NCBI RefSeq assembly: GCF_963921235.1 | Contig: NC_086097.1 | Span: 110,362,001-110,426,000, forward strand | Length of the DNA stretch: 64,000 nucleotides | Direction of reading: 5' to 3' | Source: Mobula hypostoma | Taxonomy: Eukaryota | Shown: in pieces, positions 1-64,000 of the stretch | How the letters are laid out: every line of letters starts with the position of its first letter | Position numbering within the stretch: position 1 is the stretch's first letter | The notes under the pieces: model-generated | What the model was told of the DNA's origin: nothing | The model's database searches: none | The model's input: only the letters and a program-made list of their open reading frames with translations | Position numbers and translations under genes: made by a program

Positions 1-220
1 AATTAATGAAATAATATATGTATAACCTCTCACACACTGAGATTCACTGAAAAAACTACCCAGACAGTGAAAAAAAACAATAACAAATGAAATTTTGGGT
101 ATCCAAAAATGTTGCGTATCTATGTAACCAATTAAAGGGTTGTAACAGGAGGTGTGACTGGTCTGGGATCAAAAAGGCTCAGGAAGCCAGGCAGGATGAA
201 TGAGATACTAAATAGTGCTT

Positions 221-648
221 TACACAGAGTAGCCACTTCATTTGGTACCCCTGTACACTTGATCAATAATACAAATATATCTAATCAGCCAATCATGTGG
301 CAGCAATTCAATGTGTAAAAGCATGCAGACATGGTCAAGAGGTTCATTTGTTGCTCAGACCAAACATCAGAATGCGGAAAAGGGTGATCTAAGTGACCTT
401 GACCCTGAAATTGTTGTTGGTGCCAGATGGGGTGGCAGTTCTGGGAGCAAAACTGCCTTGTTAATGAGAGAGGTCAGAGGAGAATAGCTAGACTGGTTGG
501 AGCTGACAGGAAGGCAATAATAACTGAAATAGCCATGTGTTACAACAGTGGTGTGCAGAAGAGCTAAGCAGCAGAGCACCACAAACATACACTTAGAGGG
601 CACTTCGTTAAGTACAGGAGGTATCTAATAAAGTGGCCACCAAGTGCA
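221..648 (+). mobile_element. Non-autonomous Tc1-like DNA transposon (decayed)
   Basis: Degenerate TIRs TACACAGAGTAGCCACTTCATTTGGTAC ... GTATCTAATAAAGTGGCCACCAAGTGCA; interior collinear with the copy at 36474-37004. Confidence 0.8.
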
Positions 649-699
649 TTCATCACCCAGGAAGAAGATGCTGATGACTTCTCAGCAGAGGAAGATGTC

Positions 700-1130
700 A
701 ACAGTATTCTGGATGAGATAATAATTGATATAATACCAAAAAGGCTAGTTGATGTTAAAATAAATGTCACCGGGCTCAGATGGAAGGCATCCAAGGCTGC
801 TGGTGGAAATAAGAGAGGACATTCCAGAGACCCTCAACATCACATTCCAACCCTTTATAGATTTCATAATCCTGCTCTGGGGATAAGGTCTGCAACCATA
901 GGCTAGTTTTGGTAGAGAAACTTCTAGAGACAATCATCATGGACAGAGTTAGAAGCCATATTACTTAAGGAATGGCAGCATGGATGTTTGAAAAGGAAGT
1001 CACGTACAATCAATTTGACAGAAATTGCTGATGAAATGACAGAGAATGTCATTGAAGGAAATATAGATTTTAAAAACCTTTTGTTAAGTAAGTATTTAAT
1101 AAGATTGGATATTCCATTAGATTGTGAGAC
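700..1130 (+). pseudogene. Old CR1 LINE ORF2 (RT) fragment
   Basis: Decayed SPGxDGxHPRLLxE and QHG..KRKSRTINLTE motifs typical of CR1 RT; boundaries approximate. Confidence 0.6.
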
Positions 1131-1134
1131 ATTG

Positions 1135-1275
1135 GAGCAGTGTTAGGTCAATTGCCTCATCGGGTCAGGGCCGCCATTCCATTATGGCCGATTTATTATC
1201 CCTCTCAACCCCATTCTCCTGCCTTCTCCCCATAACCTTTGACACCCTTACTAATCAAGAACCTGTCCACCTCCA
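1135..1275 (-). mobile_element. CR1 3' end fragment
   Basis: ccgccattccattatggccgatttattatccctctcaaccccattctcctgcc matches the antisense CR1 3'UTR seen at 57685-57960. Confidence 0.6.
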
Positions 1276-1657
1276 GTTGCCTAACCTGCTGAGTTCCTCC
1301 AATATTTTGCTTGTATACTGCTAATACAGATCAAATCATTACAGGGAAGTCCTTAGAAAAGTTTACTAAAATGAGCTCATGGAGGGAAGTGATTCTCTTG
1401 GGGGAAAGGGTGAAATACCAGAGAGCATAGAATAAAAGTGGCAAAACTATCACAATAACATGAAGGAAAACGTTTATGTGAGGTGTGCGGTGAGGGCTGG
1501 AGTACAGATAGTTTAAATTGCAGTATTCTGAATGAGCTGGATAGGTATCTGAAAAAAGTATAAAATACAGTGCAATGGGAAGTGAACATGGGAGTGGGAC
1601 TAATCAAGTTGATCTTGTACATAGCTGGAAAGGACTTGACTGTCTTTATGGCCTCCT

Positions 1658-3510
1658 TTCAAAGTTCAAAGTAAATGTATTATCAGTGTAAGTATGTGTC
1701 ACCATATACTACCCTGAGATTCATTTTCTTACAAGCATTCACAGTAGAACAAAGAAATCGAATAGAGTCAATGAGGAACTATACACAAAGTCTAGCAAGC
1801 AAACAATGTGCAGAAGAAGATAAATTGTGCAAATAAAAAAACAACCAACAATAATAAATATGTAAATAAATAAAGACTTTATAAACTGCAGGGAGTAGTT
1901 CTTGTCCTGCAGCCATCAGGCATCTTGATTGGCTTCACTCACCCCAGCACTGAACGAACTCCGCCGCCTGTGGACTCACTTTCAGGATCTCTACACTCAT
2001 ATTCTCCGTATTGTCTGTTTACATTTTTTATTAATTGCACAATTTGTACTCTTTTGCACATTGGACGTTTGTCAGTTTTTTTTCTGTGTGTTTTTTTGTG
2101 GATGAGATTACAGTTGTGTGTTTTCATGTAGGTACTGGCAGGAAAATGAATCCCAAATGAATCTCAAGTTTGTATATGTTGTACATACTTTAATAATAAC
2201 TTTACTTTGAAAAGTTACTTGGAACTTTGAACTCTGAATATTGAGAACGTGAGCTGTAGAGTCATTGAAAGTGAGTCTGTAGGTTGTGGAGTCAGTTCAG
2301 TGTTGAGGTGAGTGAAGTCACCTGGTTCGTGAACCTGATGGCCGAAGGTTAATAACTGTTCCTGAGCCTCTTGGTGTGAAACTTCTTTATGTCTTTCCCA
2401 ATGGCAGGAACGAGAAGAGAGCATGGTCTGAATAGTAGAGGGTCCTTGATGATAGAAACATAGAAACATAGAAAATAGGTGCAGGAGTAGGCCATTCGGC
2501 CCTTCGAGCCTGCACCGCCATTTATTATGATCATGGCTGATCATCCAACTCAGAACCCAGCCTTCCCTCCATACCCCCTGACCCCTGTAGCCACAAGGGC
2601 CATATCTAACTTCCTTTTAAACATAGCTAATGAACTGGCCTCAACAGTTTGCTGTGGCAGAGAATTCCACAGATTCACCACTCTCTGTGTGAAGAAGTTT
2701 TTCCTAACCTCGGTCCTAAAAGGCTTCCCCTCTATCCTCAAACTGTGACCCCTCGTTCTAGACCTCCCCAACATCGGGAACAATCTTCCCGCATCTAGCC
2801 TGTTCAATCCCTTTAGGATCTTATACGTTTCAATCAGATCCCCCCTCAATCTTCTAAATTCCAACGAGTACAAGCCCAGTTCATCCAGTCTTTCTTCATA
2901 TGAAAGACCTGCCATCCCAGGAATCAATCTGGTGAACCTTCTTTGTACTCCCTCTATGGCAAAGATGTCTTTCCTCAGATTAGGGGACCAAAACTGCACA
3001 CAATACTCCAGGTGTGGTCTCACCAAGGCCTTGTACAACTGCAGTAGTACCTCCCTGCTCCTGTACTCGAATCCTCTCGCTATAAATGCCAGCATACCAT
3101 TCGCCTTTTTCACCGCCTGCTGTACCTGCATGCCCACTTTCAATGACTGGTGTATAATGACACCCAGGTCTCGTTGCACCTCCCCTTATCCTAATCGGCC
3201 ACCATTCAGATAATAATCTGTTTTCCTATTTTTGCCACCAAAGTGGATAACTTCACATTTATGATGGATGTTGCTTTCTTGTGGCAACGCTCCTTATAGA
3301 TGGGATAATTTGTCCTGTGATGGACTGGGCTGTATGAGCTACTGTTCATTAGTTTTTCCATTCTTTGGCTTTGAAGTGTTTCCATACCAGGCCATGGTGC
3401 AACTGAGCATCTATAGAAGTCTGTCAAAGTTGTACTCTGCCACCTCTAAGACAGTAGATGTGCTAACATGCCTTCTTTGCAATGGTATTTGCATGCTGGT
3501 CCCAGGAGAA
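1658..3510 (-). mobile_element. Old Rex1/Babar-like LINE 3' part, interrupted by a + strand Rex-like tail (~1890-2235) and a young CR1 (2452-3261)
   Basis: TTCAAAG-repeat tail at 1658; host sequence ggtccttgatgat|ggatgttgctttc resumes after the CR1. Confidence 0.55.
2452..3261 (-). mobile_element. Young 5'-truncated CR1 LINE (ORF2 C-terminus + 3'UTR)
   Basis: Open ORF 2550-3179 (KKANGMLAFIARGFEYRS..VRPHLEYCVQFWSP..RRLRGDLIETYKI..FFTQRVVNLWNSLP); (GTTTCTAT)n tail; near-identical to 54729-55921. Confidence 0.95.
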
Positions 3511-3519
3511 GTGGTGGTG

Positions 3520-5550
3520 GTCACAAGTATCTGCTGTTCTCGTCCTTCTAGATGGTAGTGGTCGTGGGTCTGGAAGGTGCTGCCTTAGGAACTTTGGTGT
3601 GTTGTTGCAGTGCATCTTGTAGATAGTACACACTGTTGCAACTGTTGGTCGTTGGTGGAGGGATTGGATGCTTGTGGAAGGGGTACCAATCAAGTGGTCT
3701 GTCTTGTACTGGATGGTGTCAAGCTTCTTGAATGTTGATGGAGCTGCACTCATCCAGGCGAGTAGCGAGTATTCCAGTAAACTCCTGAACTGAGCCTTGT
3801 AGATGGTGGACAAGCTTTGGGGAGTCAGGAGGTGAGTTACATTCCACAGGATTCCTAGTTCAATTTCCTGTCAAGGGTAACCCCCAGGATGTTGTTAGTA
3901 GGGGATTCAGTGATGGTGATGCCACTGAAGGTCGAGGGGTGATGGTTAGAGCCTCTCTTGTTGGAGATGGTCATTGCCTGGCACCTGCGTGCTTGAATGT
4001 TACTTGCCATTTGTCAGCCCAAGCCCGGATATTCTCCATGTCCTGCTGCATTTGGGTATGACCTGTTTTACTATCTGAGGAGTCACAAATGGTGCAGAAT
4101 GTTGTGCAGTCATCTGCAAACATCCCCACTTCTGATCTTATGACAGAAGGAAGGTCATTGTTGAAGCAGCTGAATGTGGTTGGTCCTAGGACACTTCCCT
4201 GAGGAACTCCTGCAATGATGTCCTGAGGATGAGATGATTGACCTCCAACCACCACAACTACCTTCCTTTGCATCAGGTAGGAATCCAACCAGCAGACGAT
4301 TTTCCCTCTAATTCCCATTGACTCCATTTTAGCCAGGGCATACTTGGTCTAATGCTGCCTTGATGTCGAGGGCTATCACTCTCACCTCACCTCTGGTATT
4401 TAGCTCTTTGGTCCATGTTTGGACCAAGGAGATGATGAGGTCAGGAACTGGTGGCCTTGGCGGAACCCAAACTGGGTACCCGTAAGCAGATTATTGCTGA
4501 GTAGGTGCTACATGATAGCACTGTTGATGACCCTTCCATTACTTTGCTGATGATTTGGAGTATGCTGATAGGGCGGTAATTGGCTGGGTGGACTTGTCCT
4601 GTTTCTTGTGTACAGGACATACCTGTGGCAATTTTCCACATTGCCAGGTAGATGCTGGTGTTGTAGCTATACTGGAACAGCTTGGCTAGTGGGGTGGCAA
4701 GTTCTGGGCCACAAGTCTTCAGGCTATTGCTGGGATTTTGTCAGGGCCCATAGCCTTCACAGTATCCAGAGCTTTCAGCTGTTTCTTGATAGTGCTGGGG
4801 ACTTCTGGAGGAGGCCAAGCTGGATCACTTACTTGCACTTCTGACTGAAGATTGTTGCAAATGCCTCAGCCTTTTCTTTTGCACAGATGTGCTCGGCTCC
4901 TCTATCATTCAGGATGGGGATACTTGTGGAGCCTCCTCCTCCAGTGATTGTCCACCACCACCCACGGCTGGATGTGGCAGGTCTACAGAGGTTAGGACTG
5001 ATCCGTTGGTTGTGGGAGCACTTTGCTCAGTCTATTACTTGCTACTTATGGTGTTTGGCGTGAGAGTAGTCCTGTATTGCGGCTTCACCAGGGTGACATC
5101 TCGTATTGAGATATGCCTGGTATTGTTCTCAGCATGCCCTCCTGCACTCTTCATTGAACCAGGTTGATCCCCTGGCCTGGTGGTGATGTTAGAGTGGTGG
5201 ATATGCCGGGCCATGAGGTTACAGATTGTAGTTGAGTACAATTCTGCTGCTGCTGATGGCCCACAGCACCTCATAGGTGCCCAGTCTTGGGCTGCTGGAT
5301 TTGTTCAATGTCTACCCCATTTAGCACGGTGGTAGTGTCACACACCGCGGTGGAGGGTTTCTTCAATGTGCGGATGGGATTTAGTCTCCACAAATACTGT
5401 GTGGTGTCACTTCTACCAATGCTGTCATGGACAGATGCTTCCACGCAGGCAGGGATGGGGATATCTGGTATGATGATTCGGATGGGGATGAGAACAATGA
5501 GGCGCACCCCCTCAGACATGTAAAAGTTAGGGAGGAGTGCCAGAATGCTG
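3520..5550 (-). mobile_element. Decayed CR1-clade LINE of a second family (RT region + 3' end)
   Basis: ORF fragments NYRPISILQIISKVME, GVPQGSVLGPTTF, MFADDCT, IYKAQFRSLLEY. Confidence 0.85.
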
Positions 5551-5557
5551 ATGAACA

Positions 5558-5769
5558 TGTAGGTTTCTGCAAAAAAATGAGTGAGGCATTTTATGTTTAA
5601 GGAAAACAGGAGCAACTCATTTATTGTAATCCAAACACTGAACACAAAGCATGGTAAAGGTACTTCACATAATTACATCATTACATCAGGTCAGCCTCTG
5701 AAAGTGAACCCCAACTCAATGTCGATGGTTGTGAATTAAGTACCTTTCCACCAATTACATATCCCTACA
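5558..5769 (-). repeat. 3' LTR (212 bp) of the Gypsy element
   Basis: Inverted termini TGTAGG...CCTACA; on the minus strand preceded by a G-rich PPT-like tract (TTGGGGGTCTG) after integrase; AATAAA inside on the minus strand. Confidence 0.75.
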
Positions 5770-7879
5770 CAGACCCCCAAGAATTCACTAAACAGGCATT
5801 GTGAGCCTGTCCAGAGCACAAACAGGGTCCTATGTTCCACGGGTAAAGGAACAGCAGGTGATTCTAGCTCATCCAGAGGTGTGTTAACGCGCTTACGGTC
5901 ATGTTGTGACGGCAGGGTCATTGTAGCAGAATACTCCAAATCTCGATGGGCTGGTTTAAGGCAATCTACAGAAACACATTCAGGTTTACCCTTCTTTTCT
6001 CACTGTTCCAGAAAGCGGAACAGGCTATCATAAGGGGGCCTAAGAAGGTGTTGGTGTGCATCATGGCAGACAAAAACAAACGAGGTGGAATGTAGGTCAA
6101 CAGGGACCCAAGGGTGCTGTACACCATGATGGGAGATAGGAATAGGTGCAAAGGAATTTAATTTACTGGAACGCTGCTGAGAGGCCCACCAGACAGTCGT
6201 TGAATCAGGAATAACATCACCTGCCACTTGTAAGGTATACCAAATCTGTCACAGATGACTGCAAGTCCTCTTTTGGAGCTGTTCTGATCCCCAGCAGGAC
6301 CCATAGGAGATGATCTGGCCAACACTCATCCATAAGAGGAAGCCCTCAGAGCAGCCTTTAAGGAGGCTAAAACCGTTTGCATAGGTCATTGGATTGTGGG
6401 TGATACACCGTGGTGTGATGGTGCATCATGCTGAGGCTCTGGGCCATCACAGCCCAGAGGTTTGATATGAATTGGGGACTGCGGTCAGAAAGATTATCAG
6501 TTGGGGTGCCAAGCCAAGCAACCCAGCTGCTGATGAACACCCAAGCCACTGTGATGATAGAGCGACCTGGTGGTACAATCCACCATTGTAAGGAGATACG
6601 TGAAACCACAGGAGGGGGTGAGAAGGACTAGCAGGGCCCACATTAACATGGTCAAACCATTGCTCAGTGACCTCAAAAGGTGCTAACAGCACCTGAACAT
6701 GACAGTTAACTTTTGCCCGCTAGCACTCCACACCAGCTGCTCTCCCATCATGCACTTCCTTACTATGGCCGTGCCACACAAACTTCAGTGTGAGGCCTTC
6801 CGGCCCCGATGCAAGAGGCCACGTATGGAGTACGCCTCTAGTTTGCAGTCACTATGGGTCGAGGGCAACCTGTTGAGACGTCACACAGGAGAGGAAGCTC
6901 AGCTTTCTTGAACTTAATGTCAGCCAACCACAGGCCCGTGACTGCTGTTTAGTATGCCTGGACCTTTGGGTCAGTAACTTGGTTGGCTGCCATGTTGGCA
7001 TAGTCAACCCCTATGTGTACGGTCTCAATGGCTGGCCGTGAGAGGCAATCAGCCACGGCACTATTTTTCCCCTTGATATTATGTTGTATATCAGTTCTGA
7101 ACTCTGATGCGTAAGCCAGGCGGAGTTGCTGCCGTGCAAACCAAGGGTCTGATATTTTGGCCATCGCGTGCACGAGGGGTTTGTGGTCAACGAGCACTGT
7201 GAAATGGTGACCCTCTAGATAGAGACCGAGAAGCTCACGGTCAAACATGCTGTACTTCCTTTTGGGGGAACAGAGCTCCTGACCGAAGAAGGTGAGTGGC
7301 TGCCACATGCTTCCAACCAATTGTCATGCACAGCACCAAAGGCTTCATCTGAAGCATCAGTAGTAGTGGCTATGGGTTAGTTGGGGAGAGGGTGTGCCAG
7401 TAGGGTCACGTTGGAAAGAGCTCATTTAGTGTCATCAAATGCTCTGGTCATGTCCACTGACCAGTCAAGTACTTGATTAGTGGTATTAACTTTAAGTGCA
7501 CTATACAGGGGGAGCATAAGCTCAGTAGCTCACAGAATTGCACAGTCATAGAAATTCACCATATATAAAAACAGTAACTTTTTAATAGTGCAGGATGGTA
7601 AGAAATCCATAATAACCAATACTTTTGATGGAAGGGGTTTGCACCTTCTGCAGAGATGTGCTGTCCAAGGAAGTCAATGGCTGCCAAGCCAGACTGGCAT
7701 TTAGCAGGATTAATAATCAACCCGTGTAGGCTTAAGTGCTTGAAAAGTGTGCAGAGATGAGATACGTGTTCAGATTTGGATGCACTGGCAAGAAGTATGT
7801 CATCCAGGTAAACAAGAAGAAAATCTTAAGTCTTTTAATACAGAGTCCATCTGCCATTGGAAAGTCTGTGCTGCATTTT

Positions 7880-8532
7880 AGATTTTAGATTATGAGGACA
7901 CTCAGTCCTCGTTTATTGTCATTTAGAAATGCATGCATGCATTAAGAAATGATACAATGTTCCTCCAGAGTGACATCACAAAAAGAGCAGGACAAACCAA
8001 AGACCAACACTAACAAGACCACATAATTATAACATATAGTTACAGCAGTGCAAAGCAATACGATAATTTGATAAAGAGCAGACCATGGGAACGGTTTAAA
8101 AAAAAGTCTCAAAGTTCCGATCGACTCCCGATAGTCCCCGATAACAGGCGGCAGAAGGGAGAAACTCTCTCTGCCATAACCCTTCAGGAACTGACAACTG
8201 TCGATGCGTTGGAAGCACTGACCACAGCGTCTGAGTCTGTCCAAAAACTTCGAGCCTCCAACCAGCCCTTCAACACCGAGCACCATCTCTGCCAAGCGCC
8301 TCGACCCCGTCCCAGCCACCGAGCAACAAGCAAAGCCGAGGATTCAGGGCCTTCCCCTCCGGAGATTCTGGATCACACAGTAACAGCAGCAGCAAAAAAG
8401 GTATTTCAGAAGTTTCTCCAGATGTTCCTCCGGCCTCTCACGTCTGTCTCTACCAAATCAGGATTGTGCATGGCACCCTACTTGACAGATTACAGATATC
8501 ATTCACTGCGTCGCGCCGCCATCTTATCCTCC
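7880..8532 (-). mobile_element. Non-coding Rex1-tailed short element inserted in the Gypsy RT
   Basis: 5' GGAGGATAAGATGGCGGC; 3' AATAAA, GAGGAC/GTCCTC hairpin and (ATCTAAA)n tail; flanked by CATTT; splits PFGL|KNAAQTFQ; second copy at 40190-40815. Confidence 0.85.
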
Positions 8533-9582
8533 ATTTTTCAGTCCAAATGGCAAACACAGAAACTCAAGGAGGCCAAACAGGGTTATCACAGCTGTTTTGG
8601 GAATGTCCTCTAAGCACACAGGCACCTAATGGTTGCCCCTAACTAGACTGACTTTGGAAAAAATTAACTTTCCATTTAAACGTGACAAAAAGTCTTTGAT
8701 CAGTGGTAACAGGTAACAATCGTGGGTGGTGACCTTGTTAAGGCATTAGTATTTGCCATTTGGTTGGCAACCACCATTGGACTTAAAAACCATATAGAGA
8801 GGCAAAGCCTAGAGGCCATTCAACCACCGTAAAATGCCAAGTCTTTCAATGTTGGTAAGCACAACCTTCACGGTTGCCATCTTTTCTGGGTCCAGTCTAC
8901 GTGCGCGGGCATGGATTGATGAGTCAGTTGTGGAAATGTGATGCTTGGTGAGGTCTGGGAATTTGCCCAGCAGTCTAGTAACTCACATGCATATGCTTGA
9001 CAGAGTCGTTGTGGGGAACTTACTGGGGGAGCAGGGTAACAACCCAAAGTCCTTGACATCCACAAGACGGCACTTCTTAAGATCAACTAACACTCTTGGG
9101 CACACAGGAAATCTGCACTGAGCTGAGGTCTGGCCACTTTAGCCAGGATGAAGTCCCATGTGTAATGTCACCCACTGAAAGAGAGATTCAACCGTTGTGT
9201 CCCCTAGTCTGGATCTTACTGCCGTTGGTGGTCTCCAGCAAGGTTTCACCACTCTTTGTCTTCTCATCAATAGACGATGCTGGCAGTACACTCACCTGAG
9301 CACCCGTGTCACACAGGAAGCATCGCCCTGAAAGGGTGTCCATAATGAACAGTAGACGACCCTGCCAGCTGAAACCCACAGTGTTCACAGACCTCTGATG
9401 TCTCAATGAACTGGTACTGTCGAAGCTGCAAGGCGGTCAGCGCTTCCTAGCATTCGTACCAAAGCGAGAGTGGTAAAAACACAGGCCTGGCGTTGTCTGT
9501 TTTGCAGCTGCAGGTGTCCTTTTGTTGGAGTCCTTGAATATGCCCTATCCCCCAGCGTTAAAGTAGCTCACTATATATATGA

Positions 9583-9785
9583 AAACAACAGGAATTCTGC
9601 AGATGCTGGAAATTCAAGCAACATACATCAAAGTTGCTGGTGAACGCAGCAGGCCAAGCAGCATCTATAGGAAGAGGCGCAGTCGACGTTTCAGGCCGAG
9701 ACCGGTCTCGGCCTGAAACGTCGACTGCGCCCCTTCCTATAGATGCTGCTTGGCCTGCTGCGTTCACCAACAACTTTGATGTATG
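9583..9785. mobile_element. Miniature fold-back Penelope-like (PLE) terminal element
   Basis: 82-bp arms 9622-9703/9704-9785, no spacer, 2 mismatches; 39-bp extra tail on the left; 15-bp TSD TCACTATATATATGA (9568-9582, 9786-9800). Confidence 0.93.
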
Positions 9786-10412
9786 TCACTATATATATGA
9801 TGTGCTTTTGTGGGGATTCTCTGAAGAGGAGGTTTCTGAAGCCCTTAATATTTTGATCACATGCAATCGAGTGGATAGGAAATTAACTCCAATAAAATAA
9901 AAGGCCCAGCTACAACTGTTCATTTTCTACGATTCCAATGGACTAAGGGCAACAGGATAATTCCGGAGAAGGTCAGAAATAAGGTCCTAGGTATAGCATG
10001 CCCTATGACAAAATAAGGCCTTTGGGGATAGCAGCAGCATCACATACCCCACTTGACTGTGATCCTTCAATCTTTAAACCTTGTGACCAGAAAGACATTG
10101 AGTTGTGTATGGGGCCCTGAGCAACAATGAGTTTTTGAGGCTGCAAAGGAGGCGGCCTCTGCGGCCTCGTCCCTGTCCTCATCCAGAGGTTCTCCTCCTG
10201 GAACTGCAAGTTTCTGTTAAAGATGATATGGCTGTCTGGAGCCTCTGACAGAAGTATGGAGGAAGGAATATTCCTCTGGCTTTTTTGGTCCGAAAGCTTC
10301 CTGATCCTACCGCCAGATACACTGCATTTGAGGAACAGCTTCTTGCCTGTTACTGAGCTTTAGAAAAGACTGAAACACACTTGTCTCCCTTCAGCCTGAT
10401 CTTCCTATTATG

Positions 10413-11251
10413 GCAACGCACAGAAAATGCTGGAGGAACTCAGCAGGCCAGGCAGTATCTATGGAAAAAAGTATAGTTGATGTTTCGGGCCGAAACCCTT
10501 CATCGGGACTGGGAGAAAAGATGAGTTAGAGTCAGAAAGTGGGAGGAGAAAAGGAAGAACCACAAGGTGGTGGATGAAACTGGGAGGGAGGAGGGGTGAA
10601 GAAAGAGAGCTGGAAAGTTGATTGTTGAAAGAGATACAAAGCTGGAGAAGGTTGAAAGAGATACAAAGCTGGAGAAGGTTGAAAGAGATACAAAGCTGGA
10701 GAAGGTTGAAAGAGATACAAAGCTGGAGAAGGGGGTATTGGATAGAAGAGAGCAGAAGGCTATGAAAACAAGGGAAGGGGGAGGAGCCCCAGAGGGAAGT
10801 GATAGGCAGGTAGGGAGATAAAGTGGGAGAGGGAAATGGGATTGGGGAATGTGAGGGGGCATTCCCGGAAGTTCGAGAAATCAATGTTCATGCCATCAGG
10901 ATGGAGGCTACCCAGATGGAATATAAGGTGTTGCTCCTCTGACCTGAGTGTGGCCTCATCACGGCAGTGGAGAAGACAATAGATTGGTATGGGAATGGGA
11001 AGTGGAATTAAAATAGCTGGCCTGGGAGATCTCGCTTTTTCTGGTGGACAGAGCATAGGTGCTCGATGAAGCAGCCTCTCACTCTACGTCGAGTCTCACC
11101 GATATACAAAAGGCCTCACCAGGAGTACTGGACAACAGGCTCACAGGAGATGTGTCGCCTCACCTAGAAGGACTGTTTGGGGTCCTGAATGGTAGTGAGG
11201 CGGTAGGTGAGGACAAGAGGAACCATACGTGCACGATATGGAAGAGATGCA
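10413..11251 (-). mobile_element. Older PLE 3' fragment (GIY-YIG C-terminus, 3'UTR, degenerate hammerhead)
   Basis: EQHLIFHLGSLHPDGMNIDFSNFR; homologous to 31017-31784; interrupts the ERV at LPIM|WVL. Confidence 0.9.
10624..10731. repeat. Tandem repeat, 4 x 27 bp GTTGAAAGAGATACAAAGCTGGAGAAG
   Basis: Four identical head-to-tail units inside the PLE 3'UTR. Confidence 0.95.
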
Positions 11252-11378
11252 ATATGGGGTGGGTACTCTGACACACTCACCCATAAGCTAGGGCATGCAC
11301 AATGAAGTTCAATCATCGACTGCAAGTGGTATATTTCTGAAGAGGCATCAAACGGACCGGACGGAAATGGTAAAATAC

Positions 11379-11591
11379 ACGAATGAGAAAATCTGCAGAT
11401 GCTGGAAATCCAAAGCAACACACACAGAATGCTGGAGGAACTCAGAAGGTCAGGCAGCATCTATGGAAAGGAATAAACAGTCGACGTGTCGGGCTGAGAC
11501 CCTTCTACGGGACCTTAGAAGGGTTTCCTTCCCGAAGAAGGGTCTCGGCCCTGGCTTGCTGAATTCCTCCAGCATTCTGTATATGTTGCTT
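11379..11591. mobile_element. Older miniature fold-back PLE terminal element
   Basis: Inverted PLE ends (CAACACACACAGAATGCTGGAGGAACTCAG / CTGAATTCCTCCAGCATTCTGTATATGTTG); 11-bp TSD TGGTAAAATAC (11368-11378, 11592-11602). Confidence 0.85.
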
Positions 11592-11904
11592 TGGTAAAAT
11601 ACTTGAACTGGTTGCTGGGTCCCCTCAGGCTATGTCACTGAAGCTTGAAGTTACTCTGGCCTGCTGTGTGGGGAGTTCCCTTTCATCTGCTCAACAGCAG
11701 CATAGGTCAGTGATATGGCAGAACGGTCGGCATTGTGGGAAGGGTGCTACCTTTAACCTTCTCACCCAACACGCTCTGAGGAGGAAAGGCCTGAGGTGTT
11801 GAGTCAATATGCAGAGCTTGTAGCAGTGCAGACTGTTATTATGCATGAAACAGGTGAAGATCATATTATATTGATACCTGGGCTGTTGCTAACGGACTTG
11901 CTGT

Positions 11905-12040
11905 CTACAAAGAAGAGAAAATCTGCAGATGCTGGAAATGCAAGCACACACACAAAATGCTGGAGGAACTCAACAGGTCAGGCAGCATCAATAGAAAAAA
12001 ATACAGTCGACATTTTGGGCTGAAACCCTTTAGCAGGACT
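11905..12040 (-). mobile_element. Short PLE terminal fragment
   Basis: Same PLE end sequence, stopping at the hammerhead remnant; imperfect TSD GACTTGCTG/GACTTGTTG within the ERV RNase H. Confidence 0.8.
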
Positions 12041-12299
12041 GACTTGTTGGCGAGGTAGAGCCAGTAGTCTTATACTGTTATGGGGTGTCTCTTTTGGGAA
12101 GCGGAGTTGCAAAAGGACATTTAGGTCTGATCATCGCATGTTACCATTACAGTTTACTGTGTCGACACCCATTTGAGAGATGATTTGCCGATGATAAGAT
12201 TTAACAACATTGCTGACAAATTCACTTGTGTTGACAAGGTGACATCAAGCCCCCAGTCTCAAATAACGTTATTGCCACTTGGTCAGTGGGCCCATGATG

Positions 12300-13137
12300 T
12301 GGTGAAGTTAAGATGGTGATAAACGGCAAATCCTTTGCTTGCATCTTCAAAAACAGCTCTTCTTCTATCTTTGATATCTCTCTTTTTTTTCCTTTTCAGA
12401 GTATTGAGGGGGTTCTCTTGAAGACTTTGACCTGGAGTTACACTTTGACTTTGGTTCTTTGAAGGAATGGGACCCGCTCTCAGGGCCTCACGACCGGCTG
12501 CTTTTTGATATCCCAAGGACGCGGCCTGGAAGACTAGCACGCCTTCAGGGTGCTGGATTTCATAGCTCTGGGGAAGGGCTGTTTCTAGGCCGGTGCCGCT
12601 GACTGAGGCGTCGTGGGAGAACGCAGAACATCGGGAGCAGCGGGTTAGCTGCCGGGGGTTGTGTGTCCGGAGAGCTGTGCCTTTTTGGTGCCAACTCTCC
12701 CTCCGGGTGCAGAGCTCAGAGAAAGTGACGCATCAGACTTTCAATATCATAAATCAGGGAGTTGTTTGATGTCTTTCCCTCTCACTGTGAAACGGGGGCA
12801 TCGCTTTTTCCCTTATTAAGGAGAGAGCGAACCTGTGGTATGTCGAATTATTGGGTAAATATGTAGTTTTTGGGATACTGCAAGTCTGTGTCTTTCTTGA
12901 TGCTTTGCTGCACACTTGTGCTCGGTGGAGGGTGCTGATGCTTCTTTGCTGGTGGGCAGTCGGCGGGGTCATCGTCTTGCTGCTTGCGTGTTGGAGGGGG
13001 AGTTGGGAGGGGGGTTTTGGGGCTGTAACGTTTTAACTGTCTTTCATTCTTTGGGGCATTCCTGTTTTTCATGGATGCCTGTGAAGAAAAAGAATTTCAG
13101 GATGTGTATTGTATACATTTTTCTGACATTAAATGAA
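12300..13137 (+). mobile_element. Non-coding LINE-tailed element with AAGATGG head, inserted in the ERV integrase HHCC
   Basis: Starts AAGATGGTG; ends in a Rex-like tail (aagaatttcaggatgtgtattgtatacat..attaaatgaa); flanks CCATGA/CCACGA rejoin QWAH|ESSGH. Confidence 0.7.
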
Positions 13138-13928
13138 TCCACGAGTCTTCTGGTCATCTGGGGGTACAGGCTACCATGGAGTGGTCACGGCAGCGGGGAT
13201 TATTCCTTCCCACTGATAACACTCGTACAGCGGTTGTAGGGAGTTGTGTGCTATGTTTAGAAATTAAGAACTGACAGTGTTTAAAATGACCCGTGGTTGC
13301 TATTCGTCATTGGCATGCCCCGCTCAGATTTGGCAATTAGATTACGTTGGTCCCCTTCCTTTACTTAAGTGCCTCCTCAGTTATTCTGGTCTTTTGTTGG
13401 GAATCCCTACTGTTAAAACTAATCAGGATGGCACCCTTCAGGATTAGAACATCTTGCTTCTGCATAAGGCAAACCTTTTGAAATTCAATCCGATGATGGT
13501 TCAGGGTACAAGAGTGGGGTGTCTCTAATGGTGTATGGTGGGTCTTCCATGTCCCCTATTATCCTTAGGCCAGCGGTTTGATTGATCGAATGAGTGGCCT
13601 ATTAAATCAGCAAATTCATCTTCTTACTACTGCCGATCCCTTGTCTGGATGCTTACCTGTTCTTCCCCATGCTTTGTATAATTTGAACAACTGCCCTTTG
13701 TGTGTGTTGCTTTGAAAGGAGGTACTCTTTTCTGTTAATGACAGGACAATCTTTTCCTTTTGTTCCTGATGGCACAACTGAAAGTGCTGATAGAGCCGAC
13801 TCAGTTCTGCAAGGGAGGGAGGGGGGTAAAGTGTTTGTGACATACCCGTCTTCCCCTCCAATGCAGGGTGAGATTATTGCCGACGGGCAGGGAAGTACAC
13901 CCTGGTGATGGTACAGGATAGAGCCATT

Positions 13929-14005
13929 GTGTGTGTGTGTGTGTGTCTGTTTGTCTGTCTGTGTGTGTTTGTGTGTGTGTGTGTGTGTCTGTCTGTCTGT
14001 CTGTC
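13929..14005. repeat. (GT)n/(GTCT)n microsatellite
   Basis: Read directly. Confidence 0.95.
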
Positions 14006-14317
14006 TAAGGGTTTTGCAATATTCCTGCGAAACGACTGTCATATTGATTGCAATCTGACTCTTGCATCCCCGAGTACAATGTGATGTTTTTAAACCTATC
14101 TCAAACTGTTTTAATTGTCAACAAGATGCTGTTAACGTCCCTTAAGGATGAAAATATATACTTCAATGTGAATGTCGAGGTTAATAATAATTGGATCTGT
14201 ATAATTTTTCATGATAGTATTCGTTTTCAGTCATCCAAGTGATATGCATTCTTCATTTTAAGCAGAAGGAGGAGTAATATATGTCTTTGGCTTGCTCAGC
14301 CATTTAAGAGGGTGAAA

Positions 14318-14816
14318 TGTGTTGTGGTGTATTAAATTTTGTAAAAATATTAGATGAAAGTCTGAACATTTCCAAGTATCTCTTTGTGAGCTCACAGCAT
14401 GTAAGGTGTCTGTACAAGTTAAACACTAGGTTTGTTAAATGTTAGCTAATAGTGGCTGGGTTCTTTCTTGGCCTCAAGGCACTTGTGGCATGGGAACAAA
14501 AGACCAAATAGTTTGACTGTCTCTGCATGTCTCACTAGGCATCTGGAATGATTCCCTATTTATTGAGGCACCTTTCACTCCGTGCCTAGGACAGACCCAC
14601 GGTGATTTCACAAATCGGAATTCAGAGTTCCCCCAACAACAGTGACAACCAAGTCCCCCCAGTGACAGCAACAAATGAGTGGACACTATAAATCGTGAGC
14701 CCTGAAATCTTGGTTATTTACTATGTCATATTTAATGTGATTTATTTGTGCTTTCTATTTTGTGATAATAAATTAGGCTTAAGTTACTTAGTTGTGCTTG
14801 TATGCTTATTACCACA
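14318..14816 (+). repeat. Putative 3' LTR of the class III ERV
   Basis: Purine tract AAGAGGGTGAAA immediately before TGTG; ends ACCACA; TATAAA near 14687 and AATAAA at 14767. Confidence 0.65.
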
Positions 14817-14964
14817 TTTCCTGGTCACTCGAATTGGTTTGATTCTTTGAGTCTAATCAGCCAGCCCATAACATTACCAGTGACATTATACTGTTGTTCA
14901 TTTAACTATATGTCGTATATGAACCTTATGTCAACTAGTACATCTGCAGATGTTTTTGTCTCAA

Positions 14965-15742
14965 AGTTCAAAGTACATTTATTATAATACAATTCTTCCT
15001 CCCACAGGCAGCCATGAAACAAAGAAACACATGGAACCTATTCCTAGAAAAAACATTGATCATTCAGCACATGAAACAAAGAACAAGTGTAAATGGCAAG
15101 AAGCAACTGAACGACACATTGAATATCAACATTAAACCTGGAGTCCACAAGTATTCAGTTTAGTTCAGTTCGGGACCACTAGCCAACTGCAGGCCGTAGA
15201 ACTAGTCTTCACTGAAACACACTGGTCCTCACCAATCAAACCGCTCAAAAACAGCAAAAAAGGAGCAACCGGAATCCAGTAACATGAGCCTTAAAGTCCC
15301 CCAAAATGAGTCCCCAGCCACGAACCTCGCTGATCAATCCTTAAAACGTGGAACCCAAGACTCCTGCATTTTCCTTTGACAGCAGGTAGCGAGAAGGGAG
15401 AGAAGGGCAATCAAATGCAGGCAGACGGCTCCAAGCACAGGCCCACACTCCATTTTCATCTCCGTTGACATCTCAATCGGTGAGAAGCAAAAGAGTCGAT
15501 CCTGGGCTCACACCTTGTCTCCAGGCTTCACACTCCACTCCAAACCTCGCTGAGCTCTCTCAGAAAGAGCAAAGCACCAGATCATTCAATTGGCCCCAAA
15601 ACACACATCAAAATGTAAATCACAGGTTCTAATCACATGCAGCTTAGCAGTAGGATCATACTTGAAAGAATAAGTAAAAGAAGTAGTTTTGTGAACTGTC
15701 TGCAGGACGTCGCTGTTGGTCGCATTGTTTGCTGGCGCCATT
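14965..15742 (-). mobile_element. Non-coding LINE-tailed element
   Basis: TTCAAAG-type tail at 14965; minus-strand head AATGGCGCC near 15740. Confidence 0.55.
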
Positions 15743-17096
15743 GAAGTATAATATCTGATAATATTGTTGTTAATATTATTTTATGTGCTGTGTGTGATAT
15801 ATGTACTGTGTTTTGCAGCTTTGTCCCTGAGGATCATAGTTTCATTTAGCTGTATACATGTGCTTGTTTGAATGACAATAAACTTGAATGTAGGACAGAA
15901 AAATTAGAGGGCACAGGTTAAAGTTGAGAGGGAAAAATTTAAAGGGAATCTGAGAGGGAAGTTCTTACTTACAGAAGATGGTGGATATATGGAACAAATC
16001 AGTAGAGGTGACTAAGTCACAGTGCTTTAAAAAAAGTGCAACACACAAAAGAGCTGGATTCCAGCCTCTGTCTGTTGGTCCATATTTCCAGCATCTGTGG
16101 TCTCTTATCTCTCTCTTTAAAATATTTTGAACAGCCATGGTATTAGCTTAAATAATTATCTTCTTTAACTTGGCTACACAGTTTGATCGGGTGGTTAGGA
16201 AGGCATATGGCACGCTTGCCTGTATTAGTCAAGGTATCGAATTCAAAAGTCAGAAGGTTATGTCTGGTCTCTGGTCTTTCTGTTTTTGTTCCCATTCATC
16301 TGTAGTGGCCATCATCGATCTGTGTCCCTCTCCTGGTTCACACACACTTCATCCAGCCTCTCCCTCTTCCATCTGGTTCCATCTGCCCACAATCGCACCC
16401 TTAATGGTTCCCATTAACACCTTTCCAGATGCAGTGCAGATTCCAGCACTGGTAACCTTCGTGTTCCTGCTTATCACCCCTCTAGCTGTCTCCACCTTCA
16501 GCTTCCCGTTCCCCTGCCAGGCGCCATCTGTCCTTTTCTCTTCTTTTTCCTTGACTGCCTCCACTTACTAACTGTCAGACCACTTCCCACAAACCGGAAT
16601 AATGATCAAATGATCTTTATTAGCAAGTTAATGAGGGATAAAACTTGATCTGGACACCAGGGAGAGCTCCCATTCTGAGAGGGACTTCAGGTTAACATTT
16701 CATTTAAAAGGCAGTATCTCAAAGTGTCATGTAACCCCTTGCTGCTGGTTAAAATGTTTTCTCCTCAGTTCTGAGCGGGGGTTTCTGTAAATAAAGAAAT
16801 CAGAATTAAACATCAACACCATGTATACTTTACAGATTGCAAATAATTACTGCTGAGAGGAAACCTGCAATCAAAGTGGCAGCATCTCATTTTGAAGTTG
16901 TGCTATGATACAACTTGCATTTTTTTATATTTCAAAAATAACTTTATTCATAAAAATAAGTACAATTAAATAAAAATCAATACACAACACTTTTTACATT
17001 CGCAGTATCATCCAGGCTCTACGTTCATAAGGAGTATCATCAACTCTGGTAAAATTAATTTTTACCGCTTGATCATGATTCTCATTACTTCCAGTA

Positions 17097-18130
17097 AGAT
17101 GGTGCCACGTTCCATAGCAGAGGCTTCCACAGGGTCAACTAAAGGTGTTATTGTCCTTTTTAAACATTGTTTTAACGATCACAAGAACCTGCCAGACTTC
17201 AAGAACTTGGAGTACTGCATGTGCACCCCACCCGCGAGTTGCCTGTTGGTGGAGAGACGAAAGGAGCTCCTCTTGATGCGGATTGCGCTGCTGCCTGCAT
17301 CGGAGAGGTGTCAGGGGTGTGGTGCACGAAGGTGGTGTGCAGTCTAACAGCAAGTGAGCATCTTAGTTGCTTTTCTTGTGATCACAAGACCCTGTTGGAC
17401 ATTGTTGGGCCTGAAGCCATGGTGTCTGGGGGTTGGGGGTGGGCACAGCATCCGGGCTGGTGGAGTCTATTGTAGTCAACTATGGATTGATGGCACAAGT
17501 TTCTTTGTCTCTTTTTTTAATTGCGTGATTTTGATACTATTTTGGGTCTCTAATGTGTGTTTTGTGCTATATGTTACTGTACTGTGCTTTGCACCTTGAC
17601 CCCGTAGTAACATTGTTTCATTTGGCTGGATTATATGGTTGAAATGTCAATTAAACTTGAACATGTTAATGTGGGGTGTTGCAAGTCTGATTCATTGACG
17701 GACAGCAGGAGAGCTGCGTTCCTCAGCGGTAGTGAGGACCACAACTCAAACCATGGTATCAACTGTTTACAGCCACCCAGGAGAGAGGCGTCTGAGTCAG
17801 TGCCCTCCACTGGAGGTGGTGTGGTGTGGTGTGGCATCCAAGCTGGAGTCAGCGCTGTCTCTAGGGTTCACTCGGCAGAAGACATGCTGTATTGTGTTCG
17901 ACTGCAGACTGCTGTGACATTCACAGGCTCAGGACCCTGGACTATATTTTTTGTGTGACTGTATTTTACTGATACTTTGTATGTACTTGCTATCATAAAT
18001 GTGCCTCATGAGCCTTGCGCTGTGTGTGACTTTTGGTACTGTGTTTTGTACCTTGGCCCTGGAGCGGCGCTGTTTCATTTGGCTGTATTCATGGATATTC
18101 ATGTATAGTTGAATGACAATTAAACTTGAA
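17097..18130 (+). mobile_element. Two adjacent non-coding LINE-tailed elements
   Basis: AAGATGGTGCC head at 17097; homologous tails (gtttcatttggctg..gttgaatgacaattaaacttgaa) ending near 17660 and 18130. Confidence 0.55.
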
Positions 18131-19039
18131 CTTTACACATTTATGGTGTCATCAAGTTAATATATTCTATCTACAAAGCGCCAAGTCCACTTACGTGACC
18201 TTTTTGAACAAAATCCCTTCATGTTTTTATGGGGCTCTCAGTGCCCAGTGACAACAAGGCTTTAAATTGCTGTCGTTCCCCATAAAGCTGGATCAGGCTT
18301 CAGTGCATTCCTTTGCAAATATTACTGCAGCCTGGAATCTGCCAGGTGGCAGCATTGTGTGATACCGGAAGACCAACGTGTTCCAGGCAGATCAAAGTTC
18401 AGCTCTCACCCCTGTTAATGATCTTCCAGCAACACAATGCTTGTTTTAGTTTATGTCCCTAGGATCAGACCATAGATCAGAGAGTCCTCTGTAAAACAGC
18501 TGTTTGTGATTAACCATAACAAGGATCCTTTTCTCCGACCTTCTTTTAAAATGCAGAGTCCACAAAGTGGTAGATGATCATCTCATCCTCATTTACTTTG
18601 TCTCAAACCATGTAGAAATGATCTGATGGGGATGGCCCCTTTTACTGGCAGCAAAGCAAGCTCTTGGTGCAGTGAGTGAGTTCCAGTGTTGAAGTATTCT
18701 GCCAAATGTTTTTGACAGTTTGCTCAGGGAAACATCCCACGTGATTTATTGTGTCCTTCTCCTACAGCCTGCAGCTTGTTATGTACCTGATAGGCTAATT
18801 AAAGGTTTTTTTTTCCAAAGGAACATCTCCACGAAATAGTGCGGCAACGTCCAGTTGAATTGAATATTGTTCGGCAACAAAGCACGACCTAAACACAGGC
18901 AGAACCCCTCTAATATCAGCTTGAACGTTGCCATCTCTCTGTCCTTTGTTGTTTGTCTGCTGTTAAAGATGGTACTGGTGAACTGCGGCAAAGTTCTGTG
19001 GGCTGTGAACAATACTTCAAGATATACTTTTAAATATAC

Positions 19040-19328
19040 CTCTTTCACGCCAACCACACTGTTCCAGCTGCTGCCATCCGGGAAATGGTACCGCAGCATA
19101 AAAGCCAGGACCTACCGGCTCTGGAACAGCTTCTTCCACCAGGCCACCAGACTGATTAACTCTTGCTGACACAACTGTATTTCTATGTTATGTTGACTAT
19201 CCTGTTGTACATACTATGTATTATAAATTACTATAATTGTACAGTTGAATGGAGACTGTAAAGATTTTTACTCCTCACGTATGTGAAGGATGTAAGTAAT
19301 AAAGTCAATTCAATTCAATTCAATTCAA
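19040..19328 (+). mobile_element. Rex1-like 3' end insertion with (AATTC)n tail
   Basis: LFQLLPSGKWYRSIKART.RLWNSFFHQATRLIN; same family as 53752-54670. Confidence 0.85.
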
Positions 19329-19707
19329 ATTCCTGTCACTGCAATCTGCAGTATGTAATTTCCCTCTAAGTAACGTACTTCTAATTCAGCTTAATGATCT
19401 ACAGATTTCACGATGGTCTGACAGTCTCGGCAGACCAGGCAAGTAAGGGACCTTAAAGTGCACGAAGGTTCACAGGCTTGCCCAGAAGTGAGGTAGGGAG
19501 GGGGGACTCCAAGCCGGGCTGAAACACACAGGGATGAGGCCCCCTCTGCCCAGCATCTTGTTAGCAAATGTGCAGTCGCTGAAAAACAAAACTGAGGACC
19601 TGAGGGCAAAATTGCTGTATCGGAAGGAGCTGAGAAACTACTGCATTCTATGTCTGAGTAAAACTTGGATGTCTCCCTGCATGCCAGACACAGTAGTCAA
19701 ACCATAA

Positions 19708-19799
19708 CAACATACATCAAAGTTGCTGGTGAACGCAGCAGGCCAAGCAGCATCTATAGGAAGAGGCGCAGTCGACGTTTCAGGCCGAGACCCTTCGTC
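19708..19799 (-). mobile_element. 92-bp young PLE terminal fragment
   Basis: Matches the left end of the 30055-31784 element; 13-bp TSD AGTCAAACCATAA (19695-19707, 19800-19812); truncated at the hammerhead CTGACGA box. Confidence 0.92.
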
Positions 19800-20283
19800 A
19801 GTCAAACCATAAGGCTTCTTGATTTACTGAATGGACCGAACTGCTGATTTGGCAAAGGCAAAAGGTGGAGGTGTGTATTTCATGATAAATTCTCACTGGT
19901 GCTCCAATATGGTAGTTTTGTCGAACTCTTGTTCTCCTGACCTTGACCACCTAATGGTTAAATGCTGTCTGTTCTACTTATCTAGGGAATTTTCAATTGT
20001 GATCCTCACCAGAGTTTACATACACCCAACTATAATCAAGTGCTTAAGATACCACATGATGCTATCTCCAAACAAGAAACAGTTCACTCTGATGCATTTC
20101 AAATCACAGTCGGAGTCTTCAAACAGGTTTGTTTGAAGAAAATCCTGGCCAATTACCATCAGCATATAACCCGTAGCACCAGAGGTCCCAACACACTGGA
20201 CCACTGTTACACTACAATAAGGGATGCCTACCATTCAATTCCCAGGCTGTATTTCAGTAAATTAGATCACTTGGCTGTCCATT

Positions 20284-23200
20284 ACAAGACCATAAGACAT
20301 AGGAGCAGAACTAGGCCATTCAGCCCATTGAGTCTGCTCCACCATTCAATTATGGCTGATTGATCCTGGATCCCTCACAACCGGCACTAGTCAGGGAGAA
20401 GAGTTTTAAAAAGGAATGTTTCGTGGGGCTCAGCACATTAGCAGTAGACCATTTGATTCGCAGAGAGAGAGAGCTTCACACAGGTCAGGGGGAAGAGTTT
20501 AAAAGAGCGTTTTGCAGTGCTCAGCGCATTAGCGGCAGACGAATCAATTCGCAATTCTTTAGCAGGAGCAAATAAAAGTAAAGCAGGGTCAAAGCAGAGC
20601 GGCCATTGTGTGAGTGGACCAGTGTAGGAGTGGGAACTTGAGGCTTTGGCTCAAGAGGCTTTGGCGAGGAGGCGCACGTAAGGCTTTTGTAATGGTTGAA
20701 GATAAAAATTACTAAATTACAGCTAATTAAATAAAGTAGGGATGATGCAGGATCAGGTGATGTGCTGTAGCTGCATGATGTGGGAGCTGGTGGACCCCAT
20801 TGTGGTCCCTGGTGACCACATCTGCAGCAAGTGCTGGCTGCTCAAGGAACACAGGCTCAAAGTTGATCGCCTGGAATCTGAGCTTCAAACACTGCAGCAC
20901 ATCAGGGAGGGGGAGAGTTATCTAGATTCTCTTTTACAGGAGGTAGTCACAGACTAGCTGCCTCAAATTCTCTGTGGTCAGGGGCAAGAGGGTGTGACTG
21001 CGAATGAGGTGAGTAGTGGGATCCAAGAGCCAGTGCTGGAGGAGCCTCAGCCCTTGAGCTTGTCCAACAGGTCTGAGATTCTTGCTCCCTGTGTGGCTGA
21101 GAGTGGGGGGTGTAGGAAGGATGGCACCATGGTTCAGGGAGCCATTCAAGAGGGGGGAAGAGAAGAGAAATGTAGTGGTAATTGGGGATGGGGATGATAT
21201 AGTCAGGGGAATAGACTGAGTTCTTTGTCATGAGGATAGAGCATCCCGAAGGTTGTGTTGCTTGCCTGGTGCCTGGGTTCAGGACATCTTATCCGACCTG
21301 CAGAGGAATTTGCAGTGGGAGGGGAAAGATCCTGTTGTCGTGGTCTCTGCGGGTACAAAAGACTTGGGTAGAATGAGGAAAGAGGTTCTGCTGAGGGAAT
21401 TTGAGCAGCTAGGGACTAAATTAAAAAGCAGAACCAAAAAGGCAGTAATCTCTGGATTACTAATGGAACCACGTGCAAATTGGCATTGGGTCAAGAAGAT
21501 TAGAGAGCTAAATGTGTGGCTCAAGAATTGGTATGGGAGAGGTGGGTTTGAATTCATGGGAAACTGGCACCAGTACTGGCGAAGGAGGGAGCTGTACCAA
21601 TGGGACGGGCTCCACCTGAACTCTGATGGGACCTGGATCCTAGCGAGTCGGAAAACTCGGGCTGAGGATAGGGCTTTAAACTAAATAGTGCGGGGGGGGG
21701 CAGGGGTTCAACAGATTGGAGAAGTAAAAGTGTGGATACAGATAAAGCAAAAGATAAAAAAGAGAAAAGTAAGAGTGGAGCGAAGAAAGGTCAAGTGCAA
21801 AAGAGTAAAAGATTTTAAAAGTACAATGAGTGGAAGGGCACTTTATTTGAATGCCCATAGTATTCGAAACAAAGTCAGTGAACTTGTGGCACACATCAGT
21901 ACAAGGGGCTATGATTTAGTGGCCATCACCTAGATGTAGTTGCAAGGTGGACAGGATTGGGAATTAAATATCCAAGGATATCAGGTAAAATGGAAGGATA
22001 GACAGGAAGGTAAGGGAGGTGGGGTAGCACTCTTAATTAAAGATGAGATCAGGGTTATAGTGAGAGACGATATAAGATCTAAGGAGCAGAATGTTGAATC
22101 CATTTGGGTAGAGATTAGGAATAGTAAAGGGGAAAAAAATCACTGGTGGGAGTTGTCTATCGGCCACCGAATAATAACATTACAGTGGCACAGGCAATAA
22201 ACAGAGGGATATCTGAGGCATGTAAAAATGGAACAGCAGTTATCTTGGGGGATGTTAACTTACACATAGATTAGGTGAATCAAATTGGTCGAGGCAATCT
22301 TGAGGAGGACTTCACAGAATGCATCCATGATGGTTTTCTTGAACAACATGTTACTGAACCTACAAAGGAACGTGCCATCTTAAATGTGGTCCTGTGCAAT
22401 GAGACAGGTGAAATTAGTGATCTTGTAGTTAGGGATCCTCTTGGAAAGAGTGATCACAGTATGATTGAGTTTCTCATACAAATGGAGGGAGCAATAGTTT
22501 GATCTAAAACCAATGTATTATGCCTAAACAATGGAGATTACAATCGGATGAGGAAGGATTTGGCTCGTATAGACTGGGAACACAGGCTATATGGTGGAAT
22601 GGTTGAGGAACAGTGGAAGGCTTTCAAAGAGATTTTTCACAGTGCTCAACAAAAGTATATTCCAGTTCAAAGCAAGGATGGTAAGGATGGGGAGAGCCAG
22701 CCTTGGATAACTAAGGAAATAAAAGAAGGCACCAAACTAAAAGCTTGTGCGTACAAAGTAGTCAAGAGTAGTAGGAAAATGGACAATTGGGAAAACTTTA
22801 AAAAGCAACAAAGAATCTCTAAGCAAGAAATGAAGAAAGGGAAGCTTGATTATGAAGGACAAGAAAGGGGAGTTAATAGTGGGTAATGAGAAAATAGCAA
22901 AGGCTTTGAATTACTGTTTTGTGTCAGTCTTCGTGGTGGAGGACACATCTAACATGCCAAAGAGAGATGTTATGGATGCAATGGGGGGGGGGGGGGTAAG
23001 GACCTCGATACAATAACTATTACTAAAGAGGTAGTGCTGAGTAAACTTGTGGGCCTGAAGATAGGTAAGTCCCCTGGTCCTGGTGGAATGCATCCCAGGG
23101 TACTGAAAGAAATGGCAGAAGTTATAGTAGAGGCTTTGCTGATAATTTACCAAAATTCTCTAGTCTCTGGGCAGGTCACAGCAGATTGGAAGATGGTAAA

Positions 23201-24905
23201 TGTCACACCACTGTTCAAAAAAGGACTTTGGCAGAAGGCAGGTAACTATAGGTCAGTTTGTTTAACATCTGTAGGTGGCAAAATGCTTGAAGCTATCAAT
23301 AAACAAGAAATAGCAAGGCATTTGGAAAGAAATGGATCCATCAGACAGACGCAGCATGGATTCAGCAAAGGCAGGTCCTGTTTGACAAACTTCCTGGAGT
23401 TCTTTGAGGAAATAATGAACACAGTGGACAGAGGGGAACAGATGGACATTACTTACTTGGATTTCCAGAAGGTGTTTGAAAAGGTGCCACATAAAAGACT
23501 TATCCATAAGATAAGGATGCATAGAGTTGGGGGTGATGTATTAGCATGGATAGAGGTTTGGTTAACTAATAGAAAGCATAGAATTGGGATACATGGGTGC
23601 TACTCTGGTTGGCAATCAATAATGAGCCGTGTGTCACAGGGGGTGGTGCTGGGCCCACAACTGTTCATTATAAACATTAACAATGTAGAAGAGGTATACA
23701 TAGGCTAGGTGAGTGGGCAAGGGTCTGGCAGATGGAGTACAATGTTAGTAAATGCAAGGTCATCCACCTTGGAAGGAAAAATTAAAAAGCAGGTTATTTA
23801 ACAGGTAAAGAATTGCAGTGCAGAAGGACTTGGGAGTGCTTGTGCATGAATCACCGAAGGCTGGTTTGCAGGGGCAGCAGGCTATCAAGAAGGCAAATGG
23901 AATGTTGGCCTTCATTGCCAGAGGGATTGAATTTAAGAGCAGGGAGGTTATGCTGCAACTGTACAAGGTACTAGAGAGGCTGCACCTGGAGTACTGCAGG
24001 CAGTTCTGGTCTCCTTACTTGAAAAATGATATACTGGATTTGGAGGTGGTGCAGAGGAGGTTCGCCAAGTTGATTCCAGAGATGAGGGGGTTAGACTAAC
24101 TGGAGAGATTGAGTCACCTGGGACTGTATTGACTGGAATTCAGAAGAACTAGAGGAGATCTTATAGAAACATATAAAATTCTGAAAGGGATAGATAAGGT
24201 ATGACAGAGAAGTTGCTTCCACTGGTAGGTGAGACTAGAACTAGGAGACATAGCCTCAAGTTTCCGGGGAGTAGATTTAGGACAGAGATGAGGAGGAACT
24301 GCTTTTCCTAGAGAGTGGTGAATCTGTGGAATTCTCTGTCCAATGAAGCAGTGGAGGCTACCTCAGTAAATATATTTAAAACAAGGTTGGGTAGATTTTT
24401 CTATGGGGAAGTTGGGGAATTTAGGGTTATGGGGAAAGGGCATATAGGTAGAAATGAGTCCATGGGCAGACCAGCCATGATTTTATTGGAAGGCGGAGCA
24501 GGCTTAATGGGCTTCATGGCCGACTCCTGCTCCTATTTCTTATGTTCTAACCCCATACACTTGCCTTCTCACCATACCTTTTGATGCCCTGACTGATCAG
24601 GAAACGATCAACTTCTGCCTTAAATATACTCATGGACTTGACCTCCACTGCTGTCTGTGGCAGAGCATTCCACAGGTTCACTAAAAAATTTGTCTTTACA
24701 TCTGTTCTAAAAGGTCACCCCCTCAATCTTGAGGCTCTGCCCTCAAAGTTCTGGGTACCTCCACCATAGGAATCATCCTCTCCTCATCCACCGTATCTAG
24801 TCCTTTCAACATTCGGTAGGTTTTAATGAGATCCCCTCTTCCTCCCCCACCCCCCGCATTCTTCTAAATTCCAGTGAGTACTGGTCCAAAGTTGCCAAAT
24901 GCTTA
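20284..24905 (-). mobile_element. Older CR1 3' fragment split by the full-length CR1 (pieces 20284-20382 and 24549-24905)
   Basis: Antisense CR1 3'UTR ...ccctcacaacc resumes as aaccccatacacttgccttctc. Confidence 0.75.
20383..24548 (+). mobile_element. Near full-length decayed CR1 LINE (5'UTR, ORF1 with Zn finger/coiled coil/SGNH esterase, ORF2 APE+RT)
   Basis: ORF1 CCSC..ICSKC and LPGA..AGTKD..DGLHLN; ORF2 YLNAHSIRNK, KGGGVALL, LGKSDH, KSPGPGGMHPRVLKE, QHGFSKGRSCLTN, YLDFQK; tail CCTATTTCTTATGTTCT; 4-bp TSD AACC; many stops and frameshifts. Confidence 0.93.
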
Positions 24906-25584
24906 CCGAATATGCCCACAGGAAAATGAATCTCAGGGTTGTATATGGTGATATATATGTCTTTTGATAATAAATTTACTTTGAATTTTGAATTTTAATA
25001 CCAGAGACAGGTAATGCCTCAGTGACACTTGGTATTTGCACTCTTCAGTCCTGCAGACAGCTTGATGCAGCTATACACAAAGATGGCCATCAGGGTGATA
25101 GCAAAGTTGGCTACATTTTCCCCTCTTTCTCTTGTGTCTCATGCATCATAATCTGTCATAGATCCAGCTTGGATCCCCAGATGAAATGGAAGATGACTTG
25201 GGTGACTGACGTGGCGGAGAAGGAGGATATGATCCACACTTCACCACTGAGAGCATCTTGTACCTGATGACCAGGATCACGGCCACCATCAAGAAGGAGC
25301 ACCACTGCAGCTCCTCGACAGCAGATCCACAGCACCTTCATGTAGTTAGGAATAAAGGATTGGTCAGGGCCGTGGCCTTGCTCTTCCTTTGGCTCACCAG
25401 GCCAGTTCAGAATGCTTGTGGATGCTAATTAATCTGCAGACACTCTTATCGTGGATCTGCGCAGAAGACTGTAATAACATATACTGTACGCCTTGAATTA
25501 TCATGGCAATTATATATAAATCATTGAATAAGAGTACAAATTGAATCAATTGCTGATACAAACAACCATACTTAACATGGAGAA

Positions 25585-26160
25585 AGTTCAAGTTCAAGTT
25601 TAATGGTCATCCTACCATACTTACGAATACAGCCAAATGAAACAGCATTCCTCTGGAGCCAAGATGCAAACCACAGAACCCACATTCACACACAGTGCAC
25701 AGCACATATAGCGCATATAATTATGATGCACAGTTACAAAAAATAATAGAATAAACCAAGTCCCTGAGCGTCATGACCTGTAGATTGGTGATGCATAGAT
25801 GTTAATGGATGTTGTCCTGAAGCCACACTTCTGCATGACAAGCCTATAGCACTTCTTCATATTGAGCAATGGAGCCACAGACTAACGCAATGCAGCTGAG
25901 CAAACACTGGAAAGCGGCACCAGTGAGGGGGGCTATCCTCTAACTCAAAATGGATTCCAGCGGTACACAGCCAGCTCTGGTTTTCCTTTCTCCAAGGCAC
26001 AACAGCCAACCCCCAAGACATGAATGAGAGCTGGTTCCACCTTGTTAGTCATGCCAATGAACCAGTGAATCAGTCTTGCAGTGTTCTGCATTACCGATGT
26101 CCAACAGGATTTTTGTGATTGCAACAAAACCTGCCAAGACAACCATCTGCACTGTTTGTT
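25585..26160 (-). mobile_element. LINE-tailed non-coding element
   Basis: (AAGTTC)n tail and antisense copy of the tail seen at 18060-18130; 5' boundary uncertain. Confidence 0.5.
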
Positions 26161-26736
26161 GGATCATGCGCTGCCTAGCATCTTCTTCCCTGGGTGACTG
26201 AAGCAGTCTGTGACGCAGTGAGCAACAAGTCCAGCTCCACTGCTACTCACCAACCAGTGGGGTAGATGTACAATGCTTGATGCTCTTGATAACCAGCAGT
26301 ATCTTGCGGTTGTGAAAAAGACATAAAGGATTGAACAATTACACCATTGGTTGGACCCAGGGTGGCTGCTGCGTCTGAGCGCGACACTGTCTTGCCAGGG
26401 AAACACATATTGGGAATGTATGGTAGACTCAATATTCTTCACAAAATATTCTTTATTAAAATTAGTAGACAGCATAATCCACATGGTACAATCACCTCTC
26501 TGCCGGGCTTCCTAACTTCTACTAGTACCACTGACCTGTGGATTTGTCGATAAGGTATGAAGATCTAAAACTTCCAGTATTCCAGAGAGTACTGCAAGTG
26601 GGTGATGCATCTGGACACCCATGGCCACCTACAGCAAAACCAAACAAACGACAGGATGGGTTGCACATTTTCAATCATGAAATTAATAATTTAAGGTCAT
26701 ATGGAATGGGCACAGAAAAGGAAAGCAAAGCTGATA

Positions 26737-27933
26737 CTTCATACTTTATACTTTATTGTCGCCAAACAATTGATACTAGAACGTACAATCATCACAGCGA
26801 TATTTAATTCTGTGCTTCCCGCTCCCTAGATTACAAATATTAAATATTTAAAATTTTTAAAATAGTAAAAATTAGTAAATATTAAAAATTTAAATTATAA
26901 ATCACAAATAGAAAATAGAAAAATGGAAAGTAAGGTAGTGCAAAAAAACTGAGAGGCAGGTCCAGGTATTTGGAGGGTACGGCCCAGGTCCGGGTCAGGA
27001 TCCATTCAACAGTCTTATCACAGTTGGAAAGAAGCTGTTCCCAAATCTGGCCATACGAGTCTTTAAGCTCCTGAGCCTTCTCCTGGAGGGAAGAGGGACG
27101 AAAAATGTGTTGGTTGTGTGGGTCGTGTCCTTGATTATCCTGGCAGCACTGCTCCGACAGCGTGCGGTGTAAAGTGAGTCCAAGGACGGAAGATTGGTTT
27201 GTGTGATGTGCTGCGCCATGTTCACAATCTTCTGCAGCTTCTTTCGGTCTTGGACAGGACAACTTCCATACCAGGTTTTGATGTACCCTAGAAGAGTGCT
27301 TTCTACGGTGCTTCTATAAAAGTTAGTGAGGGTTTTAGGGGATAGGCCAAACTTCTTTAGTTTTCTCAGGAAGTAAAGGCGCTGGTGGGCCTTCTTGGCA
27401 GTGAATTCTGCTTGGTTGGATCAAGTCAGGTTATTTGTGATATTGACCCCAAGGAACTTAAAGCTTTTGACCTGCTCCACTTGCGCACCACCGATGTAAA
27501 TTGGGTTGTGCGGTCCGCTACTCCTTCTGAAGTCAACAACAAATTCCTTCACCTTGCTGACATTGAGGGAAAGGTTATTGTCTTCGCACCATGCCACCAG
27601 GTTCTTAATTTCCTCTCTGTACTCAAACTCATCATTAACTGAGATACGGCCTACAATTGTTGTGTCATCAGCAATCTTATATATTGAGTTTAATGGAAAC
27701 TTGGCTACACAATCATGGGTGTACAGTGAGTACAGCAGGGGGCTGAGTACACAGCCTTGTGGGGCTCCGATCTCAGAGTGATTGTAGAGGAGAGCTTGTC
27801 CCCTACTTTTACAGCCTGAGTCCTGTCTGTGAGGAGGTTGAAGATCCAGCTACAGATCTGAGTGCTAAGGCCCAGGTTCCGGAGCTTAGGAATCGGTTTA
27901 TTTGGAATGATGGTATTAAAGGCAGAGCTGTAG
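26737..27933 (-). mobile_element. Relatively young Rex1/Babar LINE, 5'-truncated
   Basis: Antisense GAPQGCVLSPLLYSLYTHDC and ADDTT; C-terminal LPSRRRLRSLKTRMARFGNSFFPTVIRLLN; (TAAAGTA)n tail. Confidence 0.9.
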
Positions 27934-30868
27934 TCAGATCATTGATCAGTACCAGCTTTGCACTGTGAGACAAGCAGAGCAGCCTTTGTTGGTGCCGACC
28001 AGTGTTAGAGTGGAGAAGATTTGACTCAGCAGGCTTTGGCGACAACAGGCTTGGGTGAGCTAAGTTTCTGATAAGTTTCTTCTTCTTCCTAATTTATCTG
28101 TTAGTGCAGTTAAAAAAAGGGCTCCCGGGGCTGTGTTGTATTCTTTGTGTGAGATGTGGAAATCTGGGAGACCTCCAGCCTCCTGGATAACCACATCTAC
28201 ACCAGGTGCAGTTCAATAACCTTCAGCTCGAACAGGAGACAAAGGTGGTGATAGATAGGAGCTACACGGAGGTAGTCACCCCTAAGTTACAGGAAGCAGG
28301 TACCTGGGTGACTATCAGGAGGGGAAAAGGAAATGGGCAGCCAGTGCAGAGTATCCCTGTGGCTGTTCCCCTCAGTAATAAGTATACTGCTTTGGATAGT
28401 GTTATGGCAGACAGTGTACCTGGGGAGGCACAGTGACTAGGTTTCTGGCACTGAGTCTGCCACTGTGGCTCAGAAGGGAAGAGGGGAGAGAAGGCTGCAG
28501 GAGAGCTAGGGGATTCCATAGTTAGAGGAGAAGATATGAGATTCAGTAGACGTTAAAGAGATATGTGGATGATGTGCTGCTTCCCGGGTGCCGGTGCCAG
28601 GATCAAAGATGTCTCAGATCAGGTCCATGGCATCCTAAAGGAAGAACTTGAGCAGCAAGAAGTCTTGGTACATATTGGCACCAATAACATAGGTAGGAAA
28701 AGGGTGGAGGTCTTGAAGAGAGAATTTAAGGAATTAGATAGAAAGCTAAAAAGCAGGACCTCCAGGGTATTCATCTAGGATGATTTGGCTGATGAATGCA
28801 TGGCTGAGGAACAAAGCGCAGGAGCAGGGCTTCAGACTTTTGGGATCTCTTCTGGGGAATGTATGACCTGTACAAAAGGGATGGGTCACACCTGAACCTG
28901 AGGGGGACCAATATCCTTATGGGCAGGTTTGCTAGAGTTGTGTGCAATGAGCCTGTCAGGAAGGACAAGCATTTGCTAGGGCAAATTTGCAGTCAATGGG
29001 ATGAGTTGCAGTGTAATATGGAGATGAAATCAGAAAGGGCAACAAATATTTGAATATACACAGTTGACGGAATAAGGTAGATGATTTGTAGAGCATTTAG
29101 AGACTGTTAGGTATAATATTGTGGACATTTCTGAGTCATGGCAGTTAGAGATTGGTAGGTATGACTTTATGGGCAGCACTGAATCATGGCTAAAAGAAAA
29201 TCATAGCTGGGACCGAAACATCCAAGGATACACATTGTATCAAAAGGACAGGCAGGTAGGCAGAGGGGTGGGGTGGCTCTGTTGGTAATGAAATCAAATC
29301 TTTACTAAGAGGTGACATAAGATTGGAAGATGTAGAATGCTTGCGGGTAGAGTTCAGAAACTGTAAGGATAAAATAACCCTGATGGGAATTATATACAGG
29401 CCTCCTAACAGGAGCAAGGATATGGGGTATGAATTACAAAGGGAGAGAGAAAACACATGTCAAAAGGGCAATGTTACAATAGATATGCAAGATTTCAATG
29501 TACAGGTATGTTGGGAAAATCAGGATGGTTTTGAATCACAAGAGAAGTTCTAAGAGATGGCTTTTTAGATTAGCTTGTAGTTGAGCCCACTAGAGGAAAG
29601 GCTATGCTGGACTGGGTATTGTGTAATGAACTGGATTTGATCAGGGATCTTACGGTAAAGGAACCTTTATGAGTCAGTGATCATAATATGATAGTCTTCA
29701 CCCTGCAATTTAAAAGTCAAATGTATCAGTATTACGGTGGAGTAAAAGGGACTTATAGAAGCATGAGAGAAGAGCTGGCCAAAGTTGATTAGAAGGAGAT
29801 ATTAGCAGGGATAACAGTAGAACAGGAAGAAATCAGAATAGCGCAGGATAGATATATCCAAAAGATGAAGAAGTATTCTAAGGATGGATGATGCAACCAT
29901 GGCTGACAAGGGAAGTCAAAGACAGTATAAAAGCAAAGAGAAGGCATATAGTAGAGCAAAAAATACTGGGAAGTTAGAGGATTAGGAAACTTTTAAGAAC
30001 TAACAAAGCTACTAAAAAGCCATATGGTGAGAAAAAAATAAAATATGTAGGTCTCAAACAACAGGAATTCTGCAGATGCTGGAAATTCAAGCAACATACA
30101 TCAAAGTTGCTGGTGAACGCAGCAGGCCAAGCAGCATCTATAGGAAGAGGCGCAGTCGACGTTTCAGGCCGAGACCCTTCGTCAAGACTAACTGAAGGAA
30201 GAGTGAGTAAGGGATTTGAAAGCTGGAGGGGGAGGGGGAGATGCAAAATGATAGGAGAAGACAGGAGGGGGAGGGATAGAGCCGAGAGCTGGACAGGTGA
30301 TAGGCAAAAGGGGATACGAGAGGATCATGGGACAAGAGGTCCGGGAAGAAAGACGGGGGGGGGGGTGACCCAGAGGATGGGCAAGAGGTATATTAGGAGG
30401 GACAGAGGGAGAAAAAGGAGAGTGAGAGAAAGAATGTGTGCATAAAAATGAGTAACAGACGGGGTACGAGGGGGAGGTAGGGCCTTAGCCGAAGTTAGAG
30501 AAGTCGATGTTCATGCCATCAGGTTGGAGGCTACCCAGACGGAATATAAGGTGTTGTTCCTCCAACCTGAGTGTGGCTTCATCTTTACAGTAGAGGAGGC
30601 CGTGGATAGACATGTCAGAATGGGAATGGGATGTGGAATTAAAATGTGTGGCCACTGGGAGATCCTGCTTTCTCTGGCGGACAGAGCGTAGATGTTCAGC
30701 AAAGCGGTCTCCCAGTCTGCGTCGGGTCTCACCAATATATAAAAGGCCACATCGGGAGCACCGGACGCAGTATATCACCCCAGTCGACTCACAGGTGAAG
30801 TGATGCCTCACCTGGAAGGACTGTTTGGGGCCCTGAATGGTGGTAAGGGAGGAAGTGTAAGGGCATGT

Positions 30869-31400
30869 CCCACCACTAAGCACATCTTTCCCTCCCCCCC
30901 CCTCTGCATTCCGCAGGGATCGCTCCCTACACAACTCCCTTGTCCATTCGTCCCCCCCATCTCTCTCCACTGATCTCCCTCCTGGCACTTATCTGTGTAA
31001 GCGGAACAAGTGCTACACATGCCCTTACACTTCCTCCCTTACCACCATTCAGGGCCCCAAACAGTCCTTCCAGGTGAGGCATCACTTCACCTGTGAGTCA
31101 ACTGGGGTGATATACTGCGTCCGGTGCTCCCGATGTGGCCTTTTATATATTGGTGAGACCCGACGCAGACTGGGAGACCGCTTTGCTGAACATCTACGCT
31201 CTGTCCGCCAGAGAAAGCAGGATCTCCCAGTGGCCACACATTTTAATTCCACATCCCATTCCCATTCTGACATGTCTATCCACGGCCTCCTCTACTGTAA
31301 AGATGAAGCCACACTCAGGTTGGAGGAACAACACCTTATATTCCGTCTGGGTAGCCTCCAACCTGATGGCATGAACATCGACTTCTCTAACTTCGGCTAA
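30869..31400 (+). pseudogene. PLE ORF C-terminus: Cys-rich linker + GIY-YIG endonuclease (5'-truncated; mirror copy 30485-30868 on minus)
   Basis: GTYLCKRNKCYTC..FTCESTGVIYCVRCSRCGLLYIGETRRRLGDRFAEH..VATHF..LEEQHLIFRLGSLQPDGMN. Confidence 0.92.
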
Positions 31401-31696
31401 GGCCCCACCTCCCCCTCGTACCCCATCTGTTACTCATTTTTATGCACACATTCTTTCTCTCACTCTCCTTTTTCTCCCTCTGTCCCTCTGAATATACCTC
31501 TTGCCCATCCTCTGGGTCACCCCCCCCCGCCGTCTTTCTTCCCGGACCTCCTGTCCCATGACCCTCTCGTATCCCCTTTTGTCTATCACCTGTCCAGCTC
31601 TCGGCTCTATCCCTCCCCCTCCTGTCTTCTCCTATCATTTTGCATCTCCCCCTCCCCCTCCAACTTTCAAATCCCTTACTCACTCTTCCTTCAGTT

Positions 31697-31732
31697 AGTC
31701 CTGACGAAGGGTCTCGGCCTGAAACGTCGACT
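31697..31732 (+). ncRNA. Minimal type I hammerhead ribozyme motif in the PLE 3' region
   Basis: AGTC-CTGACGA-A-GGGT(CTCG)GCCT-GAAAC-GTC-GACT; helix I AGUC/GACU; loopless palindromic helix III (ACGT); predicted cleavage after C31728. Confidence 0.85.
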
Positions 31733-34395
31733 GCGCCTCTTCCTATAGATGCTGCTTGGCCTGCTGCGTTCACCAGCAACTTTGAAATATGTAGGTCTGC
31801 TAGCCAATAATATCAAAGAGGATACCAAAACATTTTTCAGATATATAAGGAATAAAAGAGAGGGGAGAGTAGATATTGGACCACTGGGAAATGACGCTGA
31901 AGAGATAGTATTGGGGAGGACAAGAAACTGGCAGAAAAACTAAATAAATATTTTACATCCATCTTCACTGTGGAAGAAACTAGCAGTATGCTGGAGGTTT
32001 GAGAGTGTCATAGGGCAAAAGTGAGTGCATTTGCTATTAATAGGGAGAAGGGGCCTTGGGAAACTGAAAGGTCTGAAGGTAGAGAAGTCACCTGGACCAG
32101 ATGGACTACACCCCAGGGTTCTGAAGGAGGTAGCTGAAGAGATTGTGGAGGCATTACTAGTGATCTTTCAAAAATCACTACATTCTGGCATGGTTCTGGA
32201 GGGCTGGAAAATTGCAAATGTCCCTCCACTCCAGCAAGGGCTGGAGGAAAAAGAAAGGAAATTATTGGACAGTTAGCCTGGCTTCAGCGGTTGGGATGAT
32301 GTTGGAGCTGACTGTCAAGGGTGAGGTCTCAGGGTGCTAAGACACATGATAAATTAGGACAAAGTTCAGCGTGGTTAACTTAAGGGAAAACCTCGTCTGA
32401 CAAAATTGTTGGAATTTTTAAGGAAATCACAGACAGGATAGACAAAAGGAGAATCTGTGGATTTCAGAAGGCCCTTGACAAGATGTTACACATGAGGCTG
32501 CTAAACAAGATGAGAGCATGATAGAGCATTGGCTGATTGACAGGAGGCAAAGAGTGGGAATAAAGGCAGCCTTTTCTGTTTGGCTGCTGGGGACTAATAG
32601 TGTTCCACAGGTGTCGGTGCCGGACTGCTTTTTATGTTATACATCAATGATTTGGATGAAAGGATTAATAGCATTGTGGCCAAGTTTGCAGACAATATGA
32701 GGCAGGTAGTGTTGAGGAATCAGGGAGGCTGGAGAAGGACATAGGCAGATTAGGAGAATGGGCAAAGAGGTGGCAGATGGAATACAGTGTCGGGAAGTGT
32801 ATGGTCATGCACTTCAGCAAAAGGAACAAGAGCATAGACTGCTTTCTAAACGGGGAGAAAATTCAAAAATCCGAGGTGCAAAAGGACGTGGGAATCCTTG
32901 TGCAAGATTCCCCAAAGGTTAACTTGCTGGTTGAGTCAGAGAAAGGCAAATGCTGTGTTGGCAATTTTTTGAGAGGAATAGAAAATACCCCCTCAACAAC
33001 AGATATATCAATTTAGCAGCTATATTTTCTTTAGTCAGAGAGTAGCTGTGGAATTCTTTGCCACGGGCAGCTGTGGGGGCCAAATCTTTATATATATTTA
33101 AGGCAGAGGTTGATAGATTCTTGATTATTCAGGGCATAAGGAGATATGTTTGAAGGCAGAAATTTAGGGCTGAGAGGAAAATTTAATCAGCCTCGTTGAA
33201 ATGGTGGAGTGGACCCGATGGGCCAAGTGGCCTAATTCTGCTCCTATATCTTAAGGTCTTATAAAAGCAAGGATGTAATGCCAAGGCTTTATTCTCTCTG
33301 GTGAGGCCTTACTTGGAGTGTTGTGAACTGTTCTGGGCCATTTACCTAAGAAACGATGTGCTGACACTGGAGAAGTTCCAGAGGGGGTTTATGAGAATGA
33401 GGAGGATATGATGGCTTTCAGCCTTTACTCAATGGAATTTAGAAGACTGAGGGGGGATCTTATTGAAGCCTATCAAATGTCAAAAGGCCCATAGGGAATG
33501 GATGTGGAGAGAATGTCTTCCTATTGTGGGGGAGTCTCGGACCAGAGGGCACAGCCACAGAATAGAGGGACATTCATTTAGAGTGGCGATGAGAAGGAAT
33601 TTCTTTAGCCTGAGGATGTTGAATCTGCGGAATTCATTGCCACAGACAGCTGTGGAGACCAGGTCATTTGGTGTATTTAAGGCAGAAGTTGATAGGTTCT
33701 TGATTAGTTAGGGCGTGAAGGTTATCGGGAGACACCAGGAGAACGGGGTTGAGAGGGAAAATGGATCAGCCATGATGAAATGGAGGACAGACACAAAGGG
33801 TCAAATGGCTTAATCCTGCTCCTATCTCTTATGGTCTTATGGTCATGTGAAATGGAAGCACTGACTTGAGAGGCCAGGTGGCCTGCTGTTTCATTGCAAC
33901 AAAGGTTTGTGTTTCCGGTTTGGTAAGGCAGAAAGACACAAATCCCCGTCATCTACTTAGAACCAGAAAACTTTGTTTATTAGGACAGAATAGCATGCGT
34001 TAAAACACTTATCTAGTTATGCACAAACTCTTCTCTCTGCAGCATATCTTCAATTCTGCTCGTTACTAGCCCATCTGTGAAGCCCCGCAAAAACCTTTGA
34101 GCCCCTAACTCCTCTACTTTTATGCCCATTCCACTGTTGCAGTAAGTGAACCAGCTGAAACCACTGAACCAGAACCAATCTTCAGTTGTCACCACACTTC
34201 ACAAATCCCACCCCTTGGCACACCTGACTTTCATGTTCCCACAGCTGGATTCTCTCTGACACCATGTTGTATTCCCACTGTACATTGCATTTTCACGGTC
34301 CCTGTCACGTACATTCAATGGCAGACCACAGTGGTGGTGCTGGGCTTGTTGGAGATCAGAGTTTCCCTTGGAGAACTTTTTTTGGATTGTAGGGG

Positions 34396-34474
34396 CTGGG
34401 ATTCCCAACCTTTTTTAAACCATGGACCCCTACCATTAACAAAGGGGTTCATGGTCCCAGGTTGGAAACCCCTG
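34396..34474. mobile_element. hAT-type MITE (~80 bp)
   Basis: TIR CTGGGATTCCCAACC/GGTTGGAAACCCCTG; homologous to 39463 and 60924. Confidence 0.75.
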
Positions 34475-36473
34475 TGGTAGGGCAAGGTGGTTAGGTAGCT
34501 GAGAGATCAGTGATGAAAATGAGTCAGCAACTGGACCTTGGAGATTGGCAGTGATATCAAAGACTAATATGGGGAGTTACTTGATGGAGGCACCAGATGA
34601 GAAGGTATAATAATATTTCCGGTAATGAACACTCCTGGGAAAAATATGGTCCTTCCATATTGTTTCAAAAGAAGAATGACTTGCGAAATGTCATTCTCTT
34701 GTTATCAGACGTGATTTCTTTGCACGTTTTTAGTGATTTCAATCAGGCAAGTGAGTGGGAGGAAGTTTCGGTCTCTAATTGTCCATAAAAGTCTTGTGAG
34801 CAACCATGGGATATAACACCTCAAAGCAAACTTAAAATGGATGGCTGTCTCTTTGCTAGCATGGACCTCAACACAATGGCAAGTTCCAGCACCCATTGCT
34901 GAGTGGTAGGCAGAAATGACTGCAGATACTGAGAGTGATTTGGTGCAATGTGACTGTGACATAATCAGTATTTTTTGTTCCCGGGATAGGGAATTATCAT
35001 CAAACTAAAGCAAAGCACAGTAGATGCTGGGAATCTGAGGAAAATGCTAGAACATCACAGCAGCTCAGGCAGCATATATGCAATGAGAAACCAAGATAAC
35101 TTTGCAGATTCTTGAACTAATTTAAGTTAAATTTCAGTAGAGTCATGGAGCAGCTGTACACAATGAATGTAATGGTTAGCCATAACTTGTTAAAGTAACA
35201 ATGCTCAATAAGAATATTTACGGAGAAACAACCCCATCTATCTGGTCCCTCCTCATAACTAAAGGACTACAGTCCTAGTGAATCTCCTATGCAGTCTCTT
35301 CAGTGCATCCACATCCTTCCTATAACGTTAGTTTGCACTATGAATTAATGAGTGCAGTTCCAACTGGAACTGCACACGATACTCACAAGCTCAAACTAAA
35401 CATTGTTTTGTAAAGTCACACCATAATATCCCAACTTTTAGATTCCATACCTAGAAGTAAGAAAGTAAACAGGCATCTGCCTTCTTCATTACACTTTCTA
35501 TCTGTATTGTCACTTTCAAGGAATTCCTGACCTGAAGCCTAAACTCCTCTGTTCATCAAAATCCCTGTTGGTCTACAATTTACTGTGTATGTTCTACCCT
35601 TACTTGATTTCCCAAAAAGCACTTATTGGATTGAAGTTTCACCTGCCAGCAATCTATCCAACTATTCACCTGGTCTGTATCCTGTTGTTGCCTGAGACGT
35701 CCTCACTCTTCATAACACCACCAATCTTAACTCAGTGTTTACGTTGGTAAACATGCTGTGCACGATAATATATTCACAACTGCAGTTAGGACATAACACA
35801 TTTTATTTGACTTGCTATGATTAAAATATTTGTAAACATGAACTTAAATTGTTAATATTGAAGAGTATACACAAAACTGATTAAACTTGAGACATCATGC
35901 ACATATGGATTGCTTTTGAAGAAGCAAGCACTTTCTAACCAATAGGGTCTTTGCCTATGGCTAAAACCTTTTCTTTTATTTCTTAATGTTCTGTGTCTGT
36001 TTGCCCTGTGCTCTGGCTTTAACTTACTTCTCCATTCATCTTCTTCCTCATCTGCTTTCTCACCTGAGATACTGATGTGACCTTCACATCAGTTGGGATG
36101 CTACATAATCTGATCCTTCCTGCTCTGGCCACATTAATGATGAACAGGAAACATTACTAACATATTTTCAAGACATTCTAACTCAGGCTTGGAACTTTGA
36201 AATTGTTTTCCACAGAACATTAGATTTTTTTTGCAAATGCTCCATTTCTAGCTGAAGTGTATCTTTCCCTTCTGGAACTTCATGAGTACTTTGAGTACTG
36301 TGGACAATGGCACTCTGACTTATCTGCTCCTTTTATACCATTATCACTATTTGGCTTCCTGCAGTTTCTCTGTTCCGTAAACTGCTGACAATATTTCCTA
36401 TTGCCTCAAATCTCATGAACTTCTTCATGGCCCATACCCATTCAAACATTCTAATATCGCAGGGTCCCAGATA

Positions 36474-37004
36474 TACACTCAGTCGCAACTTTATTTGGTA
36501 CACCTATACACTGGCTTGTTAACAGACATATCTAATCAGCCAATCATGTGGCTGTAACCCATTGCATAAAAGCATCCAGACGTGGTCAAGAGGTTCAGTT
36601 GTTGATCAGACCAAACATCAGAATGGGAAAGAAATGTGATCTAAATAACTGACTGTGTAATGACTGTTGGTGCCAGATGGGGTGGTTTGAGTATCTCAAA
36701 AACTGCTGATCTCCTGGGATTTTCACAACCGTCTCTAGAGTTTACAGAATGGTGTATAAACAGAAAAATATCTGGTGAGCTGCAGTTCTGTGCACAAAAA
36801 TGCCTTGTTAATGAGAGAGGTCAGAGGAGAATGGTCAGACTGGTTCAAGCTGACAGGAAGGTGACAGTAACTCAAATAATCACGTGCAACAACAGTGGTG
36901 TGCAGAAGAGCATCTCTGAATGCACAAGTCATCAAACCTTGAAGTGAATGGACGACTGCAGCAGAGACCACAAATATACACTCAATAAGTGACCACTAAG
37001 TGTA
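36474..37004 (+). mobile_element. Non-autonomous Tc1-like element with a transposase N-terminal remnant
   Basis: TA-flanked TIRs; ORF 36660-36947 VGARWGGLSISKTADLLGFS..LVNERGQRRMVRLVQADRK. Confidence 0.85.
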
Positions 37005-37511
37005 CAACCAAGATCCCTTATCAAAGTCAACTACCATCACTACCATCAGAGTTGCTGTCACCTGTTCCATATTGCTGTCCTTGATTAGCTCAGCCAAGGT
37101 TATTGGATTGTTGTTCCAGGTCATTAGTCTGTGCCTAATGCAAGCTTGCATGAGACCACCTGGTACCTCATTTTGCAAGCTAGCTGGAAGGATCCAAAGG
37201 TTGAGGCAGTAATTACTGAGGTGGACTGACTGATTTGTCAGCATTACACTTTCCTAGTTGTATACATATATGTGCCTAAGGTTTTTTCACAATAATGTAT
37301 AAAGTCCTGGACAGCATTTGGTTGTAATGTGCTACTTAGCTCTTCAATAATCTCATCAAATGCACATTCTAAGATAATAAAATAGGCTTTTTCAGTCACA
37401 GTCCATGAACACTAACTCACCAATCCTCTTTTAAACTACGTATTTATTTACTATTTGTAGTAATATGTTTTGCCTGCTGAACAAAACAACAGATTTCACA
37501 ACTTATGTTGG

Positions 37512-37790
37512 ACACCACCATAGCGTAGTGGTTAGTGTGGCACTATTACAGCTCGGGACATTGGAGTTCTGAGTTCAATTCTGGCATCCTCTGTAAGCAA
37601 GTTAGTATACTCTCCCTGTGAGCACGTGGGTTTTCTCCAGGTACTCGGTCCTACAGTCCAAAGATGTACTGGTTAGTAGGTTAATTAGTCATTGTCTTGT
37701 GATTAGGCTTCAGTTAAATCAAAGGGTTGCTGGGCAACGTGGCTCAGTGATCCGGAAAGACCTGTCCCACACTGTATTTCTAAATAAATT
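37512..37790 (+). mobile_element. tRNA-derived V-SINE/HE1-like SINE
   Basis: A box TAGCGTAGTGG, B-box-like GAGTTCAATTCT, V-core CGTGGGTTTTCTCCAGGTACTCGG..CAGTCCAAAGA. Confidence 0.7.
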
Positions 37791-38077
37791 AAATATGCCA
37801 GTTACAATAAACCTGGTTCAAATACTCATTCAAAAGATGCATTTAATGTACTATTATCTTCACCTGTAGAGGGCAGAATTGGCTGAATGTTGCCTATTAA
37901 GCAAAGAGAACATTTCAATTGTGGCTTAAACTGATGAAAATTAACATTTTAGGTTTGCCATCAGTTCAAATCTGATTCTCTTTGAGCTGCTGTGGAATTA
38001 GAGCTCAGCAGGTGGAAAATTAAATGTTCATCAAAATTTCATTACAAAGTAGCCCAAAACCTCAGAATGAATGATAA

Positions 38078-38200
38078 ATAAGAGAAAATCTGCAGATGAT
38101 GGAAATCAAAGCAACACACACAAAATGTATGAGGAACTCAGCAGGCCAGGCTGCATCTATGGAAAAGAGTAAACAGTCAGCTTTTCAGGCTGAGTCCTTT
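38078..38200 (-). mobile_element. Short old PLE terminal fragment (another at ~39725-39805)
   Basis: agagaaaatctgcagat..gaggaactcagcaggccagg; ends in a hammerhead remnant. Confidence 0.75.
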
Positions 38201-38724
38201 AGAATGTAGCAAACATTATTTTCAACAGCAACCAGGCTTCAGATTTGAATGTGAATTGTAGATTGAGTTTAAGATGCAGCTCAGAACAATGCTCTTCCTG
38301 GAGCTGCAGGCTGGGGTCGATTACAAACCAGGAAACACTCTATTGGCCTGAAATGTCTGCATATGCAGAACGCAGCTCAGAGAAAGTGGTGATTAACATT
38401 CATTTTGGGTGTCTGGAGTGTTGGTGTGAAGATGGAGATGTTTGAAAATTATATGTAATTCAAAGAATGCATTGTAGGTACATTGTAGAATTGTCCTGCA
38501 TTACCCTTGATCTTTAGCTTATTAAAATGTAATGTAATACCAGAAAGCCTCTTCTTTCAAGAGTGTCTTCAGCATGATGTCTGCTTGATTTACTGAATAA
38601 AGACTTCAATATCACCAGCTTCAGTGTCTCCTGGTGACATTGTTCACAGTCACAACACATTCTCAGGCACTGGATTTAGGTTCCAGTCTCTTCCAGTTTT
38701 GATTTCCACCACTGCCAACATGTT

Positions 38725-39010
38725 TGTAACAGTTAGCTCACTCGCTAGTGACCATGGACTGGAGTTCAATTCTTGCTGCTGTCTGCAAGAAGTTTGTACG
38801 TTCTACCCGTGACTTTGTGAGTTTCCTCTGCATGCTCCAGTTTCCTCCTGTATGGTCAGAGTTATTGAGTAGTGTGCAGGCTACAATGGTGCCAGAAGTG
38901 TGGCCCCCAGCACAATCCTCAAACACTGCTGGCCATTGACACAAAATGATGCATTTCATTGTATGTTTTCATGTTTCAATGTACAGTACAAAAAAAAGCT
39001 AATAAAGCTA
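38725..39010 (+). mobile_element. Decayed V-SINE-like element
   Basis: GAGTTCAATTCTTGCTGCTGTCTG..GTGAGTTTCCTCTGCATGCTCCAGTTTCCTCC; tail shared with 53180-53370 and 63320-63400. Confidence 0.6.
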
Positions 39011-39462
39011 ATTTAGAGTAAAAAAAAAGGGGGGGAATAATGAGATAATGTTTATGGCTTCATGATCTGTTCCGAAATTTGATGGCGACGAGGAAGTAGC
39101 TGTTCCTAAATTGTTGTATGTGGGTCTTCAGGTTCCTCGATGTGAGTAATGGTAAGAGGGCATATCTCAGACTCCTTAGTGATGGAATCCACCTTCCTGA
39201 GGCACTCTCTCTTAAAGATGTCCACAATAGTGGGGAGGGCTCTGCCTGTGATGGAACTAGATGAGTCTGCAGCCTTTTGTGATCCTGTGCATCGGAGTCT
39301 CTATACCAGGTAATGATGCAGCCTGTCAGAATGCCCTCTCAGGTTTTAGTCTTGCCTGTGATGCCCAGACCTGAAAAGTCAATACAATTTAAAAAATAGA
39401 TTGTCTCCTGTGTTCATAATCAATGTGAAGGAGTCAATAGGATGATCAACAATGGTGTAAAG

Positions 39463-39541
39463 CAGTGGTCCCCAACCTTTTTATGCCATGGACCCCTACC
39501 ATTAACTGAGAGGTCTGTGAGCCCCAGGATGGGAACCCATA
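39463..39541. mobile_element. hAT-type MITE
   Basis: TIR CAGTGGTCCCCAACC; 8-bp TSD GTGTAAAG/CTGTAAAG. Confidence 0.8.
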
Positions 39542-40189
39542 CTGTAAAGGAAAGGCAGCAATTGAAGATTATCCCTTGTTGTTGAGAACTGGGTAGCTCA
39601 GATATTGAAGAAGGGACCACAAAGGAATGGGACATTGGTCCAGGTCAGGATGGTATGTGAATTCAATTCCGTTTTGGCTCCAAGCTACTGTAATGATCAC
39701 TTCAAATGTTGCAAATATTGGACTTCACACACGAAATGCTGGAAGAACTCAGCAGGCAGCATCTGGGAAAAGAGTACAGTCGACGGTTCGGGGTGAAACC
39801 CTTCCTTGTGCTGTTCAAATGAACAGACATTATAACACCAGTGCCCAACGACGTATGTCAGGTTATACATGCAGATGTCCAGCGAGAGGTGCATGACGAT
39901 TAATATCAGCACTGTGTTCAAGATTCAACATCATTTATTGTCATTCATCAGGACACGAGTGTAAAAGAGAACAAAATGATGGTTACTCTGGATCTGAAGC
40001 AGCATAAAAAAGCAATGCATATAAGTAACACAATAAATATAAATACATAAGATCAGCTTATATACAGAGACTGACTATGTACATAAAGTGACACTAGTTA
40101 CAGAAGTATCTGTTCATAAGTTGATTCTGACAGGAACTAATAAATCAGAATCAGCTTTAATATCACCGGCATATGTTGTGAAATTTTTT

Positions 40190-40815
40190 TTAGATTTTTA
40201 GATTATGAGGACACGCAGTCCTCTTTTATTGTCACTTAGAAATGCATGCATTAAGAAATGATACAATATTCCTCCAGTGTGATATCACAGAAACACAAGA
40301 CAGACCAAGACTGAAAAACTGACAAAAACCACATAATTATAACATATAGTTACAACAGTGCAAGCAATACCGTAACTTGATGAAGAACAGGCCGTGAGCA
40401 TGATAAAAAAGTTCAAAGTCTCTCAGAAGTCCCACATCTCATGCAGACGGGAGAAGGAACAAAACTCTCCCTGCTATACCCGGCCACAGTCTGACTCTGA
40501 GTCGTCCGAAAACTTCAAGCCTCCGACCAGCCCTCCGACACCGAGCACCCAGCACCATCTCTGTCGAGTGCTTCAACCCTAGCCCCAGTTGCCAGCAGCT
40601 GGCAAAGCTGAGGATCTTGGGGCCTTCCCTCTGGAGATTCTCGATTGCACAGTAGCAGCGGCAGCAAACCAGGCATTTCAGAAGTTACTCCAGATGTTCC
40701 TCTGTGCTCTCACAGCTGTCTCCATCAAATCAGAATTGTGCACGGCCAACAAATACGATATCATTTCACCAGAGAGGCTAGGCGCGCTGCATCGCGCCGC
40801 CATCTTCTCCTCCCT
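40190..40815 (-). mobile_element. Non-coding Rex1-tailed short element (copy 2)
   Basis: Collinear with 7880-8532; head GGAGGAGAAGATGGCGGC. Confidence 0.85.
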
Positions 40816-40894
40816 CTTCCTTTGTTGTTTCGTGGCAGCAGTACATTGCTATACATAGTAATAAAATCTATAAATGACATAAAAAGTATATTTA

Positions 40895-41425
40895 GGTTGT
40901 TGTTGCCGGAGATGGTAATGGGGACAAACTTCCACTACCATTAGATGCCCCCAGTGGTGAACATCTCAAATTGCCTCTGACAACCAGCTCCAGCTCCTGG
41001 CCCTCATGTGTGGCTTAGCTACTAAGCCCAGCAGAACAGTTTCTACCAACAGGAGAATGGGCAAAGGTGGGTTACTGGCGCCTTAAAATCAGTCGCCTCG
41101 GGCAGATGGGGCTCATCAGCCGTGGTTGGCAACTCGTCTAGGAGAAGGAAAACTCTGATCTCAAACCTCCGCTGCCTTTCAGTTATACCCACTCATGGAG
41201 AAGACTTCAGGCGGAAACCCTGAGGGAAAAATCCAGAGCTGGAGTCTCTGAGGCAGTCCTACGTTGAGGTCAATGCTGACTGGCGACTCCTGCGATGTCA
41301 CTGGTGCCAAACTACATCAGTCTTTGCCGTTTTTTGGATTCATCAGCTGCACGGAGAAGGGGATCCCACTGTATGGGCAACAACTTCTCTCCATTTCGTA
41401 CTGCCCTGGCTTGTGTATCATATAG
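40895..41425 (+). mobile_element. Probable RTE-related non-autonomous repeat
   Basis: RTE-5'UTR-like TAGGAGAAGGAAAACTCTGA; 3' part similar to the SINE at 51090-51140. Confidence 0.45.
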
Positions 41426-42379
41426 ATAACGTAAATAAATAGTGCTAAAAGAGAGAGAAGATAAATACTAAGGAAGCAGCTGCCAGAGAAGGTGTCTGCT
41501 TGCGACGGTCTCTCTCTCTCTCTCACTCACTCGCTGCTCATGAAGAAAGGTCCCTGTATTCAAATTATCTCTCTTTCCCTTTGAATTGGAGTGTCCTGCA
41601 GATAATGAACACTCAGTTGAACTGAATATGGACTCATTCATTTTTGTGTTTTATATTCTGCGTATTTGCTTGTTCTTTTTGTTGCCATTTGCTCAATTTG
41701 TTTCTTGCACATGGGGGAAGGTTTGATGTTTTTCTCTGAACAGGTCCCACTGTTTTCTTTGTTTCGTAGCTGTCTGTGGAAAGAAGGATCTCAGGGTTGT
41801 ATGCTGCATACTTACTTCTATAGTAAATGTATTTTGAATCCTTTGATGAGTTCACTGTCCCTTCAGAAATCTGGTAGCAGAGGGGTAGAAGCTTCTCCTG
41901 AAACTTGGTATGTGTCTTCAGGCTCCTGTATCTCCTCCTTGATGGCAGCAATGAACAGAGGGCATGTCCTGGGTGAAGGGGGTCCTTAATCATGAGTGCC
42001 ATCGTTTTGAGGGATCACCTTTTAAAGGTGTCCTGGATGTTGACTGATAGAACTGGCTGAGTTTACAACTTCCTGCAGCTTTTTCCAATCCTGTGCAGAG
42101 GCCCCGTCATACCAGATGGTGAGGCGACCAGTTAGAATGCTGTCTGTAATATATGGATCTATTTCTTTTAGAGCAGTGACCACCCTTAGTACTACGTATT
42201 GATTTGTTGTCCGCGCATGCATATTGTTCTCTTTCTCTCTTTCTCACTCACCGCAATATGAATACAGCAATTAAAGCCATCTCCTGTGTGCGTGCTTTTA
42301 TTTAATTGATATGTAGTTGTGCACAGACACAATAAATCAGTGACGAGTATGAACCTGAAGGTCAGAAAGTATCACTTAA

Positions 42380-43097
42380 GGCTGATTTATACTTGTACAT
42401 ATGAGCTTACACCGTAGCCTACTCAAGTGGGCTACGCCATTGTGAGCATTTATACTTGTGCGTTGGTGTGTCTGCAATTCACTGCCAAAACGCTAGTTGG
42501 TGGTGGGGTTTCTATGCCACTGTGTTGAGTTTCTTTGTGTTGAAACTCAACACGAAGAAACTCAAACTTCAAACAATGGCAACTGAAACTGAAGGAGGGT
42601 GAAATTTCTGTGCTTGTCCGGCCACTGAGAGACATGGACGAGAAAACGCATTTCAAATATTTTTGGATGTCAGCAGGTAGATTTGACGATTTGGTTCATC
42701 GTCTCCAACCATTTATTTTGCATCAGTGTACGCACAGTATACTCAGAGACTGGCAATCACCATTCGAGTTTTAGCTTCAGGTGGAAGTCAACAGGCTGTA
42801 GCAGCTAGCTACAAACTGGCGTCAAGCAAAGGGTCCTCCATAATATCGGAGGTCAGTAAAGCTTTATGGAAAGCATTGCAGCCAGAGTTCCTTCCCTGTC
42901 CTTCAGTTGCCCAAGGGAAGCTATTGCAGCGTAGGAGGAAATGCGATGCTACCAAGCAGACCAATCACAGTTGTGTAGTTACATTTTGGGAGGGGTGCGC
43001 GTTAGACTACGGCGTAGGGTTCGGCATAGAGTACAGCATAGGGTAACGGCTATGCAGTACCTACGGCATACATTTGACACACAAGTATAAGTCAGCC
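42380..43097 (+). mobile_element. Non-autonomous PIF/Harbinger DNA transposon
   Basis: TIRs GGCTGATTTATACTTGT / ACAAGTATAAGTCAGCC; TAA/TAT flanks; transposase remnant [42 protein letters not shown]. Confidence 0.88.
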
Positions 43098-43585
43098 TAT
43101 ACTGAACCGACAGTTACAGGATGAAACAACGAGAGTTAAACGGCACAAGAAGGCCATCGCAGATGCTGATAAACACTAGGTACAGAGCATAGTAACAGTG
43201 AGAGACGCACTGAATTTAAAGTGAAAATAATGTGACAATGGCTTCAGTCGGGAAAGTTGACGAATTTGATAGTGCTGATGAAGCCTGGGAGTGGTATATT
43301 GAGAGGGTTGAACTGTATTGTAATGCGAACAATGTGGAGGAGCAAAAGAAAGCCCCTGCACTTTGTAGCTTAATGGACCCAAGAATATACAGTCTCTTTC
43401 AAAACCTAGTAACCCCTGAAAAGCCAGCAAGCAAGACGTTCAACAAAATTGTTACAGTTTTACAAATTGAGCCCTAAACCACTGGTAATAGCTGAGAGTT
43501 TCAGATTTTACAAAAGGAACCATTCAAAAGATGCATTAAGTGACAGATTTGTATGTGGCATGCTTAGTCAAAGAACTCAAACAAG

Positions 43586-46542
43586 CTTCCAGATTCGTTT
43601 TCAAGCTTCTCGATATGGACTCTCTGAGGAGCCCAGGTACACACATTCAATTAACTGATTCTCCCACTGCGTTCTACGTGCCACACTTTCCGCCATGAGG
43701 AGGTACCTGATGTCCCTATCCCAGTCACTTCCACAACTCCGGGATTCTCTCTTCACCGCCTGTAATGGACCTTCTTTATCCTCCACCGGATCTACGCTTT
43801 CAATCGCCGGTTCTTTGACTTTCTCATGCCCTGCAAGGATCGGAAGATTGCCCGTCTACAGACCACAGAACCCACTGACTCCAACGCCAGCAGGCCTGGA
43901 TGACTCCAGACCACGACCCTGCCGCTGACCTCAGCAGCTCTAATAATCCAGAGCAGATTAGAACCAGGACTCCACCGTCATCAAGGCAGGTTCCAACGAC
44001 CTTGGGCATCTCCAAAGTGCTGATTACGCAACTTTCGACTCTGACTCCGGCCTTGACCTCCAGGCCAGGTCTTCACACACTGCCACAGGAATCCCTGTCT
44101 CCCCTTTCCCAGCCACCACTCTGCAATCCCATTTCTCTCAGGTCCCACTGCCAGCTCCTGGGCCCTCGGAGACTCCATATTCCTCTCACCCTACCATCCC
44201 TGAACACCCCAAACCTCCCTTCCCCTCAGACACTACCAACCCCCTTCCCCCCCCATCCGATCCCAGCTCTCATCCATGCCATTTCCACCATCTCCTCCAC
44301 CTTCCCCTCTCTGAGGAAGAATGTTCTGTCATCAGTAAGGGCCTCAACTTTGTCCCCCTGCACCTCAGTGAATTCCATGCCTGCCACGATGCTGAGGACT
44401 TCTTCCACTGCCTCCGTCTTCAATCCTACTTCTTTGGCAAGGACTCTCCTGCCCACACCGATGACCCCCTCTCCCATCTTCAACCCTCCTCTTCTTCCTG
44501 GACACCCTGCCCTGGTATTCTGCCTGCTCTGGACCTTTTCTTTGCCAACTGCCGATGGGACATCAACCATCACGACTTCAACACTCCTTTCTCCAATTCA
44601 AACCTCACTCCTTCTGAACGCTCAGCTCTCCACTACCTCCACACCAATCCTAGCCTCACCATCAAAGCTGCAGATAAAGGGGGTGCTGTAGTAGTCGTCT
44701 GGACTGACCTTTACCTTGCTGAGGCCCAGCGACAAATCTCAGACACCTCTTCTTACTTATCTCTCGAACAGGACCCCACTAAAGAACACCAGGTCATTGT
44801 CTCCCACACCATCACCAACCTTACTGACTCTGGGGATCTCCCATCCACTGCCACCAACCTCATAGCTCCTGCACCTCACACCTGCCGTTTCTATCTCCTG
44901 CCCAAGATCCATAAACCTGCTTGTCCAGATAGACCCATTGTTTCAGCTTGTTCCTGCCCCACTGAACTCCTATCAGCATACCTCGACTCTGTTTTATCCT
45001 CGCCCCTTCCCCCATTTCAGTCCCTTCCTACCTACATCTGGGACATTTCACAATACTCTGGATCTTTTCAATGATGGGTCCCAGTTATGCCTGCCTGTTT
45101 GTTGGCTACATGGAACAGTTTATGTTCCAAGACTACACTGGTGACCATCCCACACTCTTCCTATGCTACATCAACGTCTGCATTGGTGCTGCTTCCAGCA
45201 GCTGTGCTGAACTCATCAATTTCATCCACCTTGTCTCCAACTTCCACCCTGCCCTCAAGTTTACCTGGTCCATTTCCGACACTTCCCTCCCCTTTCTTGA
45301 TCTCACTGTCTCTGACTCTGGAAACAGCTTATCCACTGATGTCTATTATAAACCCACAGACACTCACAGCTGCCAGGACAATGCCTCTTCCCACTCTGTT
45401 ACTTGTAAAAATGCCATTCCCTTCCCTCAATTCCTCTGCCTCCACCGTATCTACTCTCAGGATGAGGATTTCATTCTAGAACAAAGGAGATATCCTCCTT
45501 TTTCAAAGTAAGTGGCTTCCCTTACTCCACCATCAACGCTGCCCTCAACTGCATCTCTTACGTTTCACGCACGCCTGCTCTTACCCCATCCTCCCGCCAC
45601 CCTACCAGGGATAGGGTTCCTCTTGTCCTGACCTACCAACCCACCATCCTTCACATCCAGCACATACTTCTCTGAAACTTCAACCACCTCCAACAGGATC
45701 CCACCACCAAGCACATCTGCCCCCCCCCACAACTTTCTGCTTTCCACAGGGATCACTTCCTACACGACTTACTTGTCCATTCATCCCTCGCCACTGATTT
45801 CCCCCCCCCCCCCGGCACTTATCCTTGCAAGTGCTACACCTGCCCCTACACCTCCTCCCTCACTACCATTCAGAGCCCTAAACAGTCCTTCTAGGTGAGG
45901 GGACACTTCACCTGTGTGTCTGTTGGGGTCATATACTGTATCCGGATCTCCCAGTGTGGTCTCTTGCATATCGATGAGACCCAATGTAGATCGGGAGACT
46001 GCTTCGCTGAGCACTTACACTCCATCCACCAGAGAAAGCAGGATCTTCCAATGCTCCCCCCATTTTAATTCCGGTTCCCATTCCCAATTTGATATGTCTA
46101 TCCATTGCCTCCTCCACTGTCGTGATGAGGTCATTCTTAGGTTGGAGGAGCAACGCTTATATTCTGTTTGGCTAGCCTCCAACCTGATGGCATGAACATT
46201 GATTTCTCAAACTTCTGGTAATGCTCCCCAACCCCCTCTCTTTCACCATTTCCCACCTCCTTTTCCCTCTCTCACCTTATCTCCTTGCCCACTCATTGCC
46301 TCCCTCTGGTGCTCCTCACCCTTTTCTTTCTTCCATGACCTTCTGCCTTTTTCACCAATTTACTTTGCCCCTTCAGATTTCACTTATCACCTTGAGTTTC
46401 TCTCCCCTCCCTCCTCCTTTTTACTACGCTCCTCAGCTTTTTTTCTCCAGTCCTGCTGAAGGGTTTGGCCTGAACTGTTGACTGTACTCTTTTCCTAGAT
46501 GCTGCCTGGCCTGCTGAGTTCCTACAGCATTTTGTGTGTGTC
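43586..46542 (+). mobile_element. Long decayed Neptune-type PLE (RT + GIY-YIG + 3'UTR + degenerate hammerhead ~46449-46483)
   Basis: IKAADKGGAVV, RFYLLPKIHKP..RPIVSAC, MGPSYACLFVGYME, DVYYKPTD; imperfect TSD ACTCAAACAAG/ATTCAAACTAG inside Gypsy gag. Confidence 0.92.
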
Positions 46543-48905
46543 ATTCAAACTAGGTTATTGGCGGAAAGAGACCTAACCTTAGAACGGGCATTGACCATTG
46601 CAATATCGTTAGAGAACGCAGCAAAAGTTGCAGCAAAACTAGAGGAGGTTAGAATGTGAAATGCACAAGATTTCCCTGAATGGTACAAAAAGCCAAAAAT
46701 GTTGTCAATGTGGCAAATCCTCCCATGATGTAAATAACTGTTGGTTCAAAGAAAAAGTCTGCAGAAAGTGTCACAGTTAAGGTCACATTGATTGTGCAAG
46801 GCAGACAAAAAGCACAACTGAGTGAAAAGACTCAAGCACAAAACTAAGTAAAAGCATAAAGTTACCAAATGTAAAACAGAATCAGACAACAGAGTCTGAC
46901 AAAGGTGAATTGTCATGCCTAGAACTGCATAGTATTACTGAAGCAGATCGTATTATAGTATGGATCACAACAGATGTGCCTGGCATAAAACTGAAAATGG
47001 AGCTGGAGACAGGGTCATCTTTGTCTATAATTCCAGAGGCTGACTACAACAGATTGTTTTCTAAGATACCATTACAGGGGACCTCAATGATGCTAAAGAC
47101 CTACACAGGCAAAAAAGAGTCTCCCAAAGGCAAACTGAAGGTAAATGTGACATATGGAGGCCAAACACAGCAGTTAGAACTTTATGTGTTGAGAAGTGGA
47201 GGGCCAGCACTTTTCAGGCGTGCATAGTTGAGAAAAATCCAGCTAGACTGGCACACAATCAAAGCTCTCAGTGAGACATCAACAGGCAATGGCAGCCCAA
47301 ATAGTAACACTAACCAGAGACTGGCATAGCTGTTTAATGCTAATGAGAAGGTGTTTGGTAAAATCAAAGGCATGAGGCCAGAATTGAACTGGATTAAGCA
47401 ACAACACCAAGATTCCATAAAGTACGCCCAGTGCCTTATGCACTACATCCTAAAGTGGATGCTGAAGTGCAGAGCTTGGAGGTGTCTGTCATACTCTCCA
47501 AGGTTCAGTGGAGTGATTGGGCCAGGCCCATTGCCCCAGTGATTAAGAAAGGGAAGGCTGGAGCTATTCACATATGCGGGGAGTTCAAAGTGAGCATCAA
47601 CCCTGTGCTGCATACTGTGAATAGAAGACATTTTTCAGGCAGGGAGAGGTTTTCAAAGATTGACTTGTCACAAGCCTATCTGCAAATGGAGATTGAGGAG
47701 TCAAGCAGGAAGTTCCTCACAATCAGCACTCACAAGGGGTTGTTTCGGTATAATTGGTGTCGCACCAGCTCCAGCAATTTGGCAAAAGCAATGGACCAAG
47801 TGCTCCAAGATATCCAGGAACACAATGTTACCTTGGTGACATCATTGTGACTGGCAAAAATGATGACGAGCACCTCCAGAACCTTGGTCAAGTTCTTATC
47901 AGGCTGAGTGAGAATGGTCTGCGCTCAAAGAGAAAGAAGTGTGAGTTTTTCAGCAATGAAATCTCATATTATGGACAAGTCATTGACAAGTATGGCTCAC
48001 ATAAGTCATAAGAGAAGATTGAAGCTACCAGCACACAAACCGGAAAATGGGTCACAACTCAGGTCATACTTGAGCCTTGTAAATTACTACCACCAGTTTC
48101 TCTCAAACATAGCTACAGTGCTGCATCCATTGAATACACTGTTACAGACAGGAGCAAAATGGGAATGGTCAGAAAGATGTGAAAAAGCATTCAAGGAAAC
48201 AAAGTGATTAATAACGTCCGATGAACTGCTCACCCATTATGACCCATCCCTGGCCATCAGACTGGTGTGCGATGCTTCAGCTTATGGCATCGGTGCTATT
48301 TTGTCATGCACTATAAAAGATGGATCTGACGGCCTGATTCCGTTTGCTTCAAAGTCTCTGACGAGTACAAAATGCAGCTACACACAGAACGACTGAGAGG
48401 CCCTTAGTCTAGTATGGGGAATAAAGAAGTTTCACCACTACCTCTATGGACAAAAGTTTACACTAGTGACAGATCACCAGCCAGCCTCTTGTGTCCATTT
48501 TCAATCCCAGGAAGGGAACGCCAGTGATGACTGCTACCCAGTTACAATGTTGAGCATTTTTCCTAAGAGCCCGCTCTTATGACATAGAGTTCAACGGTCA
48601 CAGCAATGCTGATGGCTTGTCAAGTCTTCCACTATTGGTAACTGAAGAAGAAAAATCTTCGTACTGTGACCCAGCAGAAGTGTTCCACATTGCACTGGTG
48701 GACCCGTTGCCGGTAACAAATTCTGAAATACAAAGGGAAACAAGGAATGACCCAACATTATCAAAAGTCTATGAAATCATCGTGCAATGATGCCAGCTCA
48801 TGGTAGCTCTATGTTTCCAGAATTCTCAGTGAGAAGAGATCACTGTCAGTATGTCAAGGAACGCTGATGCGTGGATCTCGTGTGCACCATAATGTTAGAA
48901 GCGTT

Positions 48906-49145
48906 CTTCTTCTTCTTTGGTTGTCCATCGAAATCCGATGATGACGATGTCCACTCCTTTAACGGTGAGATCTTTGATGACTACACAGTCCTATCCTGGA
49001 CCCACAAGCTCTATTGCAGGTGGGACATGTATATGTGGTAGTGGTGGCAACCATGGCTGCATTTCTCCTGGTTCTCTTCTGCTGTCTTCTGGTTGTTCTT
49101 TCCATCTCCAGAATACGAACCCCGTCCCTACACAGCTGTCGCCAA
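48906..49145 (-). mobile_element. RTE-clade LINE 3' end
   Basis: C-terminal YTCPTCNRACGSRIGLCSHQRSHR; (GAA)n tail; TSD GTTAGAAGCGTT/GTTAGAAACATT. Confidence 0.88.
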
Positions 49146-50893
49146 GTTAGAAACATTGCATGAAGGTCACCTGGGTACAGTCAAGATGAGGAGTCTCTCC
49201 CAGAGTTACATGTGGTGGCCTGGAATAGATAAGCAGATCAAAGACTTGGTCAAAAGCTGTTCGGGATGCTAAAAGGTTCAAAGTGCACCCCCACAGGCAC
49301 TGTTACACCCATGGGAGTAGCTGTCTTCACCATGGCAAAGAGTATATATTGATTTTGCTAGGCCATTCATGCTCTCCATGTTCCTGATTGCTGTGGATGT
49401 TCATTTGAAGAGGCTGGGGATTATACCAATGAAGTGAACCACCTCAGCAAAGACTGTCTCTGCTGAAAGGTTTATCCAAACCTTTAAGAACTCCATTAAA
49501 GTGATAGATAAGAAGAACATTTCTCTACAGCACAAGGTTGTCAACTTCCTTTTTGTGTTCAGAACTTTGTTCATGAGACGACAAATCAAACACCTGCAAT
49601 GCCGTTCATGAACAGGATTCTGAGATCTCGCAAAGACCTCCTGAAACTAGATCTACGGAGGGAAGTGCAGAATAAACAGTTCAGCCAGTTGCCAAGTGAA
49701 GCAGCAAGGAACTGCGAGGTTGGACAGGAAGTCCTAGTATGTATTACTGAGAAGACAAGCAGACACCCAGTAGAATAGCTACAAGATCTACACTGATGTA
49801 CAAATGGATGTTGGAGATCAGACATGCAGACGTCATGTGGACCAGATACTGGATGCTCAATGGAAGAACACACCTGCATCAACTGTATTCAACAAGACGG
49901 ATATATTAGAGTCACCAAACTTACCTCTCATTTATGACATCACTGATAGCAACGTGACACTGGAAACCAAGAACGTTGTCTTAGACAAGAAACCTACGAA
50001 ACCTGATGCCACTCCACAGGTCCAGATGCATGATGAGAATGTTATTGTTGACAAGTCACCTGCCAAACCTGATGCCTCTCCACAGGTCCAGAGGCGTTAT
50101 CCGGAAAGAAACAGAGAGCCACCCAAAACACTGAATCTTTAGAACTGTGAAGTTAGTTATGGACTCCTCAGAGACATTGACACCGAGGAACTTGAAAGTG
50201 TTCACCCTTTCCACTTCTGATCCCTTGATGAGGACTGGTGTGTTTTCCCTCAATTTACCCTTCCTGAAGTCTACAATCAATTCCTTCACCTTACTGACAT
50301 TGAGGGCAAGGTTTTTGCCGGACACTGCTCAACCAGCTGGTCTATTATGCTCCTGTACACCTCTTTATCACCATCTGAATTTCTGCCAACAATAGTTGTG
50401 TCATCAGCAAATTTTTAGATGGCATTTGTGCTGTGCCTAGACACACAGATGTGGGTGTAGAGAGAGAAAAGCATCCTTGATGTGTGCCAATATTGATTGT
50501 CAGCGAAGAGGAGATGTTATTTCCAATCTGCACAGACTGTGGTCTCCCAATGAAGAAGTCAAGGAACCAGTTGCAGAGGGAGGTACAAGGCCCAGGTTTT
50601 GGAGCTTTTGATTAGAACTGAATGTATGATTGTGTTGAACACTAAGCTTTAGTCAATAAACAGCGCCTTAATGTAAGCATTAGTATTGTCCAGGCGATTC
50701 AAGGCTGAGGGGAGAATCAGTGAGATTGCATCCACTGTAGACCTGTTGTGGCAACAGGCAATTTGCAGTGGGTCCGGGTCCTTGCCATGACTAACCTCTC
50801 AAAGCACTTCATCATAGATGTGAGTACAACTAGGTGATGGTCATTGAGGAAGCTCCCTCTGCTCTTTTTTACTTGTAAAGTAGTGGCACAGTA

Positions 50894-51174
50894 GCCACTA
50901 AGATGGCCAGGTGGTTAAGGCGTCAGTCTAGTGATCTGAAGGTCGCTAGTTCAAGCCTCAGCTGAGCAATGTGTTGTGTCCTTGAGCAAGGCACTTAACC
51001 ACACATTGATCTGTGACGACACTGGTGCCAAGCTGTATGGGTCCTAGTGCCCTTCCCTTGGACAACATCGGTGGCGTGGAGAGAGGAGACTTGCAGCATG
51101 GGCAACTGCCAATCTTCCATACAACCTTGCCCAGGCCTCAGTCATCATCGAAAATCGATGAACAGCTGAAGAAG
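50894..51174 (+). mobile_element. tRNA-headed SINE with CORE-like domain and RTE tail
   Basis: TGGCCAGGTGGTTAAGGC and TAGTTCAAGCC boxes; GTGTCCTTGAGCAAGGCACTTAACC; tail GTCATCATCGAAAATCGATG..GAAGAAGA; 12-bp TSD AGTGGCACAGTA. Confidence 0.85.
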
Positions 51175-51868
51175 AGTGGCACAGTATTAGCAATAGTAAA
51201 TTAGTACAGAACGACATAATACAATCCCAGAAGTTGCACACAGTGTGTACTCTGATGACTGAATGAGAATAATGTTGTACACAAACAACACAGCATGCCC
51301 ACAGAAACAACCACTCCACAATTGCAGTTCTACTCTCAAAAACTTCATATGGAGAAAGTGGACGATATCTGTGTTATAACTCTAGGTAGTTGAGAACCTG
51401 GTGAAGTGAAAGAACTAGAGTTTGAGGGCAGAGGTGGCAGGTGTTAGGGAGGTGACAGAAAGTGGCCTGTGAAAGATTATGGATATGGAAGTAAAACGCA
51501 AATTCAGAGGAAAACAACCTGAGAGAGCTGTTGCCGATGTTCATTGAAGTTAAAGGGATGTAGAATGATGGTAATAGCCTCAGTTGAGCCAATATGAAAC
51601 CAAACAATTTTTTTTCTTTGGAAATGCAAGTCTTAATTCATTGAAAAGAGCGAATGAATTTTACCATTAGCATAGTGACCATTTTCCATGATATCTTAGG
51701 AAGACCAGGAATAACCTGAGGGGAGCTGTTCTGCAAGGTGAAGGCAGGTTGCGAGCAAGTTTCCAACCCATTGCCTCGTATAATGATACCAAATATGATT
51801 ATTCAGACTTTGAAACATGTAATGGAAAGGAAGACACGTTGAAAATATGCAGCAAGAAGCCAAACCTG

Positions 51869-52438
51869 TGTGACCCTCTGGTTCCGCCAACAGCGTTAGT
51901 CTAGGGAAGACGGTCTCTGGCCCTGCCAATCGTCAGAAATCTGACGTGCAAAACCTCTTGCTTGTGTGGATGCTGTGTGATCTGTTCCCCCGTTACAAAT
52001 CAGTACCATGAAATAACAGGCAGTACACCATATGCAATTAAATGATTTAGCTTTATAATTCTTAATTTGAGTAAAGAAAAACCAAAAGAAAGGGGCCCAT
52101 TTTAATGAAACAGTCTAATGTGCACATGTTGGAGCTCACGGTTTCCCATCTGCTAGTCCTCCATCGTTTTCCCTGGGCATCATCGACTCCTGGCCCCACT
52201 CCAAGTCTACTCCAGCCTGCTGTCTACGACCTCTCCTTTCTGGTGTCTTCCCTCTTCATCTCCCGCCGAGCAAAAGACCCAGATCACCTCGTTCTCAGGC
52301 ACACAACAAGAAAATAAAACACTCCCTTCATTGGACGATGCACATGCCAAAGCCCCAGTTATCTCTAGCCATGACCCAAACACTGCTGCTACAGAAAAAC
52401 CATTACATTAGCAGTGAATCCTTTCCCAGGGTGTTACA
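51869..52438 (-). repeat. Probable solo LTR-like element
   Basis: Termini TGTGAC...GTTACA with extended inverted similarity (CCCTCTGG/CCAGGG); no clean TSD found. Confidence 0.45.
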
Positions 52439-53775
52439 CAGTAATTTACAGCAGCTAGTTAAGCTGTCACCATGTCCTTGGAGTGTTACACTTAGTTTAC
52501 AGATGGAGTGCCAGTGTTACTGTGTGGTCATCCATGAAAAATTTAGGAACAGTGAAAGTGATGATACAGTTTAGAATCTCTAAGCAGAACATATGATTTG
52601 TGTCCCATTTTATTTACACTTTGGTTTACATCTGTCAAAAGTGTAATCAGAAGGAAGTCAGCATATTCTTAAAATATGCCTAATCAAAATTAGAGTTCAA
52701 CAAATCAGCAATATCAAATTTTCAGCACATAATGCACCCAGAAAGAAAGTATAAGACAAAGGACAATAAGGAAAAATGAGGATCAGATCCAGACTGTTGT
52801 GGGGCAGTCAGCACTTATCCTGACAGTGATGGCATCCCAGATTGTGGAAGGCACTTCCATCATTGAGTGTCAAGGCAATGCTCCAGGAACACATACGCCC
52901 CGAATAAGTGCATCCGCCTCACACCTACCCACCTGCATGCCCCATCTGAGGAAGAGTCTGCAGTTCCCACTTTGTCCTCATTAGCAACATCAAAGCACAC
53001 AAAACCAGCATGTCTTTCTCAATGTTGAGGGACTGCTTAAGGAACACTTTGATTCTGCTTGTAACCCATTGCTTATAAATTACTCGCCATATGAAAGGAA
53101 GGATTTCCTTTGAAAATAAAGAATTTTGTGCACGTGTTTTTTTTTGTAATCTCTGTTGTACCTTTATTTTCATTCATTTTTGTCATTTCTCTCGGTGTTC
53201 CAAAGTCATATGGGTTAGGGTTAGTCATCTGTGGGCATGCTATCCTGGCACCAGAAGTGTAACGGCACTTCTGGGCTGCCGCCAGCCCAATCCTCGCTGG
53301 TTTGATTTGACACAAATGATGCATTTCATTGTAGGTTTCAATGTACATGTGACAAATAAAGCTAACCTTTAATCCATCAGTTTATAGCCTAAAGGGCAGC
53401 TGGAAATTGTGAAGATCACAGACGGCAGGAACAGGCTTTGTATGTCTTTGCAATTTTCTCATCAGCTTTGCAGTTCGAGAGCTCTTGAGAAGACAGACTG
53501 TGTCTCCACATTACTTGAACAATCCAACTCATAAATGCAAAGAAAGGAGATTATTTGGCCACTAGGACCTTGCTGGCTTCCAGGAAAAATTGTGTTTACA
53601 AGTTTTTGCCACTGAGTTCTTCCAGCGGTTTGTTTTTCACTCCAGACTCCAGTCTGCAGTCTTGTGTCTTGAGCAATTGTAGTAGTTTCATTCTCCATCT
53701 CCTTATTTTCCTTATTCCTGCTCCCCTTTGCTTCCCCTTTGATTCTTCCTATGAATTGGATTGAACTGACTTTAT

Positions 53776-54027
53776 AAAAATTGCTGGTGAATGCAGCAGG
53801 CCAGGCAGCATCTATAGGAATAGGTACAGTCGATGTTTCGGACCAAGACCCTTCGTCAGGACTAACTGAAAGAAGAGCTAGTAAGAGCTTACAGTTAGTC
53901 CTGACGAAGGGTCTTGGCCCGAAACGTCGACTGTACCTATTCCTAGAGAAGCTGCCTGACCTGCTGTGTTCGCCAGCAACTTCTAGGTGTGTTGCTTGAA
54001 ATTCCAGCATCTGCAGATTTCCTCGTG
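53776..54027. mobile_element. Miniature fold-back PLE terminal element with two hammerhead motifs
   Basis: Inverted arms around a ~22-bp spacer; 14-bp TSD TGAACTGACTTTAT (53762-53775, 54028-54041). Confidence 0.92.
53897..53932 (+). ncRNA. Minimal type I hammerhead ribozyme motif
   Basis: AGTC-CTGACGA-A-GGGT(CTTG)GCCC-GAAAC-GTC-GACT; antisense partner at ~53828-53863. Confidence 0.85.
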
Positions 54028-54728
54028 TGAACTGACTTTATGACTTGCATCTTTATGTACACAAGGAGTAAAAATCTTTATGTCTAAATGTGCAATGTGA
54101 AATTTATAGTCATTTATAATAAATAGTATGTACAACAGTACAGTCAATATAACATAGAAATACAATTGTGTCAGTGTAAGTTAATCAGTCTGATGGCCTG
54201 GTGGAAGATGCTGTCCCTGGAGCTTGCTGGTCCTGGCTTTTATGCTGTGGTACCATTTCCCAGATGGTAACAGTTGGAACAGTTTGTGGTTGGGGTGACA
54301 AGAGTCCCCAATGATCCTTCGGGCCCTCTTTACACACACCAGTCTCTGTAAATGTCCTGAATCATGGGAAGTTCATATCTACAGATGCGCTGGGCTGTCT
54401 GCACCACTCTCTGCAGAGTCCTGTGATTAAGGGAGGTACAGTTCCCATACAGGCAGTGATGCAGCCAGTCAGGATGCTCTCAGATGTGTCCCTGTAGAAA
54501 GTTCTTAGGATTTGGGGGCCCATACCAAACTTACTCAACTGTCTGAGGTGAAAGAGGCACTGTTGTGCCTTTTTCACAACACAGCCAGTATGTACAGACC
54601 ATGTGATATCCTCGGTGATGTTTATGCTGAGGAACTTAAAGCTGTTCACCCTCTCAACCCCAGATCGGTTAACCCATATAAATAGGGAATTTATTGAGGC
54701 CAGTGAACTGATTGGAAAAAAGTTGTAA

Positions 54729-55921
54729 ATAGAAACATAGAAAATAGGTGCAGGAGTAGGCCATTTGGCCCTTCGAGCCTGCACCGCCATTCAGTATGAT
54801 CATGGCTGATCATCCAACTCAGAACCCTGTACCAGCCTTCCCTCCATACCCCCTGATCCCCGTAGCCACAAGGGCCATACCTAATTCTCTCTTAAATATA
54901 GCTAATGAACTGGCCTCAACTGTTTCCTGTGGCAGAGAATTCCACAGATTCACCACTCTCTGTGTGAAGAAGTTTTTCCTAATCTCGGTCCTAAAAGGCT
55001 TCCCCTTTATCCTCAAACTGTGACCCCTCGTTCTGGACTTCCCCAACATCGGGAACAATCTTCCTGCATCTAGCCTGTCAATCCCTTTAGGATTTTATAC
55101 GTTTCAATCAGATCCCCCCTCAATCTTCTAAATTCCAACGAGTATAAGTCTAGTTCATCCAGTCTTTCATCATGTGAAAGTCCTGCCATCCCAGGAATCA
55201 ATCTGGTGAACCTTCTTTGTACTCCCTCTATGGCAAGGATGTCTTTCCTCAGATTAGGGGACCAAAACTACACACAATACTCCAGGTGTGGTCTCACCAA
55301 GGCCTTGTACAACTGCAGTAGTACCTCCCTGCTCCTGTACTCGAATCCTCTTGCTATAAATGCCAGCATACCATTCGCCTTTTTCACCGCCTGCTGTACC
55401 TGCATGCCCACTTTCAATGACTGGTGTATAATGACACCCAGGTCTCGTTGCACCTCCCCTTTTCCTAATCGGCCACTATTCAGATAATAATCTGTTTTCC
55501 TATTTTTGCCACCAAAGTGGATAACTTCACATTTATCCACATTAAATTGCATCTGCCATGAATTTGCCCACTCACCCAACCTATCCAAGTCACCCTGCAT
55601 CCTCTTAGCATCCTCCTCACAGCTAACACTGCCACCCAGCTTCGTGTCATCCGCAAACTTGGAGATGCTGCATTTAATTCCCTCATCCAAGTCATTAATA
55701 TATATTGTAAACAACTGGGGTCCGAGCACTGAGCCTTGCGGTACCCCACTAGTCACTGCCTGCCATTCTGAAAAGGTCCCGTTTATTCCCACTCTTTGCT
55801 TCCTGTCTGCCAACCAATTCTCTATCCACATCAATACCTTACCCCCAATACCGTGTGCTTTAAGTTTGCACACTAATCTCCTGTGTGGGACCTTGTCAAA
55901 AGCCTTTTGAAAATCCAAATG
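54729..55921 (-). mobile_element. Young 5'-truncated CR1 LINE
   Basis: LDFQKAFDKVPHRRL..GVPQGSVLGPQLF..KFADDTKL; same family as 2452-3261. Confidence 0.95.
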
Positions 55922-56074
55922 TGATGAGAGAGGGACCTGAAACATCTGAAGACAATTCACAGAGAGGAGTGAGTACTGCACAGACAGTACTTCAGGATCC
56001 AGCCTTGGTCCCTGGAGCTGGGAGACAGGAGCACTAACTGCTGTGCTGTCAAGACACTGTCTCAAGTTGGCTGA

Positions 56075-56565
56075 GCAACATCTCATGTTCAGTCTCGTTA
56101 GTCTCCAACCTGATGCATGAACATTGCTTTCTCCCTCTTCTGGTAATTTCCCCCCCCACCACCACGTCTTCTTTTATTCTCCACTCTAGCCCTTCTCTTA
56201 CTTCTTTTCTACTTATCTGCCTATCACCTCCCCAGACCTCCTCCTTCCCTTTTTCCCATGGTCCGTTCTCCTCTTCTATCAGATTCCTTCTTCTACAATC
56301 CTTCTATCTTTTCTACCTGTCACCTCACAGCCTCTTCATCCCGCCTCCCCCACACACCTGGCTTCACCTATCACCTTCTAGCTTGTACTCTGTCCCCTCC
56401 CCTCCTTCTGTCATCTTCCCTCTGCCTTTCCAGTCCTGATGAAGGGTCTCAGCCCTAAGCATTGACTGTTTATTCATTTTCATAGATGTTGCCCAACCTG
56501 CTGAGTTCCTCCAGCATTTTGTGCGTGTAGCTCTGAATTTCCCACATCTGCAGAATCTCTTGTGT
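56075..56565 (+). mobile_element. Old PLE 3' fragment with degenerate hammerhead (~56432-56468)
   Basis: EQHLMF..LQPD; CAGTCCTGATGAAGGGTCTCAGCCCTAAGCATTGACTG. Confidence 0.8.
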
Positions 56566-57684
56566 ACATCATGTTCCTGTTACTAGCATACTGTTAGAAA
56601 TGTAACCCTGTCACTTAATGCATAGTGCTCGACAGATCTCTTTTGCCTCTTACCCTCTGGTTAAATTGTACATTCATGGAGCCATCCCGCAACACTATAA
56701 CTAAAGGGTTATATTTTGGGTGTTCAACTTGTGGAACAGATTCCATTATGAACATACAAAGGAGTTCTGCTAGATAGGATGTGCTACCATTGTAAATACT
56801 GTATGCAATTCTGTCATTTGTCTGACTGCATTCAAAATGTTAAAGCAATTCAAACTGTAGTTAATCATTTATTGTTAGATTTGTGTTGAAGGAGAGTGGG
56901 ATTCTCCTGCACTCTCTCTCCAGCTGTGTGAAAAAAGGCTTTCCTACATTCCAATTACAGCTTTCATATGATTCAGTTTTAATACAGTCACTGCTATATG
57001 TGGCTTCACACCATCACCTATCCTTGAGGTAGTAGTTACAGACTCCTCATCAGAAAAACACCTGTTGACCATTACCTTTTACCTTCTATCACTAATTTTG
57101 CACCATGGATCCTGTGTGCTGGAACTTTCTGGACCAGCCTTACAGGACCTTGTCAGAAGTCTGACAGAAATCCTATAAACCACACCTATCATTCTTTGTA
57201 AATGTGAGTTACCTCTTCCAAAAACTGTGTGACATGATCTCCCCTGTGCAAAACCATGGAGACATTCCCGTGTAAACTTGACACTGATGAATATTGCAAA
57301 CTACAATTCCATCAATGATTTTGGTAGCATGGTGGTTATTTTACCGGACCAGTAAGCCATAAGCTTGTTCCAATTTTCCTAAAGCATGAGTGCTAATACT
57401 ATGGCATTCAGTTCAGTTCATTAAAGAAATGAGAAATAATCATAATGGTGACCGTGAAGCTGCAAACCATTGCTAAAAGTCCATCTGATCTTCTGTAAAT
57501 TGTTTATAAAAACAACTACCAACATTGTGTGGATTTATGCAAATCCAGATAACAACATTATTGAATGTTCTCTGAAATGGGCACTCATATTAAAGGAAGT
57601 TACAGAAAAACAAATGTTTGCTTGCCAGCAATGTCCATATCCCAGGAATGAAGACAAGGCTATGGCAGAGTTGGTCCATTTGGC

Positions 57685-57960
57685 CCATTGAGCCTTTCCA
57701 TCATGGCTGATTACTATCCCTCTCAACCCTATTCTCCTGTCTTCTCCCCATAATCTTTGATGCCTTGACTAATCTGTTTTAAATATGCCCAATGATTTGG
57801 CTTCCACAGCGCTGATGGCAATGAATGCCATAGATTCACTACTCTACATCTGAAGAAATTCCTCCTCATCTCTGTTCCAAATGGAAGTTCCTCTATTCTG
57901 AAGCTGTGCCCTCTAGTCCGAGACTCCCCCACCATAGGAAACATCATCTCCACATCCACG
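57685..57960 (-). mobile_element. CR1 3' fragment
   Basis: MFPMVGESRTRGHSFRI..MRRNFF..RVVNLWHSLP. Confidence 0.85.
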
Positions 57961-60923
57961 TAAATGAATGTGAACAATGTAGAATACCAGAGTAACAATA
58001 CGAATTAATTTATTATAAAATTGATAGAAATAACAATAAATATACTTTTGAAAGAACAAGCAACAACATGAAAAATCAAATCCCAAATATAATAAAGAAA
58101 CAGTAGTAGTAGTATCTTCCAATCCAAAGTAAAGCTTAAGACCTTTTGTTGGCTATTAGTATGCAGTACTGTGTGTGCCTAAAATACAACTCAAACAAGG
58201 TCAGCAATATGTAAACATTCTGAACTCCACTGGGTTACATAGCATTAGGTCATTCCGATCAGAGATTCAAATTCAGTCCTGTGTGAGTTTAACTGGACGA
58301 TAGTTAAGGAACTTCATTCATGTTCAAGTAGCCTGAGCTGGGGAATGTCAAGCTCCCACTATTAGATTATTCTTCTAAACATCCACCTGTAACCAAAGAT
58401 GAACTTCCCCTCAACTCAGAGGGGAAGATTAGTTGTAAAACTCATCACTATTTAATTAAGCAAGCAGATTAATATAAAAATTCCCATAAATACAATATTA
58501 TTTACTCCAATTCCACTGGAAATTGGTAAAATTATTTCCTTGAAATAAGTTGTGAGCTTGAGACTATTAATTATTGTTTTTTCTTCATTGGCTGTAAAAT
58601 GTTCTTTGTGTTTTGACACAGAACAAATTTTGCTTCTTTGCAAAATGCAAGAATGAAGCATTCAACCTCACACCTAACTTTCACTAGCAACAATGGAAAA
58701 ACTTTGAATGGACTACCCATTAACTCTAGCCTGTTTAGTGCAATTGAGAGAGAACAATTTTGCTCCACTTGTCTTTTTAAACAGTAATTTCCGGTTGAAG
58801 GGCCTTGTTTGAAGAAACACAGTTCATTCACAATTACAAATGTAGCCCTGCCTTCAATTCACAGTTGTTTGCAGACTAATTGAAGCACAGGAAGATGGAT
58901 TCACTTGTAAATTGGATTACATAAGACTATGGTAACATGCAGTGTACAAAAGAAATAGTCTAAAACTTAAGGAGAAACAGGGTTACACTTATTTGACTTT
59001 GGTGGTGTTAGGATGATTTAATTATAAAATTATTACATATTTAGAGGTTTTCCTTCTGGTCTGGACTGGGAATTTGTTAATTGTTGATCAGACATGATCT
59101 AAACCCTGCAACTGGCCTTCAGTTTAGTTTAGGGAATAATTTCCAGAATTGTGAGAAAACTTTTCTGAAGGCTCTTTGGTGGATGAAGATCTTAAATGGA
59201 TATTACAGACAACAATCTCAAATTTCTGAGGACAAGGCAAAAAAAAATCCAACAGTCAAACAGATCACTCAATTAGTCACAAAACTAGTCAATTACTTGC
59301 GGAAGGAAGTAAACATTGTTGGGCACATGATGTAGTCAATATTATATGTACATATTTTGGCATACTCTTTTATAATAGTACAATGATTGCTTAGTCATTT
59401 GATTGTGAAATGTTGTGTCTTATAAATATTTTCTCCAAGTTTTATTATTATAATATGAAACTATATTTCAGTTTCCTAAAATTAGTACACCATAATTGAA
59501 TAATATACAATGTTTTTGTTGAGGAATATTTTAACATACTTTTCAAAAACATGATAACTGATCCACATAAATGAACGAAAGATAACAAAGGAATCACTTT
59601 CAAAGCAGCTGATGCAGAAGTCAAATTTAAAATGATGCCCTTATGTCAAATGATATAGAGAAAAGAAATCCAGCAGTTACTATCCAGCCTTGGAAGATTA
59701 AGCTACGTAATCTTACTTTGTATTTTGATTTAGCTTGTTATGTATAACATTTGTTTTATCATGTTATTGATAAATCTACACTAACTCAGCACACCAAGAA
59801 TACAACCTGAATTACGTGAGAAAGATTTGAAACACAGGATTATGTGTGGCATCTGTCATAGAAACTATTGAAATCTGTCCCCCTTGCACTGTGGTATCCA
59901 TCTGCAGATTAGAAGTTGCTGTGATCAAAGTTATTTTACTCTGAAACCTGTCATGCACAAGTTATTGTGCAAATATTTTGAACCATGCATCAGATAAGCA
60001 GAATTGCTTTTGGACATCAATGATCAGAGGTTAATATAGAAATGGGGATAATCTTATGGAATGAAATTCTGATCAGGTAATATTTGCTGTTGGAAGGATA
60101 GTTCACAATTTCCATAAGCCCCGTGCTTGGATCTGTTATGGGTTGTATAATCGATTACCATGATTATTGTTACTTAGGCAATTACCAGAATAGCATGAAA
60201 TTAACTGGAAAGACATTTGATCATTTTTCATCTGGCAATTCATAGATTTTGAATTTGTTCCTACAAGAGAAGCTCTCTTTCATAATAAGGCCCCTCTCTG
60301 AATGGTGATTCCACCTCTGCTACACTGGCCAATCTGCTCCTGCTTTTGGAATCACTGACTTCCCCCTCGGCCACCCTGACTACAATTTGCTCATCCCCAG
60401 CTTACTTGTTCCTGCAGCTGTTCCTGAGAACTGAACCGATCACACCCGTGGATGCTCTGCCGTGGACCAAGGGCTGTGTATTGGAAAACGGAGGCATTAC
60501 CATAGCCGAAACACTTGATAAGACATTTTTGAAAAGCAGATTTTACACTTTTCAAAAATATTTTAGGTGTTGATATATTTTAAGTAGCTTTTGTATTAAG
60601 TATTTTTGAAAGCTACCACAATACAACTGTAAATATTTTTCTGAAATTTTCCTCTCTTATTCATAAATTAACTGCCATTATTTTTAAATTTGTCCCACAA
60701 CTTAGGTTTTTTATAATGAGAAATTGTTCAATGAGTCCAAATTCCAGGTCACAGTTTGCTATAACAAAAAGGTTTTATTTCCTATAGGTTAATGCAGTTT
60801 ACCCATTATTGCTAGATAAATTGAAGCAACCTTGGTTATATCTTAACTTTTTCTCAAAGACTTATCTCAAGATTTAATACTGGAGATCACTATGTCTGAT
60901 ACTGATATTTACTGTCACTAGAG

Positions 60924-60992
60924 CAGGGGTTTCCAACCAGACCCTCGGTTATTGGTAGGGGTCCATGGTATAAAAAAGGTTGGGAACCCCTG
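60924..60992. mobile_element. hAT-type MITE (69 bp)
   Basis: TIR CAGGGGTTTCCAACC/GGTTGGGAACCCCTG; perfect 8-bp TSD CACTAGAG. Confidence 0.9.
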
Positions 60993-61004
60993 CACTAGAG
61001 TGAA

Positions 61005-61850
61005 GTCATAGAGTTGTGTAGAGTGAAGACAATTTGTCCATGCTGACCAGATTGTGCCCCAGAACTATTCCCATTTGCCTGCATTTGGCCAACATCCATT
61101 TAAACCCTACCCGTGATGACCAGAACTGCACACACTATTCCATGTGCAGACTTACCAATGTGTAATATAGCTATTTTCTGCACTCATACTCCATGCGATA
61201 ATGGTAAGCAAGCATGCCAAATACCTCCTTTACCACCCTGTCTAGCAGCGTCTCCACTTCCAGGGAACTAAGTACTTAAACCCTTAGGTCTGCCCGATCT
61301 ACAACATTTCCCAGTGTCCTGCCATTTACTGTGCAAGTCCTCCCTTAGTTTACCTTTCAAAAATTCATCACTTTGCTCTTGTCGGATTTAAATTTCATAT
61401 GCCATTTTTTGGCCCACATCCCCAGATGATCTTGACCTTACTGAATTTTCAGATATCACTCTTTACGTCCCCTATGCCACCAATCTTGGTCACCTACAAT
61501 CTCCCTAACCATGCCAGCTACTTTGTCATTCAAGGTATTAATATAAATGACAAACTACAATGGACCCAGCACTGATCCCTGTGGCACAGCACTAGTTACA
61601 GGTTTCCATTCTGAAAAACAGCTCTGCCCTATTGCCCTCAGACTCTTTACGCTAAACCAACTTTATTTATCCCGTTGTCCAACTCACCTGGATCCCCTGT
61701 GATTTCACCTTCTAGACCAGACTATCTTGTGGGGCTTTGCTGAAATCCATATCTACTGCCTTGCCCTCAGCAATCCTCTTCGTGACTGCTTCAAAAACCT
61801 CCTCTGCTTCAAGAGACGCAAATCTTCCCCATACCTTTGAAACTCTTCAT
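61005..61850 (-). mobile_element. Old decayed CR1 RT fragment
   Basis: Antisense of VPQGSVLGPL (ggacccagcactgatccctgtggcac) and AVDMDFSKA motifs. Confidence 0.7.
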
Positions 61851-62529
61851 ACTATGCATACCATGGATTGAAATCTTAGTGACTAATGAAGCAGAAATGA
61901 CAGAAACATGGTACCTCTTGAATATTGGCATATTCAAGCAGCACAGCTGCATTATCTAACAATACAAGATTAGACACTGCCAGTTAATGTGCTAGTAGTA
62001 ACAAGTTTAATAAATGGACCGCCACAAAAATATTGAGACTTTTTTTTTTCAGTCTTTTAAACTGGAAGATGGGCGAGTCATTAGCTTCATAGCAATTACA
62101 TTCTTTCAAGATAAAAGTCCAGAGACCAGCTCTTTCTCTTGCCCAGTTATCAAGGTCTGAAATTTAGTTACTGGTTGGAATGTTTACACAATGAGTTTCT
62201 GATAGACGTACAGTTGTCCTGTGAGTGTACATTCTCTCCAAAAGTCAAAATAATATTTTCTTATTGACCTGAACTTTCTGTGAACATATGAGTATGGAAT
62301 AAAAGTACTTGACAAGTTATTTATTTTTGTTGAGGCAGTGACCAGTGCGCTTTATTGAGAAAAATCCATTTTATATTTGTATCTTTTCTTTGACTTGATT
62401 ACCAACCAATATTGAGGAGCATTCAACCATTATTGCCATTCTATGTATATAAAAAAGCAAGAACCTGACTTCACATTAATTTAGATCCACATTGGAGATT
62501 CTGTTGTCATTTCCCCCTGCGCCCCTTGC

Positions 62530-62792
62530 AGAAGGTAGTGTAGTGGTTAGCACAACACTCCACAGTAGCAGCGATCCAGGTTCAATTCCTGCTGCTGTCC
62601 TGTAAAGAGTTTGTACATTCTCCCCGTGACCATGTGGGTTTCCACTGGTTTCCTCCCACAGTCCTGGATGGTGGGTTAATTAGTCTGTAAATTGTTCCAT
62701 GATTAGGCTAGGATTAAATCAGGGGATTGCTGGGCAGCGAGACTCGAAGGGCCGGAAGGGCCTATTCCAGGCAGTAACTCAGTAAACAAATA
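62530..62792 (+). mobile_element. V-SINE/HE1-like SINE
   Basis: GGTAGTGTAGTGGTTAGCAC..GGTTCAATTCC..GTGGGTTTCCACTGGTTTCCTCCCACAGTCC. Confidence 0.7.
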
Positions 62793-63329
62793 ATCCTGAA
62801 TTTCACTCAATCAGGTCGCAGAACTATATAAAAAGTGGTAATTATATTCCCATTTACTTCCCCACTGGGTGTTTGAACCTTGTTAAAATTTACCATTGAG
62901 TGCCCTATTAGAATATAATTCCTGCACTCTTTCAATGGAAGAAATACACAATTTATCCGCTAATGCAGACAACAACCTGGTGAAATGCAGGTAGGCTTTT
63001 CAGATTTAATTCTGTCCTGCAATCAGTACAATGATGCCCTAAGTGTGATCTAATTCCAGAGACTCACCTTCATGACATAACCTCCAGCAAGCAAATGGCA
63101 TTACTGCCCCATTCCCCTCACAAGATGTTGCAGTGACCTCCATCTTTGCTTAATGCATATTACCAGCACATGCAAATGAATAAAATCTCCTCCAATGTAA
63201 AGCTGTGAATAATTATCACCAACTTCAAGCACGGTCTACTTTGCTAAGTATTGCAATGAATAAATCTTACTGAGAACTTAGTTCACTTCAAGTTTAGGGA
63301 GACATTTTGGTTTCCTTATATTACAGACA

Positions 63330-63590
63330 CAAAGATTCACTTTATTTGTCACATGCACATTGAAACATCGAAATATACGGTGAAATGCATCGTTTGCATC
63401 AGCATCAAACGCTGCCAGCACAGCATGCCCACAGCTACTACACTTAACATCTTTGGAATGTGGGAGGAAACCAGAGCCAGGGGAGACATGGTCACAGGGA
63501 GACTGTTCAGTCCTTACAGACAGTGGCGGAAATCGAATCTGATCTTCAGAACGCTGGTACTGCATTGTGCTACACTGATTACTACACTAT
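63330..63590 (-). mobile_element. V-SINE-like element
   Basis: Antisense V-core GGAATGTGGGAGGAAACCAGAG..GGTCACAGGGAGA. Confidence 0.65.
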
Positions 63591-64000
63591 TGTGTTATGG
63601 AAGGAAGTTCAGTGATGTTGTTATCCGGAGCTTCAGTCAAACAGATTGCAAACTGCATGTAGGTCAACTGGATTTCTTAGTAGGTTTGAATTACCCTCAT
63701 ATATATTGCATCCCACTATAATCCAGTCAGGAAATTAATAACTTACTGACATTTAATAACTGAACCTCATTAATTATGCTTCACAAGAGTATCACCAAAC
63801 AAAATTTATTTCCGTATCAAGTAAGGAGATGTTGGTAAGAGTCTTTTTAGGACCATCATAAAGCAGGACATGGTGCACGTCCATGCTGACCTATTTGCCC
63901 ACATTAGGACCATATCCTTCAAAGACATTCCCATTCAATTACTCTACCTGTCTAAAAGCCTCTTAAATGTTGTGATGATAGCTGATTTAACCACTTCCTT

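Follow-up and report, generated by a model that had tools for sequence, protein, structure and literature searches.

Probable fossil of an ERV-L-type class III endogenous retrovirus, broken up by five insertions, in Mobula hypostoma

Results

The window is a 64,000-nucleotide stretch of Mobula hypostoma DNA (contig NC_086097.1, positions 110,362,001 to 110,426,000 of the forward strand), and the features considered here are collected in Table 1. Its pol is split by five insertions and by stops and frameshifts, and tblastn with intact relatives places RT, tether, RNase H, and integrase in that order on the plus strand. Pfam gives the same domain order in the intact relatives. From the RT catalytic region to the end of integrase, about 705 codons of sequence remain, versus 739 amino acids in the stingray relative, the two being compared by length only. 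The RT-thumb piece matched 104 proteins at an E value of ≤0.001 among 1.84 billion (best, 6.7e-21), which is far above chance expectation. Pfam searches of the window pol gave RT_RNaseH (E, 0.014 to 0.016) and Integrase_H2C2 (E, 0.0026), all below the cut-off. The catalytic position aligns with the YIDD of the relatives, yet the motif is mutated in the window copy. The first-pass annotation had described a retrovirus disrupted by five insertions with a collinear pol, and the tblastn pieces and target-site duplications bear this out. Two of the motifs that it quoted, WGPEQ and WQxDYxGPLP, are letter-perfect; in the others, stops, frameshifts, or substitutions have damaged the sequence. No working enzyme could be made from this copy.

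Table 1. Features of the provirus and of the elements within and beside it (window coordinates)
Feature	Coordinates	Strand	Basis or remark
gag remnant, probably from this provirus; carries the DGDIW, acidic-run, and AxP motif of ERV-L-like Gag	5454..5510	+	tblastn
Truncated Gypsy-type LTR retrotransposon between gag remnant and pol, separate from the ERV	5590..9520	-	ends approximate
Short segment of RT preceding insertion 1	9523..9582	+	weak; by position, continuous with duplicated target site
Insertion 1: palindromic Penelope-like fragment, young, within RT catalytic region	9583..9785		15-bp target-site duplication
pol: RT palm (mutated catalytic motif), thumb, and tether start; stops and frameshifts	9786..10413	+	tblastn
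RT catalytic region	~9787-9860	+	tblastn with intact relatives
RT thumb	9858-10196	+	tblastn with intact relatives
Tether	10198-10400 and 11267-11383	+	tblastn with intact relatives
Insertion 2: longer piece from the Penelope-like family of insertion 1, 27-bp tandem array	10414..11250		right end approximate
pol: tether end	11251..11378	+	41-55% identity to relatives
Insertion 3: same Penelope-like repeat family, partly palindromic	11379..11591		11-bp target-site duplication
pol: RNase H, first part	11592..11911	+	tblastn match 11736-11910
Insertion 4: same Penelope-like repeat family	11912..12040		87% to insertion 3; ends approximate
pol: RNase H, second part, and integrase zinc finger start	12041..12297	+	tblastn match 12095-12300
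Insertion 5: genomic repeat unrelated to the other four, unclassified	12298..13138		ends approximate
pol: integrase zinc finger, core, and C-terminal domain; no space for dUTPase	13139..13920	+	tblastn match 13140-13700
Integrase C-terminal domain	13816-13905	+	tblastn
TG-rich microsatellite in the ~400-nt gap from pol to LTR	13928..14004
Polypurine-tract-like sequence, purine-rich	14306..14317	+	directly 5' of TG
Probable 3' LTR, TG...CA, 499 bp	14318..14816	+	start could be 14323

Four of the five insertions belong to one Penelope-like repeat family. The target-site duplications are exact for insertion 1 (15 bp, at 9568/9786) and insertion 3 (11 bp, at 11368/11592) and weak for the other three. 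The left arm of insertion 1 is 100% identical to positions 30056-30176 over 121 nt, and insertion 2 is 76% identical to a GIY-YIG-bearing copy at 30480-30848. SINE identity was a first impression of insertions 1 to 4 that was dropped, since the long copies carry the GIY-YIG domain; a Penelope-like assignment is therefore preferred. In Rfam, the palindromic insertion 1 gave only below-threshold matches to microRNA hairpins. The mutated RT catalytic motif is present in both target-site copies flanking insertion 1, indicating that the RT was dead before that insertion arrived. Insertion 5 has very high read depth in four sequencing runs, and no second copy of it was found within the window.

About 47 codons separate the integrase core from the C-terminal domain, compared with 41 amino acids in the stingray pol, 149 to 172 in seven other pols, and 169 in the mouse ERV-L-type pol. 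By this linker spacing, a dUTPase after the integrase core is absent from the window copy. Pfam detected no env remnant in the approximately 400 nt between the end of pol and the polypurine tract of this copy. The polypurine tract followed by an LTR of about 500 bp, reported in the first-pass annotation, is represented by a polypurine-tract-like sequence and a single LTR-like element. Because neither a second LTR copy nor a 5' LTR was found within the window, the LTR is called by position and anatomy: it has TATAAA at 14687, AATAAA at 14767, and inverted TGTGGT/ACCACA near its ends. The depth of the probable LTR exceeded that of integrase in four sequencing runs, a weak hint. A bacterial promoter scan was empty and is irrelevant to the ERV question.

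Upstream, the 19-codon gag remnant matched stingray Gags by tblastn with E values of 0.014 to 0.35. A gag pattern, defined after this match had been seen, occurred once in the window, in 0 of 60 shuffles, and in five of six Gag-bearing relatives. The remnant is probably gag of the same provirus, although at this length another copy could be its source. The neighboring minus-strand remnant, which we label Gypsy from its motifs, contains RVT_1 (E, 2.3e-9) and RT_RNaseH_2 (E, 1.7e-6) by Pfam.

All 10 single-frame pieces of pol scored best against ERV-L-like pols when compared with 34 ERV-L-like references and 27 outgroups, the class III references and piece boundaries having been found starting from the window, which favors class III references. 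The mouse ERV-L-type pol alone exceeded every outgroup in nine of the pieces (summed score of 916 versus at most 411), and the Hemitrygon pol had the top summed score (1091). The outgroup labels (foamy, snakehead-like) are ones that we assigned from motifs and genome lengths. RT-thumb identity was 16 to 26% to Gypsy, class I, foamy, and snakehead-like RTs versus 36 to 52% to 15 of 16 ERV-L-like references, the outlier being a turtle sequence at 21%. The most identical, at 52%, was the dUTPase-bearing pol P0001.

In the careful RT-tether tree, both pieces fell within the ERV-L-like clade that includes mouse ERV-L (support, 100/100). Three pieces fell within this clade in the integrase tree (99/98), and one, the integrase core, was sister to the stingray pol (95/91); a Xenopus tropicalis pol (P0024), which we take to be XtERV-S, lay near the integrase piece. 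Of the 61 references, 17 were deliberately set aside for the RT tree, as were 2 that had no anchor, with 2 further long branches removed from the second quick RT tree and the careful one; for the integrase tree, 11 were deliberately set aside and 9 more were dropped as poorly covered. None of the trees included sequences of HERV-S, the whale-shark ERV, or lokiretroviruses. In AU tests, each with 18 to 24 references, the RT-thumb piece rejected placement with Gypsy (0.0004), gamma- plus epsilonretroviruses (1e-5), foamy viruses (6e-5), and snakehead-like viruses (1e-5), and the pieces jointly rejected class I (1e-40). When nine pieces were constrained as one clade, the best joint tree placed them beside Hemitrygon; neither MuERV-L as sister (P = 0.156) nor a position outside the core group (P = 0.071) was rejected. 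These sequence comparisons suggest that the provirus likely sits beside the Hemitrygon stingray family, its finer position within the ERV-L-like clade being poorly fixed. Scores, trees, and AU tests thus support the class III, ERV-L/S-like identity proposed earlier. The cartilaginous-fish host suggested in the first-pass annotation is plausible by the repeat landscape and by the nearest relative.

The window copy belongs to a family of related copies, and RefSeq holds related open reading frames in stingray, electric ray, and white shark. With the RT-thumb piece, a word-indexed search gave no match and a PDB search gave one chance match only. In IMG/VR, the tether piece had one 10-residue match (L001, which has no RT open reading frame) and no relative, and P0001 as the query likewise found no relative; Atlas returned only generic RT/RNase H clusters.

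Discussion

Positions 9786-13920 of the plus strand and their flanks are very probably a dead, heavily broken provirus fossil of ERV-L-type class III (clade Huo), likely nearest to a stingray family without dUTPase. Since cartilaginous fish are already known to carry ERV-L-like viruses, this provirus is an ordinary additional member of the group.

The first-pass annotation had gone further and proposed that the provirus marks a deep class III branch, which would be the sister of all remaining ERV-L/S-like viruses and would bear on the age of retroviruses. We consider this quite improbable. Single pieces do not reject such a position (p-AU, 0.35 for the RT thumb and 0.68 for the integrase core, the latter from a poorly optimized quick tree), and the careful RT tree gives poor resolution inside the clade; the nine pieces jointly, however, reject it (p-AU, 0.029) and nest beside the stingray pol. 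A single clade of white shark pols, stingray pols, and the piece is also rejected (P = 1e-12), which fits host switching, and cartilaginous-fish retroviruses are basal in no clade of Xu et al. 2018 (PMC6001957). Slightly less credible still is a recombinant with RT from a dUTPase-bearing fish/amphibian subgroup and integrase from a stingray-type subgroup. The RT thumb did join P0001 in quick trees (SH-aLRT, 96 to 98) and the integrase core grouped with Hemitrygon (95/91), but the thumb is unplaced in the careful RT tree, and neither the thumb with Hemitrygon (P = 0.39) nor the integrase core with P0001 (P = 0.68) is rejected.

That the locus is a Gypsy retrotransposon or a gamma- or epsilon-type ERV merely resembling ERV-L is hardly conceivable. 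A Gypsy remnant does adjoin pol, and among solved structures the relatives score MLV RT above foamy RT, with no ERV-L entry among the matches listed. Against this stand the AU rejections under the models used, the RT identities, and the presence of both tether and RNase H; the Gypsy or gamma/epsilon grouping that the first-pass annotation had set against its own class III call did not occur.

The class III provirus resembles several known systems in part. The Hemitrygon akajei gag-pol family (XP_072898008.1, or P0257, and its cluster) likewise has no dUTPase and a short integrase linker, and its Gag carries DGDIWY, as in the window gag remnant. Identity to the window pol is only 25 to 51% per segment, so the two are different families; the Hemitrygon copies are annotated as long gag-pol proteins of 1.5 kaa, whereas the window copy is dead. 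MuERV-L and HERV-L belong to the same clade, have the same domain order, lack env, and are 46 to 50% identical across the RT thumb and tether. Strictly defined ERV-L has a leucine-tRNA primer binding site; here, no 5' end is present in the window. In ERV-L, a dUTPase follows the integrase core, which is not so in the window copy; ERV-S (HERV-S) is class III without dUTPase, as here, but has an associated env, for which the window copy has no space. XtERV-S of Xenopus (PMC8278194) is an ERV-L-related class III pol in a nonmammal, although it is intact and carries env as well as a dUTPase-like segment. Two members of clade Huo, Rh_ty_ERV3 from whale shark and No_fu_ERV1 from killifish, are listed beside HERVL, Murine_ERVL, HERV-S, and AviervIII in the text of S2 Fig of Xu et al. 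2018 (PMC6001957), in which branch lines are not visible. Their Gag starts resemble stingray and white-shark Gags by eye.

The ancestor would have replicated by the retroviral route, with an RT bearing tether and RNase H, plus-strand priming from the polypurine tract, and an integrase acting on TG...CA ends, and it probably spread inside cells, like the env-less mouse ERV-L. After fixation, a Gypsy element may have inserted in gag, and a single deletion may then have taken out the 5' end of that element and, with it, most of gag, pro, and the RT N terminus. Penelope-like fragments would have inserted repeatedly into the fossil. It could be that only the window copy has lost env and dUTPase.

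Published work already finds class III to be the majority among ERVs of cartilaginous fish, and adding a single decayed copy therefore does not alter what is concluded on the age of retroviruses. Instead, the locus points toward an ERV-L-like branch of rays that lacks dUTPase and whose stingray members include Fv1-like gag open reading frames. We tentatively raise, while holding it somewhat doubtful, the idea of an elasmobranch ERV-L-like branch without dUTPase or env that spread in retrotransposon-like fashion, with long gag-pol and Fv1-like gag frames persisting in stingray, and that is dated by this locus. If true, the branch would date back at least tens of millions of years, since three or more species differing by up to about 7% have the locus in common. 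The orthologous nested insertion series could also be used as a dated marker in related species. Its junctions are common to at least two other organisms: organism B, with 55 differences in 2,853 nt over six contigs, bridges the insertion 4 and insertion 5 junctions, and in organism D, which is 6 to 7.5% different, the insertion 5 junction is bridged by 32 nt.

A dead class III provirus split by insertions

The first-pass annotation correctly picked out this element, a genuine but dead ERV-L-like provirus of class III (clade Huo). Six-frame translation showed pol motifs of the ERV-L/S type spread across three forward frames and mostly degraded; of those quoted in the first-pass annotation, WGPEQ and WQxDYxGPLP are exact and all others are degraded. 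A Pfam search of the window pol gave three matches, all below threshold. In protein searches, the tether piece matched four intact pols at 58 to 64% identity, one from the killifish Nothobranchius, and the RT-thumb piece retrieved 104 relatives from 1.84 billion proteins, the best with an E value of 6.7e-21. The pols of intact relatives aligned back onto the window in the proposed order of RT, tether, RNase H, and integrase, and the five proposed insertions are present between the pol pieces, two with exact target-site duplications (15 and 11 bp). The predicted PPT and ~500-bp LTR were likewise recovered as a PPT-like tract followed by a 499-bp TG...CA element, which contains TATA-like and poly(A) signals. 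Since only ~400 nt separate pol from these features, there is no room for env, and by analogy the provirus would work like an env-less ERV-L. No second LTR copy was found within the window.

Placement of pol

When P0001, the intact pol of a dUTPase-bearing relative, was used as the query, 354 proteins matched. The best 120 of these 354 contained teleost, bichir, lungfish, amphibian, turtle, and bird pols and included the cartilaginous fish Hemitrygon (stingray), Narcine (electric ray), and Carcharodon (white shark). One relative cluster is of the mouse ERV-L type, with members named from Mus. Single-frame window pieces were compared with 34 ERV-L-like references and 27 outgroups from IMG/VR, whose labels we presume from motifs and genome lengths, and the best-scoring reference was ERV-L-like for all 10 pieces. 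Because the ERV-L-like references were retrieved starting from the window, the mouse ERV-L-type pol alone is the fairer test; it outscored every outgroup in 9 of 10 pieces (summed score, 916 versus at most 411). A careful RT-tether tree placed both window pieces inside the ERV-L-like clade (100/100), with little resolution within it. In the integrase tree, three window pieces fell inside this clade (99/98) and one was sister to the stingray pol (95/91). For the RT-thumb piece, AU tests rejected Gypsy, gamma+epsilon, foamy, and snakehead-like placements (P = 4e-4 to 1e-5), so pol does not group with Gypsy or epsilon/gamma retroviruses. Scores, trees, and AU tests thus back the class III ERV-L/S-type assignment.

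The proposal of a deep-branching lineage fared differently. With nine pieces entered jointly as separate rows constrained to one clade (18 references, short searches), a position sister to all ERV-L-like pols was rejected (p-AU = 0.029); for single pieces this position was not rejected (P = 0.35 and 0.68). The best joint tree set the nine pieces beside Hemitrygon. Joint AU tests rejected class I (P = 1e-40), were borderline for the dUTPase-bearing fish subgroup (P = 0.048), and rejected neither the MuERV-L (P = 0.156) nor the outside-the-core (P = 0.071) placement. A single clade of white shark pol, stingray pol, and window piece was rejected (P = 1e-12). Deep branching is not shown, and the element belongs to an already known virus group. 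A better deep-lineage candidate is P0153 (Logan), a 989-amino-acid pol whose long branch sits on the margin of the ERV-L-like clade, although it moved next to MuERV-L in the joint test. Elsewhere among the relatives, a barn-owl pol (owls, P0017 and P0026) groups with amphibian and lungfish members (P0006 to P0012), and white shark pol, 67% identical to killifish pol, groups with it. These pairings hint at transmission between vertebrate classes.

Relation to known ERVs

In the window element, ~47 codons separate the integrase core from the C-terminal domain, like the 41 of Hemitrygon and unlike the 149 to 172 of seven other relatives, including mouse ERV-L. Since this spacing shows that the dUTPase of ERV-L is missing, the element is ERV-L-like yet not ERV-L proper. 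Of the 13 members of the Hemitrygon akajei RefSeq cluster P0023, 5 carry the name Fv1-like (gag-sized open reading frames) and 4 are gag-pol proteins of 1.5 kaa. This suggests that stingray has a young ERV-L-like family and possibly retained gag genes.

The available part of Xu et al. 2018 (PMC6001957) places class III ERVs within clade Huo, present in all major vertebrate lineages, and has retroviruses of cartilaginous fish basal in no clade. By label order alone in its S2 Fig, whale shark Rh_ty_ERV3 and killifish No_fu_ERV1 adjoin HERVL, Murine_ERVL, and HERV-S. By eye, the Gags of these two (PMC6001957) resemble the stingray and white shark Gags found here. The window family may already be among the ERVs of that study. 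The accessible portion of PMC11089739 gives 2843 clade III RT loci, the majority class, in six chondrichthyan genomes; its clade III also takes in foamy- and snakehead-like viruses. Elephant shark has snakehead-like and epsilon-like ERVs, according to the part of PMC4422223 at hand. The ERV-L and ERV-S features applied here come from PMC8278194 and the clade definitions were confirmed by PMC8922424, both available in part. No description of the ray-type, dUTPase-less ERV-L-like family was found in the literature searched, a scope without most subscription journals and Repbase/Dfam.

Related copies and age

Among the 24 runs listed (eight coded organisms), 20 have words in common with 13140-14816, and 6 share at least half. 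Contigs of four runs were aligned to the window; each of the four has several divergent contigs over pol positions, so related copies exist. Depth was higher in LTR bins than in integrase. This hints only weakly at solo LTRs, because the flanking sequence too is repetitive and depth does not give copy number. Junctions were counted as bridged only under a 31-nt rule. Organism B differs at 55 positions in 2853 nt over six contigs and spans the insertion 4 and 5 junctions; organism D differs by 6 to 7.5% and spans the insertion 5 junction by 32 nt. Organism E (6 to 9% different) falls 2 nt under the rule at insertion 2, which is only suggestive of a shared junction. If the organism D copy is orthologous, as we infer, 7.5% would correspond to 17 to 170 million years, a tenfold range from the two rates quoted in the available part of Han 2015.

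Probable gag remnant, insertions, and neighboring repeats

Features in and around the provirus (window positions)
Feature	Position	Strand	Remark
DGDIW-acidic-AxP motif	5454-5510	+	beyond Gypsy-type remnant; in 5 of 6 Gag-bearing relatives
Gypsy-type remnant (label presumed from motifs)	~5590-9520	-	directly upstream of pol; own 5' end missing
High-copy insertion, 677 nt	7880-8556		in Gypsy RT; skipped by other copies in 4 of 4 runs
LINE (esterase-type ORF1, CR1-like RT) and Penelope-like RT remnants (labels partly presumed)	21220-21684	+	
Same group	22953-23708	+	
Same group	43962-45511	+	
Same group	55268-56173	-	
Long inverted pair of Penelope-like element	30056-31792		512-nt arms, 99%; GIY-YIG domain, hammerhead-like core; same family as insertions 1 to 4
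Second decayed Gypsy-type pol remnant	46826-48480	+	

The window has a single DGDIW-acidic-AxP motif and none of 60 shuffles has any, the pattern having been set after the match was seen. In the simplest reading, a Gypsy element would have inserted in gag of the ERV-L-like provirus, and one later deletion would have taken the Gypsy 5' end together with most of gag, pro, and the RT N terminus.

Insertions 1 to 4 are all members of a single repeat family. Its long copies contain both a GIY-YIG domain and a hammerhead-like core; this points to Penelope-like elements, a label that we assume. Insertion 1 is young, since a 121-nt stretch of it matches another copy with 100% identity. In both target-site copies flanking it, the RT catalytic motif is already mutated. 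The window is rich in CR1 and Penelope, a landscape that we take to be ray-genome-like. These repeats and the stingray nearest relative are only consistent with an elasmobranch host, as class III viruses switch hosts.

Follow-up and report, generated by a model that had tools for sequence, protein, structure and literature searches.

The window, by which we mean the whole 64,000-nt stretch of Mobula hypostoma DNA that was analyzed (NC_086097.1:110,362,001-110,426,000 of GCF_963921235.1; coordinates are positions within it), contains four fold-backs of a PLE 3' region, all of which we found where the original prediction placed them and with the TSDs it gave (15, 11, 14, and 14 bp). The arms are joined head-to-head with their 3' ends pointing outward in all four, as had been described. 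We refer to the arm that reaches the terminus and carries the ~38-nt tail as the T arm and to the arm that ends short of the terminus and has no tail as the S arm; the T arm of the long fold-back (30055 to 30868) serves as the reference (ref), with ref position p corresponding to window position 30869 - p. The features are as follows.

9568 to 9582, unstranded: left TSD copy of fold-back 1, TCACTATATATATGA, 15 bp, identical to 9786 to 9800
9583 to 9703, minus strand: T arm of fold-back 1 with its tail, antisense PLE 3' region, ref 693 to 813
9704 to 9785, plus strand: S arm of fold-back 1 without tail, ending 38 to 39 nt before the terminus
9786 to 9800, unstranded: right TSD copy of fold-back 1, matching 9568 to 9582
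11368 to 11378, unstranded: left TSD copy of fold-back 2, TGGTAAAATAC, 11 bp, repeated at 11592 to 11602
11379 to 11591, unstranded: fold-back 2 (old), T arm on the left (minus strand, ~11379 to 11512), decayed S arm on the right (plus strand, ~11513 to 11591)
30041 to 30054, unstranded: left TSD copy of the long fold-back, AAATATGTAGGTCT, 14 bp, repeated at 31785 to 31798
30055 to 30868, minus strand: T arm of the long fold-back, 814 nt, encoding a GIY-YIG C-terminus
30869 to 31784, plus strand: S arm of the long fold-back, 916 nt, ending 39 to 44 nt before the terminus
31697 to 31732, plus strand: minimal hammerhead motif in the S arm of the long fold-back, read from the sequence
31785 to 31798, unstranded: right TSD copy of the long fold-back, matching 30041 to 30054
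53762 to 53775, unstranded: left TSD copy of fold-back 4, TGAACTGACTTTAT, 14 bp, repeated at 54028 to 54041
53776 to 53885, minus strand: S arm of fold-back 4, ending ~45 nt before the terminus, 87% identity to ref
53888 to 54027, plus strand: T arm of fold-back 4 with tail and intact hammerhead motif
54028 to 54041, unstranded: right TSD copy of fold-back 4, matching 53762 to 53775

The arms can be assigned to a PLE 3' region because the long arms contain a GIY-YIG domain and a 3.5-kb PLE unit with a partial upstream pLTR was found nearby; the open reading frame at 30861 to 31400 in the long fold-back encodes CKRNKCYTC together with GIY-YIG (PF01541, E value of 5.8e-5, 23.7 bits against a cut-off of 22.6 bits). 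Arm lengths run from about 80 to 775 nt, in agreement with the predicted ~80 to ~770 bp, and the S arms fall 34 to 47 nt short of the terminus, within the ~30 to 47 nt that had been claimed. In fold-back 1 the arms (9621 to 9703 and 9704 to 9786) are 98% complementary over 83 nt with no spacer, meeting in the palindrome GAGACC|GGTCTC at 9703/9704, and the left arm extends 38 nt beyond the right at the outer end. The arms of fold-back 2 are 87 to 91% complementary, with the left (T) arm 34 nt longer at its outer end and the S arm missed by BLAST, though visible as an inverted repeat. Those of the long fold-back (30055 to 31784) are ~775 nt and 97 to 99% complementary, the left being 39 to 44 nt longer at the outer end, and those of fold-back 4 are 98 nt and 89% complementary, the right being ~45 nt longer. 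At least three subfamilies are represented, as anticipated, with T arms 100% (the 121-nt arm of fold-back 1 against that of the 30055 element), 86%, and 79% (fold-back 2) identical to ref.

The predicted association with hammerheads stands as a motif in the sequence, although no Rfam hammerhead match was obtained at the gathering score or at E values of up to 10; "hammerhead" here thus denotes only a predicted motif (CUGACGA...GAAAC-GUC with helices I and II). At 31697 to 31732 it comprises the 5' strand of helix I (AGUC), CUGACGA (31701 to 31707), helix II, GAAAC (31721 to 31725), and GUC (31726 to 31728), with predicted cleavage after 31728, and it shows the four hallmarks listed in PMC4209133. 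The T arm of fold-back 4 has CUGACGA at 53901 to 53907, GAAAC at 53921 to 53925, and GUC at 53926 to 53928, while the T arm of the long fold-back has a core with C3->U. In fold-back 1, the 203-bp mini of the window, the S arm retains only the 3' half of the motif, and the CUGANGA box is wholly absent from the element.

We surveyed 1.664 Mb (1.064 Mb of sequence surrounding the window and a further 0.6 Mb from two other contigs, sampled irrespective of geometry) using a single reference family, scoring ends as T at up to 14 nt and as S at 25 to 68 nt from the terminus, and pairing 3'-end copies no more than 120 nt apart. The arms were oriented -/+, with 3' ends outward, in 33 of 37 close pairs, and the other four included a single +/- pair. 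Exact TSDs of at least 9 bp surround 21 of the 33 fold-backs, compared to 3 of 300 random position pairs; across units the TSDs range from 9 to 16 bp and are mostly 13 to 16 bp. End classes were 28 T/S, 4 S/S, and 1 T/T, compared to 14.2 T/S, 3.2 S/S, and 15.7 T/T expected for independent ends (chi-square P = 1e-6), given 73 T and 33 S among isolated solo copies, a T count inflated by fold-backs with a short or decayed arm that BLAST missed and that were scored as solos. Two such miscounted fold-backs are that at 11379 to 11591 in the window and one at contig position 945358. The heterotypic fraction, 28 of 33, also exceeds the highest value possible under independence, 0.5 (P = 7e-5), and T/S makes up 20 of the 21 units with a verified TSD; the sole T/T fold-back has no TSD, and one of the four S/S cases has a clean 12-bp TSD. 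The "fixed end asymmetry" of the original prediction is accordingly a strong bias and not a fixed property, and the fold-back pattern as a whole is far beyond chance. Short-arm endpoints cluster, a point the same prediction had raised: of 100 copies with at least 85% identity, 45 end 0 to 2 nt from the terminus, none at 15 to 24 nt, and 31 at 30 to 47 nt. The density of 3'-end copies is ~115 per Mb, which extrapolates to ~4e5 copies.

Each of the four fold-backs is one PLE insertion, consisting of two 5'-truncated copies placed head-to-head in a single TSD; it likely formed when the two 3' ends left by a staggered cut each primed reverse transcription (RT), at two adjacent RNA start sites. This reading agrees with the presence of one TSD enclosing two outward 3' ends, with the 33 to 4 excess of the outward orientation, with the variants common to both arms, and with published in vitro work in which both strands are cut and extended by a PLE protein from two adjacent start sites (PMC11167929). 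One DNA end would be extended from the S site and the other from the T site, on a single RNA or on two sister RNAs, giving one tail per insertion; both cDNAs would extend toward the RNA 5' end, and a template jump of one onto the other would join them in a head-to-head junction, often without a spacer. Priming from both strands had been proposed before, with one start at the RNA end and the other internal; TSDs, orientation, shared variants, and the in vitro data agree with the two-strand part, but in longer copies the sequence continues past the T-arm end into an ORF that opens inside the tail, and both start sites are therefore internal. Against the scheme, the four S/S fold-backs are not predicted by two sites on a single RNA, and no difference in start site between the two strands was seen in vitro (PMC11167929). 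The arms of one fold-back share a source: they differ by 1.5%, and the minor allele at ref 739 is on both arms in seven loci and on one arm in two. Across four polymorphic positions there are 11 concordant minor-allele sites and 10 discordant arm sites (CpG sites account for two, and another shows its discordance on the S arm in three cases), the latter leaving room for two different RNAs, which may have been used in some events.

An alternative to dual-strand priming, which we regard as unlikely, is that the 3' end of a single cDNA folds back and copies itself to produce a junction palindrome; this kind of self-priming has been put forward for PLE inverted repeats, perhaps with antisense RNA as template, and is preferred by the authors of PMC3846280. 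Junction palindromes with zero or near-zero spacer are indeed common, and the same subfamily variants occur on both arms, but an S-primed cDNA cannot recover the tail by self-copying, so that synthesis would have to begin at T and halt ~38 nt too soon, with nothing offered to explain the stop. On this model it is the T arm with which any unique center should be colinear, whereas the 148-nt center of the long fold-back (30869 to 31016) is colinear with the S arm, and of the first-census T/S pairs with an arm-length difference above 15 nt, nine have the longer arm on the S side and three on the T side. Further, solo copies also use the site at which the S ends cluster, which marks S as a start site and not a stop, and both strands were extended in vitro (PMC11167929).

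That the ~200- to 250-bp hairpins are a nonautonomous element transcribed and retrotransposed as a unit, the "self-propagating mini-element" suggested earlier, is very improbable. In a targeted sample of 40 scored loci out of 1,070 candidates from a first look, all 40 match almost the entire 203-nt mini at 90 to 100%, though the search favors similar length by design. Each of the 30 loci kept has its own direct repeat of 13 to 18 bp (at most one mismatch), and in place of one identical junction across loci the centers vary by about ±20 nt (e.g., GAGACC|GGTCTC, GAGACC|CTGACGAAGGGTCTC, TCAGGCC|GGTCTC, and TC|GGTCTC), so that each hairpin must have been made anew. Some loci do have a junction string in common, such as GAGACCCGGTCTC in 4 of 30, but such loci are not alike in their subfamily variants, S ends, or TSDs. 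Both outer ends lie at the two start sites although junctions vary (S ends over ~14 nt at ref 767 to 781, T end almost constant), whereas a hairpin copied as a unit should have a single RT start and, at its other end, an arbitrary 5' truncation. Junctions in the unbiased census range from ref 653 to 769. Least probable of all are two independent insertions, one PLE copy having landed beside another or within its 5' end, assembly artifacts, or DNA-transposon fold-back/MITE elements: a PLE's own pLTR can be an endonuclease target (PMC11167929), assemblies are troubled by tandem and inverted PLE structures (PMC8557442), and inverted repeats with TSDs are MITE-like, but the single TSDs enclosing both arms, the ratio of 33 -/+ to 1 +/-, and the strong T/S coupling speak against these readings, arm divergence of 1 to 13% with age is not what an artifact would give, short-read contigs of run X1 (possibly the source sample) span flank and arm at 9412 to 9604 and 9759 to 9848 with no mismatches, and asymmetric ends, TSDs of 9 to 16 bp, and arms made of a retroelement 3' end oppose a DNA transposon.

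Returning to dual-strand priming, the inner ends bear on where its cDNAs would stop. In 24 short fold-backs, 36 of 48 inner ends are at ref 671 to 704, as 7 of 16 young solos end at ref 671 to 702, and none of 94 tabulated ends is at ref 709 to 715, around the predicted hammerhead cut (711/712); inner ends thus accumulate just 5' of the motif, away from its cleavage site. Nine of 30 loci are composites of the form X-814, ORF start-N, X'-S/T, with X and X' within 4 nt in seven of nine (P <= 1e-5) and a single 9- to 15-bp TSD around all eight checked; the one composite junction searched recurs at 2 of 40 scored loci (of 851 candidates). Given this accumulation 5' of the hammerhead, and given that composites within one TSD arrive at the same 5' end two times, the ~200-bp minis are probably run-off copies of the 5' leader of the RNA. 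The fold-back inner ends themselves give no support for both arms running to the same end, being not significantly more alike than shuffled ones (median difference of 12.5 versus 17.6, P = 0.1, n = 24). Upstream pLTR starts in 30 longer copies are broadly distributed (8 at ref 676 to 705, 7 at 637 to 665, and 11 below 600), so the RNA start is not one sharp site; judging from the DNA copies alone, the RNA 5' end would lie near ref 640 to 705. The S and T sites at which RT starts would then be ~100 to 135 nt away from an RNA 5' end that lies within the pLTR, immediately 5' of the hammerhead motif, and the ~200-bp hairpins and ~100- to 135-bp solo stubs, both very common, would be run-off copies.

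In L1 twin priming, the 3' end of the second strand primes on the RNA, not on the first cDNA, leaving an inverted segment in one TSD; two different adjacent parts of the RNA are copied, giving an inversion, whereas in PLE fold-backs a single 3' part is copied into both arms, giving an inverted duplication. One L1-like case was observed, with ref 543 to 644 inverted beside ref 647 to 814 (L074:3370-3641). Published endonuclease-bearing PLE units (PMC3846280, PMC8557442) have an inverted, 5'-truncated head-to-head copy with a 30- to 40-bp tail at one end, as in Adineta vaga Pen2a, for which an inverted pLTR 37 bp shorter, a 31-bp tail on one inverted pLTR, and a TSD of 9 bp are described (PMC3846280). 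The Mobula fold-backs have in common with those units the repeat shorter by ~37 bp, the ~31- to 40-bp tail on one side only, the short TSD around the entire unit, palindromes at the inverted junction, a hammerhead motif in the pLTR, a C-terminal GIY-YIG domain, and partial tandems upstream of long copies; the transcription start of Penelope also lies inside the pLTR (PMC8557442). Compared with the units described there, those of Mobula are mostly extreme noncoding stubs with arms of ~80 to 135 nt, copy number is very high, and TSDs are longer than the 8 to 10 bp of A. vaga. Poseidon of Anolis carolinensis (PAc) likewise has two adjacent RNA-internal RT start sites that delimit the tail, downstream of the hammerhead, and its protein cleaves and extends both DNA strands in vitro; hammerhead cleavage is dispensable in that reaction, and its template is not hammerhead-cleaved RNA, in keeping with the absence of Mobula ends at the predicted cut (PMC11167929). 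PAc differs in showing no strand difference in start-site use, whereas Mobula insertions mostly have one of each, and in an ORF that begins at hammerhead stem II, whereas that of the Mobula element opens inside the tail. Animal non-LTR retrozymes (PMC7229834, bioRxiv 10.64898/2026.07.22.740005) are also short noncoding pLTR derivatives with hammerhead motifs, but they are head-to-tail tandem, PLE-derived repeats thought to yield circular RNAs, whereas the Mobula hairpins are inverted pairs, any transcript of which would have at most one sense hammerhead, and the 203-bp mini of the window lacks the CUGANGA box.

The dual-priming idea is well supported and is not new, and the geometry, one-sided tail, and TSD of such fold-backs have already been described (PMC3846280, PMC8557442). 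We suggest that the hairpins and solo stubs of Mobula are dead-end by-products and not a self-copying element, and the rule of one tail per insertion, previously only described, is newly quantified here.

All four fold-backs in the window are inverted duplications of one kind of sequence, as read directly from the four stretches and from repeat finding on each. Exact direct repeats of 15, 11, 14, and 14 bp flank them, their 3' ends face outward in every case, and one arm reaches a common terminus (the tailed T arm; in the youngest family the terminus reads ...CCAGCATCTGCAGAATTCCTGTTGTTTG), with the other stopping 34 to 47 nt earlier (the tailless S arm). The positions, target site duplications (TSDs), outward 3' ends, and end asymmetry of the original prediction are thereby confirmed:

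9583 to 9785, short fold-back (mini insertion, 203 nt), 15-bp TSD
11379 to 11591, short fold-back, 11-bp TSD
30055 to 31784, long fold-back, 14-bp TSD
53776 to 54027, short fold-back, 14-bp TSD

The long element has arms of ~775 nt with 97 to 99% identity around a 148-nt unique centre, and the three short fold-backs have still-alignable arms of 45 to 98 nt. Compared with the arm of the long element, their tailed arms are 100% (9583), 86% (53776), and 79% (11379) identical, so the geometry occurs in at least three subfamilies differing in age, as had been proposed. About ten Penelope-like element (PLE) 3'-end copies are present in the 64-kb window in total; the following older PLE copies have 74 to 79% identity to the references:

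43592 to 46521, + strand, 2.9-kb near-full-length copy ending at the S site
10413 to 11200, - strand, older copy
11908 to 12044, - strand, older copy
38076 to 38200, - strand, older copy
56061 to 56556, + strand, older copy

A 93-nt solo (unpaired) S-type stub at 19708 to 19800 (- strand), with the TSD TTATGGTTTGAC, is 100% identical to positions 685 to 777 of our reference, the T arm of the long element in sense orientation; it begins within the hammerhead core. Together with 9583 to 9785 and 30055 to 31784, it is among the youngest insertions of the window, and the arms of these three show 98 to 100% identity to one another or to the reference.

On sequence features taken together, the element that forms the fold-backs is a canonical endonuclease-bearing (EN+) PLE. 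These features are a GIY-YIG domain, the motif CKRNKCYTC, a hammerhead motif, and a 3478-nt unit with its pseudo-LTR (pLTR). The GIY-YIG domain at 30864 to 31397 (PF01541, E value of 5.8e-5) scored 23.7 bits, just above the 22.6-bit cut-off, and is encoded C-terminally by both long arms, in mirror image on both strands. CKRNKCYTC lies upstream of it in the same frame, which gives the C-terminal GIY-YIG after a CX2-5CxxC linker that typifies EN+ PLEs; this linker is described as their clade marker in the accessible text of PMC8557442. The 3478-nt unit, 0.36 Mb upstream of the window, has a 381-nt partial 3' copy, tail included, directly in front of it (the pLTR), and the unit's long reading frame starts inside the tail and continues toward the GIY-YIG domain. 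An upstream partial 3' copy, the arrangement from which PLE pLTRs arise, was also present at 30 of 30 fetched loci with a tail-to-ORF junction, in a search that selected for this arrangement. Pfam recovered no reverse transcriptase family in two decayed pieces of the frame upstream of the endonuclease in this 3.5-kb copy; a language-model look-up of the upstream frame returned clusters named "DUF8422" or "reverse transcriptase domain-containing" (0.97), which serves as a lead only. Two further EN+ PLE traits are an inverted 5'-truncated copy with a one-sided tail of 30 to 40 bp, found in 4 of 4 cases in the window and 28 of 33 in the census, and a short TSD (11 to 15 bp in the window and 13 to 18 bp at 30 of 30 loci resembling the mini insertion).

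A minimal hammerhead motif was read from the sequence at two places in the window, in the form CUGACGA-A-GGGUCUCGGCCU-GAAA-CG-UC in the long arm, ~290 nt downstream of GIY-YIG:

31697 to 31732, minimal hammerhead motif, CUGACGA-A-GGG...CCY-GAAA-CG-UC
53897 to 53932, minimal hammerhead motif, same pattern

The core occupies reference positions 684 to 690, with the predicted cut between 711 and 712. Compared by eye with the list of hallmarks of minimal hammerheads of PLEs (min-HHR, type I; accessible text of PMC4209133), both sites carry them. No Rfam family reached its gathering score anywhere in the 64-kb window, and no Rfam hammerhead was found at an E value of ≤10 in 31640 to 31800, where the three listed matches were at chance level; the ribozyme prediction is therefore made from the motif by itself. 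We infer that the Rfam models miss these sites because they expect helix III, which min-HHRs lack. The two cores of the long fold-back differ, CUUGACGA in the T arm (30179 to 30185, - strand) versus CCUGACGA in the S arm (31701 to 31707, + strand), so that one copy has a C3-to-U change, which would be expected to kill the predicted ribozyme. In the tail, the box TTCCAGCATCTGCAGA (30062 to 30077, - strand) is kept in at least 90% of 102 aligned copies whose remaining sequence diverges by up to 35%; its complementarity to AGATGCTG ~55 nt upstream has weak covariation support, and the box could be a candidate site of recognition by a protein or the endonuclease, as reported for the Penelope tail. 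The last 85 nt folded as a single sequence gave a z score of -1.05, and RNAalifold recovered almost no conserved RNA structure across the 102 copies. One named structure of this segment pairs in 89.8% of cells, a figure that reflects its derivation from the first sequence itself; changes on both sides of a pair occur only in the tail stem-loop (3 of 5 pairs, probably at the subfamily level) and are no more than suggestive.

We then placed these four cases in a census of about 1.0 Mb around the window and 0.6 Mb on two other contigs, in which every copy was mapped against the 814-nt reference (the reverse complement of 30055 to 30868) and the 3.5-kb unit. Ends at most 14 nt from reference position 814, the terminus, were classed as T and those 25 to 68 nt short of it as S. 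Among 100 copies with at least 85% identity, the outer ends were bimodal, with 45 at 0 to 2 nt, none at 15 to 24 nt, and 31 at 30 to 47 nt; short-arm endpoints do cluster, as the original prediction required, in an S class at 30 to 47 nt set apart by the gap at 15 to 24 nt. Pairs of 3'-end copies at most 120 nt apart were -/+ (5' ends joined) in 33 cases, +/+ in 2, -/- in 1, and +/- in 1, the last being a chaining artefact. An exact TSD of at least 9 bp surrounded 21 of the 33 fold-backs versus 3 of 300 random position pairs, and several of the remainder proved on inspection to have decayed or offset TSDs. Of 139 units that have a 3' end, 33, or about one in four, are fold-backs. At a density of ~115 3'-end copies per Mb, 3.48 Gb would hold roughly 4e5 by extrapolation, and summed contig depth runs to millions over the repeat versus roughly 10 to 100 on unique flanks.

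The two ends of a fold-back are paired in a way that their separate frequencies do not predict. The 33 fold-backs comprise 28 T/S, 4 S/S, and 1 T/T, and 106 isolated solos comprise 73 T and 33 S; independent ends would give 15.7 T/T, 14.2 T/S, and 3.2 S/S (chi-square p = 1e-6), and heterotypic pairs exceed even the maximum possible share of 50% (p = 7e-5). Units verified by a TSD are T/S in 20 of 21 cases, and the only T/T fold-back lacks a TSD. One S/S unit has a clean 12-bp TSD, so the end asymmetry that had been called fixed is strong (28/33 T/S) but not absolute (4 S/S). BLAST missed the short or decayed arm of some fold-backs, which therefore count as "solos," as with 11379 to 11591 in the window. 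A rule that the S arm is always the longer was rejected, since the insertion at contig positions 158664 to 160616 has a T arm of 1833 nt and an S arm of 119 nt.

Three further loci differ in form. An old S/S fold-back (L116:4389-4567; census contig position 54389-54567) is inserted directly at a (CA)n microsatellite, which fits the reported microsatellite bias of PLEs. At L048:3144-3482 (G000:C1:110599144-110599482), two tandem antisense S-type stubs are followed by one sense T-type stub in a single insertion with the TSD ATGGATTACTAA, so that one event left the same RNA end in triplicate. L074:3370-3641 is an inversion in the style of L1 "twin priming," with reference 543 to 644 inverted and adjoining 647 to 814, so it drew on neighbouring parts of the RNA instead of forming a duplication.

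Inner ends are also concentrated. Both lie beyond reference position 600 in 24 of 33 fold-backs, and 36 of these 48 ends fall at 671 to 704; among young solos, 7 of 16 have their 5' end at 671 to 702, and an exact TSD flanks five of these seven. The tabulated ends number 94 (48 + 16 + 30), and not one falls at 709 to 715, around the predicted hammerhead cut, so the pile-up sits at the ribozyme motif's 5' edge and not at the cleavage site. All that this count says is that cleaved RNA would not be a common template, in agreement with the in vitro PLE reaction, which uses unprocessed RNA as its substrate (PMC11167929). An initiator-like TCAGTT, with its A at position 676, lies at the pile-up (a motif match only), and the accessible text of PMC8557442 places the Penelope transcription start site in the pLTR.

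The 30 loci with a tail-to-ORF junction were fetched to ask whether this 5' edge is the RNA end. Their upstream partial copies start at reference 676 to 705 in 8 cases, at 637 to 665 in 7, and below 600 in 11. Nine of the 30 are composites that run X to 814, ORF start to N, then X' to S or T, that is, a partial pLTR, the first 250 to 1530 nt of the ORF region, and the same pLTR piece from the same nucleotide. Seven of the nine have X' no more than 4 nt away from X, with X ranging from 637 to 720 (p ≤ 1e-5 versus random draws), and all eight composites checked lie inside a single TSD of 9 to 15 bp. The following fetched loci are among the composites:

L133, L136, L146, L149, L153, and L158, composites inside one TSD

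Read most simply, each event involved two arrivals of reverse transcription at the same RNA 5' end, separated by a jump back to an internal site, and these six loci suggest jumps back onto the same RNA. Two other accounts of the composites were rejected. They are not amplified masters, since the one junction searched recurs in only 2 of 40 scored loci (851 candidates); nor does splicing at an acceptor-like CAG (reference 675 to 677) fit their breakpoints, which vary from 637 to 720 between events and equal each element's own 5' end.

A possible reading, which we advance tentatively and would not call probable, is that one RNA is copied at least twice per integration: the DNA ends would take its adjacent start sites, and the cDNAs would run off its 5' end, which lies shortly before the hammerhead, and be stitched together by template jumps. 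The broader mechanism, priming from both 3' ends of a staggered cut at two adjacent start sites, is likely. In it, the PLE RNA would start in the pLTR, which would put the S and T sites ~100 to 135 nt from its 5' end and, in longer transcripts, also near the 3' end. Following a staggered cut of 9 to 16 bp, both 3' ends would prime, most likely on the two sites of a single RNA or of sister RNAs, because an insertion nearly always combines one S end with one T end and variants are common to both arms (at reference 739, 7 concordant versus 2 discordant loci; arm-to-arm difference, 1.5%); the few arm-discordant variants suggest that some events may have involved two RNAs. Two DNA ends on the two start sites of the same RNA would leave exactly one tail per fold-back. 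A template jump would then join one cDNA to the other at the head-to-head junction, with no spacer where both had run to the same point; 5'-proximal starts would give ~200-bp hairpins and ~100- to 135-bp solos, and starts further downstream the long forms. Some other observations sit less easily with this mechanism: no significant correlation links the inner ends of the two arms (p = 0.1), there are four S/S units, and neither start site showed a strand preference in vitro (PMC11167929). The dual priming originally predicted, at the RNA end and internally, is a good re-derivation of current thinking, with two corrections: the start sites are internal in both cases, and the hairpins are not elements but by-products.

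Snap-back self-priming, the explanation favoured in the accessible text of PMC3846280, is the strongest rival and accounts for the palindromic junctions. It leaves unexplained, however, why the S end is a start site that solos also use and why the unique centre of the long element is colinear with the S arm; S-colinear centres recur in 9 of the 12 T/S pairs from the first census whose arms are clearly unequal.

The view that the hairpins propagate as a unit, raised in the original prediction as a self-propagating mini-element, fails on the variability of the junctions. A unit copied via RNA would retain its junction and have one arbitrary 5' end. A search of the genome with the 203-nt mini insertion gave 1070 candidates, and all 40 that were scored match it over nearly the full length at 90 to 100% identity; this recurrence is the search picking fold-backs of similar length. 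Each of the 30 look-alike loci kept has its own direct repeat of 13 to 18 bp and unrelated flanks, and alignment of the 30 shows arms that join anywhere within about ±20 nt of the hammerhead core and have small fillers between them. Positions of the S end spread over ~14 nt (reference 767 to 781), and the T end hardly varies, apart from four loci that extend 6 nt further. Loci with the same junction string are unlike in their subfamily variants, S ends, and TSDs, and junctions across the census range over reference 653 to 769. The internal junctions and private ends shared by SINE- or MITE-like units are thus lacking, and with both outer ends at start sites, each hairpin was made anew. Independent double insertion, assembly artefact, and a DNA fold-back transposon all fail against the single TSD around both arms, the 33:1 orientation bias, the arm divergence graded by age, and short-read contigs (possibly from the same sample) that span from flank to arm. 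No empty-site allele was readable in the contigs, in which the listed joints have sides shorter than 30 nt and derive from other repeat copies.

The geometry as such is ordinary, has been published before, and matches the textbook PLE as described in PMC11167929 and in the accessible text of PMC3846280, PMC8557442, and PMC4209133. In the text available of PMC3846280, an inverted pLTR is 37 bp shorter than direct ones, one inverted pLTR has a 31-bp tail, a 9-bp TSD surrounds the whole unit, and palindromes occur at the junction; that of PMC4209133 describes paired minimal hammerheads 100 to 700 bp apart on opposite strands, and in PMC11167929 both strands are cleaved and extended and two reverse transcription start sites delimit the tail. 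The fold-backs are real, well defined, and very abundant, and they are ordinary members of a kind already known. Within the PLE literature searched, including work on twin priming and template jumps, we found neither a count of start-site pairing within one insertion nor a proposal that the stubs arose by run-off copying of the 5' leader.

To our knowledge, PLE integration is the least understood retrotransposon mechanism, and the first in vitro system for it reportedly dates from 2024. The value of the feature lies in in vivo statistics on this process: roughly 1e5 to 1e6 stub insertions in this genome, beyond the reach of the test tube, tell which start sites are used together per event, where cDNAs end, and how they are joined. 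Models of the reaction's second half must accommodate T/S pairing in 28 of 33 fold-backs, the near absence of T/T, and composites in which one 5' end was reached twice. For annotation, the hairpins should be masked as PLE fragments and not as MITEs, hairpin RNA genes, or new elements. If the single-RNA reading is true, the hundreds of thousands of ~100- to 250-bp stubs would be a fossil map of the RNA start and the two reverse transcription start sites, and hammerhead-cleaved RNA would not be used as a template in vivo.
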